DNA of 62,738 nucleotides, counting the filler, from Perkinsus olseni (Eukaryota): the NCBI GenBank assembly GCA_013115125.1. It is 3 parts of 3 records of this genome, joined end to end, with 100 filler letters (N's around TTAATTAATTAA, not from the genome) between each part and the next. Parts side by side here need not be neighbours in the genome. Positions count along the whole stretch, not along the records: positions 41,915 to 62,738 come from JABANN010000567.1; 2 more parts are not named here. One strand, given 5' to 3'. The position numbers and the translations under genes are program-made. The notes beneath the pieces are model-generated. The model saw only the letters and a program-made list of their open reading frames with translations, ran no database searches and had not been told where the DNA came from. This document shows, in pieces, positions 1-62,738 of the stretch. Numbering within the stretch: position 1 is the stretch's first letter; every line of letters starts with the position of its first letter.

Positions 1-270
1 GAGGTCAATATGATTGTGGATATAGGCTTCAGCAGAGCAGCGGTGCTCCAAGAATCACTCTGACGCTGATGGATCAATGTGCTCAACTCGTCAAGGAATC
101 CAGCGGCTATTTCAACGACGCTTCCCTCACTGGTTCCTATATAGAGAATGGATACCAGTACCTCTATCATAGAGGTAGTTCTCGTCATCAGATAAGTGAC
201 ACGGATTTGGCATCATGATAGGCGAAACGGCCAGCCTACAACAGTCGGACGTCAGAATCCATCACTACAG

Positions 271-442
271 CGGAATTAAATCTACTACCAGCGAAATTGA
301 TTTCCGCATTTCGTCGAAATTGGACTTACTTCGGTTGCGCCGACGAAATTGATTGTACTATCGCGCGCGCTGGCGAGATTGATCTTACTAAGGCATATCT
401 TGGCGCGGGTAATCGCTCGCCCTGCGAAATTGATCTTACTAA
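271..442 (+). repeat. Degenerate interspersed ~17-bp repeat array (consensus CGAAATTGATCTTACTA), possibly transposon subterminal repeats
   Basis: Copies start at about 271, 292, 315, 344, 374 and 425 with irregular 21-51 bp spacing; the last two share ATTGATCTTACTAA. Confidence 0.65.
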
Positions 443-1916
443 TCGCTAAATAGGCCTTGAAAAGGTGTATATCCCCATTGTCGGGCGACCCTCTTGCTTA
501 TCTCATGTTCCGTCCACGATGCAATACATGTCCCGAGATTATCCTCGTCCTTTGTTGCGAGTCGCAACTTACGACTAGTCCAGAGCGATTCTATGTCTTT
601 TATGTGTTAAGTTGAAAAGTAAAGACTCGTGTCAAAATGGGCAGAGGCTACTGTCCAGAACTCAATGCAGGTCATTGCGATATACAGCGGGCAGTTGAAG
701 CGAACTTCGTGAAGTTGCTCAACTGCAAGCCCCTTCGATCAAAACCTCGTCGATCGGGCGGCCCTATCAACGTCCGTTGCATGACACGGCTAGTTACATT
801 CACCTTGAAATTTGTTCTAGAACGTAAAGTGAGCGTGGATATGTCGGTTGTTGGAGATAATTTGTTTCAGGCTGAATTTTAGTCACTGAAAGCAAACTAG
901 AATGTAGTGTTGCCTTCAGTTACTGAAGTTCAGTGCGAGGATTACCCTCGATGATACAATGACTAAATCACATGGTTATCATAAACTCGTGATGCATGAT
1001 GTGATCACTCTCACTTCCGGTAGGAGGTAACGGGGGATGGAAGAGTTCATTGAATCGGATTTACCGTTCTGCGGGGAGATCACTGATCTCATATCAGTGA
1101 GCTGTGAGGGAGCTGATTGCCCCGCTACGGAACACTCTGCCTACTGTGAGACACGGGAGTTCTTTCCCGGAGTGATTACTAATCACCGATTAGTCATCCA
1201 GATTGTCTGCGCAGCGCTTCACTTCAACATCCTAACGCTACTCCGAGTGGACCTCTCCATTGATGTGCACCGAGGAATTGTACCGGGGTCAACCCGGCGG
1301 GGTGTTCGCTTGACTGACGGACGCTCTAGAAATGACGCTGATCGCATCGCTTCGCATCGGAATTCCTCACTCAGCATCGCTGAGTGACTCAACGCCGTAC
1401 GCCTGCGGCAGTGAGCCTGAGTCTTACTCTCGCAGGCGTACTTTCCAAGAGCGTGCCGACTGACTATGGAGCATCAAAAAGTTACGTAGAATTAATTGGT
1501 CTAGAATAGATCATCTCAATTCCCGCATGATGTGGGCCGCATGGTTCCGCTCGATTTCGATGAGGAACGGCCCCATAGGCTACTTAAGATTGCCTTATAG
1601 TTAAGATAGGCCTCATTGGCCTTATAGTTAGGAATTCCTCACGCTCCTTGAAAATGAAGAGTTATAAGGGGTTGCCCCTTAAGGAACGGCAAGAAGTCCT
1701 CTGTCTAAGGTAAGCCTTAAGGAGCAACTCGTGAAGTTATACGACCAATATCTAGTCAAGAAGTTTTCTCGTCTGAACTCCGAGTCGGAGTCTCCGGCGA
1801 GTTCACAGTTTCTGGCGGCACTATCGGATCCCCTTCTCGCACAATCTGTGCGGTACAAGTTACTGGGAAGTCTTCCCAGTATTCTCAGATTAAGCATAAC
1901 GCAATCCGAGTCGCCC

Positions 1917-1938
1917 CTCAGAGGCTCTGAGTCAGAGC
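1917..1938. repeat. 22-bp double fold-back scar (8-mer CTCAGAGC)
   Basis: CTCAGAG + GCTCTGAG + TCAGAGC = N1-7 + revcomp(N1-8) + N2-8, exact. Confidence 0.8.
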
Positions 1939-2238
1939 CCTTTGAAAATCGCTGTTTGATAGTGACAACGATTCTAAAGCAAGTTCAGGAAAGGCCAATG
2001 GCTAAGGATCTTTTAGTGATACCAAATTACTGTTCCTAGTACTACTACTGCTAACTTAGAAGGCAGCAGAAGCCTGAGCGCATTTCAGGGATCCGATAGG
2101 AGTTCCCCGAAGATCAGGAGACCGAGTCCCAGAAGTTAGATCAGAGTCCACAGAAAGGAGAAGCAGCAGTTTCAGGAGCTTTGGCCCTGCAAATCTACGG
2201 TACTGCATTTTGGCAACCTACCGTAGATGGTTGGCCAC

Positions 2239-2260
2239 CGTGGAGCCTCCACGGTGGAGG
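2239..2260. repeat. 22-bp double fold-back scar (8-mer CGTGGAGG)
   Basis: CGTGGAG + CCTCCACG + GTGGAGG, exact. Confidence 0.8.
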
Positions 2261-3031
2261 CGGGTTGAGCCTACTAGGCTTCTCGGAAGCGCCTTTTCCG
2301 GTTCCAGATTGATCTGGAGATTCGCGGTGTTCACTCATGCATGATGGGCGATGCAACAGCGAAAATTCTCACTGAGAAGCCTGAGGAATTATGTCGAAAA
2401 GGCTCAACCTTCCAGCCTCAATTTGAGGCCCTGAAAGGATTAAGGTAGAGCTCGAAGGGATCGAGGATCTAAGGAGAGCGTGCGAGCTTAACAGAAGTCT
2501 TCTGAAGAGACTCACTGTTACCAACGGACTAGTCGATGCGACGCCTATCGCCACCCGCTTGTCATTGGCCGGCTATCAACGTACCGCATGTTATGTGTGA
2601 GGTTTCTGAGCCTTCGAAAATTTCAGACCGAGCTGAGAACAGGGCAATTCAAGAAGAAGTCTCTGCGCCCGAAAAACGGTGAGTTGCTTGGGTCCGCAGC
2701 TGAGGATTGACTCAGCTCAGTAGACCTATGCCGGTGTTGTATTCGTAGGGTGCAGGAGGAGATGACCGCTGAATATCGCGCTCCGATTCGAAGACTTCGA
2801 ACCAGGGCTCACCAAATGCGAAATTTCTCAGGGAGGTCGGGTTCACGGAGCGATTCCCTAGGAAAGTCCCGGGGTACATTCCACAGTTCCCGTGGGATTC
2901 CCCGGGAATTATTCCCGTAGCACGGGAATTCTGCTCTACTGGGTGAAAGACTCTAACAACTCTCCCACGTGGAGAAGATGGGAGATAATGGAGATTCCCA
3001 GATGGGAAGAACGTACTTCCGATCTCGACCG

Positions 3032-3053
3032 CAGATGAGTCATCTGAGATGAC
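3032..3053. repeat. 22-bp double fold-back scar (8-mer CAGATGAC)
   Basis: CAGATGA + GTCATCTG + AGATGAC, exact. Confidence 0.8.
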
Positions 3054-4690
3054 TTGTGACTAGTAGCTCTCGGTTATATTTATTCGGCCTCGCAGTGAGG
3101 AAAAAAGACTTTCCCCGAGTGAAGGACCACTGCTTGAGCAGGATGTGCTATCATGAACAGTTCATGATGAACTCCTGTGTGCGGCAAACCTTCGCCTTTG
3201 TAGCTCAGGCCGAGCCCCCATACAGACAGACTCTGTCTGACGGTGCGAGATGTAGAGAGGGTAGAGATCGTCATCGTTGGAGATGATCTCCATGATGGAG
3301 ATGGAGACTCCAATGGAGTCTCCATCTCTACCATCTCTCCATCCCTACGTCTCGCTCCGTCATGGAAGTGAGTATGAACGTAATCGAGTAAGTTATACCT
3401 GTGATGCTGGACGGTCCGTGGAATACCCATGGCAGTAGTATTCTGCATGTTACTGAACTCAACGACGGCTCGACATAGTTCTCTTCAACGAAAAGAGTAC
3501 CCAGCCGCAGAAATGCAGGCTGTGCTCGAACTACGTCCTGACCGTCTCCTAACATCCTGGAGCTTCGTGCGCTGTTCCGTGCCTCCCCGTTGCTTGCAGC
3601 AAACCCTTTGTGGTGACTCACCACTGGTGAGCTGTAAGATTGACGTCTGGTCCAGACGAAGTACTCGAAGTATTCCAGGAGTACTTCGACATAGAGGCAG
3701 AAATTCTCCACGGTGATGGCTTCGCGGAACCCCGCAGTCACTCTTGATCCTCGACTAGTCTGTAGACTACACTGTAGCCACGACAGTAGTCTACAGACCG
3801 TGGTACAGACTCCACCGCCTCGGACTGCATCAAAGATTTGAGATCACGACTTGCCGACGAACTGTGACTGCTCGTACCGTAACAAACTGCTCATTTTCTT
3901 AAGCATCAATTTGCGGTTGTGTTTTACGGACATTCTAGGATTACGAACCTCGTCAATAGACGCAGTCGGCGTAAGTTTCCGCGACACCCGGAGGTCGATG
4001 GACCCATCAAGCGAGCTGATGATACTATCATCAGCTCCATGTCACCAATACACTGAGGTTTATTTTCCGAGACTTTCAGGCCGCCGCGCGTTAGTGGGTC
4101 TTCGGAGATGTGTACATTTCGAAAGCGTGAGGTTCACGCTCAGCGTGTACGCACGTTTCACGCGTCGAGCGCTACGGAATTTGATGGAAATGACATTCAG
4201 AAGATAATTCTTCGTGATGAGACGCATCTGTCCGCGCAGTTCCGCTCCACAACCTTCGTCCATCAACGACAAGCGGAATGCAAAATCTAACACAGTCCCA
4301 GCGCGAATAAAGGATCGTAGCACGGGAGTGGGAGCCGAGGCTCTTGAAGTTCCTGAAGTAAAAAACCGAGCCACTCGCCTGAGCTTCTAAGACGGCCGAG
4401 TTCTAGGCTGCTGATGATGACTGCAGAAAGGTGCACGTGAAGAGAGAACCGAAAAATGTGGCCCGAAATGCTGTAAAAGGCTGGATGAAGGACGAAGTGA
4501 CTCACTAGTGAGTTAAGCTGAAGAAAAGAACTGTTCAGACGGCAGAGTCCGTAGAGAAAACCGGACTTCTTCGAATCCTCCAACGCAACAAGGAATTCCG
4601 GGAGGCCAGCAGACACCGCCACACAACGTTAAGGGGCCGAGATCCGTTGAGATAAATTCTCTCAGCGGGTCTGGATCCAAAATCGGGAAG

Positions 4691-4720
4691 AAAATGCATG
4701 CCGTGGGATTCGAACCCGCG
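4691..4720 (-). pseudogene. tRNA 3' fragment (T-arm, acceptor 3' strand, T4 run)
   Basis: Minus strand reads CGCGGGTTCGAATCCCACGGCATGCA-TTTT; no matching 5' acceptor strand or D-arm upstream. Confidence 0.45.
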
Positions 4721-4879
4721 AGCACGCATGATGCGCGCGCCGTGACATTCGTTATCGTCTCGATCCTCTCTCGCGATAATGAATAGCGATTCTGAGGTCA
4801 CTTCAGACGTCTAGAAATTGTTCCAGAATTAATCCTCGTGATATCTGAAACCGCAAGTGTCGTTTGCCTTAGACTTAGT

Positions 4880-7579
4880 ATGTTGCCCTTGGATGTCGAG
4901 GCCGGACCCGAAGATGACTCTCCGTCCCTATTACCATCATACGGCGACAACCACGAGCGGCGGCATGTAGGGCTTATCAACTGGCGGGCTGCAGCAGAGC
5001 GCTACGCGTCGGTAGCGAGCAAATTCGTAGTACTAGTAGGTAGTGTTGTGGTTGTCCTAACCATCGCCATAATAGTGAATTCGCCATTGAGTCTGAGCCG
5101 GGAGGTCAGCTGTACTCGGTCACATGAGATGAGAGGCGACCGATATGCTTGGGTGCCGCTAAGTCTCGCTGATGAGCATTTTGTACTTCGGAACTCTGGT
5201 GCCCGGGAATATCAGTACGAGTTGAAGCAATTTGTCCAAGTCCATGCACGCACCGCCAATGATGAGCATAGCGGCTCAAATCGTACACTGGAAGGCTTGC
5301 TAAGCGAAATTGATGGTACTGTTAATGTTGTACTATTGCTCCACGGTAATCGTGGCACTTATGGTAACTTCGACGAGTTCGCAGCGACTATGTATCGAGA
5401 CTGGTACCCTAAAGGGGTGCTCAATCGCACCGTACTTCTGGCTTTGGATTTTTATGAAGAGCCCAACGCGTTCCATCCTTCCGTTGTGGAGGCGCAGGCT
5501 GAGTTAACTAGGGGCCTTATGGCCGGTGTATGTACCAAAGGCGTCAGGTGTGCATTGGTCGGCCACAGCATGGGAGGGGTCGTGGCGGCCATCGCTGTAT
5601 CGAAGTCCACGGTAGATATTGTCGAGAATGTAGCTTCTTTAGTAACTGTATCAACTCCCTTGAAGACCCACCCTGCCATGCTCGACGTGGGTTGGCACCG
5701 AGTGTACAGTAAAGTCAGCCGAGGTATTCGGGCTGTGCCTGTGGTCAGTGTGACGGGCGGGGCCGCGGACTGGCAGGTCCCTATGGAGGACACCAGAGTG
5801 GCTGGTGCTAATGGATTCCAGTGGGCGCTGATGCCGGCCAGTGATGGGGTCTTCGCCCAAGGAGACCATATAGCTGTTATGTATTCTTACGAAGTCCTCA
5901 CCTACCAAGTGGTGCCTGCCGTAGCCCGGGCACTCGGGTGGCGCTCCGATACAATCATCGGGGCTGATGATGACTTGAAGGAATGGATGCTCAGCATGGA
6001 TCGGCCCGCCAGGAAGTTACCATTGGATCAGATGCTTGACGTACGCGGCGAGATGGTAGTAGAGGTGGAGTCGTCGGGGTCGGGCGGTGTACGGCAGCTG
6101 TGGGATAAAAATCTCCTTATCGATGCTCGAACGAAGGGCGGAGCGGTTCTGGTTCTGCGACGAGAGCGGCCGAACGCCAGGTGCCCTCACGTGAAAGTGG
6201 TGGACTGGGACGTTGGAAGTCATCCGAGGGCCGAAGCCCCCGAACTATGCCAAGGCTGTTCGAGGCTGCTTGTCAACGAGAGCCTCGTTTTTCCAGTGGG
6301 CGCCAAGGATCTCCGGCTCGCCAGAGTCAACAATGGCGGCGCTACGTGGTGCATTTCGCAGCCCATCGGCCCCGACGTCAAGGCGATTCTGGTACCTCCC
6401 GGCCAGGGCTTCGTCATTGGGCTGACCAGTGCTGGTGTGATGGAGTTGAAGTCACGAAGCGGTTATGAGCAGTACGAGATGGGCGTCCGAGTGGACGGGG
6501 ATGTCCCTCATTTCGCCTGCCTGGCTGGTGGCCACAGCATTCTGGCTGCTGCCTCTTCGAGCAACGGCAGGTCTGTGATGGCCCCGTCGCGGCCACTGGG
6601 TGGACGTCGAGAGGAGCCTTCGCGTTCCGACACGCTGGTGGTCATTTCCCCTGTTAAAGATATCGGCCGCGTCTCGGTCGACTATACCACTGCTCGTGTG
6701 CCGACGTTGATGAGGATGCTCCTGTCTGACTGGCCCTACATTATGGGCTCTCTGCAGTTTCTACTGGCCCTGCAGATCATGAGCATACTCATAGGGTCCC
6801 CTTCCTCCATCCCTGCTCCGCAAGGGTTCATAATATCACCATTACCAATACTATGCTATACTCTACTATCTACCTTCATGGTACCGTTGTTATCGTCAAC
6901 TGGGAGCACTCTCTCCCTCATGCTCATGTCCATATTAGCTTTGACCCTGCACAGCGGAGCCTACGCCCTTCTCAACGCCAGTAAGGGTCCCCGAGGGCGC
7001 GCCAGCTTCGACAGGCTCTCCCTTGGGTCATTTTCCTCGACTTCCAAACGAGCTGTAATGAAACTAGCCTTGTTCGTCGCTCTTTATGTGATGTTGCTTC
7101 TGGTGTGCCCGAGTATTTTCGGTCATCTCGCGGCTCTTATGATCGGCTTCCGAGTATGGCGTCAAAGCGCCTGCGAGGAGACCCGCCTGGGGCTGCTACT
7201 CCTGTTACAGTCCTTCACTGTTCGCTCTCTGCAATTGTTATACACAGTGATGGCTATCTTATCGAGGTTCGTTGCTGATAGACCACATGCTATGGTAGGG
7301 GTCAATCCGCTGCTACCGGGCGTGGCGGACTGGTGGGCCGTTCTCGATGGCGCTGCCACGGCCCTGCTGCCGCTAGCGTTAGCCCTGTCTATGTCGGCTA
7401 TGGTCAACAATAATGTAGCGAAGGACGCTGTGCTCCGGCTGTCTAGCAACCTGAATCGACCCCAAGCAGGTCGGGCCTCTATTGGCCTGATGGTCTTATC
7501 GATGGTCATCTCGTTGGTGGTAGGGTCTGGTTTCTGGGCTCTACCATTGTACTATCTGACGCTAGCCTCGCAATGGTAG
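4880..7579 (+). CDS. PGAP1: GPI inositol-deacylase (PGAP1/Bst1-like), intronless
   Basis: N-terminal TM, LLHGNRG, ALDFYEE, lipase nucleophile motif VGHSMGG, TVSTP, GGAADWQVP, DH motif, then several C-terminal TM helices. First ATG is at 4880 (the ORF track starts at GTG 4838). Confidence 0.85.
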   Translation: MLPLDVEAGPEDDSPSLLPSYGDNHERRHVGLINWRAAAERYASVASKFVVLVGSVVVVLTIAIIVNSPLSLSREVSCTRSHEMRGDRYAWVPLSLADEHFVLRNSGAREYQYELKQFVQVHARTANDEHSGSNRTLEGLLSEIDGTVNVVLLLHGNRGTYGNFDEFAATMYRDWYPKGVLNRTVLLALDFYEEPNAFHPSVVEAQAELTRGLMAGVCTKGVRCALVGHSMGGVVAAIAVSKSTVDIVENVASLVTVSTPLKTHPAMLDVGWHRVYSKVSRGIRAVPVVSVTGGAADWQVPMEDTRVAGANGFQWALMPASDGVFAQGDHIAVMYSYEVLTYQVVPAVARALGWRSDTIIGADDDLKEWMLSMDRPARKLPLDQMLDVRGEMVVEVESSGSGGVRQLWDKNLLIDARTKGGAVLVLRRERPNARCPHVKVVDWDVGSHPRAEAPELCQGCSRLLVNESLVFPVGAKDLRLARVNNGGATWCISQPIGPDVKAILVPPGQGFVIGLTSAGVMELKSRSGYEQYEMGVRVDGDVPHFACLAGGHSILAAASSSNGRSVMAPSRPLGGRREEPSRSDTLVVISPVKDIGRVSVDYTTARVPTLMRMLLSDWPYIMGSLQFLLALQIMSILIGSPSSIPAPQGFIISPLPILCYTLLSTFMVPLLSSTGSTLSLMLMSILALTLHSGAYALLNASKGPRGRASFDRLSLGSFSSTSKRAVMKLALFVALYVMLLLVCPSIFGHLAALMIGFRVWRQSACEETRLGLLLLLQSFTVRSLQLLYTVMAILSRFVADRPHAMVGVNPLLPGVADWWAVLDGAATALLPLALALSMSAMVNNNVAKDAVLRLSSNLNRPQAGRASIGLMVLSMVISLVVGSGFWALPLYYLTLASQW

Positions 7580-9284
7580 TAAGGGTGGATGCAGCAGCGC
7601 TTAGTTGATGGTTTCCTTCTTTCAGTATGTTGCTGGCCTTCTTTATACTGTTGGCGCTTCGTCTGTCTAAGCCGCCCTCAAGCTCGGATATCTTCCAAAC
7701 CACCGTCACCATCGGAAGTATCATTAACGCAGATGGACGACAGTCAAGGCGTCGCGTACCCTTCTCGAAGGATGGCAGCGGGACTCGGGATGCTGGAAAT
7801 GATAGCCGAACGCAGCGGAGCGGAGGCACAGCTGAGGACTGGCAACCTCTCATGCAGTACTAGGGGGGCGATGTCGTCTGTCGCACGGATAGCCGCGTCT
7901 GGTGGTATGAATATTCGACGTGTGGACCTTGAGGTAGATCGCTGAGAATCTCCTGCCCCCCGCAGAATACCCGCAGAATTGTGGCTGCTAACTGAATGCC
8001 AATGCCAGCGAACGGGCGCATGCGCGCCCCTCTACAGTGTTGTCGATTTCGATGGTCCAAAAGTGGGAAAGCGCATGACTTATGCCGTACGCATGATTTC
8101 CGCATCACGCAGTGAGGCTGAGTAGAGGTCTAATCGACGCAGATGATTTCTTGCACAATAACGATCGCCTCCTCACTTCTGTGGTCCTCACTGCCCTGTA
8201 GTTCTATGGGAGTGACGAGTATGTTTTGTCTCAGAGTTAGTCTGAGTCCGAGGTCCTCAGCGTCCACAGCTAGCTCTACCACTGGCTCTGATATTAGTGC
8301 CGGTGGTAGTAGTGGCAGCGGCGAGGACGACTACCCTCCTGCCAAGACGCGTCGCCGTCACCGACCCGCGTCGCGGGGAGACCGACTCTCACCGGCGAGG
8401 CCGAGGTGCGGGCGGGAAGGCAGCAGCAGCCGTCGGAGGTGGGCGCGGCAGGCCTCTCCTCAACGCGGGCAAGTCTAGACGGGCTCGGTCGGATTGCTAT
8501 CATCGTCCTCGTCTTTGTCGTTCTTGCATTTCCTTCTGTAAATTACTATTAATATTATTGCAACCCCGTCAGCGAAGCTGTAGGGGTGTAAGATGACTTG
8601 AAAGTAGCCAACTTGAAGTACTATTATTACAACTACTAATACCTGCCCACTCACCAAGATCTGCGTTGCCAGTGCCCCAATCACGGTGCTTCTTACGGAA
8701 AGCACGGCGTGAACGCGGTGCCGTTGTGAGGATTGATAGAAGCTCGCTTTCTCAGGAAAGTCGCTGGCTGTGCTGGGGAGACTGCGCCCTAGTTTTTCAT
8801 TGCACAGCGGCCCACCTCCAGTGTCTATGTCTGGCATTGCTCGTGGCAGACGTACTTACTTGGTTCCGGCTCTGTGCCGCTCGTAGTGCTCATGCTTCTC
8901 AGTTGCTTTCCTGTTATGCTCTTGTTTGCCAGCTGCTGCAAGAATTGTGTGGAAGTCGGGAGTATGGCGCTCGAGGGCGTTAGGGTTGCCAGAAGTTACC
9001 AGCGCAGTCCACGGCAGTTGCCATTATTTTCTATCTGAGTTGGTCTTTGCTGTTCGCGTAGCACTAGCTTGCTTTCCCTCGGCTGCCCCGTCCCGCAAGA
9101 AATTTTCCGGCCGTCGACGGTCCATGAAGGCCTAGGGTAGCACAACCGCCAGGCGGATAGAAGAAAAACCAGAGTACTTTCAGTTATGCTTTGTGACTGC
9201 CGAAGTATGGGTAGAGGACATTCAAGCTAGGGAGAAAGTACTGGCACACAACTACTCAGCACACAGTCCACATCCAGGCTCCAA

Positions 9285-9590
9285 TTGCGTTCTGTGGTGG
9301 GTTCGCAGGAGTACCTTCCTCGCGGTCCGCAGTCGGCCCTTCTTTCTCTCTCTCGTCTAAGGGAGTCCACCAGCACGATCGCAAATTCGACGTCCTCGCC
9401 CACCCTCCTGCCCTCGGGTGACCCGAGCGAGCCTCGGCATGCTGAGGTGACTGGAGCCTCGGTCATCATTATGGGAGTTGCTGTCATCTTATCCGCGGGC
9501 TGCATCTATGCGGTATTACGGATGGGCCGAGCTGGGAGGCAAGAGGCTGCTCCCACAGCTGTAGTGAAAAATCTTGCGCGTGCGGTTTGA
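9285..9590 (+). CDS. Probable last exon of a small single-pass membrane protein
   Basis: S/T-rich segment, hydrophobic helix VIIMGVAVILSAGCIYAVL, then basic residues; frame open from about 9230; 5' exons unresolved. Confidence 0.35.
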   Translation: MRSVVGSQEYLPRGPQSALLSLSRLRESTSTIANSTSSPTLLPSGDPSEPRHAEVTGASVIIMGVAVILSAGCIYAVLRMGRAGRQEAAPTAVVKNLARAV

Positions 9591-9624
9591 GGGTGTATCT
9601 TTCTAGGGCACGTCAGATGGCGCG

Positions 9625-10760
9625 ATGCTGGTGGCGTCTTGTGCGTCATGTGGGAGAGAGCAGTACATGCCGCGAATAGAAACGGCGGTGGCCTTCACTT
9701 GTTTCGAGTGTCGAAGGGCCAATCCGGTCCCATGGGTAGTCAGGGTAGCTGCAGACCGTGCAGGGAAAGGGCGTGGGTTCGATTCCCACAGGTTGCACCT
9801 CATCCTGTTGAGCAGACGGGGCCTTTGATGGAATATGAATTCACTCGGGTTAACAACACGTTCTTCAGAGTGAGCGGCCAGCGAGAGCACAACGCCTCCG
9901 AAAATCCAATCATTGTAAGATCGTCCTTCTCGGCGCAGTTTCGCTAGGCCCCCCGCGTCCTCAGATCACGCCGTTGGCTCCTATCATGGTGGGTCGGCCG
10001 GCGGAGGAGGAGAATGTGGATGTACCCTCCTGCACCATCTGCATGGTAGACTATCGTGAGGGTGGGGAAAAATGGAAATTTTCAGAGGAATTCTCGGAAG
10101 TGAGAGCGTATCTTTTCTCGGAAGCTCTGTGCCTTCCTAGGACGTAGGGATCTCAAGGTTGCAATGAAGGGCTTCGTAGCAGTTGATGCTGTTGAAGGAC
10201 GCTAGAGGCTTCCGGCTGTAGGCTGCACAGATTCGGACGTAGAATGCGTGGATCTGCGTAGCGGTAATCGCCACTGCAGGAAACAGACCGCCTGCGTGGA
10301 GGAAGTGCCCCTCATTTTTCGTGGCTCATGAGTAGCGCAAGGTGTGGTATTGCATCCTGTTGTGCAGTGACGGTGATTTCACCACATTCAAGCTCAGAGT
10401 AACCGTGCTTCTACTTCAGGACGCTCCCGGCGACTCAGTCGTCCTCCCCTGCGCCCACGGCGGCTTCTGTATTACCTGTATATCGGCTATAAAGCAATCA
10501 GGTGGGCAATCTCACGCCTGAGGCTTCGGGACTCTCCTTCAGGACGTCCGTACTGTCCTCAATGCCGGAAGTTGATAGACAGGGCAGTGCGGCTGGAGGA
10601 GATCAGCGATCGAGTTGCAAAGTGAGTATGTTTGAATGCCCCTGGAGTATTCTATTTATCCCACCCGCTCAACCTTGCACTTGGAAACCAACCTGACAGA
10701 TCGCCATTATCTGGTACACAGTTTTCGTTTACAATTCTCGCGCCTACGGTTTGCCTTTAG
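9625..10760 (+). CDS. RING-HC (C3HC4) E3 ubiquitin ligase-like protein with N-terminal CxxC...CxxC, spliced
   Basis: Spliced reading CASC...CFEC ... DVPSCTICM|DAPGDSVVLPCAHGGFCITC...|RPYCPQCRKLI; GT-AG introns at about 9736-9791, 10046-10419 and 10622-10699; stop TAG at 10758-10760. Confidence 0.8.
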
Positions 10761-11927
10761 GGGCGTCGAAATACGGTTGCCACCTCGACTGTAGCCGGGC
10801 ATGACTTCCATGTATCATCATCCGTTGTTGTTACCTCGTTCCAGTGTTCTGTTGAGTCCATTAGGGCAGGGGAGGACTTGGGTGTTCTGAGCGGGCGCTT
10901 CATTGTGGGCCCTGCGGGGGTCTCTGAAAGATTCGTTCGGAAAGTAGTGGTATTAGTTAGTAACTTTTAGTGATTAGTCGACTGAACGCGTGTGCCACAA
11001 AGAAAGGGCACGCCTGAGAGGCGACCTCGCGTAGGGTCCGGCCATAATTGTACTGGGAAGGTTGAGGCTTCGCCCTCTCTCTGGCATTAAGCGAGGGACG
11101 CGCGCTGAAGAAGGTTGGAGCTCTTCGCGCCTCTCTCGTGACGTGATTTCGCCATGTTACGGTATTATAAATTATATACTCCGATTTCAATATTTTCCAA
11201 TAATAACTATTGATTGGTAATTATTTCCGGAGAATATTGATTATTCGAGACGTGTAGCTGGTCCATCCCGGACTGTCCCTGTTGTAAGGTATAGATTTTC
11301 CTCATTGCTCGTTGCTCATGACTACTGCTGCTGCAGACGGTGATCCCCACAGTAGTGCTGCGTCGAGCAGCACTAAGAGGTCGGTCAGCAGTATGGCTAC
11401 CGCTCCTGATGTCGCTCCCTTGACTAAGCTATATGACCTGCAGAAAAGGAGGCAGCGAGCTAGGTAATAATAGGGGATAGATGGGCGTTCTACATCACAC
11501 AGTGATACCTGCTGGACTGGGCATGGCCCATAGCATGGGAATATCATGTTTCTCGAGCCTTGTCTCACGTGCTCGTCAGCTAGTCGCGGATGGATCGTTA
11601 CCACTTACTGTGTCTGACCATCTACTACCCTCTGTACGAGCGTACATCCGCCTAGGGGACGTGCGCGCCTCGAGTAACGGTATATTCTTGCCACTGCGCT
11701 TCATACATAGCATCCTTCCGAGTGTGCTTTCCTACACCATCACGATCCTCAGAATCTTCTTTGACCTTCCGTACCACTTTTCTACCTACTTCGCTCGTGT
11801 TACCTGTTTGCAGATTCATCCGGGAACGCTTCGAATTTACCTCGGGTAGAATGTCTTTGACTGGGAAGTTCGTGATTTCTTATTTGTTGTGAAATTGTGT
11901 CCTCGGCTTGTCAGAGAAAGTCGTCGC

Positions 11928-12607
11928 ATGATGGCAGCCTCCAGCTACCCTAGTACCGCAACAAGCCCTTACTACCCGGCCAGCGAGTATGGTGGTGGTA
12001 GCAGCTACAGCGTGATTAGCTATCCCCGGGGAGCGACTCCGGAGGGGTCCGCCATCACCTCACGATCGTCCTATGCTCCTGTAGTGCTCCCCCACTTATC
12101 CCTACAGAAGGCTATGTAATCTGGTCAGGTTCTTACACCTAGTCCCACATCCCGCTCGGAAATGCGCAGCATGTAGGTTGGGGGTCTGGGAATCTTAGGT
12201 TGAAGCATGGAAGATACGCAATAGCATACACTCTGACCAATGATGTACAGGTATTCTCCAGAGTATTCCGGTCCGGTAATGCTACCGAGGGTTGGAGTCC
12301 CTCTGCCTCCTGAGATTTCTGGCCGATACTACTATGGCATGACAGAGGTAGTAAAGATACTCTCGCACGCACAAGATTTTCCCTCGTCGTGCATCATCGC
12401 CTCTCGTCTTCGATGTATGCTATTTATACTGGTCACCCTCCTCAGGAGCTCGCTGCCCCTCCGCCGCCCCAGAACGTGAAAGCCTTCGCCCCACCCTATA
12501 GAGAGACTGTGGTCGCCGGCATTACTGATGGCATTGCTGAGGAGCCGGAGCCATCGCGTGTACCACCAAGCATCGCAAAGGAGTTATCAGCTCCTCGAAA
12601 ATGGTGA
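11928..12607 (+). CDS. Hypothetical S/Y/P-rich protein, spliced
   Basis: Consecutive ORF pieces of coding-like composition (MMAASSYP..., YSPEYSGPVMLP..., ELAAPPPPQ...RKW*) flanked by intron-like segments; no family recognised. Confidence 0.5.
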
Positions 12608-13549
12608 ACGACAACGCACGTTCATTCCTGATTTCAAAAATACGGAATTATTCCGCGCTGCTGTTGTCTATACGTACCGGGCCGATCGTCCTATTGTTGT
12701 TCCTTGTAGTGCACGTGTACGATTACGACCATTGCCAGCGGCTCGGTCATTAATATTTCCGCGATAAGTACAAGCCCTTCTCTTGAAGGAATACCCTTTT
12801 TTTCTCACCTCCCGACTCTGCCGTAGTACGCTGGCCGTAGCTACTCATAATAATAATACTAGTCTCCTCATCCTCAGCTTCTTAGTTTTGTTATCAGTCA
12901 TCTTCGGGCGGTGTGGGAGTTTAGAGTCCAAGGTCGACAGTACGGTCTAGTTAGGCTAGCAACTCGGATGATGTTTTTCGTGGCGGAACGGTTAAGCCCG
13001 ATGAATGAGGTCTGTCCTTTACGCCAGGAATCTTCCATCTTCAGGGTAATCACGCGAGACGAAGTCAGGTGCAGCTTAGATAAGTGTTTCTTTGATTCCT
13101 ACGAACAGGCTGGAGCCTGCAATTGTCGGAAACCCCGCGCGAACATGGTCTGCCATTGAACTCCTCGAGCTACGATGGCGATACGTGAGATGTAATCCAA
13201 GATTCGGTTATGAGTTTCGGTGAAGGTCGAATCCTCGCAAGTTCACGATGCTTTTACTCGACTGGGATTGCCGTTGGCAATTACTGGACTGCAAGGCTCT
13301 CGCGGAAATTGTATGAGTTGTGGTAGTTTTGGTACTCGAATACCTTCCCCCGGCTTACTCGTATTTCCTCATGCCTGTCCCTACTACGACACATTTTCTT
13401 TCGTCGTTTGTCCCTCGCACTCTTCCGCGACTAGAACCGTAGCTGTTTCGGTTCGCGCTCTTGCCTGGCTCCTGAGAGGTCTCCACTGGAACCTCCTCGA
13501 GCCGGGCAGGCAAGTCCTTCAGTCACTCAATAGTCGTTGAACTGTTTCT

Positions 13550-15909
13550 ATGCTGAACTCCCTCACAGCATCGCCAAGTGCTCCAGAAGCATTCCCGATG
13601 CCCGATTTGAAGGGGTATGATGATGGCCAACCCGGGTGGGGCTGTGAGTCAGGCAGATACGGCAAGATGCTCTACAGCGGCACCCTGCTGCCTAACAGGG
13701 AGTGGGTGGAGGCGAAAAAGCAGCGGTTACTCTCTGGCCGTGCTGAGCTCGGACAGCCCGAACAGGAGGAAGTCAGGGAAAGGGTAGGGTGGGGTATACG
13801 GCTGTGTGAAGATATCTTCGACATTACGCGTATCTTACTAGGGTCGACCTATCGATGGAAATGTTGTTGACATCCCGGTATATGCTCTCTCCGGCATTCC
13901 CTATCCTAGGCCGCCAGAAGTTGACACTACATCATCACAGCTAGCAGAGGAGGAGGACCATCGTCAACGATAGCGGCCTCTCTGAGCAGGTACCGCTGTC
14001 GTCATCTGGTCGGACTCTACCGCCCTGTCCAGCCCTTGACGAGGCGCTACGAAGAGGCACTCCCTTATCCGCGGACATGGTGATACTGCTACCTGTGGTG
14101 GTGGACGCCCGACAGGCGTCACCCCTACATTATCAGACACTTCTCTATTCTTTAAGCGAGCCCTTACTCAAGCTGGACTTGAGTGGCTGCCATCGGGCCA
14201 TCTCTGCCACCACCTTCGACCAGCTTGCCCAGAGCCTTCCAGTGCCACTCAGATCGCTGCGGGAGCTCAACCTAACGTGAGGGTTAACTCGGCACCTATT
14301 CTCGTATTGTGGAGGATAGAGACGGCTTCGTAAAAAACGCTATTGATGTCGCACGGTTCGTTGCTTCGGCAAGAGGGCTATAGCTTGGCAGCGTTATCGT
14401 TATAGTGCTCCCCCTCCTGCACTCCGTCGAATTGTCTATGGACCGTAGAAACAGTCGTCGGTCGTCCGCTCCACACTGTGAAGCGAAGAGTTGAGCAGCT
14501 CCGAAGATAACAAGAAATACTCTGGTTCCGTAGCTGTGACGTGCTGCGGTGTGATGCCCGTAGCCCGTACCATTCGATAGTCCGTACTTTTCTCATCCCT
14601 ACTTCTCACGATCGCCTGCTCAGGTCCACCTACTTCACAAGCTCCTTTCTATTAGCCCTGCTAGGTTCCTGCAGATATTCCCTTCAGGACCTCACACTCG
14701 AGGCGGGCCGAATTTCGGGGGCTGTTGATGGCGCTGTGGCTGCACTGTCGTCAGCACAGGCGCTCAAGTGGGAGAATTGGGAAGAGCTTGCTTTTTGGTG
14801 GATGAATTTCGCAAATTTCTTCGCGGTTTCGATAGCAATCGAGAAGGGTACGTGAAAAAAGTTATTATAATTTCGGTTATCATTATCACATTAATGAAAA
14901 GTACATTCACATTGCATGTTGATTATTAATGACGGAGAATGGCGAGTTAAGTAGGTGATTTTACGGAATTTTTTCGGAATTTTACGGAATTTTACGCGAT
15001 TTTACGCATTAATTTTACGCAACTTTACGTAGATGCATAGGTTGATACCCGAACTACAGCGCCGAAACACTTTGACGAAACTGCGACTGCCGGGATACGC
15101 ATTTGACGAGGAGATTCAACCGCCGTCCAAGTGCCATAACAGTCGTGTGGCTCAGACACCTCAACCTTCGGGGTCTCCCGAGACTTTCTCCCTCCACCAT
15201 TTCTGCTTGCGGAAATCTCGCCTTACTTGAGTACCTCTACCTGGGCCACAACAGCGCTGCTCTCACGGATGGAGCTGTGGTGACTCTCGCTCGAGGAGTC
15301 AGGAGACTGCGAGTGGTGGATCTCGCCGGGCAAGTGGAAGCATCCTCGAAGTGTCACCGCTGTGTGACCACTCCCTCCTACTCCAGGGCCTCCTCTCTCC
15401 TGACCACCGCGGGTCTCCACGAACTCTGCTCTCATCATCCACAATTAGAGACGCTGGATATCGGCCAGGCTGCGGGGTTGACAGATGAAGTGACTGTGAT
15501 GATGATAGTCCCGAGTATCATCAGACCGTGGCCTTCAGGAGCAACTCTCATCATGTCTGGCCTGCTGCGAGGAGCTCGTCAGCCTTGACATCAGCGCATG
15601 CCCAGGGCTTACCGATAGGGTCCTGAAATCGATCCCGAGGTGGGGCTGTTCCTGCACAACGAGAGGTCCGCTCGCGCATTCCTGTGTGGACGGCGGCGGC
15701 GGCGGCCATCCACTTCTCACAGGTCCTGTTTGCAGACTCTCCGTCTCTGCTACGCGGCCTCTGGTGTCACCTACCAGGCCCTTGTTGAATTCGTTCGCGA
15801 TTGCCCGCGGCTGACGCACCTTGATCTCACCGGCTGTGAGTGCTTGCGACAGACCGATGCTGTTCTGAGCTTGCTTTCTGAGGCCGGCACGGCGAAGCTG
15901 CAGGAGTGA
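13550..15909 (+). CDS. Leucine-rich repeat protein (cysteine-containing FBXL/AMN1-type LRRs), multi-exon
   Basis: LLKLDLSGC, LRELNL, LRHLNLRGLPRLS, LEYLYLGHN, LRVVDLAG, LETLDIG, LDISACPGLTD and CPRLTHLDLTGC spread across short exons. Confidence 0.75.
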
Positions 15910-16307
15910 GGGCGTCTGAGTTCACGTTGACCTGCTGCTGCCACCGGGCTTAGGCTGATCCTCACTCGCGCTCCTGACCTTGTGGACGACGGGAAATTGG
16001 AGAAACTTTTTCCGCGAGAGCGCGTAATTTGGTCGCCGATGCCTTCCGATGGGGAAGAACCTTTTCAACTGGTGAGTATAGGCTACTGGTGGCTGCGGGA
16101 ATATTGGAGATCATCAGATATGCCCTCTGAGTAGAGGGGCTAAGAAGGGCAAGGGGAAGAAGAAGGGAGCTAAGGCAGGCGGGAAGAAGAAAAAGAAGAA
16201 GTGACAGCATGGTGCAGCTGCTGCTGTTGTTGAACACGAAAGCTGTTGGGTTCATCGCAACTGCCGGGCTTTGAGTCATTCGCTGCACTACCGGGCACTA
16301 ACCTATT

Positions 16308-16329
16308 CCTCTGACTCAGAGGCTCTGAG
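16308..16329. repeat. 22-bp double fold-back scar (8-mer CCTCTGAG)
   Basis: CCTCTGA + CTCAGAGG + CTCTGAG, exact. Confidence 0.8.
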
Positions 16330-16619
16330 AGTGCGGAGATCTCCGCAGGGGACATCCCTTCTACAGATTCGAGAACCTTCCCCTGGTCCAAGTAGCTTCC
16401 GAGAGCGCAGCTCTGGTGCGCTTTCTTGCGTGTATCATCCGGCGAGATGGGCCCTGTATATCATGTGTATCGAAGGAGCGTCCTCCGGCAACAGTCACCC
16501 TGGGTCGAAAGAGTGTGATCATCGTGGCCATCAGTCGCATTCTGAATTTAAATTTCCCATCCCGATCGTTCAGGGAGCCCGGGTCATCATCATTCGGAGC
16601 AGCCGTTCTCACTTTATAT

Positions 16620-18805
16620 ATGACCTCGGTCCCTCTGCTCTACGCTCGGAGTATCCTCGAGCTCGAGCCCTACCAACTCGTCGGCCTCTGCAAAAGCGCT
16701 GCCGCTGCCCGTGTCCAGGACCCAAGGTTCTGGGAGATGGTCAGACATCGACTGACCGCCTGGAGTAAGCCTTTAACGATATCATTCACTCTCTTTCGCA
16801 CTTCCATCGTCAGGCCCGTACACCCTCACTCCCTCTCAACTCGCGAGCGTTCTCTCGAGCGTCATCCGTGTAGCCATCCCCCGTAAATCAGGACAGCGTC
16901 CTCCTGCCAAGACGGCCGCGGCTCATCTGCGAGACCCCATGAGGCTCGAAAACGTGTCCGCTGAGTTCGCTGAATTCGCTTGCAAGTTGGTGGAGGTCAG
17001 CGTGATGGCCACGTCGCCACCGAGAGCCGTGCTAGTCTCTCTGGCGGATTCCCTGATCACCTTGGGAGTCGATCCCCGGAGTCCAGGGGCCCGGTATCTT
17101 CTGCTGAGTATCCTTTCGGGCGCGCGCTCACTGAACCCAGGCGACTCCTGCCGGTTTCTGTCTATCCTGCACAAGACAGGTTTGCCACTGCCAGAAGAAA
17201 TCGTCCAACGGGTGGTGACGACCGAAGGTGAAGGGCTGGATATGGATGAGCTCTCGCTTGCATACGAGACAACGAGGGAGCAGGCGTTAGGGAAATGGCT
17301 AGAGAGCAAGAGTTTGCAAGAGTGGACGCCAGCCGTTATACTCCGAGTAGCCCCCTGCTGTAGCAGCGCTCCACTCGCGAATACAATAGCGAGGGCTGCT
17401 CTGGAGCATCGGAAAAGAGTTTACTTTCACGAGGAGGGCTGCGACCTGGAAGCCTTCGTCATCGGTGTCATGCATCGTCACGCTGTGAAGCAGGATCTGC
17501 ACATAGGTGGGTCTCCGGCGTAGACCTCCCCTGTGGTATCGATCCGCCCTCAGAGCTGTGCTCCTGGTTGAACACACTAGTAGGACGCCAGTTGGCGACA
17601 TTTCGACAGCCTCATCTTGTTCTACGGGGTATGAAGCCTTCCAAGTGCTCCCGATACGAGGGGAGGTGGGCGGATGAGATCAGCAATGTGAGTATGGATC
17701 GGACTGTTACATCGCCGTTGTTGGTACCGAACTCTGTAAACGCGGTCGCGTGGGAGTCGTACCTAATTTTTCGCAACTCTCAAGCGCTCATCGTAGCTAT
17801 AATATTGGAATTACTCTGATAGAATGTTTAGTTCACCCATAGTAGCCGCGGATCGGAGACCAGCGCCAATTCGACGGCGTTCGTTGAAATGGTTGAGAGT
17901 TGCGTTTCAGAGCCTGCTGGAAAACATAGCCCGTCTGCTAGATCCAGACCGCCAAGAAAAGCCAGCCTCGGCCGTGGTTCTGGAGCTTGCCGTTGCAGCG
18001 GCAGAGGCCCTCGCCCTAGCCAAGAATCATGAGGTGAGTGCTTAACCGGCGGCAAGGTTTCTCATTCCCACCTTCAGATCACTTTGAGCTCGGCAGCGGC
18101 CGCCATCTTGGACTCGGTCTCTGCGGCGGCCCGCGACAGCGTTTGGGAGATTCCGATAGATCGCATGCCCGACCTCCTCCTGGCAGTGTTCTCGCTCGAT
18201 CTCGAAGGCGGTGAGGACCACAGCTTGTCTTATCAAGTAGGAGCCCCTCAAGCTCTCCTCCACGAAGAAAGCCTTCCGGACTGGTAATGCATCATCCTCA
18301 GGTTAGTTCAGTGTTCCTTCGGGCGTGCGAGAGGTGGTTGATGATTCTCAAGCAGAAGGAGAGCTTAGCCGTCGAAGAAGCAGAGCTTCTCACTGAGTTC
18401 CTCGAGGTCGAGTCTCAGCCAGCGTCGCGCCTGTTGAGGTTTTCCCATCCCAGGTGCTCGACGAGGTCGGCTACTCCTATGAAGAGCTCACAGCAGCTGC
18501 CAAGGGAATGGATGATGAGGATGAGGAAGAAGATGCAGTGCATGAGTAGATGTTTCCGTTCCGAAGTTTCCATTCAACGCTGCAGCTTTGGGTTCCGCGA
18601 TGAGTCTTGACTGGACTGTTCTGGGCTGCGGCAGCACTCGGTTGCCATCGAGAGCGCTAGCCTCGGTAGGAGGGAGGCCAAGTTTAGGATGCGGACTTCT
18701 CCTGTCTCGAAAATGATGCTTGAGGTCGACAGACTGTGTTCGTGGGAGTGCACAGCCACCGCCGTTGTGGAAGCGGATCCTGTCGGGGGGAAAGGGTTTG
18801 CCTAA
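16620..18805 (+). CDS. Hypothetical alpha-helical repeat protein (weakly HPR/FAST-like), multi-exon
   Basis: Leu/Ala-rich helical ORF pieces (LEPYQLVGLCKSAAAARVQDPRFWE, LNPGDSCRFLSILHKTG) chained by short introns to TAA at 18803-18805; family assignment tentative. Confidence 0.5.
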
Positions 18806-19074
18806 ACTTCCCCAAACTTATTCCTTCAAAAACGAGATACGTCGGTGTCAGTCTTGACTAAAACGGTTTTCGGCGTTGGACTTGAAACTCACACACACAC
18901 ACACAAACAACGAAGCTTCTTGACGAACCAGCTGATTGCACTGCATATCAACGCCACAGAGAGCCCCTAACTGAGCACATTGGCAAGTATAACTAAGCCG
19001 GGACTGGCTTTGGACTATGAACTCACACACCCGAACAGCGGAAATCCACCACACGCATCCGCCATGCAATAGTA

Positions 19075-20175
19075 TCAGTCTATCTGAACGATGGGACGTC
19101 GGGGAACGACCGGGGCCAAGGGGACGTCACGCCAGTCGAACCGCCAGTGTTCATTGCCACCCTTCAAACGGAGGCCAACTGGCACTTCCCAACTCAGAGA
19201 TCTGTCACCAATCGCTGTGACGTCGAAGAGATCTGGGAAGCTCCTCGCCATAAACGATGGACTCTCCAAGCAAGCTTCGCGCATTCTCTCGATGGCAGAA
19301 AGCGTTGCCGGCTTTTTCAAGAGGAAAGAAGTGCCAACGTGTTCCTCAGGGTCGCCGAAAGATGACACTGACGGCCCAGTTTTGCCGAGGGGAAGGAATT
19401 CCGGCAAGTAGCGATGGTCTGTCTGTAGCACTTTAATGATGAGAGGAAGGGAAATAGTCTCATCCAAGTTGATGTAAACCTTCACGTTAGTCGTCGTATT
19501 CCACTTGGACGCGCCTTCTAGGTAGGTCTCGCAGTAGTGCTCGGAATTAACGAGGTGCACCTCGGCGAACAGGTCCCGGACATGCTCGATTCCAACGTCA
19601 TGATGGCCGCCTAGAAGCAGTCTATCCCCATGCTGTGAGTAGCGCTGCAGATGGGCAATAAAGCTCCCCAAAGGGTCACTCGTCGAAGGCGCGTGGACGA
19701 TCAAATCCACTCTGGTATCGGAAACGACGTCATCCTGCAGAAGCATCGCTTTGGATAACTCTGCGCTGCTGATGTTGATCGGCCACGCGTGCAGTATGAT
19801 ATGCTGATGAACAGGCGTTGCAGCTCCGTAGTAGTGCATAGCGTATTCAAAGTGGACTGCGGCTTTGTCGAAGTCTCCAGTGCTGGCCATATCGAGGGCG
19901 ATGAGGGCGTGGGACATGACGAGTGTTGCTGGGCACTCCTCCTCAAACTGTGCCTTGAACTGTGGGTTCAGCTTGGCTACAAAATAGGCTTCCAACAGCG
20001 GCGGCCGGGGCGTCTGTCTTGTGAAGAACGACCACAGTTTCATCTGATAGTGGGAGACGCTGAACAGGTTGATGTGAAGATTGCCTGACGGGTCGTGCCA
20101 AGAGAACTCGTATTCGCTGAAGCACTGGAAGGCCCACAGTGTTGGGAGTAAGGCATTTACTAGCAGGACAAGCAT
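19075..20175 (-). CDS. Hypothetical secreted protein, intronless, 366 aa
   Basis: Long ATG ORF with signal-peptide-like N-terminus MLVLLVNALLPTLWA; no family recognised. Confidence 0.7.
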   Translation of the reverse strand: MLVLLVNALLPTLWAFQCFSEYEFSWHDPSGNLHINLFSVSHYQMKLWSFFTRQTPRPPLLEAYFVAKLNPQFKAQFEEECPATLVMSHALIALDMASTGDFDKAAVHFEYAMHYYGAATPVHQHIILHAWPINISSAELSKAMLLQDDVVSDTRVDLIVHAPSTSDPLGSFIAHLQRYSQHGDRLLLGGHHDVGIEHVRDLFAEVHLVNSEHYCETYLEGASKWNTTTNVKVYINLDETISLPLIIKVLQTDHRYLPEFLPLGKTGPSVSSFGDPEEHVGTSFLLKKPATLSAIERMREACLESPSFMARSFPDLFDVTAIGDRSLSWEVPVGLRLKGGNEHWRFDWRDVPLAPVVPRRPIVQID

Positions 20176-20888
20176 TGAGAACTGACAATGATAATGGCAA
20201 TGATGTGCTGCGGATGTCTACACCTCTGTACCCTGAGGGGCAGCTTCCTCGACCCGTTTGCGACTCGCCTATGACTCGCTGAAAGGATTTTGATTTCCTC
20301 AAGCATTTAAAGATGAAAGAAGATGCCAAAAAGGACAAGGTACCTTCGTCGTCATCATCATAAGCTTCTGGCGCTCTAGGACGACAGAGGAGAACTGAAC
20401 ATACTGATTCAGCATTGCTTCCACTGAGGACAAAATTTCAAAGGGCTGTGACACAGTCACTGTGCGTCATCAACGGGGTGCGTAAATGACTGCGTTGCCA
20501 CTACCATGAAAAAGACAAGCGCTAGAGTATGACTGCCATAGGGCGTTGCCTACGCAGTATAGCTGCTAAAATGCGCACGACGGCGAAGTTGATCATTGCT
20601 ATTGCCCAATCACTGCAAGTTGCATGATCAGGTTCGGACACAGTGCGTCGCGATAATACCCCCACTGCAAGCGATGTATTGTTTGCTATTCTTGCTCAGT
20701 TGGCTATCATTTCCTCTGTTAACTTACACTCTGGGTGGTGATGTTATATCAATGGTAAGAGGATCTGTGGTATGGAATGGATCGAGAAGTGACCGAACTA
20801 TACCATTCAGAAGTCTATTTGGCGGATAAGGCCGTTGCCTATATGGGGGTCGAGGATATCTATACCATTCAGAAGTCTATTTGGCGGA

Positions 20889-20988
20889 NNNNNNNNNNNN
20901 NNNNNNNNNNNNNNNNNNNNNNNNNNNNNNNNTTAATTAATTAANNNNNNNNNNNNNNNNNNNNNNNNNNNNNNNNNNNNNNNNNNNN
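20889..20988. other. Assembly gap with artificial TTAATTAATTAA spacer
   Basis: 100-nt N run with TTAATTAATTAA at 20933-20944; an identical construct occurs at 41815-41914. Confidence 0.95.
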
Positions 20989-20990
20989 AT

Positions 20991-22655
20991 GGGGCTCGCA
21001 ATGAACTCCTTATGGCTGGTATTAAATGCTGTACCCCTGGCATGCCTGCTGTTGTCACTAAACATATCCTGTCTATCTGTGTATGGCCATTAGGTCAGGA
21101 AGGCGTTTCCTCCTTGGTCGGTAATATGGTACCATTAGCGGCTACCAACCGATGGGCTAAGGAACGTCTGTGTAATGCTGTATCCCATCCCAACGCTACT
21201 GAGGATGCTATCAAGACAGCTCTGACAGAACTTCTTAAAGAGGGCCCTACTGCCACCCCAGCCGTGCGGAAGGCTCTCACCGGTCTCAGTCGTCGGTCCA
21301 CTGGTGACTGGGCCTCAGTGGCCTTCCACTGCGTCAGAGATGCCCCTTCCCTGACGGATGATATGGATAAACTGGCCAAGAAGGTGCTGAAGACCATCAA
21401 GAAGTCAGATCATGCCGACGCTATCGGGCCATGGCTGAAGTGGCAGTGGATTAATGTGGCCGCACCTGGTGCTGAGGATGAACAGGAGGGCCTTGATAAC
21501 CTTGATGGCGCCATTGGGGCTGCTAATGAGTTCGATGCCATTGCTGGTGCCTTACCCGATCTATTTGGTGAGAGTAAGAATATTGTGAGGAACTCTACTG
21601 GTAGGCTATGGCAGTATTTGGTGAAGAAGGGGTACGTATCATGGGCTGATGCTGATGAGATGGTTAAGGATGTCTGTGGGGAAAGTGAGGAGGAAGGGGG
21701 CGAGGGCGGTGCTACTGCTGATGACGATGAAGATGATCTTGATGAGAACGACGATAAGCCCTTCTTGCCTCCCATCATCCCTGCTACTAATGGTGATACT
21801 GAGGATATTGTTATGGAGGATGAGGAGGATCTATTGGCTATGCTTAATGATGAGGATGCCGAGAGAGCTGCCCAGGCCTTCATCCAACAGCAAGGAGGTA
21901 AGAGTGCTGGCGCCAAGCTGGAGCGTGGTAAGGAGGCTAGGGTTGTGATCATGCGGAAGATACACAGAGTGGACCTATTGGAGATGTGGGCTACTACATC
22001 CGCTGCTGGGACTCTGCCTGAAAGGCTTGATGTGGTTACCCGTATACTGGCCTATGCTGGCCGTATGAGGATTGATAAGAAGTCCAAAGAAGGTGACGGA
22101 GGCCTCAATGAAGCTAAGGGCGAGCTGAGGAATAGACTATTAGGCTTGGTCAAGCGATTCCGAGCAGCGGGCCTGCCTTTGGATGAGGCACCCAGTGAAG
22201 AGGTTATCTCCAAGTTAGTATCCTTCTTGCCCAACAAGGAGGCCCCGATACAGCAGGAATGTGCGCATCTTATAGCCTATCTCTCTCGACCCGATCCTGA
22301 TACTACTGGAAAGATATTAACTAAGTTGATCAAGGAATGGTGTGGTGGTGCTAAGTTGTCTATTCAAGCTACTGCGTGGGAGAGCTTATCATGGTCATTA
22401 TTGGCAAAGGTGGATTGGAATGCTGTTGTCCCTACCGCTGCCCATGCTCCTACTAAGGGATTTGTGTTCCGAGAGCTCCTCACTATACTGCACCGCCTGG
22501 CCAAGTCCAAGCAGCTTGAGTGTCCTCATCTCGATGAGGTTGTATATAGACTGGTTGGGGTAGTAGCTGATAAATGGTGTAATGGTACTCTAGGCCGTAG
22601 TAGGGGCCAGATAGCAACCAAGGCTATATCTGCCCTGATGGCTGTTAGTGGTAGT

Positions 22656-22689
<34 letters not shown>

Positions 22690-22922
22690 GGGGGGCTTCT
22701 GCAGTACAATGGTTACAGGACCTCAAGGAGCAGCTTGCTCTAGGGGCTGTTAGTAAGCTAGCTGCTACTGCACTTGCCGCCGCCTCCGACAAGAATAAGG
22801 GTGTTGGGAAGAAGCGATCCAGGCAGCAACAGCAGCGGGAGGATGATGATGATGATGATGATGATGAAGTGGCAGTCAATGGCACTAAGAAGTCCAAGTT
22901 GACCACAACAGCTACAGCATGA
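20991..22922 (+). CDS. MYBBP1A / Pol5 (DNA polymerase phi)-like nucleolar protein, 5'-partial
   Basis: Frame is open into the gap. Helical protein with an acidic tract, then IVMEDEEDLLAML...MRKIHRVDLLEMW (resembles the Pol5/MYBBP1A FKxRVLDLLE motif) and a basic C-terminus (KKRSR, KKSK). Confidence 0.55.
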
Positions 22923-23123
22923 TGATCATAACGTCATCATCATCATCATCACCACTATCAACGTCACCGAGTTGTATGTTGTATCTTTATCATTAGCATC
23001 GTTCCTCCTCATTGCTGTTGTAGTAGTAGTAGCGGCCTTGCTCTTCTTTTCCTACTTAGCCGCCTATACTCTACTACCCATCTGTCCTCTTACGTAAACA
23101 TCATCATCATCTCCATCATCGCC

Positions 23124-25837
23124 ATGCCTCCAGCAGTTGTGTTGATAAGTCAGTACAGCTGCCATATCACAGATGGGCCGGCATATCTTATTAGGTATGT
23201 GGATAGTGGATAGTAATGATGGCCATGACCACCATGATACCCCTCATGAACCACCTGGATGGATGATCCTCTTGGAAAGAGCTGATACCAAGCTACGCAT
23301 ATTCGAGTAGTCCATCAATCGGCAGCAGCATCGCGTGGTCTAACACTACCAGTTGTCTTGGTGGTAGGGATAGTAGCTCTGCTGACACAGCAGTGAGGGA
23401 GGCGGCAGCAGCACTGAGGGAACTATTAGATGCACCACGATGGAAGCCTAATGAACCATTGGCATTACCATGGTACTGCACGACTTTCTAAGTGTAGTGA
23501 TGTGCCACTGAGCATTACTATCATTGCAGGAGATCTAAGTCACTTGGGAGGATACGTCATGGTATGGACCCTGAGACGGGAAGCCAAGTACCAGATACCT
23601 ATACTAATTGGATGATAGTTACTGAAGAGTTGGTATCACTTCATATGAAGAGAGGACAGTTTAGAGTAAGCGTTGTATGTGTAGCAATATATTGTCATAA
23701 TTGCTGTGGTCAGGAAGCCATGGAGCATCTTGATGAGAAGATGGATAAAAAACTGCTATCTAGAATTACTCTACCAGCAGAGTATAGAGCTAATATGCTA
23801 GTGAATCTATTACATTGTGAACTAGAGTCAGGGAGAGTAGTGGAAGCATTAGATTCATCAGAGGATTCTGAAAAGAGGTTATTCCCGGCTGATAAGGATT
23901 TGAAGGTAGTGGTAGTGAGTGTCATTATATTACTGTTTGTAGTCTGTTATCATTATAGGATGCTGTATTGTCAACCCCAGCATGGCATCTACTCAATGCA
24001 AGGACATACTTCTATCACTTCGCATGGGATATGGCCTTGGCAGAGTGTGAACAGTCTAATGAGGTCCGACAGAAGTTTTCGCGAGACCTAGAAGGGCAAC
24101 TACATACATGGAGGGATGTAAGTAATACATCACTTCACCACCACCACAACAACAACGTCATCATCATCATCATCATCATCATCATCACTACACCAGCTAG
24201 TAGGTGATATACGCCTGGTGTATGGGGCAGAAGCGTCTTGATTCCGGCACTAGGGGTGATATCATGGATGCATTAGCATCATGGCAGACTGCTGTGGATG
24301 AGGAACGATTGAGGGTACAGGAGAACCCAAGATTCTCCACGTACTACTGCTACTACTACCGTCCCACCTCCGCTGATCCTCCTCCTCCCTCATGGTAGGT
24401 GCTGGTATCTAAGGTTTGTCCTTATGGCCTTATCCAACTGTGGGTATGCTATGCAGAGTGAGGACAGCCGAGTGGAAGTGCACAAGATACTGTTGGAGAA
24501 GTGTGAACAGCTCCTGCAGGACTTGTCAGAGGACCCTAGGGCTAGGTAATAATGGTTATCATGGACGAAAGTGGGACATCGTCAATGATCCTCAGAGGAG
24601 ATCCATTATTAAGGAAGGCCAGGAGGGTTATAAAGACTCATAGTCTACCTGATGGTGGTGGTGTAAGGAGGAGTGTCCTGCATGTTGATGCTACTGCATG
24701 TGGTACGCTGGCACGATGGATAAAACATTCTACTCAGGTAGCAGTAAAAGCGGGTACTGCTGGATAAGTGAGATTGTGGAGTATCTTATCTCAGAATCCC
24801 AACGTTGAATTTGATACGTATTACACTCAACCAGGTGGATTGGCCATACCTGGTGTAGGAGTGAAAACTATAAAGCCAATCCATCCAGGAGACATCATCA
24901 CTGCTGATTATGGCCCTCCTTACCAAGTACCCAAGGCGGCTCTTAGAGGAGTATGTGGACGGAATGCTTTGCTAAAAGAGTCTACCTAGAACGTGTCTTA
25001 GAGTGTGAGCCCAGGACCCTACCAAGCCGACTTCCCCTACCTGTCTACCGTACTCAATGGCTTAGCTACGAGTACATCACCTTTGAGACCAGGACGCTTA
25101 TTCAGGATGATTGAGAGCTTAGCGAGGATAGAACAGCAGGAGGAGGCTACCGTGAGGAGGCTGAGCTTAGTACCAGCAGCGGTAGTAGTAGTAGTAGTAG
25201 TATGCTGGCATCATGTCAGGAGGAGTATCCAGAAGTACTAGAGGAGGATAAGTTCTACCTCGACGAGTATGGTAACCTCAAAGCCGGACCTGAAACGTAT
25301 GCGAAATTGAACCCTCGATGATGGTTTTATCATTACCATGATCAGGCACATTGGAGCTGGGGTGTACATAATGCTGTACGGTGGAGTATTGAGACGGGGC
25401 CCTATGAGCTACTTTGGTGTAGCAGTAGCATGGAGGAAGACGGCACCTTGCTATAGGGTTGTACAGGATCCTATCACCAATACCTACTGCATGTATAATA
25501 GGGCTAGTAGATATGATGATGATGATGATGATGATGATAATAATAATAAGGACATTATCTTCTCAGTAACCTCGATGATGACGACTAGCAGGAGGCCGGC
25601 TCTGCTTCGGTGGACTACGTCACAGCAGCAGCAGCAGCAGCAGCAGCAGCACAATCCCTACGCTCACGAGCTAATGCTGCCGGCCACGATGGTGGTGATG
25701 ATACTACTACACAGCAGCAGCACTACCGAGCAGTTTTCCTCCAAGTCGTCGTCTTAAGCACCAAATTATCCTCTCCTATTATTCTCTTACCCCGTGTTGC
25801 AGTAGGTCAATGGTCGGTAGCACGTGAGTTTGGGTAG
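23124..25837 (+). CDS. SET-domain protein with atypical motif order, multi-exon (3' end uncertain)
   Basis: Spliced VDATACGTLARWIKHSTQ|NPNV...VGVKTIKPIHPGDIITADYG (intron 24738-24794) matches SET C-terminal motifs; preceded by several helical exons. Confidence 0.65.
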
Positions 25838-26071
25838 TAGCCTGCTCCTCGTGGGAACAGTTGTATCCTCCGTCCGCGTCCTGCTAATGTCAAAGGAGTG
25901 GTCGTATAGTGGCCCCCCGACACGTCGTGCTCCTCCTCCTCCTTCTCCTTCTCCTTCTGTTGCTGATGGACCGGGATTAGACAGGTTCTCATTCCGATAG
26001 GTCCCAGTTGATCATCATCGTGGTATTCTGCTGTCACTCGTAGATATGGTGCTGATGGTGGAGATACTCGG

Positions 26072-27493
26072 ATGGCCGGATACGATGATGACTACATACG
26101 TGCACGACTGGTCAATAGACTGGGGAGTACTTGTTCGCTTATTGCTCTTGCCACGCCACTCCGAGTAGCATATCACTACTATTATCGTTTCAGATGACTT
26201 CCATTACTATTACGATCATCGGGGCGTACACGACAATGATACACCTGTATCAGCCCCGTGCAGAGCTACACAGGTGGTACCTACTGCGGTGAAGGGTAGG
26301 GTGTAGTAGTGACCCCCTAGTAGGTCGAGGATGGTGGTGGCAGTATATCATCATCATCACGCTCCGGACTGGTACCAGAGGATGATCCGTGGAGACGGAT
26401 GACCGCCCCAGAATCATCCAAGAATAGGATGATGTAGTACCAGCAGGAACACTGTCATCAGTATCGTCAGTAGCCATGCTACCCTCAGGCCCACTTCTTC
26501 CTCACACGACCCATCTCAACAACCCGATGACTATAGGGTCACTGACTCAGTCGTTCTGAAAGACTCCCATTGGACTATGCTGGAGGGCGGATTCTCATGC
26601 TCCCTTTGTGGTAGTACTAATGATGTGCTCCTCCTCCTCATCATCATCATCATCATCCCTCTACTATTACCATCGTTTAGATACCACAGTTGTGCATGAA
26701 GCGCAGCTACGGGATCATATAAAAGGGAAGAGACATCAGAAGCATCTAAATTATCTCCAATGGGAGCGGTCCTCACACAGCGATAGTGATGGTAATGCTG
26801 CTGCCGGTGTCACTGCTGCTAATGTTACCATAACAACGACACCAAGTGGTCGCCTGTCTACAAGGGCTGATTCGGCGGGAGTGGTCATCCATCATTCTTG
26901 TCCAACTATGGATGAGAAGCATGCTGGCGCTGCTACTGCCATTAGACCTAGTGAACACAACAGCAGCAGCAGCCATGGTCGTACTCCACCGGATCCGGTA
27001 AGCAGGAGTAGTAGTGATATTCGCATTACTCGGGTATACTGTAGGCGAGTGGGTGGATGGACGACAGCGAGATGGAGGACTATACCAAGCAGTGCAACAG
27101 GCAATTCTGGACCCCGGCAGGAGAGCCTAGAACAGATGGTTTGGTCGACTTTGAAGGTAGTAGTAATGAAGAATGATACACCAGCATCATTACACCAGGA
27201 ACAGTGTGCAGTAAAGGTATTATGATCAGGTATAGAGGGAGAGTGCTATGCTCCGGCACATTGTGTGTATGATGCCATGTATTGTTGTCTGTGCCAAGCC
27301 AAACCAGATGGGTAGTAGGGATACCCCCCAGCATGGCGATTAATGGCTATAATATAATACTCAGATGGTGGAAGTGGATTGAGCACTTCAAAGGGAAGAA
27401 GCATCTGAAGCATGTATATTCTACCAGATCCACCCATGTAGCCTATTGGCAGAAGCTGTCAGCAGGGACTGGGGTAGTGTGCAGCAACAGCAA

Positions 27494-27525
<32 letters not shown>

Positions 27526-27677
27526 TCCTATTCACAACACCACATCATCATCATCATTATCATCACTCTCAGCTCGTCTACTACTACAACCATCTTGATG
27601 GATACTGGTGTTGGGAGGATGGCCACGTACCGGCAATAGACTTCCACACTCCTTGGGAAGTCATGCGACCACCATAG
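26072..27677 (+). CDS. U1/matrin-type C2H2 zinc-finger protein A with WW-like C-terminal motif, multi-exon
   Basis: CSLC...HIKGKRHQKHL; CCLCQAKPDG|WWKWIEHFKGKKHLKHV; YWQKLSAGTG|LVYYYNHLDGYW; stop TAG at 27675-27677. Confidence 0.7.
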
Positions 27678-27923
27678 CAATACCATTACCTCTCCAGTAA
27701 CTAGTTGGTACTATTGTTCATCATTGCTGCTGCTACTGCTGCTGCTGCTGTCGTCATGGAGGGGCCTTCAGTGATCTAACGTCAGTGGAGGCCCCTTCGT
27801 GTAGCATCCTCATCATCATCACCTATTGCACTACATTGTCCTTGCATTCCTCTCACTGTTGTGCCCTCCCCTATCAAGCATCACCACCATCCCCAGTTGT
27901 TGTCGTCGTCCTCTCCTTCGTTT

Positions 27924-28816
27924 ATGTTGTCATCCCACCCACCATCATCATCATCCGTAACAACAGCCGATCAGCTGGTGGCACGAACGATCGAGCTGAG
28001 TGTAATAGGTTGCCACCGGTTGTGGAGCTGCATAGCATACTTCCGTCATTGCAGCCCTTCCAACCAGCCTCGGTCTCTGCTGCTGCGAACACTGGTGGCC
28101 GAGTCCTTCTCACATCCCCAGAGCAGCGAGAAGCGGCGCCTCGATGGGAAGAGTAGGTCAGCAGCAGCATCATCCTCACCATGATGATGCTGCTGTTTAG
28201 ACACCCCTGTGATTCATGTAAATGTGTATTGTATTCGGCGGAAGAGTTGAGGAACCACGTGAATGGTAAGCGTCATCAGAAGGCATTGAGGAATCGTGAC
28301 TGGTTCAAAGCTCAAGAAGCGAAGTAAGACCACGACACTACGACCACTGCTACAGCCACTGCAACGATCAGGAGACTCGCTACAGTCAATGAGCATGAGG
28401 TCTTCCTCACTTCGTCATCTCATAGCATCACCCATGAGAACTCTGATAGTGCTGTAGTGAACGATAAGGAGTAAGCTCCCGCTCCTCTTCCTCCTGCTCC
28501 TGTCGTGGATGATGACGCCTTCCATTGCTAGCTATACTCCCTCATCTAATCTCATGCGGCAGTGTCCTAGTGACTGGGAGGTCACGGCACAGGGCTTCAA
28601 GTGCACGATCTGTGGTGAGCAGTAGAAGTATTAGAGCAGTGGGCTGGCTGTGTAGCGTATCGAGTTCAGGATGTACTGTGAACAGTGAGGGTTGCATGGA
28701 CATGCACCTGCTCGGGTCGGGGCATCGGAAGAAGAAGGAATCACTCGAATGGCAAAGGAGAGCGACGGCAACGACAACGACAACAACTGCTACCACTACA
28801 ACGACACCTTCCAGTC

Positions 28817-28891
<75 letters not shown>

Positions 28892-30237
28892 CAGTATCAT
28901 CAATGACAACAACTCCACCATCGAGCGACGATGTGGCCCGAGGCGACGATTGGGACCTGTCCCAGATCCCCGAGGAAGAAAGATGTTTTATAAGATGGGA
29001 TGATCAGAGGGGATATGTATGCAGCTGTTGTGGTATGTTGGGCTGTGGACTCCCATTCGTCGTCCCATAATCATAATAACCGTACTTTAGATGCTGCCTG
29101 CTGTACTGTGGAAATTCTACAAATACATTTACAAGGCAAGAAGCATACAAGTAAATCTAAATGGTATAAAACGATGGCGCATCATCATCAGGGAGATGGG
29201 AGTCAGGTAGCCAGAGACACTACCGTCTCATTTATCACTCCTCCCTCAGGGACCAGCACCGACCGCAGCAGCCACTGCGTAGGGTCTTGTGTATCAGTGA
29301 GAATGCTGAGTTGATGATTGGCATCATTGATCTCAGAGGTGAATCAATAGGGTTGGTCATTTTCGAGGACCACACGATATGGGAGGAGACTAACACTGGC
29401 TGGCGGTGTAAACTGTGTGGTAATACGACCCGCAGTTACCTCAGTGTTGTTATATCGTTCATCTCAGATGCAGCGGTTAACAGCGATTCGATGGGTATGG
29501 CCCACATGTCAAGCAGGAAGCATCAGACAAATCTAGCGTGGGCCTCAACTACAACAGCTGCTACATCATCCGCGCATCAGCATAGTGACTCGGTAACGCT
29601 TTGCTATAGCAGATGGTGTAGGGTCGACAATCCTCAGCAGGGTGCTGCGGTCAATAACCAATGGCGGGCCGGCAGCTACGATGAAGATTCCGAGTTCCAC
29701 AATGAGTGCACTTATCAATTCTACGGCAATCGAGACAAGCCAGTGAGCTTCGGCCATGTCGACAATACTGGTAGATGCCCATACGTCCTCTCTGCTGCCT
29801 AAATCCGCTCCAGGGCCTGCTGTCGGCCACGCCCCCGCTCATAACGATTGGATGGATTCTCGATGCAAACTATGTGAGACCGGGGATATCTGCGGGTAGG
29901 CTTACTGGTGGTGGTAGTGAGTGTACTAGACGGCACTTTGTTAGATGGGGGGCTTGGTCAGCACACTTTAACGGTAAGGCTCACAAGAAGAATGTGCGTA
30001 TGAGTAAATATGAATACCAGGCCGTCTGGCAAAAGCTCAACGCCGATGGGGTACCAGACTCGGGAAGAGCACTGCTGCTCGATCGCGTCACTTCTTTCTC
30101 TTATTTAGTTTGAGTACTACTACGATCACCTCACGGGATTGTGGGATTCAACCAATCCGGTAGAAGATGAGATCGAGGCCTTTCCAGAAGATGGCATACT
30201 CTACATTCGGGACCCATCGACATTAGTCGAAGAATGA
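27924..30237 (+). CDS. Multi U1/matrin-type C2H2 zinc-finger protein B with WW-like C-terminal motif, multi-exon (start uncertain)
   Basis: Five fingers ending HVNGKRH, HLLGSGH, HLQGKKH, HMSSRKH and HFNGKAH; then VWQKLNADG|FEYYYDHLTGLW; stop TGA at 30235-30237. Confidence 0.75.
28816..28890 (+). repeat. (CAA)25 microsatellite (polyQ in the zinc-finger gene frame)
   Basis: Pure 75-bp CAA run. Confidence 0.95.
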
Positions 30238-30703
30238 GATGCTCCGCCTTTGCTTCCACATGCAGATCATCACAAAGGTTGGTAGAGCTACTAACAAGCT
30301 ACTTGGTTTTTTTGTGAACGACATATGATATTGATTTTAACTATGTTCTGGTTGCGTTGCGGTGAAATTATCTCCGTGTCGATGAAACACTGGTCACCTT
30401 CCGCATATAACGCCCGTGATATAGTAGTACAGTTCGAATTGAGTATTCAACTGGTAACGCGACAAAGCCGTGTACGAGGTCACTTGACCGTCGAGGAATG
30501 AACAATCACAGTATTGGACAGTGGAGGTGAATATGAAACAATCATCCCACAACAAAGTGAGGAACATACGAACAAGCCAGCAAATCATAGAAACTTGACC
30601 CAGCAGGTCGATTGTTGCATAGTAGCAAATAAACAGTGATTCACCAGGAGTGGGTAACACTAGAAAAGATAAAAAGGACATACTAGAAATTGTAGAAACA
30701 AAC

Positions 30704-31987
30704 TCACAGCATATCGGTAATCCATATACCGAAGATACTTCCGATAAGGATACCATTGATGAGACAGAAACCCATGGCATAACCAGCGATTTCTTGCTCA
30801 TCCTTCTGGTCAGGAACCTTCTTTGGACCGAGCATCATACCAAGAGTAGCAACAACACCGTTAGTGAAGGCGAATACTGCCATCATAACGTGTTTGAACC
30901 AGTTATAGTGGAAAGGAATGACGGTGGGGAATACTCTGATGCATATGAAAAGTGGTATGAAGATGGCACGTCCAAGAGAGAGTACGACTAACCAAGTCTG
31001 GGATAAGCGAATTCCCATATTTGGGGCGAAACGGCCGACAGTATCGAAAATCTGATACATATACGTTACGAGGGGAATGAAGTTGGCGCTATCATCGGGA
31101 CCCTTGGAGCTTGTGAACTGCGTAACTTGAGAAGGGAACACGGTGAAGGTTATAGTAAGAACAGACCAAACAATAAATGCTGGCACCATAATGTCCTTAA
31201 GGATAGCGTAAACAGGACGATTACTCTGTCGGGTGGTGAAGCTCTCCTTCTTCCTGTTCTCCTCCACTTTGAGTATATCACTCATGTAGGAGTGTTTTAC
31301 CATACAGAGGCGGAACATCGGAATAACCAATATGGTCATTATCGATGTCACGGCGAAGAAGATCAAGCACCTCCACTCGGCATACCGTTGAACCCCACAA
31401 GATGTTAGAATATAGTTTATGAGTATGTAGATGGGCCAACCGATGAGACCAGCAACACCTTCACCAATCATAGCCCAGTTCATGCAGGCTTGGGAACCGA
31501 GGGCTGCCAGACCGAAAGCGGCCGATTCGATCAGAGAGTGACCGAAGCCAAGCATGAAAGTACAGACCAAGCCAAGAGCGAAACCGAGACCCGGGTTATC
31601 AACGGGGTCATCGTCACCAATGACCATGGCGACCACGGCCATGAGGATATTGAATGATGCGAGAAGGACGCATCCAATATCCATACGAGGGGCGAACGGG
31701 AACTTGTTGCCGATGAAGATGAGCAACAACTCAGCCACATTAACAGACAGACCGTAGTAGATGGAGACGTTTGAACTGAACTGATGCTCGAACTTGCCAT
31801 CCAAGTAGACGAGCTCAGTGAGGACGAAGTTCCACGGGGCCAAAGCTACAAATCCCAATACAGCAAACATGAGGAGAAGCTTCCAGTCAGGTTTCAACTC
31901 GTTGGATTTTTTCTTCTCCTCGACAAAGCTTCCCGATGCAGAGGATGCCTCGAGGTCCCTCACTTTATGTTCGCTCTCAGCAGACAT
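30704..31987 (-). CDS. Equilibrative nucleoside transporter (ENT/SLC29), copy 1, intronless
   Basis: About 11 TM helices with LGxxxLAPWN, GEGVAG, TFTVFP, FDTVGR, RAIFIPLF and FAFTNG; first ATG at 31987. Confidence 0.93.
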   Translation of the reverse strand: MSAESEHKVRDLEASSASGSFVEEKKKSNELKPDWKLLLMFAVLGFVALAPWNFVLTELVYLDGKFEHQFSSNVSIYYGLSVNVAELLLIFIGNKFPFAPRMDIGCVLLASFNILMAVVAMVIGDDDPVDNPGLGFALGLVCTFMLGFGHSLIESAAFGLAALGSQACMNWAMIGEGVAGLIGWPIYILINYILTSCGVQRYAEWRCLIFFAVTSIMTILVIPMFRLCMVKHSYMSDILKVEENRKKESFTTRQSNRPVYAILKDIMVPAFIVWSVLTITFTVFPSQVTQFTSSKGPDDSANFIPLVTYMYQIFDTVGRFAPNMGIRLSQTWLVVLSLGRAIFIPLFICIRVFPTVIPFHYNWFKHVMMAVFAFTNGVVATLGMMLGPKKVPDQKDEQEIAGYAMGFCLINGILIGSIFGIWITDML

Positions 31988-33270
31988 GAATACTGGGAAC
32001 AATCGGAGAATAAAAACCGGGTCAGGCTAGGTTTCGATAGTTCCACACAGCGAGGGACAGCGTGCTAGCCTCAACACGAATAGCTTACGAGGCTGTCTCC
32101 GTACGGCACAGGTTCCCGGGCGCTCGAACGCAATTTCTTTAATAAAGAAGTAGCTCAGCTACAGAGACTTCGGTGAGTGGCTGTAGACGAGAATATGGGC
32201 AGCGCGTCCAGGGTGACTAACTACGACAATTAGCTATGGATCCCATCCTGCACGCACGCACATGGATGTGCACAGAATCCCGTAACAGGTCCACAATGCA
32301 AGAAAGGCCTCCTATCCTGGTAAGCTTCCTCCCCGTGGCACACTCGAATCGCCCGTTAGCAGGTATAAGGACGTATGCCCATGGGTGGGAGACAATGCTT
32401 CCGCCTCATCCAACCTGAATCTTACAACAAGACTCATTTAATGACACTGAACTAAAAATTTAGTTCTTCATTCACAAGCAGTTTACGGTCAGGCGACCAG
32501 AGTCTTGTTTCGAACACAGGGTTGTTCAAAAAAAGTTCTCGACAAGAACAGTATACACAAGTTATCAACGCCTTCTTCTCAGTAGAGTCAACTGCTGTGC
32601 AATCGTTAATAAGAGACTCGGCAGCGCTGACTATCAGTAGCCACCGATCATTATAACGATATGACAGAGCAACACTACCAAGTGTGGCTGTCCCCGGACT
32701 TCACTGGAGACTTAGCCAACAACAGGCAAGCGTGACAGAGGGAACCAATAATTTTATGCAAACTTAATCATTTGGTAGTTGGTAAGGAAGAGTAGGAAAA
32801 AGGCATCTTAGTGTATAAGAAACAAGAGCAGGCAACATGGTTCACGTTGTCGAGCTTGAGCTCTCTCACATTACCGTTGTTGCGCTGTGAACAGCACTGC
32901 TGGCCGAGTTATACCAATACGGCAGTGCACCACACACCAGGATATGATACTATCCCAGGACCAAGTAGCAGCGACAACGGAGCGACGTGAGGAGCTCAAC
33001 GATACAAGCGGATACCGCCGTCGAAGATGTCGTAAACAGAGCGAGAACCGGGGCAAAACTCTGGTCCCGCGATACAGACTAAAGGGGGGAAGTGAAGAAG
33101 ACAAAGTAATGATGGCAATACACGAATCAGCGCGGGCCATCTTTAGTAATGATGATGATGTAACTAGAGAAAGTTAGCAGCATATATATAACAACGATAC
33201 TATGCTCACGACCTGGCCAGTCGACGATAGACCAGCATCTATTGATAGTAGTAGCAGCAGTAGAGCCTTA

Positions 33271-34677
33271 TTATGCGGTCAGAGGCAACATGTCAGTGAC
33301 CCATATACCGAAGATACTTCCGATAAGGATACCATCGATAAGGCAGAAACTCATGGCATAACCAGCGATTTCTTGTTCATTCCGATCTTCAGGAACCTTA
33401 GTGGGACCCATCATCATACCCAGTGTACTGGTAACACCATTGGTGAAGGCAAATATAGCCATCATAATGTGCTTGAAGTAGTTATGCTGGAAGGCTGTAT
33501 TCCAAGGGAACAACTTGATGCATATGAAGAGAGGGATGAAGATAACACCACGAGCAAGGGCCAAAGCGACCAACCACCACTGAGGTAGACGGATACCAAC
33601 ATTAGGCGCGAAACGCCCGACAGTATCAAATATCTGATACATGTAGGTAATAAGAGGAATGAATGAAGCATTGTCAGCCGCACCCTTGCCACTTGTAAAT
33701 TGAGTGACTTGGGATGGGAAAACCACAAAGGTAACAGTAAGAGCACACCAAACAACAAATGCAGGCAAGGCAATATCCATAAGGATCCTGTAGACGGGCC
33801 TCTTGGTCTGACGCTCCTTGAATCCACCATTCTTACGCTTAGCCTCCATATCGAGAACCTGCTTCATGTACGGATGTTTCATCATACCGAAGTGGAACAT
33901 AGGGATACAGAGTATAGTCAATACAGTAGTGACCAAAAAGAATATAAGGCACCTCCACTCGGCGTAGCGTTCAACACCGCATGACGTGAGAATATAGTTG
34001 ATGAGAATGTTGATAGGCCAACCGATGAGACCAGCAACACCTTCACCAATCATAGCCCAGTTCATGCAGGCTTGGGAACCGAGGGCTGCCAAACCGAAAG
34101 CAGCCGATTCGATGAAGGAGTGGCCAAAGCCAAGCATGAAGGTGCAGACCAGACCAAGCCCAAAACCAAGACCGGTATTGTCATCAGGGTCGTCATTACC
34201 GATGAACATGGCTACAATTGCCAGACAGATGTTGAATGTTGCGAGAAGGACGCATCCAATATCCATACGAGGAGCGAAGGCGAACTTGTTGCCGATGAAG
34301 ATGAGCAACAACTCAGCCACATTAACAGACAGACCGTAGCAGATGGAGACGTTTGAACTGAACTGATGCTCGAACTTGCCATCCAAGTAGACGAGCTCAG
34401 TGAGGACGAAGTTCCATGGGGCCAAGGCAATGAAGCCGAGAATCAGGAACATAAGGAGGAGCTTCCAATCCTCGAGACTTTTCTTCTCCTTAGTCTCCTC
34501 CACCTCCTTCTCCGAACCCTTGGTCGACGATAGATCTGTCATCTCCTTCTCAGAAGGACATGAGGATGATGCGGGCTCGGCCTTCATTCCTTCTTCAAGG
34601 TCAAGACTGGCCCTCTTGGATGGACCCTCGCTGCTCTCACGCATAGATAATTCCACCTCGGTTGCTGATGTCGACAT
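33271..34677 (-). CDS. Equilibrative nucleoside transporter (ENT/SLC29), copy 2, intronless
   Basis: Same ENT motifs; close tandem paralog of 30704-31987. Confidence 0.93.
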   Translation of the reverse strand: MSTSATEVELSMRESSEGPSKRASLDLEEGMKAEPASSSCPSEKEMTDLSSTKGSEKEVEETKEKKSLEDWKLLLMFLILGFIALAPWNFVLTELVYLDGKFEHQFSSNVSICYGLSVNVAELLLIFIGNKFAFAPRMDIGCVLLATFNICLAIVAMFIGNDDPDDNTGLGFGLGLVCTFMLGFGHSFIESAAFGLAALGSQACMNWAMIGEGVAGLIGWPINILINYILTSCGVERYAEWRCLIFFLVTTVLTILCIPMFHFGMMKHPYMKQVLDMEAKRKNGGFKERQTKRPVYRILMDIALPAFVVWCALTVTFVVFPSQVTQFTSGKGAADNASFIPLITYMYQIFDTVGRFAPNVGIRLPQWWLVALALARGVIFIPLFICIKLFPWNTAFQHNYFKHIMMAIFAFTNGVTSTLGMMMGPTKVPEDRNEQEIAGYAMSFCLIDGILIGSIFGIWVTDMLPLTA

Positions 34678-36354
34678 CTGCGGTGATGCCAGAGTATAAT
34701 AAAAAACGAGCGACGCTCAGAGTGAGGTGAATGGAGGCAGTAGCTGCGGGGCCTGGCTTCAGGTTGTGTCAAGGCTGTCCCATATCACAATGGATTGTCC
34801 CTCCTCACTGCTCATCACAAGTAATTGCACAAGAAGGGATTATTCTCAAATTTCAACCCTTCCTAGGCAAAGGGGATGATAAGCTCAGCGTCCAGTATCA
34901 AATGTAACCTATCGATCACTGTGGGAAGACCATCAATCCTGCCCAGTGGACTTTTGATGTGGCCGTGGCTCCGGGGATCTGCTGCTGCCCAACGACACGA
35001 CGGAGCAATCGGACAAATCTCAACAGAAGATCTCTAGCGCCATCATCCCATCTCTTTCGTCTGACTGCATAGAGCTTAACATTCAGACGGTCGGAAATAA
35101 ACGATGCTCGTCGGAAATAATCGGTAGAATACGACAGGGGTTCTAGAGGAATTCGCTTCAACAAGTAGAATTGTCGTACGAAGCCGGAACCAGTCCAGGG
35201 ACCACGGCATAGGTATCGGTAATGGATTGATACCTGCTTCGGGTGAGAGTGTCCTCGGGTCCTATGTTCACTAGCCATCAAGCAGTATGAGTCCACCGCA
35301 TTGCTATGACTGCCGGCAGTGACAATGAAGCGGCCCCGACAGATTTGAATAGCCTTTTCATAACCCAGCCGAGAAAAACAACAGCTTCAAGAACGTGTAT
35401 CTGACCCATACGATTCCTCCGCACGATCGGAGTTCATTCTTGTCCTCCAGACGGGTATCCCAGATCATCTACAAAACCCCCACTGCCCCATCAAATGCTG
35501 CTTTCCCCCTCAATGGCACCCCGAAACTGCACATAAGTGTCTCGAGGGAGCACCTATTGTCGTGGAGTGCCCAACCAAACAAATAAGAACCCCTCGGCGT
35601 CAATCATCTCCCGATTGCAGAGTATGGCTGTTTGACAAGCATAGGAGGTGTGTCCGAAGAAGTGCTCTATAGCATATTGCTAAAACGTATTTAAAACGAC
35701 GAAGCGTATGTTGTAACATATGCTACTACTCCTAAAGTGCCGCCGTAAACTCAAGGACTAGAAACCCAACACTGCCAAAGGGATAAATCCATTCCGATAA
35801 TCAGCACAACTATGTCATCATCATCGTTTTTATAATAATACTAATCATTTCCGGACGGGAAGCATCATGGTGCGGTAATGACGTAGACCAGCGCGAGCAG
35901 CAGCAGCTGCAGCAGCAGCATCCGTATTGATTACTATCACGGATACGGTAGGTGTCGCCGTGAGTAGATTGAAGCGTGAGTAGATTGAAGGCGTGCACTA
36001 TGAGAAGGGTAAAATCAGATCTTCAACGATCTTGTCTTCAACGCCTGCTGCTACGAGGCATGACACAACAACAGGGCTGCTCCTAGTGGCCATCATCAAT
36101 GCTGGTGTTGTAGTAGCTGCTACTACTACTGCGGCTGCTATTGGCCCGTGATGGTGCACATGATGATGTGCAGGCAGCATCTTCTATTACAGGTCATATC
36201 GAGGCAGGACTCGATACGAAAGTTGTTGGAAATACATAGATGATACGAATGCGGGATATAATTCAATTAACGACGACGACCTCTTGTAGACCGTAAAGAC
36301 GACATCACCCAAACTAGCGGTGAAAGAGGGCGAACCACCAGGAAGGGTAGTAGA

Positions 36355-38027
36355 TTACGAAGTTGCTGCTACAGGTTGATGCTGCTGTTGGTGGTGATAC
36401 ATCTTCAACTTATCATCATCGTGATCACCCTCCTGAATGGTTGCATACTGCATTGTCCTCTCTTTCTGCTGTTCATCAGACTGCTGCTCAGATTGAGCAG
36501 GTTGCCGGGCCACAAGTACTGAGCAGTGCGCTTTATGGGCAATGTAGAAGCTGAGACAAGTACAAGTGAGAGTAGCGAAGATGATAGAATGTGAGTATTA
36601 CGGGAAGCTGTTGGGATGGAATAAATGTGAATGCCCACCATAACCGGTAGCTATTATATCGACATTCTCCGATTCGGCGTACTCACACATAGCCGCTGCT
36701 GGTAACGGGCCTGAACAAAAGCAGCAGCAAGTAGTGAGTAGTACGATACAACAAGGCTGTTGTGGTTGTTAGACAGCATGATGAACACAGGGAATGAAGA
36801 CTCACTAGCTTGTAAGACTTTAGATGATAATATCAAATCATCAGTCTTATGCTCATCCATAACCTCTTTAAGATCACCCATGAGGATGTCTTCTATGCTA
36901 GCCGTACCCTCCTCGTGTGGTGGGGCAACAACGTGGATCTACAGTAACGTATGGGTGATGATAGATCCAGACCAATACCGCCATCGCTACTAGTACTACC
37001 GCATTGCCACCAGCAGAGAAGTCCGGTGTAGTCACTAACTGAACTTCATCACCTGGTCGACATAGACGCATAGCAGCACGCAAGGCTTCTACTGAATCCT
37101 CCCTAACAACAACAACACATGGTATTAGCATAATATCGCACTGATAATAGGCATCTCTTATTACCAGTTATTGCTCCCAAAGCATACCAATACCTTCATT
37201 GGACGATTGTTATGCATTCCTGGTAGGACCGCTTTCGGATCACACTTGATAGCTGACATCATAAAGCATGTGATAATGTACACTGGAATACCTCAACCTA
37301 CTGGGCTCAGCAAACTCAGCAACGTCACCGCTGTCCTCGGGTTCGGATATCTCACTATCTTCTGTATTGGGGACCGCCGTAGTACTAGTGGTAGTAGAAT
37401 TAGAGGTAGTAGACTCATTCTCACGTACGACAAGGACATCACACGGAGACTCTCTTACAACATACTCCACTAGTGATGCCAACTTCAGGTAATGTGTCTG
37501 ATGGTAATGATAGTAGATCATTATACGGCACAATTTGTGCCGCACAAACGACTACTACTACTACTACCGATCCCCCTGATCCAATAGCAACAAGGTCTGG
37601 TTCAATCTCGCCACAGTATTCCATGAGGGTATCTGAGAGGCGACGGGGTGATGATCACCCTCTGATGATCATGATGTTGTCACTATTACTACCTCTGATA
37701 TCCTTAGTCGCTTCAGCGACATCGAATGTAGTATCCAATTGAGGGTAGTCAGTAGCTATATTGTTAAAACGCCTTTTATAATCATTAGACTCAGTGCTAC
37801 TCTCCTGCTTAGTAGGTACATGATAACCTGACAGCCTGAACATACTCACAACATGACACATCAACTATCATTACTACCATTAATTGATATGGTATCTGGA
37901 TGTCGATTCCAGGATGATACCAATCCAAAGATACTACTCAATGCAACCTCTGATGCACATGGATTAGCCCCGCCTAGACATACCACAATACGGTTTATGT
38001 AAGGTGATCGATACCTGGACTCGACTC

Positions 38028-38062
<35 letters not shown>

Positions 38063-38266
38063 ACCGTGTACACAGCAGCAGCAGCAGCAGCAGTCTAGTA
38101 CCAAGTCTTGGATGCTTGCTTATGCCAACCCCTCGCTGACAGCATCTTGTGAAGCAATCCACGGTATAACATGTTATAACGATGGTATTAGATAACGTTA
38201 ACGCCATTCCTACAACAATAATGACCGTACGCCACGACGCCGATCGCCAGAGGAAACATGCTTCAT
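36355..38266 (-). CDS. Universal stress protein (UspA) domain protein with two Usp-like domains, multi-exon; boundaries approximate
   Basis: LMEYCGEIEPDLVAIGSGG...SLVEYVVRESPCDVLVVR; KVLVCFG...DSVEALRAAMRLCRPGDEV; HKAHCSVLVAR. Confidence 0.7.
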
Positions 38267-38394
38267 TGCGAACGCGCGCGCCAGACTGATCGATTACGAC
38301 TGCGTTGATGATGATGACACGCGCATCGCGTTGAAGTTCGCATAGTAGTATTGTTGTGATTGTTGTTAGTTGAGTGCGGTTGGTCCGTTGTTAC

Positions 38395-40991
38395 ATGGCC
38401 AGTGTGAGGCTGATTTGACCTGATCAGCATATGTAATACTTACGGGATTAGTACGCTCGGTTACACTGATACCAGGTATACCGGTCATCATCGTAATAAT
38501 AATCAGCAGCAGCAACAACAACAACAACTCCCAACAACAACACAGCGCCGTCCTAGCTACACATACAATAATAATCGACAACAACAACAACAACGGCAGC
38601 AGCAGCAGCAGAATGATACTGCAGCCTCGTCAACATTAGCACAGTATCAAGATCCTCCCTCCACTACTAAGGGAGGGAATGCCGTCGTGTCGGCAACAAA
38701 GGATAGAGGGACGGCGGTGAACAGTCAACAATACCAGCAGGATGGCAGTGGTAACAGCAGTACTCATCAATATCATCGGACGATGCAACAGCAGCAAGGC
38801 AGCTATGGTGCTGGAGGTGGACAGAGATCGTCTAGACAAGTAGTATATGGTAGATCGTTATCAAGTGTGGTATTGTTATGAACCTTAGGGTGGTGGACGG
38901 GGTCCAACTGGCGGAGGAGGAGGAGGCTCGTTTTCGAACTCTCGATCATCACAGTACTACAACGACAATCAGCAGCAGCAGCAGCAGTATGGCGGACGCA
39001 ACGGCATGAACAATAATAATCAGTACTATTATCACCAGGGTAGTGGTGGTGGTCATTACCGCCATAATGGAGGGGCATCGTATAATCATCAACATGCTGG
39101 TGGTAGCAAGGGCGGGTCTTCAAGACAGCAGCAGTACGGAGGGAATGGAGGACGCAACCCAGCAGCAGCAGCAGCAGCTTCCTTCCAGCACTATCAACAA
39201 CAACAACAACAACAACAACAACAGGTCAATGCTCAGACATCTGTGTATCATCAATCGGGTGGTAATGGTGGTGAACAGCATCATCAAAGATATCAACAAC
39301 AACAGCAGCAAGGGATGTATGTATGTGAAGATAACAACGCTGATGTTAGTAGTAGTGGTAACACCACAGCTGGAGAGTCTGATCCAACTGGACCTACCTC
39401 GGCTGCTACTGCTGCTGCTGCTGCTGCAGCCTATTGGCAACAGAGCTACCATGCAGCTGCTGCAATGGCTGCTGCTGCTGCTGCTGCAGCTGCTGGTGGT
39501 GGTGGTGGTGGTCCTGGCAATACTGGGAATCAGGGAGGTGGGAGTATGATGGATTATCAAGCCGCAGCAGCTGCTGTAACTGCTGCTGCCTATTATCAAC
39601 AACAGCAGTACTACTATCAGCAGCAAGCGGCTGCCATGTTGGCCATGCAACAACAACAACAACAGGCTACTGGCCTACGCCCACAGCAGCAGCAGTCAAC
39701 ACCAGCAGCAGCACAGGTCCTCTATAGTCCTGCACAATATACAGCTGGTTATGTCCCCTCCCCTAATGCTATGGGTTATTACTATCAACAACAACAACAA
39801 CAACAACAACAACAAGGTGCCACTACACAGCAGAACGCGACACCGATCTATTATAATCCTACAGCCACTGCCGCTGGTACTGCTGCTGAGGCCGACCCTT
39901 CATCGTCTTCTACCTCCTCTTCAGCCGCGATGGCCCCTCCTCCTGCTCCTACTCAAGCCTCGTACTATTACTACGACCCCAATGCTGGTAGTAGACAAGG
40001 TGTTGTAGCGCCTGCACCACAGGCAACAGCGCAGGCTTATTATTACTACTATCAGCCCCAGCAGCAACAGTTCATACCGGCCTATTATCCTACCGCACAA
40101 CAGCAGCAGGAGCAGCAGGCTACGACCACGCAAGATCAGCTGTCCGAGCAACAGCAGCACCAGCAGCAGCCTGACGCAGGAGGAGAGGAGGAGGGTTCCT
40201 CCATCGGGGCAGCAGATGGTGATGAGAAGCAGTTGAGTGTAGATGATCAGCAGCAGCAGCAGCAGCCGGCTGTGATTACGGCGGATGCTAGTGATGAGTC
40301 GGGGGGCAAGACAGCAGACGGGGACGGAGGGCGGAAAAGGCCGGGGTTGATAGCGAAGCTTACCACACCCATACAAAAGAAGAATCCCGATCTTGTTGAC
40401 CACCACGGCAAGGAGCATTCGACTAGTATGGAGAAAGGCATTGGGTTAATGGAAGGAGGTCAGGAGGATAGTAGCGCACATCAGGGCAATAATGATGATA
40501 AAGGAGCAGCTGTAGGCAACTGCATCGTCGTCGTCGTCGTCATCATCATCATCATCATTATCACCATAGCCATCACGCATCTTAGGTCCATACTGGTTTT
40601 GACGTGAAGATCTCGGCATCATCCGTACCTGGGGAGTCGAATGTCGTAGGGATAACTACTACTGCCGCAATACGCGTGATGAATTCCTTCGTATATTTGG
40701 CAGGCCCAACATCAGGGTGCTACCACTGATACCTATGCTGACGATCACGCCAAGAAGGCTACCACCACTACCCCTAGCAGCAGTGATGCTGGTTTGGTCC
40801 ATCAAAAGACGCCCAGGAGCGAAGTAGCACCAGCTGGAACTGCTGTTGCTGCGGCGGCTACTTCAGTATCACCCTCCTCACCGTCCACAGCCCGGAAGGT
40901 AAGTGTTATTGGTATTGGTAGCCTGATGATGTTGTTATCATCAGCCAACTGGCTTGGTATCTGCCTGGGGCACACGATTACCCGGTGGGAG

Positions 40992-41040
<49 letters not shown>

Positions 41041-41744
41041 CCATCATCATCATCACCAACACGTTCACAAACACCCCCACCTACAAGAAGCAGCGCCCTA
41101 GGCAAGGAAGTTGGCAATGGCAGCAGTGATAGCGGAAATACTCGAGACAACACAACAGGGTCAGCAGTAGCGGCCCCAGTTGTAGCGACCAGCAAAGGTA
41201 CCATACCGATACATTTCATGGAGGCCATGCAGATAATGGCGGGTAAGTAGTGGTATCGCTGCTGCTGCTGGTCGGTTGGACGTACTGGCATGATTCCAGG
41301 TAATAAGCCCATATCGCCAGATCTTGATGTGAAGACCCTGGAGGAATGGGAGGCTACCGCTGGATCTAGACCACTACCGTTATGTCAAGTAACGAGCGCC
41401 AATGGTGGTTTGGGATGGTGCACCACTCTTGTTGTTGTTATTATCATTAGGAGCATCCTGCACTGAGGCAGCCTAGATACCGTCCTATGGGTATGAAGAA
41501 TCCCTCCCAGACTAGAGTATGCTATCTTAACGCTATGATACAGGTAATACTACTACTGCTACTACTAGGAGGAGGCTGATGTTGTTGTTACAGGTACTAT
41601 TACCAATAACAGGGCTTATGACCTATCTATCATTGGCAATGAGTACGATGCGTGAGAAGGAGAAGGATAAATATCCATGGACAAGGGCTATAGCGTCAGC
41701 ATGTCGGCCATTCTTCCAGCCCCCTCCACCTCCACCTGCTCCTG
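38395..41744 (+). CDS. Ubiquitin-specific protease (C19, USP10/Ubp3-like architecture) with long Q/A/Y-rich N-terminus; 3'-truncated by gap, start uncertain
   Basis: Exon 41451-41543 reads RYRPMGMKNPSQTRVCYLNAMIQ and splices to VLLPITG (USP Cys box); large low-complexity exon at 39006 to about 40510; no His box before the gap. Confidence 0.7.

Positions 41745-41814
<70 letters not shown>
41745..41814 (+). repeat. (GTA)n microsatellite running into gap
   Basis: Pure GTA/TAG run ending at the Ns. Confidence 0.95.
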
Positions 41815-41914
41815 NNNNNNNNNNNNNNNNNNNNNNNNNNNNNNNNNNNNNNNNNNNNTTAATTAATTAANNNNNNNNNNNNNNNNNNNNNNNNNNNNNN
41901 NNNNNNNNNNNNNN
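41815..41914. other. Assembly gap with artificial TTAATTAATTAA spacer
   Basis: N run with spacer at 41859-41870. Confidence 0.95.
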
Positions 41915-41987
41915 ACTTTCTATATTTCTACTTGTGTTGAGATGACCGGGACGCCACAACACTCTACGAACGATGAGGGCAACAACA
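41915..41987 (+). repeat. 5' LTR (3' portion only)
   Basis: 73 bp identical to the end of the 3' LTR, ending GGGCAACAACA. Confidence 0.9.
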
Positions 41988-44900
41988 TGGTACTGGAACC
42001 TGATACGGAGAGTGCTGAGGCGCCTGGTACATCTGGTACTACTAGGACCGCCGAGGAAATGCAGGCTCTGGAAACGGCTAAGCAGATGCTGGTTACATGG
42101 TTTCAATCACCTATGGTTGGTGATGATGTTCTTCAGAGGTCCTGCGATGCACTCCAGGGCATTCCGGGTATCAATGATGAGCTGCTGGATGAGGCCGTTA
42201 ATGCTATCCTGTGGGTTAGTGATCCCCATGAGGGCAAGGTTGTTGAAATGCTGCAAGTGTTCGCGCAATGGTGCCGAATAGCGGATAGACGTGCGCGAGG
42301 CCCTTTACGACGACGCTTACTTGGTGACTTTTATAGTCCGTTTTGTCAGAATAAGGAAGTGCTGAAGAACTATGGTGATACTCTCCAGCGACGTCTTGAT
42401 CAAGTAGGTTTTGAAGTGGTTGGTTGTAATGTTGACCCAGTTGTTGTACATTGTCCGGTTAAGAAGAGACCTGTGGTTTTGAATGAGCCAATGCATGAGG
42501 TTGATATGAATCCGGTTTTGATCAAGAAGGAAGCTTTACCCAATGGTGACCGAAATCAGTCTATAAACGGATCAGGTGCTCTGTCGGATATCCGTATCGG
42601 TGATGATGGGCTGGATTCTCTTGGTCTGAGTGAGCCAGATGTTTTACTTGTGAACACTATCACTCGTAAAGATATTACTGAGGGCCGTCGTTTAGCACAA
42701 GGCATTACCCCGATAGTTTATTCTGGGACTGGAGATGCTCTACCGTATGTGGTTTTTAAACGACGATTTGATTTGCTATGTCGACAGAATGGATTGATAG
42801 GTGATCCAGTGTCGGTCTACCATCTTCTTCTTCGTTGTCTATCTCCTGCCTTGATTGTTGCTCTCAATCCATCTGTTGTTGGTCTTGGTATTGCCAAAGA
42901 TTGGATTCGAGAGATAGGTCGGTTATTCTCCTCGTTATCATTGTCCTGTTCTGGTGTGAGTGATGATGTGGCAAGGCTGGGAGCTAGTCAGTCCTTTGCT
43001 AATATAACTCAGAGTCAGAACGAGACTGTTTCTGAATTTATCGTTCGATTTTCGAATGCATCATCCGATCTCACTGCCTATTTGGGGGCTGAGGTAGATG
43101 ATGAAAAGTTGCGTACTACCTTTTTGAAGGCATTACTACCGGTGTGGAGGTCGACTGCAATGGATATTCTTTCTCGTGGAGGAGACCTACAGACGGTGGA
43201 ACGTGAACTTTCTCAACGTGAACGATTGGAGAAGGCGGTTAATGGTTCTACCCGTGGTTCTTCTCCCTCGACTTCGACTACTCGTGTTCGATTGAATGCT
43301 ATAAGTGGCGAGGTCTCTACTGGGGAGGAAGGCGGTGGTGCTGGTCAGTCTGGACAACAACGGCGTCATCGACGACAGTCTAAATTGGTGAAAAAGCCCT
43401 GTTTCCAATGGAGGGATACTGGTACTTGTACATTCGGTGACAAATGTCGTTTTTTACATGAACAGTCTAATATTGCTAATGTTGCGCCTACGATGGATTC
43501 AACCTCGTCTCCTTGTGCTACAGCTGTTGATTCAGTTGCAACCGGGACAATTGAGGGGTCTTCATGTGACGTATTGGCTTTAGCGGCTGGGAATGAGCAT
43601 TGTCTACCGTTTGTGAGTCTAGATATTCCGGAATATGGGTCGGTTCCTGCCCTGTTGGATTCTGGTGCGTTCTGGAATTATGCACCTCTTCGGTTACTAG
43701 AAGATTTAGGCTTCTCAGAGAAAGATCTGACTAGCTGTGAGGAGGTTGTTACCTTAGCAAATGGTTCTAAGAGTCATGTTTGTGGGACTATTAGTATTAA
43801 TAATCTGGTCTTTCGGGTATTGAATTCCAATGTTGATTATTTGATCATTGGAGTGAAGTCTATGTATGATCTTGGTATCAGTTTGTCATTTGGTGATGGT
43901 CACTCTGCCGGTCTCTTTGCTATAAGCATGGGACAAGCACACACTATCGCATCACTATGTGCGTGTGGTTTGACGGGTTATGATGGTCGAGATCAGCTGT
44001 GTACGGTATGGTCGCCTAATTTATTTGAGAGTACTTTGACTGGGGAGGTCTCGCCCGTTTGCGATTGGTTACCGGTTGTCGGTTCCGAAGGCTATTGTTG
44101 GAGGGCAAGGGCTCTAGAACCTGATGAAGAACGAGATACTGCAACCCAACGGTATGCCATCGAGGTGATGGTCCCCTATGATAAAGAAAAGGTCGCAAGG
44201 TATCCTTCAAGAGGAGATTATGGCAGGCGCATGGTTGAGAAGATGGAGGAAGCTGAGCAGGTGAAATTCCTTGCTGAAGTTCAGAAGTATGAACACAAGC
44301 TCTGGTGGAAGAAGATTGGCCCAGTTGAGACCAACCCGCCGTCACCTGGTACTCTGGTGGTTTTCCCCGTCAGGGCTAAGAAAGTTGGGTCATCAACCCC
44401 CATACGACCAGTTTTGGATGCCCGATTGAGGAACTTGTTCAGTCCGGTTAGTTCCTATGATGGTCCTACAATTGGGTCTATTCTTTTGGATTTGAGGCTA
44501 CGTTATAAACGGCACTCCAGGGTTTTGGTGAGAGATGCGAGTGCCGCATTTTATCGTATCCGTCTGGAAAAAGATTCAGTGGTAGAGTTGGTGGCTAATG
44601 GTGTGCTCTATAAAAGTTGTCGCCTTTGTTTCGGTCTACGAGCGGGCCCATGTTGTTTGTGGGCTGGTCTTACCTTTATTTTGGATTTAGCGCTGTCAGA
44701 GCTCTCGGATAAGGTTAAGGAATATTTATGGAATTGTTCTATCTACCTTTACTTAGATGATTTAACATTGGTTATCAATGAAGGTGGCGATTCCCCTTAT
44801 TTGGTTGATGGTAGATCTGTTGCTGATATATTACTAGAGAAGATAACAGAAGTTGCTGGTCGCTATGGTTTTGACTTTCCAAGAGAAAAGGGGTGTGACA

Positions 44901-47152
44901 GCGCCGACCAGAAGGATTTCAAGCATCTCGGTATACGATGGGTATTTGATAAGGAGAATTCTGGTGATCTTGGTTCCGTCTGCCTTAAGCATAAGGTTGG
45001 TCAGTACCGTGATGAGAACAATAAGATTAAGACCAAGTGGACGAAAAGGTCATTATACTCGTTGTCTGCGGTTGTGAGCAGTGGTTGTGATCCTCTACTC
45101 ATACATGGTTCAGAAAGGTTAGCCGGTGATGTCTTGAAGATAATCGGAGGTGCTCTGGCGAAAGGTCAGAAGTGGGATGACGAGTTTGTGATCAAGGAAG
45201 ATGATCCGGCTTATCATGTACTGTCCTTATGTCTTGAGACTATTGAGAGATACCAGGGCACAGAGTGCTATCATCCAGTACATGAACTAGTACCTGGTGA
45301 TGATGAGATTCATGTTTATGTTGATGCGAGCTCCTTGGCATGGTCGTGGGTTATGATGACTTATGATGCCAAGAGTGAATCTGAGTCGATGCTACAATCA
45401 TCGGGTGGTATCTTCAAGGGTGCAGCACGTAATTTTCATATAAACAGAAAAGAATTAATAGCTTTATCGAAAGCTACCTTGGCTATCCACTCGGCGCTAT
45501 CTGGCAAACGCAGGTATCCTTTGGTCTCTCGAGTGGTGATTTTCAGTGACTCTCAAACTGTTAATCGTTGGGTGACAACCAATAAATGTTCTGTACGAAG
45601 TCTTGAACGAGTGGTGGTTAGGCGGCTCACCGAAGCCATCCGCGAGATTATCGGTGATTTACAGTCTACTGGCGTGTCTGTGGTTGTACGGAAGGTCGAC
45701 TCTGACTCTAACAAAGCGGATGCATTATCAAGGCTACCGTTATTGTGGGGTTATGACCGGTTGGATTTTGTTGATGGTGGTGATGTTCCTATCTTCCCTA
45801 GCGCTAATCCTGTGCATACTGTGCAGGGGGGTGATGAGGCGCTCGGTCAGGAGGAGTCGGTGTTGCTGACAGGTGTACTTACTCGTGACTCGTTAAAACA
45901 ACTTCAACGCCAGTCTCCATTTTGGAAACCGGTTGTAGAGTTTGTTGAATCGGGGAGAAAAGGGCATCCTGTAGCCGCTGTTCTCAAAGCCGCCGAATGT
46001 GTGCGTTTAACACATGATGGTGTTCTCATGGGCTTGCGTTATGCCCATGGGTCTGTTCTGCAAGAACCTCGAGAAGTTTATATCGTTCCTGGGGATACTA
46101 CCGATGGTAGGAACTTATCGTTCCGTATTTGTTTAAGTTTCCATAATGGGAACCACTACAACCCTCGATACCTGCGGTATGAGATATCTCGCAAGTTTGA
46201 TATTAGTGGTTTATCGAAGTTATGCTCATTGGTTTATCGCCAATGTAAACGATGTCAACAAGCTGCGGTCACTAGGTTCTATAAAGGTTTTTTGGGACAT
46301 ACTGATATCCCATCATCTTCTATATGGGACAGTGTATGCCTCGACATTGCGGGTCCCTTCCCCAAAGATGTTGATACTCACTACACGGTGGCATTGGTAT
46401 GTGTGGATATGTATTCGCACTATGCTATTATTGTTGGTCTACATAACCAACGATCTCAAACGGTTTGTGGTGCACTCAACCGTCTTATCCAGGAGTATGG
46501 AGTTATGCGGGAACTCAGGAGCGATGGAGGCCCCTGTTTTGTCTCTGCTTACTTCAAGCGATGGTTGGTTAACAAGGGAGTTTCTCATAGGGTTGTGAAC
46601 AAGTATTCACCTTTTGAGAATGGTCTAGCCGAAAAGACCATTAGTGGCCTCAAGTCAAGTATCAGACTTTTTCCAGAAGTTCTTCGCAGTCGCTATCATG
46701 ATTCGTCTCATTGGTATGAGGTGGCATCTAAAGCGGTGAGAAGGCTCAATGACCGGCCGTATTTGAATACGACTCCATTTGCTCTGTGGTTCGGTCGTGA
46801 ACGACGCTCTGAGGAAGAAGCTCGGTTGTCTCTGAAGCCGAAGGATACTACAGTGGAGGCCTTGAAGAAGCAAAGGGAGGAAATGAAGGGTGATTTTGAC
46901 CGTGAACGATCTCTTCGGACTCCTGGCAGACAGTTTTCTCCGAGGTCGTTGAAGATTTCTCCCGGTCAGAAAGTTAAGGTGTTTCGGCCAAGCTCTCTCG
47001 CTGGCGTTGGCCATAGTAGAGGCCTATTGAAGAAACCGGTCTATACAGTTGTGTCACAACGAGGTGTTGATGTTGAGCTACTAGAAGATGGCAAGTCTGC
47101 AGGCAATGAAGTTACTGAGCATATTCGCAATATAAGACCATACTATGCTTAG
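41942..47152 (+). CDS. Gag-Pol polyprotein (Gag with CCCH finger, protease, RT, RNase H, integrase)
   Basis: CFQWRDTGTCTFGDKCRFLH; LLDSGA; RDASAAFYRI, LCFGLRAGP, YLDD; HVYVDAS...KELIAL...FSDS...NKADALSR; H-x3-H...CKRC, CLDIAGPF, RSDGG, ENGLAEK. Alternative start ATG at 41987. Confidence 0.93.
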   Translation: MTGTPQHSTNDEGNNMVLEPDTESAEAPGTSGTTRTAEEMQALETAKQMLVTWFQSPMVGDDVLQRSCDALQGIPGINDELLDEAVNAILWVSDPHEGKVVEMLQVFAQWCRIADRRARGPLRRRLLGDFYSPFCQNKEVLKNYGDTLQRRLDQVGFEVVGCNVDPVVVHCPVKKRPVVLNEPMHEVDMNPVLIKKEALPNGDRNQSINGSGALSDIRIGDDGLDSLGLSEPDVLLVNTITRKDITEGRRLAQGITPIVYSGTGDALPYVVFKRRFDLLCRQNGLIGDPVSVYHLLLRCLSPALIVALNPSVVGLGIAKDWIREIGRLFSSLSLSCSGVSDDVARLGASQSFANITQSQNETVSEFIVRFSNASSDLTAYLGAEVDDEKLRTTFLKALLPVWRSTAMDILSRGGDLQTVERELSQRERLEKAVNGSTRGSSPSTSTTRVRLNAISGEVSTGEEGGGAGQSGQQRRHRRQSKLVKKPCFQWRDTGTCTFGDKCRFLHEQSNIANVAPTMDSTSSPCATAVDSVATGTIEGSSCDVLALAAGNEHCLPFVSLDIPEYGSVPALLDSGAFWNYAPLRLLEDLGFSEKDLTSCEEVVTLANGSKSHVCGTISINNLVFRVLNSNVDYLIIGVKSMYDLGISLSFGDGHSAGLFAISMGQAHTIASLCACGLTGYDGRDQLCTVWSPNLFESTLTGEVSPVCDWLPVVGSEGYCWRARALEPDEERDTATQRYAIEVMVPYDKEKVARYPSRGDYGRRMVEKMEEAEQVKFLAEVQKYEHKLWWKKIGPVETNPPSPGTLVVFPVRAKKVGSSTPIRPVLDARLRNLFSPVSSYDGPTIGSILLDLRLRYKRHSRVLVRDASAAFYRIRLEKDSVVELVANGVLYKSCRLCFGLRAGPCCLWAGLTFILDLALSELSDKVKEYLWNCSIYLYLDDLTLVINEGGDSPYLVDGRSVADILLEKITEVAGRYGFDFPREKGCDSADQKDFKHLGIRWVFDKENSGDLGSVCLKHKVGQYRDENNKIKTKWTKRSLYSLSAVVSSGCDPLLIHGSERLAGDVLKIIGGALAKGQKWDDEFVIKEDDPAYHVLSLCLETIERYQGTECYHPVHELVPGDDEIHVYVDASSLAWSWVMMTYDAKSESESMLQSSGGIFKGAARNFHINRKELIALSKATLAIHSALSGKRRYPLVSRVVIFSDSQTVNRWVTTNKCSVRSLERVVVRRLTEAIREIIGDLQSTGVSVVVRKVDSDSNKADALSRLPLLWGYDRLDFVDGGDVPIFPSANPVHTVQGGDEALGQEESVLLTGVLTRDSLKQLQRQSPFWKPVVEFVESGRKGHPVAAVLKAAECVRLTHDGVLMGLRYAHGSVLQEPREVYIVPGDTTDGRNLSFRICLSFHNGNHYNPRYLRYEISRKFDISGLSKLCSLVYRQCKRCQQAAVTRFYKGFLGHTDIPSSSIWDSVCLDIAGPFPKDVDTHYTVALVCVDMYSHYAIIVGLHNQRSQTVCGALNRLIQEYGVMRELRSDGGPCFVSAYFKRWLVNKGVSHRVVNKYSPFENGLAEKTISGLKSSIRLFPEVLRSRYHDSSHWYEVASKAVRRLNDRPYLNTTPFALWFGRERRSEEEARLSLKPKDTTVEALKKQREEMKGDFDRERSLRTPGRQFSPRSLKISPGQKVKVFRPSSLAGVGHSRGLLKKPVYTVVSQRGVDVELLEDGKSAGNEVTEHIRNIRPYYA
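41988..42002 (+). promoter_or_regulatory. Primer binding site
   Basis: TGGTACTGGAACCTG directly after the LTR terminal CA; TGG complements tRNA CCA. Confidence 0.7.
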
Positions 47153-47174
47153 TTTGTGATGTTGATACACGGTC

Positions 47175-47184
47175 AGGGGGGTGA
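47175..47184 (+). promoter_or_regulatory. Polypurine tract
   Basis: AGGGGGGTGA immediately before the 3' LTR TG. Confidence 0.75.
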
Positions 47185-47389
47185 TGTTGATGCCCAATTG
47201 TTGTGACCGTGACGTTGTGCTAAGACTGTCCCCCTTTCGTAGCTTATTGTTGGCACAAAGCTTGTCTCCCCGCAGCTGTCGGAGTAGACTATGTTTGTAT
47301 TGTATGTTCTATAGTTACTTTCTATATTTCTACTTGTGTTGAGATGACCGGGACGCCACAACACTCTACGAACGATGAGGGCAACAACA
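47185..47389 (+). repeat. 3' LTR, 205 bp
   Basis: TGTTGATGCCC...GGGCAACAACA terminal inverted repeat (10/11 match). Confidence 0.9.
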
Positions 47390-47920
47390 ATATTATGTAT
47401 TGCCTCTGCTAAGGATCTGCTCAGGTTTGGCGGGGACGAGGTGTTGTGGGTGCAGATTGCCTACTACCGGTGCTCCTCTACTCGGTTGGTTGGTCCTGAG
47501 TATGTCCCGAGCACTCCCCAAGGGTTTTGTCAAGTCCCAAGAAAGGTCAAACCCTCGCAGTCCTTCTATAGCTGATGAGCCCAATACCGATCGTCTGGGC
47601 AAGCGAGATGCTCAGGCCGTGCTGTGAAGTAGAGAGAAGAGTGAAGTGCATTGTTACACTACTTCTGTCCCAGGGTAGTGGTATTGGCTTATTCTGGCAC
47701 AAGACATCCGCTTGTTGAGTTTCCCCTAAGTGATATCCAAGTCAGTACCGCGACACAAGATACGCTGTGAGGTGCGCACCTCGAAGATGCGATAGTCGTA
47801 TTGATCTTCAAGATGTGCTAAATGGGTCTATTAGTGGACGGCAAACAGTCAGCATGTTTGAGTGTTGGCTGCTGTAGTGTGATATGTGTGGTATCGTACT
47901 TTCGTAAGGGGTGTAGTGTT

Positions 47921-48187
47921 CACTCGGAATTGCAGGGGCTCGGAATCAGTACCCGTTTCTTGGCGGAAAATTTTTCCTCGGAATCTGATCCCATGACCCG
48001 CACTTGAATGTAGACCTCGGATTTCCAGCTCGTGAAAGCACAACTCGGAATCGGAAAAGTTTCGCTGAGCGCTCGGACCGAGCACTCAACTCGGAAATTC
48101 ACTTGAATGCATTATTCCATCCCGAGTTCGGAAGGGATGCCCTTCCGACTACTCGGACTCGGAAAAAGGGGCACTTGAATAGGCCCC
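47921..48187 (+). repeat. Cluster of CTCGGA(A) and CACTTGAAT motifs, probable subterminal region of a DNA transposon end
   Basis: About ten CTCGGA copies and three CACTTGAAT copies in ~270 bp, abutting CAGGGGTG at 48187. Confidence 0.5.
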
Positions 48188-49164
48188 AGGGGTGACCAGT
48201 TATTTTCAACACCATCATTCTTAACACACGGAGAATTTCATCACAAGGGTGGTTCGTGCCAACACTTAATTTCAACACTTGCCATTGCAGAGAGTTTTTC
48301 CTAACACTTCTTATTTCAAAACATCCTAGTGTTGAAGAAGCCCTACCAGAAACAGTTTTTTCCAACACTGCAGTGGTCTTTTTAAACACTTAACTTTCTC
48401 CTGATACTACGCTCCTTTGCGAGGCCGCGAACTTCGCAGATACTCTGTGCTGGAGAGTAACAGGCCCCGCAGAAAAACCGAGTAGAAAAACCGACCGAGC
48501 CGCCTGAGAGCTGCAAATTAGTGCAAAACGCAAGACCGAATAGGCCGGAAACACGGAGTTCACGATACCTAGAGCAGGGAACACACATCAAAAAGAGAGA
48601 AGGTCCGACATTCGATTAATTCTTGCACCGTTGAGTGGCTTTCAATGGAAGGCTTCCGGAGTATACGCCCTGTGGAGGGTAGCATCTGAGTGACCAAGGT
48701 AACCATGCTATTACTCGATGAACTACTTGCCGTGGTTTTCAGTCCATCCACGCCGGTGAGGTGGACCTGGAGAGCTTTGAACTTCTTGAAACGGGTTGGA
48801 CGTCCCCCATTATCATGCCGTTTCCTTCCCTGTACGATTTTGGCGGAGGTATCTGGGGAAAGGATATCACAGGAAGATGTCCTAGTCAACGAATCGTAAG
48901 AGCAGACTTAAGTACCTTGGTGGTTCGAAGTAGACGAGTGTCGAGCTGTTTCCTTGGGAGGGACTTCGGCAGAGCTTCGACTACTCCTAGTAGTCAAAGA
49001 TCCAGAGACCGGAGAAGCAATCTCAGAGACCATGGCCGGAGAAGTCCTCTCCTCATTGTCATTTTCTGCTCTGCTAACGAGGCAAACATGATAACATTGC
49101 CCAGACTGGCAATACACGCCTCGATGGTTGAACCTCCGTCACGCTTCTAAGATGCGTTGGGGAG

Positions 49165-49224
49165 TGAGAAGCGATGAGAGCTCCAACCTTCGTCTGAGAA
49201 GCGATGAGAGCTCCAACCTTCGTC
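49165..49224 (+). repeat. Perfect 30-bp tandem duplication
   Basis: TGAGAAGCGATGAGAGCTCCAACCTTCGTC x2. Confidence 0.9.
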
Positions 49225-49997
49225 AGCGTGCGTCCTTCCCCCCTGGAAACATCGGTCCTCAGGGTGGGAGGGAGGGTTGAAACTTTTCCTAGTATAACAC
49301 AACCCAGTTGGGCCTCCGCCCCTCGTACGCGTGCTCTTTTCTTGTGTACCACGTGCTGGCCGTTTGAAAGCGCGCGCCCATCAACAGCGCGTATGATAAC
49401 ACAAGCTTCCGTTGTGTTTCTCATACATAGGACATGTACACCCAATCGCGGGGATTCTTATGGCTCCTGCTTTGCCGAGCACCCACAGCTGCCCCGTCTA
49501 GAGATCGCGACTGCCGAGATGAGCTCGCCACATAATACCGTAGGTGCGGTGTAGCTGTGTATACAATATGTGGATCACATTCCTGAGCATTAGCCAGGGA
49601 AGCTGGCTGGGGTTCGAGTCGCGTAGAGCAAGTTTTGCTATCATCGGTCTATATCATCGGGTTTCCAGGAACTACACGAGTGGCTGGTATTACAAGCAGG
49701 CGTAGAGCGACTCGAATCTATGCGTTCGTCAGCAAATCGACGAGAATAGATGGCAGAAGTGTCACTCATTTCGAGGGGGGGGGGGCGCAAAGTAAAGCTG
49801 GGCGAGCCGCAGTAACCAATCATTGAGACTCTGAAGAATGGAGCTTGGGCAAGAAGCCAGGCGCCACTAACGAGTCGTTAGTAACGATATCAACGCAACA
49901 CAGACTAGGGCGAGAAACTTACTGAACGCCAACCCAGGTTCGATGCGAGAACGGCAAGCGTAATATAAGCGAAAGGCAAGGAGCGGAAGGGTTCGGG

Positions 49998-50019
49998 GAG
50001 CGGACTCCGCTCAGCGGAG
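49998..50019. repeat. 22-bp double fold-back scar (8-mer GAGCGGAG)
   Basis: GAGCGGA + CTCCGCTC + AGCGGAG, exact. Confidence 0.8.
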
Positions 50020-50438
50020 ACAGACATGAAGATGCTCCAATAACAACTCTAATAAGCTAAGTGCCGTTCACGAATATATATGTAAGTGTTGCAAAAACCA
50101 GCAAAACAACGGTCTTTCGCAACACTCAAAAAGTGTTAAAAATGATGATGGTGAAAAAAGACTGCCGAACAAAAGAGTTGAAAATGACAGTGCAAGTGGT
50201 GCAAAAACAGGTGTTTAGAAAAACTCCGGCCAGGAAAAACGATTTACTCGGGTATTCGCCGAGGGCAGAAGAAGTACTTCAATCAGAAGGTCAATCGACT
50301 GCCATGGGTACCTCGCTCTCCTCCGTGGGTCACAGTTTGTTTGCTAGCGCCAGCTTTATTAATGATATCCTCACAGGCATTTGGGACCACGCTGCCACTA
50401 CTCAGGCAAGCCGTCCAAAATTCGTATCTTCGTTTCAA

Positions 50439-51281
50439 CTAACTTGACATTGAGAAGCAGCACTTAGCGTTGAAGCTGTTGGCCATAAATGCAGCGTCAT
50501 CGAGCATTTGCTGGCGCCCCTCTGGAACTGGCTGGGCCATGTTCTCGAGCTCCTGCAATTCACCTTCCATAGAATCGCCCTTTCGTTGACTGCTTTCTTT
50601 ACTTATACTTTTAATCGCAGCAATCGATACCTTCAAGGCATTCTGGCAGCCTGTGAGGACGCTACCCGAGGCGGCCTCGACACAGCGGCACAGGATACTA
50701 TATAATTGTACCAGCCAGAAGATGAATCTAACTAATAGTTCATGGACTTTCATATCTCCTACTTAGTATCTCTCAATGGTAGACAGACCTCAGTAGCCCG
50801 TATCATATATTCCAGGTGCCTCACAGCAAACTGTGGAGGTGACCGACTGCATAGAAATAGACTTATACGATGAATGAGAGCAGAGCACGCCAGTAGGCCG
50901 AGGTGAAGGTTATCCCTCAGCAGAGGGCGCTCCACCGCTCTGAGGTCGGGCTCAAGTGAAATGCCATTATGACTACCGTTCATATATGAACATCAATAAG
51001 CGAACAGGCCTGGTCCATTAAATCGTCACACTCTTTGGCAAGCTTATCGTTAGTGAGGAGGATAGGCTTCACCGTGAGTTCCTCCCACTCGGTGATGAGC
51101 CGTTTCAGTTCAGTATCCTGAGGCTGTACAACACCTCAGGGGAACATGCTACTATGACATCGGCTGCTCTAGTAATCGGTTCCTCAGGGGTCATCCCCTT
51201 CGGTGGTTTCTGTGTGACTCTCTTACGTCTCACTGCCTCCAACAATATCGATTCTTCGTCTACGGATATGACCTTAGACAT
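50439..51281 (-). pseudogene. Possible disrupted gene of unknown function
   Basis: Helical-looking peptide pieces (MSKVISVDEESILLEAV..., ...LLRDNLHLGLLACSAL..., KVHELLVRFIFWLVQL...) in changing frames without clear introns. Confidence 0.3.
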
Positions 51282-51309
51282 TTACGGCGGGCGTTTCAGG
51301 GCTTTTATC

Positions 51310-51696
51310 AATAGAGTATAGCGATAAAATCAGAGTATATTATACGAATCGATAAGCGCCTTCCAAAGGTGGTCAAGTCATTCTGATAGTCTCGGGCACA
51401 GACGAAAAATCGAAAATTCAAATTCGAATAAAGGATCGGTTACAGTGGGAGGGGTTAGTTGTCCCTCACGGCATCATGAATGGAATGTGACATGTGGAGA
51501 AGAGTCGGAGGACTAACATCCGACATTTAATGCGTGGTAACGGATCTTTTCCATCCCGACAGAATTTGATTTGCATGTCCGATTTTTCGTCTGTGCTCGA
51601 GAGTACCAAAATGACTTGACCACCATCGGAAAGCCCTTAGCGAGTTGTATATGATACTCATTATGAGTAACTCATATTTCATCCCTATACTCTATT
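51310..51696. mobile_element. Fold-back / MITE-like element with long imperfect inverted arms
   Basis: 51310 to about 51442 aligns to the reverse complement of about 51537-51696 (e.g. GGTGGTCAAGTCATT/AATGACTTGACCACC, GCACAGACGAAAAATCG/CGATTTTTCGTCTGTGC); no TSD identified. Confidence 0.65.
51655..51676. repeat. 22-bp double fold-back scar (8-mer TACTCATA)
   Basis: TACTCAT + TATGAGTA + ACTCATA, exact; the 14 extra nt are absent from the partner inverted arm. Confidence 0.85.
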
Positions 51697-51785
51697 CCGT
51701 GGACTTATTGAAAGAAGTCGGTCTTTTTGAAACACCCTTACGATATATAAAAAACGTAGAGTAAGCTAGTTAGTCTGCCCGGCAG

Positions 51786-51834
51786 ACTCTATCGATGCTA
51801 GACGGCAGACTCTGCCGTCTAGCATCGATAGAGT
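51786..51834. repeat. Perfect 24-bp-arm palindrome with 1-nt centre
   Basis: ACTCTATCGATGCTAGACGGCAGA-C-TCTGCCGTCTAGCATCGATAGAGT. Confidence 0.95.
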
Positions 51835-53407
51835 TATGTCTCAGAGTATCTCATTGGTGCTTTGGTATTCACGGTACTAACACAACTACATAATGGACAT
51901 CAGCACATCCTCGTGTGAAGGTAATTCTGTAACGTCATAGGTCGACCCTTGGTAAGGGAGCGATCAGGCGCCTGTCGGAGACCCGGTGCCGTCTCCATGC
52001 GCAGAAGTTGCTGCAGACTAGCTACACTCTCGTCCACTACACGCACTGCTCGAAGTGTCTAAGGATAGCCATAATGGTATCACTTAACATTCTCACGTCA
52101 GGGTTACGCGCCGCTGCCTCAACCAAATCGGCGCACTCCTTCTTCATTGACTTGTAGTAGCCCAATATCTATACCACATTAATAGCCACAGTTTCGGACT
52201 CACAGAATTAGGATACCCCTGATCCGTGCTGGCCGTCTCTCGAGGCATTATCGTCTTGAGCGTGTCCAATACAGGCAGCCTGTACGGCCGAGGATCCCAT
52301 CTCTCCCGCTCAACTGCTCTAATAATTAGAGTCAATTAGAGTCTAATTGCTTCTCAGGGCTGATAAACAATGCCCCAATTACGCTTATAGACTCACCGGC
52401 ATCTTCTTCATCTCATTTGCGAACATCTTTCGACGCCAAACAGACTTTAGCATGCCCCTCTGCTCGGACGCTGCTGGAGGCTCCACTGCCATCTGCTATG
52501 TACTCCGCGGTATAGCTCCCATCCCCTACCGGTGGGGCCTTCAGATCAGGGCAGGAACTTCGATGTAAGACGACCTTCTTACCCTTCTTGTGGAGGTGCC
52601 GAACTCTTCTACCTCTGTTCTGCTCGAGCCTTCTAGATTCTTCCAAGGCAATCTGGGAGAGTAAAACACGTTAGCTGTTCTTATCGTCGAATGAAAAGGA
52701 TATGATTCGAGAGAATATTGGACTGGCCTACGAGCCCCAGAGCATCGAGTCGCTACACTCCCGAGAGGCTCACCTTCATAGATGCCAATTGAGCTGTTAT
52801 ATCCTCATCCTGTGCTGTGACCCCGGATAAGATACTCAACCATTAAAAGGCACCAGTACCCTTGTGAAGCCTCTCTGGTAGACTACTGGACATATAAACT
52901 AACGAGTGCTAATATTATCAACTCAAATCTACGGCATAACGAGGATAACATGTTAGGCATCATTATTCTGATGAGTGCGTGCTTTTATCAGACTAGAAGT
53001 CAACTGCCGACGAAGGTCGGAGCCCGTCATGTTACCACTCTAAAGAGATACTACAATACAGATACAACCATCTCTTCACTTGCTCCTCACTCGGTAGACA
53101 CCAGGCCGTGGGCGTCTAGAACCGCCGAGAACTCGGCCTCGACCTCGGGAGTAGGACAGAGCGAGTGAACGATGGTGCGTACGTCAGCGGAGAGACCCGG
53201 AGACAACGATGACTAAAACACGATGTATACCCAGACTGAGAAGTATCGTGGAACCGGTTTACCCCAAGTGCCGGGCGACCGACACGAAACTGTTAAAAGA
53301 AAGGTCATACCGCTATTACAACACTACACTATTGATTAACAGAAATGGCTTGGTTTAGACCCATCATGCGGGAGGGCTTTAAAATGAAAAGTTATGAAAA
53401 TATTTGA

Positions 53408-53672
53408 ATAATTGATAATATTGATATATTGATGATATTGNNNNNNNNNNNNNNNNNNNNNNNNNNNNNNNNNNNNNNNNNNNNNNNNNNNNNNNNNNNN
53501 NNNNNNNNNNNNNNNNNNNNNNNNNNNNNNNNNNNNNNTGATAATATTGATGATATTGATAATATTGATATATTGATGATATTGATAATATTGATGATAT
53601 TGATAATATTGATATATTGATGATATTGATAATATTGATGATATTGATAATATTGATGATATCGATAGTATT
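53408..53672 (+). repeat. AT-rich 9-bp tandem repeat (ATATTGATA/ATATTGATG) spanning a 98-N gap (53441-53538)
   Basis: Alternating ATATTGATA/ATATTGATG units on both sides of the gap. Confidence 0.9.
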
Positions 53673-53748
53673 GGAACATATTGAAATGTGATAATTTCAT
53701 AAAAAATCAAAAATTCATCCCGAGTACATCGACTTTAGGGTCTCTCAT

Positions 53749-54825
53749 TCACTGTTTAGCTGCAGAGAAACCTACTTTGTTGCTCTGCAGTTGAAAGTTG
53801 AAGTACTTACCCATGAATGCGCTCGCTCCCAAGACGCATTCATCATCGGCAACAAAAGCTAAGCGTAGTATACAAGTTCCCCCATTGTACTTGCTGACCA
53901 GACTTGTTGCGGGAATTTCAAGGGGAATTGCCTCTCCCTTCAACCCTTTTATGCTGAAGGTCATAGATGGCAGGTACTTGGCATCGTCGCAGGATATAAG
54001 TAGTTTCACTCTCTCTTGTTGGATCGAGACCTTCTTCTGCCCCGCTATTTGTAAGAAGTCGATAAGCTGCTTCTTGAACTTCTCGTTGATGTAGATGTGA
54101 CTGGCACCGGTGTCGAATGCAGCAGACGCTGTCAAGGGTATGCGGTACTTTGGATCGCTCCCAATAGCCAAGCCCATCAGTTGCACAAACTGCTCATCCT
54201 TGTTAACAATTTGGACGTACTTGAGGGGAGCAACGTACTTTCCAGGATCCTCACCACCGAGGATGAGCTCGCCGGTCGAGTCCTCCCCTCCTTTGAAGTA
54301 CAGCGAGAAGGAGTTGCTGCTTATAACTTTCTTGGACACCAGTTGCTCGACGATAGATGTATACGGTTGAGTTGCCGGCGTTGATGCTCTCAAGCCGAGC
54401 GACGCCCATATTCTTTCCGAGTCGCGGTTGAAGCCGGCTACCATGCCGAAGTTAGCAGATGGGACAATCGCAGAACCAAACTCCAGCTTGCCAGAGTGCG
54501 GGAAGAGCCAAACCTTAGAGCCGTCACCAAAAGTAAAAGCCTTGGTTGGGCCTTCCGTACAAGGGGGGGCGCACTCATAACAACCGAAGACGAGGTTAGC
54601 GCAGACGCCGAATTCCTCTTCGTACCAGTGCTTCCATACAACAAATAGATAGGTTGCTCCCGTATCTACTAGAGCATAGATATCTTGCCCGTCGGCCTTG
54701 AAATGAGCTAGGGGTAGGGGATAGATATCATTCACGGCGGTCTTCTTGAAGGACATATCCATTCTTACTAGCTTATCGCCTGTGACGAGCCCAATCATAA
54801 CCGGCATCAACAGTTTCCACATCAT
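53749..54825 (-). CDS. Secreted pepsin-like aspartyl protease (family A1), intronless
   Basis: Signal peptide; two catalytic motifs LVDTGAT and AFDTGAS; FSLYF, GELILGG and C-terminal VLGASAF...NKVGFS. Confidence 0.92.
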   Translation of the reverse strand: MMWKLLMPVMIGLVTGDKLVRMDMSFKKTAVNDIYPLPLAHFKADGQDIYALVDTGATYLFVVWKHWYEEEFGVCANLVFGCYECAPPCTEGPTKAFTFGDGSKVWLFPHSGKLEFGSAIVPSANFGMVAGFNRDSERIWASLGLRASTPATQPYTSIVEQLVSKKVISSNSFSLYFKGGEDSTGELILGGEDPGKYVAPLKYVQIVNKDEQFVQLMGLAIGSDPKYRIPLTASAAFDTGASHIYINEKFKKQLIDFLQIAGQKKVSIQQERVKLLISCDDAKYLPSMTFSIKGLKGEAIPLEIPATSLVSKYNGGTCILRLAFVADDECVLGASAFMGKYFNFQLQSNKVGFSAAKQ

Positions 54826-55466
54826 CGATGGCAGAATAAATCGAAGATAAGAAATCTGTTAGAAACATGAATGACTTACGAAGCATCCCCGAAAAGCGTC
54901 GTGAACATCTTCGCTCCTGTTGTACGATTTCTCGTCACCATTTCTTGAGAGTAAGCCAGGATTTACTATCAGTAACTCTAGCGTTACTAACTGTTGCGAA
55001 AATGATGACGATCCCGGCCTATAGTGCTAATGTTCTAAATTATATAGCTGATGTGCAACTCGACATTTGTAGCCGAAGTGAGGCAAAGAAAGAATAATCT
55101 CAGATGCTTGGCCTGCTTTTTTACGTTAGCAAATCGATCGCGTCACACCTGTGCAGGCCAACTCGCACGTGTGAAATTGCGCCACTAGTCACAGACATGA
55201 GACGATATCATAGCCCTTCCTAGGGGCGATGAAAACCAAAGACAATGGGGAGGGGTTGGTACATAGAACATAAAGACCATGCCCATCGAGCGCAGTCGAT
55301 ACTGTGCCCACATAGGTAAACTAGGGCATATCCGACGGGCGCACGAGGAGACAGAAAAATAAACAATTGGCGTGAAACCGTGCCGTGTTTCTGCTCACAG
55401 GGGTCGGCCATGATCAACGCAATAGCACAAGATGGAGCCAGAGGGAACTCTTGTCTTAGTTCATCA

Positions 55467-55488
55467 GTGGGCCCGGCCCACTGGGCCG
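55467..55488. repeat. 22-bp double fold-back scar (8-mer GTGGGCCG)
   Basis: GTGGGCC + CGGCCCAC + TGGGCCG, exact. Confidence 0.8.
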
Positions 55489-55517
55489 GTGTACTACACC
55501 AGTTGGACTACTAGTCC

Positions 55518-55771
55518 ATCGAGGTCAATTTATTGGGCAGATTAATTCGAATCAGGATGACGCAGGCGTGCTATCTACACTGACACAGATAGCGTCAGAC
55601 TCTACATGACTGTGAAGAGCTACATAAGCTCTTGCCCAGCGGCAATGCTGCGCCCAAGGCGCAAGGGATAAGTATTAGCGCTAGTAGCGCGATCCCCAAT
55701 CTTTGGGATCGTGAGATTGGGGATCGCGTCATCCTGATTCGAATTAATCTGCCCAATAAATTGACCTCGAT
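55518..55771. repeat. Perfect 46-bp inverted repeat with 162-bp spacer
   Basis: 55518-55563 is the exact reverse complement of 55726-55771. Confidence 0.95.
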
Positions 55772-56231
55772 TCTGCGCACATCCATGTGCTTGCGTGCAA
55801 CATAGGATCCATACCTAATTGTTGTGGTTGTTGGTCGCCCTGCGCGCGCTGCTCTAACTCTACTCTACAGTCACTCCCCTAAGTCTCCGTAGCTCAGCTA
55901 CTTCTACAAGTTCACTACTCATTGCGTTACCGAGTTCCCAACGCTAGGACTACACCCTCTATCATTACATTCACTCGAACCCGTTGCACTATAGTGATAA
56001 CTACTTTCATTGCTGCTACGTACCCAACTTGCTCTTTGTGCGCCTTTGCTCGTTATACGTACGTTCGTCTTAGTGAACACGTGCGCTACTCGTCATGCTA
56101 TGGAACATACGTTCACCCTGGATCCACAACTAGATCAGTTTTCCGAACTCCTCTCGAGTCCGGTTTTACCTTTCTTCGAGCCTCGTCTCAAATAGCCACA
56201 CTGTACTGAGTTATAGTGCACCGTTACATTG

Positions 56232-56249
56232 TGGGGGCTGTGCCGAGAA
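56232..56249 (+). promoter_or_regulatory. Primer binding site, tRNA-Pro-like
   Basis: TGGGGGCTGTGCCGAGAA; reverse complement TTCTCGG-CACAGCC-C-CCA fits T-stem 3' strand, acceptor strand, C73 and CCA. Confidence 0.75.
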
Positions 56250-56265
56250 CTAAGCTAAGCTACTC

Positions 56266-59200
56266 ATGGAGACTTTAACGGAAAAAGTGACTCAACAGTT
56301 GAGTCTCAACTCACCGAGGCAGTCGCTATTATCGCGCAGGAAAGAAGTACCAGCACAAGCTCTACTTCTAACGCGGCGACAAACCACTCATCATCATTGG
56401 GTTTGCGATTGCCCAACATCGTGCTTCCGGTCTTCCATTCCACTCCTAGAAACAACGGGTACCCCCCCTACGCACTGGGTCGCACTCCTCAAGCAACAAG
56501 TGATCAACGACCGTCGATCTTTCGACTTGATAAGGCTCGCCGAAGCACAGTATCGTTCAGACCTCGATGCTGCCGAGGAATCCTCGGCGAGGATGACAAA
56601 CAGTTCATGGAATATTATGTGAAGACTACCTTGCTTTTAAGAGAGGCAAGCCTAAGGAGGAGAAAACCCTCGAGTTGTTGACCCGCTTTAATGGCATGGC
56701 CCAAGAGGACTCAGAGACTGTTGAAGAATTCTCAGTCCGTTTCCTCGACTTACATCATGACTCACAGAAACTCATCCCCGGTATCTTCATCGTCTCATCT
56801 GAAACCGATGGGGTGAAGAAGTCTGATGATATACAGCTCCAGCTTCAATTCACTGTGAAGCTTCGTGAAGATATAAGAAAGGAGCTTATTGCCCGCCAAG
56901 CCCGTTATGATTCGATCCAGTTGTTGATCGAAGCTGCACGTCGTTTTGAGCATTTTCACCCACCTCAAAAAGGAGCTTCCTCTGACCCGGCGTCAGACCA
57001 AGTACCAACTTCGGTGTGGTGCTCCGCTGTGCAGTGCTACAACTGTGGTGATTATGGGCATTTTGCTCGTAATTGTATGAATGACCCTCAACGGATGTCC
57101 CAGAGAACGGCTGGGGTGAGCTCGCCGGCTTTGTACCCCAGGTGGCCGTTAGGGAACGGTAAGGGATACCAGTCCGGAGTTCAATTGACACCTGCGAATG
57201 GCCTTGGTGGCTCGCAGAATTTCAATAACTCTGGACCTGTGCCACAGTTTGAGAGCCAGTTCAATGGCCAAAACCAGTGGTGGCTTAGAAGACGGAATAA
57301 AGGTGCGGGCAAGGCGAAGGGGACTGCTAAAGGAAAGGGCTTTGCTTATCGTCGAGGCAACGGTCGCCGAGGAAAAGGGAATAAGCCGACCAGAAGAAGG
57401 TTCCGTGTGAACTGCCTCGACACTCAGCCCCAAAGCTCTGCAGACGAGCATGAGCCGAGATCTCCACCTCGTGAGCGTGAGAGAGAGCCTGCTGAAGACG
57501 ACGATGAGAGAAAGTCCCGTCGACAGGTGAGCAGAGGGTCCCATCGCCACACCTCTCGGGATGATGATGATGAGTTCTTGGCTATGCCTTTATTTGTTAC
57601 CGTGGGTAACACGGGTAACCATCATGACGTTGATGCTCAGAAGAGACGTATTCTGACTACTTTAATTCAACCTCGTTGTGATCTACCAGCTGTCAAGACG
57701 CTCATTGACACCTGCTGCAGTGTCAGTCTTGTGAGCGAAGATTATGCTAATCAGCTTCAACGCCATGGCTTCTGCTGTCGAGCTATCAACACGCCTGTGG
57801 AAGTTGGCATGGCAGCAGAAGGCGTTTCGTTCACATCTTCTTCGCTGCAAGAAGTACCTCTTGTCTTCAATGGCGTAGATGCTCATTGCGTGAGAGTAGA
57901 GTGTCCCATTATCAAAGATCTACAATGGCCTTTGATTCTTGGTATTAATCACTTAACATTACTACATGCCAAGATCAATTGCCATACCCGAGTGGTTCAA
58001 CTCGAACATGGAGGCTGGCATTCTACACTCAATTGTACTGCATCTACCGGGGGCGAGAAGAGTGCCCTGGTGATAAGCACCTATGATGTCATCAGAGCAG
58101 CATCGACGCAGACAATCTCACCAGGTGTGAATGAAATCAAGGCATGTTTCGTTCATCATGCTTTGAAATTACCCGAACACCCCTCGCTTGTCGGAGTCAA
58201 CTGTAAGTCTGCTTCGTTGTCACTCGTCGAGGGACCCATTAACCAGAGTGCTTTGTCTACGAACTCTTCAACACTATTCACGGTACTCGTTGCTAATACT
58301 TCATCTTTGCCGACGAAGGTTTCGGCTTCGGAACCCCTTGGTCGTGTGATTAATCGCGACCCGCAGGAGTTCTCCGATGTTCTCAAGGATGAGTTGACTA
58401 GAGAGAGCCAGCTCTTGAATGAGGCCCGTGAACACGCTTTCGAAGGTGATGCTAATCGTGACTTACCACCAATCGGTGATGAGAATGCTGACAAGAATCT
58501 TCCGAGAAGTGACGAGCAATACGCCAAGGAAGTGATAGCAGAAATCCGTCTTGATGAATGCACCAACTTGAGTACTGCCCAGCAGAATGACTTGAAGAGG
58601 GTTATCACCAAGTGGTGCCGAATATTCCACTTACCGGGTGAGAAGTTCGAGGAGATCCGAGGATATAAACACCACATCGACACCGGTGATCACGAGCCGC
58701 TATACTGCACTCCGTATCCACTTCCTGAAAGCCAAGTACGGTTCGTCAAAAGCGAGATCGATCGCATGATCGCTGAGGGCATCTGTCGCCCCAGTGAGAG
58801 TTCATGGTCTTCTCCAATCCTGGTGGTGGCCAAGAAAGATGAGCACGGTCAGAAAGTGAGGCCTCGCCTGGTAATTGACTACAGGCGTCTCAACAGCATC
58901 ACTCGCTTCGATGCCTATCCTTTACCCCAGATTGAGACTTTGCTGTCGAGGTTAAATAAAAAATGTTTCTACAGTAAGTTGGATATGTACTCTGGCTTCT
59001 GGCATGTCGGTATGGCTCCCGATAGTATCAGTCGAACGGCCTTTACTACTCCATATGGTATTTTCGAATACCTGAGGTTGCCCTTCGGCCTCGTCGGAGC
59101 CCCAGCGACATTCATGCGCACAGTCAACAGTGTCTTTGCCGACCTTCTCTCTGAAGTCACAGCTGACAGCGGCTACTTCTTGTGCGCGTATATGGATGAT

Positions 59201-62200
59201 TTGCTGATATCATCGTCTACCTGGGCAGAGCATCTACAACATCTCTCTCGTGTAATTCTCTCGTTAATCTTTATTCGAACGTTGCGCACAACGAGGGGTG
59301 AAGCTGAAGCCGTCAAAATGCTATTTCGGCTATGACCATATCACTTACCTCGGTTACGTAGTCTCTAAGGAGGGCATCTCAGCAGATCCGGCGAAAACGG
59401 CTGAGATTTAGGCAATCTCTCGCCCTACTTGCCGAAAAGATCTGCAACACTTTCTCGGTCTCAGTGGATATTACCGTGCTCACATATGCGATTATGCTCA
59501 GAGAAGCTCTCATCTTCGACAACTCATTCGTACTGACGTACCCTGGCACTGGGGTCGTGACGAAGAAGGAGAGTTTAAGGATCTCAAAAGATCACTCTCT
59601 CACACGACGTGTGACACACGTTACTGGTCCGTCCAGACTTCTCCAAGCCCCTCCTTCTCCAAGCTGATGGTTCCTCACGCGGTCTTGGTGCCGCTCTCTC
59701 CCAAGTCGATAGTGATGGGATTGAGCGACCTGTGCGGTTCGCTAGTCGTGCTTTGACAGCCGCAGAAGCCAAGTGGAGCACAGAAGAACACGAGTTGTTG
59801 GCTATCGTCTGGGCGGTTGAGAAATGGCATCAATATCTCTATGGTCGTCATTTTGTCGTTGCCACTGATCATAACAACCTACGTTGGTTGTTGAACTTGT
59901 CTCCGCGGAAGCCTCGCCTCTGTCGCTGGATTCTGAGGTTGTGCGAGTACGACTTTGATATCGTACACCGTAATGGTCCCTTACAAGCCAATGTCGATTA
60001 CTTCAGTCGACATCCTGTTGCCAACAGGCTGTTGGCCTCTCGACTGACCCGCCCAAGCTTCCTCCACGAATTGCTGTCAGTCACAACCCGCCACCTGCGA
60101 AGAAGAGAAGGGTCTCTCCTGTAACTTCAGGCCGTCATGACGCTAAGCTCTCTTCGGCACTCTCTACGGCAGTGCTTCGGTCTAATCTGTGTGTCGTTGC
60201 GACCCACCAAGAAGCTCCACCACTTCATCTGCCGAATCGCCAAACGATCATCAGCTCTCAGCGACGAGACCCTGTCCTAAGTCAGATTATCCAACAACTC
60301 CCACACTTAGACCACGATGGTTACTATAGACTCGACCCTTCTGATGATGCCTTGTTGATGTGTGCGCCGTATGAGGGCTCCTAAGATTTACCCGAAGATG
60401 TTGAGAAGCTCGTGATACCTGTTGAACACCAGCTAACGTTTCTACGTTACTTTCATGTTCAACCGGATAGCGCGCACCGTGGTCGAGAAGCTACTTTGGC
60501 AGCTGTGGGACGTTCCTTCTGGTGGTCCGGTCTCGCCAAGAGCGTGAAGAAGTTCTGCAAACGTTGCCTTGGATGTCAACTCCGCAATAATTCCGGTACT
60601 TCCACGGCCGGTTTCCTTCGTACAACGATCTATACACAACCGTTCACTGCGATTGGTGTGGATTTAATCGAGATGCCACCAGGCGATAGTGACGTTGAAG
60701 GCCATCCATTTCGATATATCCTACATGCCATCTGCCTATATTCGAACTTCATTGTTGCTCGACCTCTGCGTACCAAGAGTATGCCTGAGGTAGGTCAATG
60801 TTTGTACGAGGCAGTCATATGCAATCATGGAAATTTTTCGATCTATACGATCGGATCGTGGCGGAGAATTCTGCAACTCTTTGCTAGATTCAATCTATAA
60901 GATCGGCAGTGTTGTCGTAGAGCGAACTTCACCTCTGAGGCCTAAGTTCAACGGGCAATGTGAGCGAGGGCATAGATTCCCTCTTGATGCTCTCTCAATC
61001 ATCTGCAGTGGTAGAGAGAATCGTTGGCCCCAGTATCTGCAAGCAGTCACTTATGCTCACAACACTAACCCCGGTGTTGGTCGCCTTCACTCACCATACT
61101 ATATCACCCATGGTGGACGAAACCCTCAAGCCTTGCCAGACCTGCTATTGAATCAGGCCGCGGCTGATGAGGTCACCGACCTCGAGATCGATGCCGGTGC
61201 GGCGGTCGACATGGTGGAGGCCATGAAAACTGCGCATGCCTGTGTTCGCCTCGCTCTGCTGGATAGTCGTCTGAAAGCCAAAGATAGGTATGACCAAGCC
61301 TTGGTCACCAAGGCCGAACTTCACCAGATTACGGAGTCGGTGACTATGTTGGAGTAAGAACCTCCCCACGAGCGAGCAAACTATCACTTCGTTGGCGTGG
61401 TCCATATGTGATAGATAGTGTAAGCGGCAACACCGTCCTATTGAAGGCCCTGCCGAGTGGACCGCCCGTTGCCAGTCCTTCCACTCGTATCAACGTGGAC
61501 CGTCTGGTACATCTGAGTTTCCCGGCAGCCTTTCATTATGACGTTGATGATAGTTCCCCTTCACTATCTGAGAGGAACATTCGTGAGCAGCAGCGTAGTC
61601 ATTCTGAGAATGACCTCTACCAGGTAGAGGTAGAGTCTACCTCACACCCACCAGTACCACAAGATAGTGGAGAACCTCGAGTTCAACCTGCCAATGATGC
61701 TTTACGCCCTTGTAGCGCTGGTGCTGATAGCCACAAAACCAACACGCCTGCTCCAAAGGTATCATCAAGCCGCCATAGTCCAAGTCCTGACCATCCCCTA
61801 GAAGCTCAGTTCCAAACACCTGTCGATCATTGTAGGCGGTTCGTCTTGGTCGATAGGAGCTCTGAAGAAGGATTTGTTCCGCTATCTACTACTACCGATG
61901 AAAGACGTATGATTACAGCTCTCTATGAGGCCTGTGATGACCCACGAGGGTTAAGTCCCACGCGGGCTGTCGAGCTCATCATGGATTACCCAGGTTATCG
62001 AAGAGGCTACCTTAAGCGTCTATCCGATCATACTATATCCCTAGAACAAGATCAGTTTGGCTGGCTTCATCGACTCCAGGATCATCTCTACTTCATACAA
62101 GATGTGTTGGGAGTAGGATATGTCGTCGGAGAAGTACTTCGTGAAGTTGGAAGATCTCCTGAAGAACGAGACTTGTTGGTTCAGTATTACACGATGGTGC

Positions 62201-62454
62201 AGTCAGGAGGTGACGTCCTCGAGATGGATACTCATGAAAGTCCCGTTTGGCATCCTCAGAGTGATGTCATCTTTCCTCTAACGGTCCTCGAAAGAGCCCC
62301 TACAGCACCCCCAGATGATATGAACATCTCTGACAAGAGCACCGAGAAGAGGAGAGTTGAGTTGAGCAGAGATTCATTGTTCAAGCTCATCCCATACAAT
62401 TTCAACATTGTCAACTGGTCTACTTCCACCTCTTCCCATCACAAGAGTTATTGA
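56266..62454 (+). pseudogene. Gypsy gag-pol with multiple frameshifts and stops
   Basis: CYNCGDYGHFARNC; LIDTCCS; RLVIDYRRLN, LPFGL, YMDD; FASRAL...ELLAIVWAV...TDH; HRG...CLGC, GVDL, SDRGGEF, NGQCER, WRGPY; broken into ORFs at 56266, 56397, 56675, 59732, 60412, 60827 and 61408. Confidence 0.9.
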
Positions 62455-62609
62455 AGGTTCAACATGTCCAAGACTTTTTGAAGGGTCAAGATGCTCAAGA
62501 CCTAGTGAAGGTTCAAGATGTTCAAGACTTATTGAAGGTTCAAGATGTTCAAGACTTATTGAAGGTTCAAGATGTTCACGACTTAGTGAAGGCTTTAGAT
62601 GCTCGAGAC
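62448..62609 (+). repeat. 27-bp tandem repeat x6 in Gypsy 3' region
   Basis: Consensus TTATTGAAGGTTCAAGATGTTCAAGAC. Confidence 0.9.
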
Positions 62610-62730
62610 TTACATTGCTCTTGTATACTTCTACAACAAGAAACAGGTTCGCCCCTCAGTGGCATAAAAAAACAAGTCGAGTTCGTAGAGGACCTCTAAA
62701 TATTCTCTTTTCGTTCTTGACTTTCGACTC

Positions 62731-62738
62731 AGGGGAGT
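62731..62738 (+). promoter_or_regulatory. Probable polypurine tract of the Gypsy element
   Basis: AGGGGAGT at the window end, downstream of pol; the following LTR is not visible. Confidence 0.5.

Follow-up and report, generated by a model that had tools for sequence, protein, structure and literature searches.

A dense 22-bp fold-back signature in Perkinsus olseni, probably left by excision of an hAT-like transposon

A 62.7-kb stretch of DNA from the shellfish parasite Perkinsus olseni, made up of three contigs of a short-contig assembly joined by spacers and here called the window, carries many 22-bp units in which a local 8-mer, X, is folded back on itself. These units are probably, with odds of nearly four in five, the donor-site excision scars of a cut-and-paste hAT-like transposon. 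Such an element would make 8-bp target duplications and leave flank hairpins offset by one base, and the breaks would be repaired mostly by annealing of inverted copies of the duplication. The scans for scars, occupied sites and transposases have the 62.7-kb window as their scope. Two sets of read-derived contigs are compared with it, one from runs X1 and X5 (two studies) and one from runs X7 and X8, which are further samples under the same organism label and represent a diverged strain.

Each unit has the form X1-7 + revcomp(X1-8) + X2-8. A mechanical search of the window finds 15 exact copies versus 0.0 in 200 block shuffles, and the scan was repeated with 100 shuffles. Scars with one mismatch number eight (0.01 expected) and those with two mismatches six (0.10 expected), one of which, at 37520, is a shifted self-overlap of the scar at 37527, leaving five. 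The scar pattern is confirmed as real and is stronger than first described. All seven exact copies in the preliminary description (1917, 2239, 3032, 16308, 49998, 51655 and 55467) are exact on re-checking, and eight more (3152, 3610, 37527, 56290, 56573, 59600, 60014 and 61292) were absent from it. Four of its five near-exact copies (914, 1777, 2896 and 49867) have one mismatch, but the fifth, at 3765, has three and is doubtful. The variant it placed at 51773 differs from a canonical scar by two mismatches, and its estimate of about 2e-4 exact matches by chance is arithmetically correct. The scars are clustered, with 15 of 28 lying within 554-3631. Random insertion would not predict such crowding, which counts against the excision reading.

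Canonical scars, exact:
1917..1938, X = CTCAGAGC; in runs X7 and X8, 14 letters absent at 1918 and a single 8-mer left
2239..2260, X = CGTGGAGG; also in runs X7 and X8, where 1 nt is deleted and 1 nt inserted
3032..3053, X = CAGATGAC
3152..3173, X = CATGAACT
3610..3631, X = GTGGTGAG; 14 letters missing at 3611 in two contigs each of runs X7 and X8
16308..16329, X = CCTCTGAG
37527..37548, X = GGCACAAA
49998..50019, X = GAGCGGAG
51655..51676, X = TACTCATA; adjoins the right end of inverted repeat 51333-51659
55467..55488, X = GTGGGCCG
56290..56311, X = ACTCAACT; in the upstream part of a decayed Ty3/gypsy element
56573..56594, X = CCGAGGAT; immediately ahead of gag-RT ORF 56597-59335
59600..59621, X = TCACACGT; frameshift in retroelement pol, spanning ORF 114 to 232 aa with 14 nt skipped
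60014..60035, X = CCTGTTGG; frameshift in retroelement pol, spanning ORF 169 to 251 aa with 14 nt skipped
61292..61313, X = GACCAAGG; frameshift in the integrase part of retroelement pol, spanning ORF 386 to 548 aa with 14 nt skipped
Scars with one mismatch:
554..575
914..935
1076..1097
1172..1193
1777..1798; a contig of runs X7 and X8 spans 1441-2280 with no gap at the site
2415..2436
2896..2917
49867..49888
Scars with two mismatches:
1283..1304
2780..2801
3224..3245
20444..20465

The length of the repeated unit is sharply defined. With one-base offsets, observed and expected copies are 2 and 1.0 at k=5, 1 and 0.04 at k=6, 1 and 0.0 at k=7, and 15 and 0.0 at k=8, with none in the window at k=9-14. 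Six alternative offset pairs at k=8 (0/0, 2/2, 0/1, 1/0, 1/2 and 2/1) also give no copies in the window. The length peak at k=8 that the preliminary description had suggested looking for is therefore very sharp and restricted to one-base offsets. Palindromes centred on one base with arms of at least 7 nt number 61 in the window (4.5 expected), while even palindromes with spacer 0 number 7 (3.8 expected). Template switching during replication or repair, by snap-back synthesis at quasi-palindromes and with no transposon involved, is able to make inverted-then-direct triplications, and a window rich in odd palindromes would suit it. However, this process predicts broad lengths and junction offsets, and neither variable length nor variable junction position is found. 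It also leaves unexplained why both centres are complements of the first and last bases of the 8-mer, even in spaced variants, and is hardly credible as the source of the scars.

Two known transposition systems are rejected. P elements make 8-bp duplications, and their staggered cuts leave element-end sequence in footprints; the scars have no constant sequence, and the local 8-mer accounts for all 22 positions. In V(D)J coding joints, P nucleotides arise when hairpin-capped ends are opened off the tip to give inverted end copies, a feature shared with the route proposed for the scars. RAG and Transib, however, make 5-bp duplications and hairpins without a one-base offset, unlike the 8 bp and one-base offset seen here. 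There is no excess at k=5 with one-base offsets (2 versus 1.0) or with offsets 0/0 (0 versus 0.07).

The excision model accounts for the canonical unit in four steps. Insertion would duplicate an 8-bp target, X, leaving the element flanked by two copies. At excision, by chemistry known for hAT elements, the transposase would nick each flank one base in. The 3'-OH so released would attack the opposite strand, capping both chromosome ends with hairpins whose tips lie on the complements of the eighth base of X (left) and its first base (right). The host would then open or unfold each hairpin 8 nt or more away from its tip. Each end would be left with a 3' tail that holds X in inverted form, giving ...X1-7 + revcomp(X1-8)... 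on the left and ...revcomp(X1-8) + X2-8... on the right. These tails could anneal at their common revcomp(X), the longest homology on offer, and after clipping of unmatched tails and filling of gaps the product would be X1-7 + revcomp(X1-8) + X2-8, a net addition of 14 nt. The transposase family (hAT-like) and the enzymes that open the hairpins are what we infer, along with annealing, either mediated by microhomology or similar to single-strand annealing, as the repair pathway in place of classical end joining. An 8-bp duplication, as expected of an hAT footprint, is indicated by the peak at k=8 only and by empty alleles with a single 8-mer. Hairpins formed by a one-base nick are indicated by the offsets, the palindrome centres and the variant footprints.

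In rarer footprints, the two extended ends are joined in other ways. Three non-canonical footprints and several candidate one-sided footprints are found in the window:

51773..51834, non-canonical footprint, X = GTCTGCCG; X1-7 + revcomp(X) on the left, then 24 nt of the right flank as an inverted copy, the centre and X2-8
52317..52348, non-canonical footprint, X = CTCTAATT; two inverted X copies retained with 2 nt between, centres 17 apart
61615..61642, non-canonical footprint, X = CTCTACCT; out-of-register join between the two inverted copies, centres 13 apart
4013..4037, candidate one-sided footprint; single one-base-centred palindrome with 12-nt arms
Centres 168, 1871, 3285-3313, 3651, 55511 and 61606, further one-sided candidates; single one-base-centred palindromes

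The footprint at 51773..51834, with palindrome centres at 51780 and 51810 (30 apart), can be read as two extensions joined on a 3-nt overlap. All three non-canonical footprints fit two flank hairpins centred on complements of the eighth and first bases of X. Two-centre footprints with exact duplication consistency occur 15 times at spacing 7 and once each at spacings 13, 17 and 30, with none in the window at any other spacing from 1 to 80 and 0.0 in 50 shuffles. The repair, initially called very uniform, is mostly so, since the canonical product makes up 15 of these 18 footprints, but three depart from it. One-base-centred palindromes outside the listed scars have 20 centres, against about 4.5 expected for all 61.

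Comparison between strains reveals scarred and empty alleles of the same loci, as the preliminary description had proposed to look for. Allele states in runs X7 and X8 come from the 12 of 144 indels listed. Among these, exactly 14 letters are absent at two positions, 1918 and 3611, with full depth at both, and this absence restores a single 8-mer at scars 1917 and 3610. A scar is thus an empty site plus 14 nt, and the net gain of 14 nt given in the preliminary description is borne out by the empty alleles. Polymorphism also occurs in the other direction, at a site that is empty in the window:

3575..3582, empty site, 8-mer GTTCCGTG; runs X7 and X8 carry a footprint 35 nt longer, with inverted copies of both flanks

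At window positions 3575-3577, runs X7 and X8 have 32 additional letters and a 3-nt back-step, and the insert reads as inverted flank copies centred on complements of the eighth and first bases of the 8-mer. The scars are therefore strain-polymorphic in both directions. Two alleles taken alone would fit gain or loss of 14 nt equally, the direction not being separable, and slippage on a 6-nt direct repeat within the scar could be an alternative route to the deletion.

A sequencing or assembly artefact might be suspected in joined contigs of a short-contig assembly. However, from 480 to 11123 the X1 and X5 contigs show 0 differences from the window, scars included, so the scars are unchanged in independent read-derived contigs from two studies. 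The diverged strain of runs X7 and X8 also has scar 2239 and scar 1777, the latter common to both strains because the contig over 1441-2280 shows no gap there, yet lacks others by exactly 14 nt. The chance that the scars are artefacts is practically negligible.

The scars avoid intact coding sequence. Thirteen ORFs of at least 200 aa cover 36% of the window, and none holds a scar wholly inside, in keeping with the earlier remark that intact coding sequences are free of them. Three scars, at 59600, 60014 and 61292, frameshift the pol of a dead Ty3/gypsy element. Skipping 14 nt at each fuses pol ORFs, giving one of 314 aa at 59412-60381 and one of 548 aa at 60794-62451. When every 14-nt deletion across 59340-62460 is used as a frame control, the gains at these sites fall in the top 2.9%, 8.2% and 2.4%, respectively. 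The two Ty3/gypsy elements of the window are too divergent for frameshift mapping by tblastn (best E=7e-4), and ORF continuity with the positional control was therefore used for the frame test. The region 554-3765 is ruled out as a scar-riddled gene; no long ORF opens when all scars there are skipped.

A search of the window for the transposon itself yields no candidate. A Pfam scan of 115 window ORFs (12, plus 103 from a set of 161 stop-to-stop ORFs at least 90 aa long) detects retroelement and host domains only, with no cut-and-paste transposase and hence none of the hAT type, which has a DDE core and a C-terminal dimerisation domain. Among 16,424 8-mer pairs in the window, none forms the duplication around an element bounded by terminal inverted repeats, and the terminal-repeat matches are only low-complexity or internal to an inverted repeat. 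Thus, alongside about 30 scars, the 62.7 kb show not one occupied site, and no resident short-terminal-inverted-repeat element of the kind expected for an hAT family. Neither the inverted repeat at 51333-51659 nor that at 55516-55773 has a flanking duplication, and both are rejected as resident elements. A 572-aa ORF (38889-40604) gives chance-level matches only in a PDB sequence search.

Because the search of the window yields no transposon, assignment to hAT rests on geometry, namely the 8-bp duplication and the one-base offset. The hairpin-and-annealing reading of the preliminary description otherwise gains support from the k=8 peak, the empty alleles, the frame test and the non-canonical footprints. 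Ac-type elements prefer targets of the form nTnnnnAn. The echo of this preference reported earlier (T2 or A7 in 10 of 13 8-mers) is weaker than claimed, at 8 of 15 exact 8-mers versus 44% by chance. Of 56 half-sites, 22 have T at position 2 (uncorrected p=0.013), and of 51, 23 have C at position 1 (uncorrected p=0.0014); the target logo is only weakly hAT-like.

The same footprint mechanism could belong to another superfamily with flank hairpins or 8-bp duplications, whether Mutator-like, Merlin-like or undescribed, but this is distinctly unlikely. Mutator-like elements (MULEs) make duplications of 8-10 bp, typically 9, and the window has none at k=9 and k=10, although a MULE restricted to 8 bp is still compatible. 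In the available text, Muta1, a MULE, forms hairpins on its flanks and duplicates 8 or 9 bp, but its excision in yeast is more than 90% precise and does not leave fold-back scars (PMC5499845). Merlin relatives with 8-9 bp duplications occur in Perkinsus marinus without recognisable ends, but hairpin chemistry is not described for Merlin in the portion available (PMC8101967). The lack of a hAT gene among the scanned window ORFs would suit such families, whereas the one-base offset agrees with the Ac/Ds description, so far as the excerpts give it (PMC5873905, PMC1978519).

A host-adopted (domesticated) transposase carrying out programmed or semi-programmed removal, with a dedicated pathway making the scar uniform, is very unlikely. 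It would fit a product that is the same in 15 of 18 cases, the very high scar density and 62.7 kb with no resident element. However, strains differ in their scars in both directions, as they would for germline mutations. The scars are also untidy: they lie in dead elements and non-coding DNA, and they frameshift coding sequence. The present data hold no sign of two genome forms in Perkinsus.

Several known systems share features with the scars. Zhou et al. (work cited in PMC1978519 and PMC5499845) reportedly found in 2004 that the Hermes transposase nicks one nucleotide into the flank and forms a hairpin on the flanking DNA. A nick of this type would yield one-base-centred palindromes exactly as in the Perkinsus window; scans of the window, however, reveal no Hermes-like protein or element. 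Ac/Ds footprints in plants, Saccharomyces and Candida share flank hairpins, complement-centred palindromic insertions and microhomology joining, according to the sections available (PMC5873905, PMC1978519). The centre of each such palindrome is complementary to the base adjoining the element; in yeast the arms reach 20 nt, microhomology is frequent, and in Candida there are 28 footprint types among 128 events with palindromes of 3 nt or less (same sources). These are heterogeneous footprints at reporter loci, whereas Perkinsus has one dominant product with a whole inverted 8-mer, natural and dense. In a related alveolate lineage, Amoebophrya, introner-type non-canonical introns likewise have short inverted repeats (8-20 nt) and border direct repeats, with no family-specific repeat in the text available (PMC7789003). 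Those are transcribed introns of variable length, while Perkinsus scars avoid intact coding sequence, and a link between the two is speculation.

Hairpin and microhomology chemistry is already known; what may be new is the uniform, dense natural signature. The literature yielded no account of one so uniform and dense, in a comparison that stops short of primary yeast and Arabidopsis footprint data (Yu 2004, Lazarow 2012, Huefner 2011), and nothing on such scars in work on Perkinsus transposons, palindromes and end-joining genes.

If the excision reading is true, each scar is the fossil of one transposon visit, and jumps that left no element behind could be counted, mapped and dated by decay and strain polymorphism. 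The near-uniform product would report how hairpin-capped double-strand breaks are repaired, by long hairpin opening and 8-nt annealing rather than variable end joining, and this repair mode would bear on the outcomes of genome editing in Perkinsus. Since they frameshift coding sequence and vary between strains, the scars are mutagenic and potential markers, and annotation pipelines blind to 14-nt insertions may miscall genes. A more tentative proposal, on balance unlikely, is that classical end joining is weak or absent in Perkinsus, and perhaps in other early-branching dinoflagellate relatives, so that nearly every hairpin-capped break is resolved through unfolding, followed by annealing on the inverted 8-nt copy of the target, and each excision becomes a datable 14-nt insertion. 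Were this so, about 30 scars per 63 kb would extrapolate to tens of thousands, a leading source of indels, and the scars would also be a source of inverted-plus-direct-repeat structures like those at Amoebophrya non-canonical introns.

The canonical scar is a 22-mer that joins the first seven bases of a local 8-mer, the reverse complement of all eight and then bases 2 to 8, for a net gain of 14 nt. The whole window was scanned mechanically for the general pattern X(1..k-a)+revcomp(X)+X(1+b..k), where X is a local k-mer. At k=8 with a=b=1 there are 15 exact matches, against 0.0 in 200 shuffles, and all seven copies listed as exact in the preliminary description are exact on recheck. Single matches occur at k=6 and at k=7 and none at k=9-14, so the peak at k=8 that had been predicted is found at the scale of this window. 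Six other offset combinations at k=8 return no match in the window, with the same result when the scan is repeated. Under template switching without any transposon, lengths and offsets should vary, and no such spread is seen.

Imperfect copies are also in excess. The window holds eight scars with one mismatch (0.01 expected) and six with two (0.10 expected), one of these six being a shifted self-overlap. Exact, one-mismatch and two-mismatch copies, with the self-overlap excluded, therefore give 28 canonical scars. Four of five copies previously called near-exact have one mismatch; the fifth, at 3765, has three and is doubtful. Two independent views of the window agree with the scar signal. At a distance of 14, direct 6-mer repeats occur 38 times (12.3 expected). 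Palindromes with 7-nt arms occur 61 times when they have one central base (4.5 expected) and 7 times when they have none (3.8 expected). The 28 scars account for 41 of the 61 palindrome centres, and the other 20 lie elsewhere in the window.

Contigs from four public sequencing runs were aligned over 480-20479. Two of them, X1 and X5, originate from two different studies, may represent the source strain, and have zero differences from the window over 480-11123. The scars therefore exist in reads, and a sequencing or assembly artefact, which the contigs of other runs contradict, is excluded. Runs X7 and X8 have the same organism label but derive from other samples; their divergence from the window sequence is about 4% within the PGAP1 gene and 7% across non-coding DNA. 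The scar states in these runs come from 12 listed indels out of 144 between runs and window. At 1918 and 3611, X7 and X8 are exactly 14 letters shorter, at full depth. When scars 1917 and 3610 are stripped of those letters, precisely the single 8-mer remains, which is the empty allele that the preliminary description had proposed to look for in other strains. On the contig covering 1441-2280, whose gaps are fully listed, scar 1777 is common to X7/X8 and the window, and scar 2239 is present in X7/X8 with 1-nt changes. The reverse polymorphism is found at window positions 3575-3577, where X7 and X8 have 32 extra letters and a 3-nt back-step. Compared with the window, the insert holds an inverted copy of each flank, both built around a central C. 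The C of the left copy is the complement of the final base of the local 8-mer, and that of the right copy is the complement of its initial base. The insert is a differently shaped footprint, and the window has an empty site there.

Footprints of other shapes were sought in the window as pairs of one-base-centred palindromes with arms of 3 or more, in which one 8-mer is specified jointly by both centres, the 7 nt ahead of the first and the 7 nt following the second. Fifteen have their centres 7 apart, and one each has spacings of 13, 17 and 30; the remaining spacings between 1 and 80 yield none, and 50 shuffles give 0.0. The three variants, as read from the sequence, are as follows.

Variant footprints in the window
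51773: right flank inverted over 24 nt; the two extensions may be taken to join through 3 overlapping nt
52317: both inverted 8-mers retained, 2 nt apart
61615: inverted 8-mers joined out of register

On this reading, all three are different ways of joining one and the same pair of extended ends. Among the 18 exact two-centre footprints, 15 are therefore canonical, and the repair earlier described as very uniform is so for these 15, with the other 3 joined otherwise. Other odd palindromes stand alone, with arms as long as 15, such as those at 4025, 1871 and 3313, and could be one-sided products. At 3285-3328 there are three overlapping one-base-centred palindromes with arms of 7, 8 and 15, a compound that may represent a scar struck again by a second insertion and excision.

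Perkinsus olseni is an alveolate parasitic on molluscs. The window joins contigs at 1-20888, 20989-41814 and 41915-62738; the spacers between them (20889-20988 and 41815-41914) are artificial, each 44 N, a 12-base all-frame stop motif and 44 N, and no feature should be followed across them. A further scaffold gap of 98 N lies at 53441-53538. Host genes recognized with Pfam are a PGAP1-like hydrolase, two tandem nucleoside transporters and an aspartyl protease, and the ORF at 4796-7579 has 98% identity to P. olseni GPI inositol deacylase. Pfam also identifies two Ty3/gypsy-like retroelements, one intact and one decayed.

Genes, retroelements and fused reading frames
30704-32026 and 33271-34716 (minus strand): tandem equilibrative nucleoside transporter genes, 78% DNA identity
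41867-47152: intact Ty3/gypsy-type polyprotein ORF, 1761 aa, with a CCCH zinc finger
about 56250-62450: decayed Ty3/gypsy-like element (Pfam)
59412-60381: fused ORF of 314 aa in the decayed element after 14-nt skips
60794-62451: fused ORF of 548 aa in the decayed element after 14-nt skips

A perfectly identical 73-bp direct repeat (41915-41987 and 47317-47389) flanks the intact ORF. It resembles a portion of the LTRs and suggests that the insertion is young; the third contig begins within the left copy. In the decayed element, the scars at 59600, 60014 and 61292 act as frameshifts: split ORFs fuse when their 14 nt are skipped. Compared with a 14-nt deletion at every position in 59340-62460, the ORF gains at these sites rank in the top 2.9%, 8.2% and 2.4%, and further lesions persist after the skips. 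Thirteen ORFs of at least 200 aa cover 36% of the window and none wholly contains a scar, as had been claimed for intact coding sequences. Skipping the scars in 554-3765 reveals no long ORF there; this region is therefore simply non-coding.

Scars are concentrated upstream of the PGAP1-like gene, where 15 of the 28 lie within 3.1 kb of non-coding DNA (554-3631) that also carries many indels between strains. Local re-insertion or a favoured target region could produce this hotspot. Other repeats occur in the window. Two fold-backs, at 51333-51659 (91-bp arms, 82% identity) and 55516-55773 (perfect 46-48-bp arms), are not bordered by a target duplication. Scar 51655 begins exactly at the end of the first, and the second adjoins a 134-bp repeat with another copy at 32146-32279. 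A repeat of ~70 bp at 18918-18987 is found on many contigs in all four runs, with a summed depth ~5x that of its neighbours.

The element that best fits the scars is hAT-like, which is short of proof. Pfam scanning of 115 window ORFs detects no transposase domain, and no pair of terminal inverted repeats with a duplication was found in the window. Programmed excision by a host-adopted transposase is a remote possibility that nothing requires. The suggested echo of the hAT target preference, T2 or A7, is weak, as is the logo: it appears in 8 of 15 exact 8-mers against 44% by chance. With the 28 scars symmetrised, C occupies position 1 in 23 of 51 half-sites (p=0.0014, uncorrected) and T occupies position 2 in 22 of 56 (p=0.013, uncorrected). 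Mutator-like elements, according to passages of PMC5499845, also form flank hairpins, but they make duplications of 8-10 bp and their excision in yeast is mostly precise. For P. marinus, a section of PMC8101967 records Merlin relics. Dada elements in this species make 6-7-bp duplications. Amoebophrya, a related parasite, has non-canonical introns with 8-20-nt inverted and 3-5-nt direct repeats and no family-specific sequence, as described in part of PMC7789003. The parallel to hairpin-derived footprints is a loose structural one, and a link to introns would be speculative.

The scar geometry follows from a path of four steps. A target of 8 bp would be duplicated, and each flank would be nicked one base in to form a hairpin. 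Both hairpins would then be opened 8 nt or more from the tip, and the shared inverted 8-mers would anneal, with flaps removed and gaps filled. The geometry, the gain of 14 nt, the polymorphism between strains and the variant footprints are observed; we infer the family of the enzyme, the nuclease that opens the hairpins and the pathway of annealing. The biochemistry of Hermes was reportedly treated by Zhou et al. 2004, which PMC1978519 cites. Passages of PMC5873905 and PMC1978519 describe the first two steps for hAT elements, and Ac/Ds footprints as palindromes centred on the complement of the element-adjacent base, with cleavage at the 5' flanking nucleotide, arms of up to 20 nt in yeast and microhomology at most joints. 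The hairpin and microhomology model is already known from the literature. Searches of full-text literature turned up no account of a fold-back scar that spans the full duplication, is uniform and forms a dense natural signature of a genome, and nothing of the kind for Perkinsus; the same product may be among the events of primary yeast and Arabidopsis deep-sequencing papers. A literature search on whether Perkinsus lacks Ku or ligase IV yielded no information. The two tails share no homology longer than these 8 nt, and this would account for the uniform scars if the cell favours annealing over blunt end joining.

Follow-up and report, generated by a model that had tools for sequence, protein, structure and literature searches.

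An LTR retrotransposon of Perkinsus olseni from a large old lineage that probably branched off early on the BEL/Pao side

What kind of LTR retrotransposon combines a reverse transcriptase-RNase H (RT-RH) reminiscent of BEL/Pao with an integrase (IN) reminiscent of Gypsy, and does so in a protist? The question is raised by a locus of Perkinsus olseni, for which a preliminary description considered a deep-branching or chimeric LTR lineage, or an old transfer from an animal host. Belpaoviridae are regarded as metazoan elements primed by tRNA-Arg or tRNA-Gly (PMC8742986), and the available portion of an earlier account likewise confines BEL/Pao to animals and lists as its features a triple Cys-His box in Gag, with Tas as an exception, and a DD(45-53)E integrase (PMC554778). 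The origin of BEL/Pao is called unresolved, with no mention of protists, in the accessible part of PMC3118150, and the mollusc clades Sparrow and Surcouf fall within BEL/Pao in the accessible part of PMC6238403.

The element is a real LTR retrotransposon of P. olseni, as first described. It has the components of an Ortervirales-type LTR retrotransposon, namely TG...CA LTRs (the 5′ LTR being partly assembled), a primer binding site (PBS), a polypurine tract (PPT), protease (PR), RT, RH and a DDE integrase. The reading frame reported previously is indeed uninterrupted and contains the motifs quoted at the time; Pfam matches and motifs place the domains along the 1736-aa protein in the order Gag-PR-RT-RH-IN, and motif comparison reveals that all catalytic residues are intact. 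Logan contigs of public run X1, which may be the source of the assembly itself, cover most of the ORF with no differing letters, indels or joints. Joints and indels on the element are absent from the contigs of all four public runs, none of which is on record as RNA; since these runs may be DNA, this has little weight against splicing inside pol. No Pfam Gag domain was found in the 1736-aa protein, and a capsid role for aa 313-431 is suggested by position. The nucleocapsid position is occupied by the CCCH finger, a CCHC knuckle being absent. Asp_protease_2 matches some relatives of the element, while its own protein gave no protease Pfam match. The predicted structure of the RT-RH region (pLDDT 90.6) matches RT-RH folds, although only generically, and the top matches of the structure search are caulimoviral RTs at 13-17% identity, which is neutral on placement. 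The integrase matches rve (E 7e-11) and Integrase_H2C2 (E 0.0055), and its closest PDB sequence match is a foamy-virus integrase (E 8.6e-9). The tRNA-Val genes of the host were identified with ARAGORN and their 3′ ends compared with the PBS. Rfam gave no matches in positions 41000-53400.

Table 1. Features of the element and its insertion target, in window coordinates
Feature	Position	Strand	Remarks
5′ LTR, 3′ end only	41915..41987	+	73/73 identical to 47317-47389; truncated by contig start
gag-pol ORF, single	41942-47152	+	1736 aa, stop-free; ATG within last 46 nt of LTR
PBS	41988..42000	+	Pairs over 13 nt with the 3′ end of host tRNA-Val + CCA
Gag capsid-like region	42878..43234 (aa 313-431)	+	Kept in W relatives, weakly in Perkinsus Pao-like Gags (iterative HMM search)
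CCCH zinc finger, single, C-x8-C-x5-C-x3-H	43400..43459	+	PF00642 24.2 bits, cut-off 20.5
Aspartic protease	43589..43897	+	LLDSG motif at aa 571
RT core	44303..44956	+	YLDD at aa 937; RVT_1 E 4.6e-5, below cut-off
Thumb and link region	44957..45295	+	BEL-like TKR..D..WD pattern
RNase H	45296..45736	+	DAS, HINRKE, SDS, ADALSR; RT_RNaseH E 3.8e-5, below cut-off
Integrase	46115..47149	+	HHCC finger, DD(35)E core, C-terminal tail
PPT, AGGGGGG	47175..47181	+	Kept in 53%-identical relative on contig C449
3′ LTR, complete, 205 bp, TGTTG...CAACA	47185..47389	+	Delimited by solo copies L002 (100%) and L003 (92%)
Insertion target: another, high-copy LTR element, represented by its 3′ end with the 314-bp LTR (47442-47755)	47390..47755	+	41 genome matches

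The preliminary description noted that the LTR overlap is identical over 73 bp, which is correct, and took the copy to be young on this account. The 73 shared bases correspond to the final third only of the 205-bp LTR, and the contig (G000:C2865) begins at 41915, inside the 5′ LTR. The neighbouring repeat has 41 matches in the genome; 18 of them measure 69-73 nt, and seven of the 18 start at base 1 of their contig. The 73 nt are thus probably an assembler overlap at a collapsed repeat; the identity is uninformative on age, and dating the copy from it was rejected. The window, the whole stretch of 62,738 nucleotides that was analysed, consists of consecutively numbered contigs of falling size (20888, 20826 and 20824; the next one is 20820). 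The DNA left of 41915 belongs to another of these (C2864), joined via an N-TTAATTAATTAA-N linker, and is therefore not the flank of the element; the upstream DNA of the window was discarded as a flank for this reason. An alternative start of the 3′ LTR at 47182 is possible. The element's own 5′ flank is absent from the contig, and the empty target site is present on contig C102 and in contigs of all four public runs. Three full-length relatives have LTR pairs that are 98.4-99.5% identical, TGG primer sites and target-site duplications of 4 bp (L037 and L039) or 5 bp (L047), and among the solo LTRs, L003 has a duplication matching at four of five bases and L002 has none. The LTR pairs of the relatives (98-99.5%), together with the open frame, point to recent activity, and the element has probably been active recently.

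The closest records are from P. olseni (99% identity over RT-RH and 97% over 1219 columns), a P. chesapeaki relative is 48% identical over 1725 columns, and P. marinus also carries relatives of the element. Scoring of 84 candidates in the P. olseni genome gave 53 RT-RH matches, which, the element itself aside, are 22-53% identical to it. A contig that starts inside an LTR, in a window that is a concatenation, could be taken as a sign of metazoan contamination or of an assembly artefact, but this is scarcely credible given the dozens of relatives in the genome, the further relatives in P. chesapeaki and P. marinus, a P. olseni record with 97% identity, the pieces of the element in four public runs (one of which may be the assembly's source) and, on the same contig, an aspartic protease gene that we take to be of the Perkinsus type. 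A profile of 23 P. olseni relatives was searched against 1.84 billion representative proteins. The first matches were Perkinsus proteins and many proteins from metagenome contigs of 4-19 kb, followed by a group bearing DUF7047 and one animal BEL/Pao protein; the named DUF7047 matches are from the sponge Sycon ciliatum (14/120 among the matches listed), and the DUF7047 group occurs in Perkinsus as well as in the sponge. The element and its nearest relatives will be referred to as lineage W. Three of the 21 W-type proteins looked up have a named organism, in each case Perkinsus, and 18 have none; W proteins with a named organism come from three Perkinsus species only. A metagenome scan recovered three loci of 2.4-5 kb without usable host flank, and no relative was found among viral contigs, either of W (with an environmental-subclade alignment as query) or of a single Gypsy query. 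As a lead only, the top ESM Atlas clusters are identical for the element's protein and a DUF7047 protein, with Euglenozoa commonest among members of which three have a known phylum. A Perkinsus Pao-like clade, positive for PF05380, has 44 matches in this genome; Copia gave no match here, nor did its controls.

Phylogenetic placement was based on 61 RT-RH rows, hand-picked from larger sets for spread and completeness (the fragments L146 and L163 were dropped) and comprising 19 W, 8 BEL, 8 DUF7047, 10 Perkinsus Pao-like, 8 Gypsy, 4 'other' and 4 YR rows. The BEL rows all derive from one search around one arachnid element, and the Gypsy rows are five from Perkinsus and three from IMG/VR, with no retrovirus, caulimovirus, Copia or Kuafu rows. 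W is a clade in the RT-RH trees, with SH-aLRT support of 98 under LG+G4 and 100 in a quick mixture-model tree, and in each of the three RT trees a single branch separates W from all other rows. The branches are long. The two RT-RH trees group W, DUF7047 and a pair formed by Pao-like and BEL elements (SH-aLRT 99 and 98); the Perkinsus Pao-like and animal BEL rows are joined to the exclusion of W (SH-aLRT 99), and the DUF7047 elements are a clade separate from W with 100% support. When the RT core was rooted with six LINEs, W (99/96) was sister to the other three (97/90), the whole group being supported at 97/90. AU tests on RT-RH rejected W+Gypsy (p-AU 0.0012), W+BEL alone (p-AU 0.0055), the element inside Gypsy (1e-5) and the element inside BEL (p-AU 1e-47, with an arthropod-centred BEL set). 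Unrejected were W+DUF7047 (0.5), W+BEL+Pao-like (0.51), and W+Gypsy+'other' and W+YR (both 0.156). On the 175 columns of the RT core, none of four alternatives was rejected, W+Gypsy included (0.61). A W-only profile gave best-domain medians of 128 bits for DUF7047, 82 for Pao-like, 68 for BEL, 35 for Gypsy, 9 for YR and 4 for LINE elements. As far as the reference rows reach, a position of the element within BEL or Gypsy thus appears excluded and a BEL-side position of W is favoured, in keeping with the deep-branching lineage envisaged at the outset.

Motifs of the RT-RH region, which had been likened to those of BEL/Pao, lean the same way as the trees and profile scores. The thumb D is present in 15/19 W, 8/8 BEL and 0/8 Gypsy rows and the WD motif in 17/19 W and 8/8 BEL rows, whereas HxNxxE in RNase H sides with DUF7047; the Gypsy motifs YYR, TDH and EKE are absent from the element. 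Its HINRKEL had also been read as recalling DIRS. This link does not hold, since HINxxE also occurs in the DUF7047 group and the element carries a DDE integrase in place of a tyrosine recombinase: no PF00589 match was found, and the rve integrase and LLDSG protease are present. The BEL Pfam markers Peptidase_A17, DUF1759, DUF5641 and DUF1758 gave no match at E<=1 in the element, Peptidase_A17 being without a match in the thumb and link region in particular, while the first three matched a control BEL protein (P0105) at E<=2e-34; PF05380 matched 4/20 W RT-RH rows at E<=1. Could W rank as a superfamily of LTR elements by itself, without any particular relation to BEL/Pao, its shared motifs ancestral and its grouping a product of long-branch attraction? 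We consider this unlikely. W outside the BEL group is left unrejected by the AU test (0.156, and on the RT core too), HxNxxE is not BEL-like, and a narrow BEL profile scores below Gypsy on the element's RH (16 versus 23 bits) and IN (23 versus 64 bits), but the three best trees, one from a mixture model and one rooted with LINEs, join W to the BEL side, and the profile scores and the D and WD motifs of the thumb pattern point the same way. We judge it probable that W is large and old, that the element is one of its autonomous LTR retrotransposons, and that W lies outside the described superfamilies tested, with an early split on the BEL/Pao side as its most likely position. The more specific proposal that W is an undescribed lineage of family rank, which radiated in Perkinsus and metagenome hosts and forms, with the Pao-like and DUF7047 elements, the stem of Belpaoviridae, is offered tentatively, at slightly less than even chances.

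The integrase had been called Gypsy-like on account of its third motif. The P..NG..E motif is there, but descent from Gypsy does not follow. The integrase tree holds 67 rows, L142 and L125 being left out and short fragments having been removed beforehand. Its resolution is poor, and W falls into six parts, with two W subclades inside a BEL/Pao-like group and the element's subclade outside it; AU tests rejected none of subclade+Gypsy (0.65), subclade+BEL (0.79) and W monophyly (0.11). The spacing between the last D and E is 35 in the element, 30-37 in 26/26 W rows and 32-42 in Pao-like rows, as against 45 in 9/10 BEL rows (the tenth is misaligned), and DD(35)E is common to nearly all non-BEL groups tested. 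Against Pao-like, DUF7047, Gypsy and a narrow BEL profile, the element scores 53, 34, 16 and 20 bits with its RT, 55, 60, 23 and 16 with its RH and 101, 98, 64 and 23 with its IN. A chimera of BEL-side RT-RH and Gypsy integrase would account for the third motif, for the subclade lying apart from two other W subclades and for the unrejected union with Gypsy; it is nevertheless improbable, because the same two groups rank highest for RT, RH and IN, union with BEL is equally unrejected and DD(35)E is the usual spacing in groups other than animal BEL. The integrase is best read as the element's own and in the ancestral state, animal BEL/Pao having lengthened the D-E spacing later, and integrase exchange within W is possible.

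Perkinsus parasitises molluscs, which gives some appeal to the idea that the lineage was acquired horizontally long ago from an animal (mollusc) host and then radiated in Perkinsus; the neighbouring DUF7047 group is found in both Perkinsus and a sponge, and the 18 of 21 W proteins that lack an organism name could include some from animal hosts. We hold this to be even less probable than a chimera: W proteins with a name are from the three Perkinsus species, the RT-RH data reject nesting in animal BEL and, with it, the transfer from an animal BEL/Pao element suggested earlier, and W is far more diverse within one genome (20-53% identity) than the BEL set is. It is still conceivable that an animal lineage missing from the sampling was the source of an ancient transfer.

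The mechanism of retrotransposition itself is, by analogy, ordinary, with steps that follow standard Ortervirales biology. The LTR would drive a full-length RNA, possibly trans-spliced at the AG before the ATG, and the ATG inside the LTR would start a single polyprotein, which its protease would then cleave. The element's LTR was not among the 7/211 loci that matched a spliced-leader motif. Gag may package the RNA through the CCCH finger, a putative RNA-binding module in place of the CCHC knuckle, into particles of the kind expected for Ortervirales. Host tRNA-Val would prime minus-strand DNA at the 13-nt PBS and the G-rich PPT the plus strand, after which the DD(35)E integrase would insert the copy with a duplication of 4-5 bp, as seen in three relatives. 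The present copy was inserted into the tail of a different LTR element.

Lineage W is apparently unnamed. Judged from titles and the beginnings of abstracts, we found no description in the literature of the Perkinsus elements, the DUF7047 elements or the CCCH Gag; Repbase, GyDB and Dfam, outside this scope, may already file the families. The portions available of PMC3266345, PMC3942190, PMC12451622 and bioRxiv 10.64898/2026.09.17.752431 hold nothing on these elements. Such elements fall short of the Pfam thresholds for RT and carry the annotation hypothetical protein, so that repeat annotation of protists probably overlooks them. W may thus add to the neglected LTR lineages Kuafu, Odin and Loki. 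With W, the Pao-like clade and DUF7047, no fewer than three lineages from the BEL side of the RT tree coexist in one alveolate genome, which makes a pre-animal origin of BEL/Pao directly testable by sequence; W, probably a distant cousin of BEL/Pao, would push the roots of that group back into single-celled eukaryotes. Should W indeed belong to the stem of Belpaoviridae, BEL/Pao would be a derived offshoot, in animals, of an older group spread across protists, its triple Cys-His box and long DD(45+)E would be late additions, and Gag would have undergone repeated swaps from CCHC to CCCH.

Comparison with known systems sets the element apart from each of them. In Ty1/Copia (Pseudoviridae) the integrase lies upstream of RT, unlike the PR-RT-RH-IN order found here. 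Ty3/Gypsy (Metaviridae) shares the domain order, DD(35)E and the P..NG..E integrase motif, but RT_RNaseH matches the element at E 4e-5, compared with 1e-36 for a Gypsy element in the same window. Kuafuorterviruses (Troyka), in the part available of PMC11673190, likewise measure 5-6 kb, share the domain order and have been neglected, and so set a precedent for an LTR superfamily that went unnoticed; they are reported from animals and carry xADD (IADD, VADD or LADD) at the RT site, and the YLDD of the element rules out membership. A motif search of the accessible supplement of that paper gave no match, although its gapped alignments may hide motifs. The DUF7047 (PF23088) elements, which are known from Sycon ciliatum, Perkinsus and many unnamed contigs, are the top match of the W-only profile and share HxNxxE, WD, DD(35)E and a similar integrase, but they have a CCHC Gag; their separate clade and the lack of a PF23088 match in the element exclude it from this group. 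The Perkinsus Pao-like clade has the same host, provides the top or second profile for RT, RH and IN, is mostly DD(35)E and includes some CCCH Gags, whereas it has TIP(R/K)xE and DPLG motifs, is PF05380-positive and groups with animal BEL. Membership of BEL/Pao (Belpaoviridae, Semotivirus) is ruled out by an integrase with DD(35)E and not DD(45-53)E, a Gag with a lone CCCH finger where BEL/Pao has the triple Cys-His box, a PBS for tRNA-Val and not for tRNA-Arg or tRNA-Gly, the absence of matches to PF05380, PF03564, PF18701 and DUF1758, and the AU test (1e-47); the element further differs in its protist host, in HINRKE instead of TIPRLE and in an RT-RH likeness of 20-25% at best. BEL/Pao is nonetheless the nearest named superfamily in the RT trees, and shares with the element the PR-RT-RH-IN order, a single gag-pol ORF, the LTR length, a tRNA primer, a PPT and the thumb pattern TKR..D..WD.

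At the start of the 41915-47389 LTR retrotransposon, a pyrimidine-rich tract is followed by an AG immediately 5′ of the ATG (41915-41944), all within the LTR. As judged from sequence, this tract and AG resemble a putative trans-splice acceptor. The start ATG falls within the LTR in three of the five elements checked from W, the clade that holds this element, which is itself counted among them, and both LTRs of L047, a W-lineage locus of the P. olseni genome, carry the spliced-leader motif (903-912 and 6973-6982). The LTR element at the insertion target (47390-47755) has 41 matches across the genome and a very high summed depth (>10,000) in X1, a public sequencing run; a poly-A loose end lies at 47702.

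Features of the window and of the P. olseni genome (L, loci; C, contigs of G000)
Feature	Position or loci	Contigs	Details
Host gene, PGAP1-like hydrolase	window 4796-7579
Host gene, nucleoside transporter	window 30704-34716		similar gene adjoining
Separate LTR element (tail plus its LTR)	window 47390-47755	also C102:479-845
Host gene, pepsin-type protease	window 53749-54858
Ty3/Gypsy element, ordinary, fragmented	window 56597-62454		CCHC Gag; RVT_1 E 9e-24; RT_RNaseH E 1e-36
tRNA genes (Pro, Val, Leu, Thr)	L067	C2820:14800-19200	n=13, tandem array
Pao-like clade	L115-L134, L046	e.g. C16, C167, C3320
Further divergent RT-RH-IN group	L143, L144, L145, L147	C405, C250, C401, C2993
Tyrosine-recombinase (YR) retroelements	L160-L164	C116, C3013, C312, C255	frames: gag, RT-RH, YR

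Elsewhere in the window, a 91-nt inverted repeat (arms 51333-51423 and 51569-51659, 82% complementarity, 145 nt spacing) is possibly a small DNA transposon, and the Ty3/Gypsy element served as control. The divergent RT-RH-IN group adjoins Gypsy in the RT-RH tree and is basal to the LTR-type RTs in the tree rooted with LINEs.

Among 36 long W-lineage Gag proteins checked, 20 have CCHC knuckles, six have CCCH fingers and 10 have neither. Since CCCH fingers are found in some Pao-like Gags as well as in those of W, repeated finger swaps are suggested.

The Pao-like clade of Perkinsus is a stronger candidate than the 41915-47389 element for true protist relatives of BEL/Pao. The primer site lacks the initial TGG in two of its members. 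Matches above the Pao peptidase cut-off (PF05380) numbered 44 of the 52 scored, and the clade groups together with animal BEL elements with an SH-aLRT of 99.
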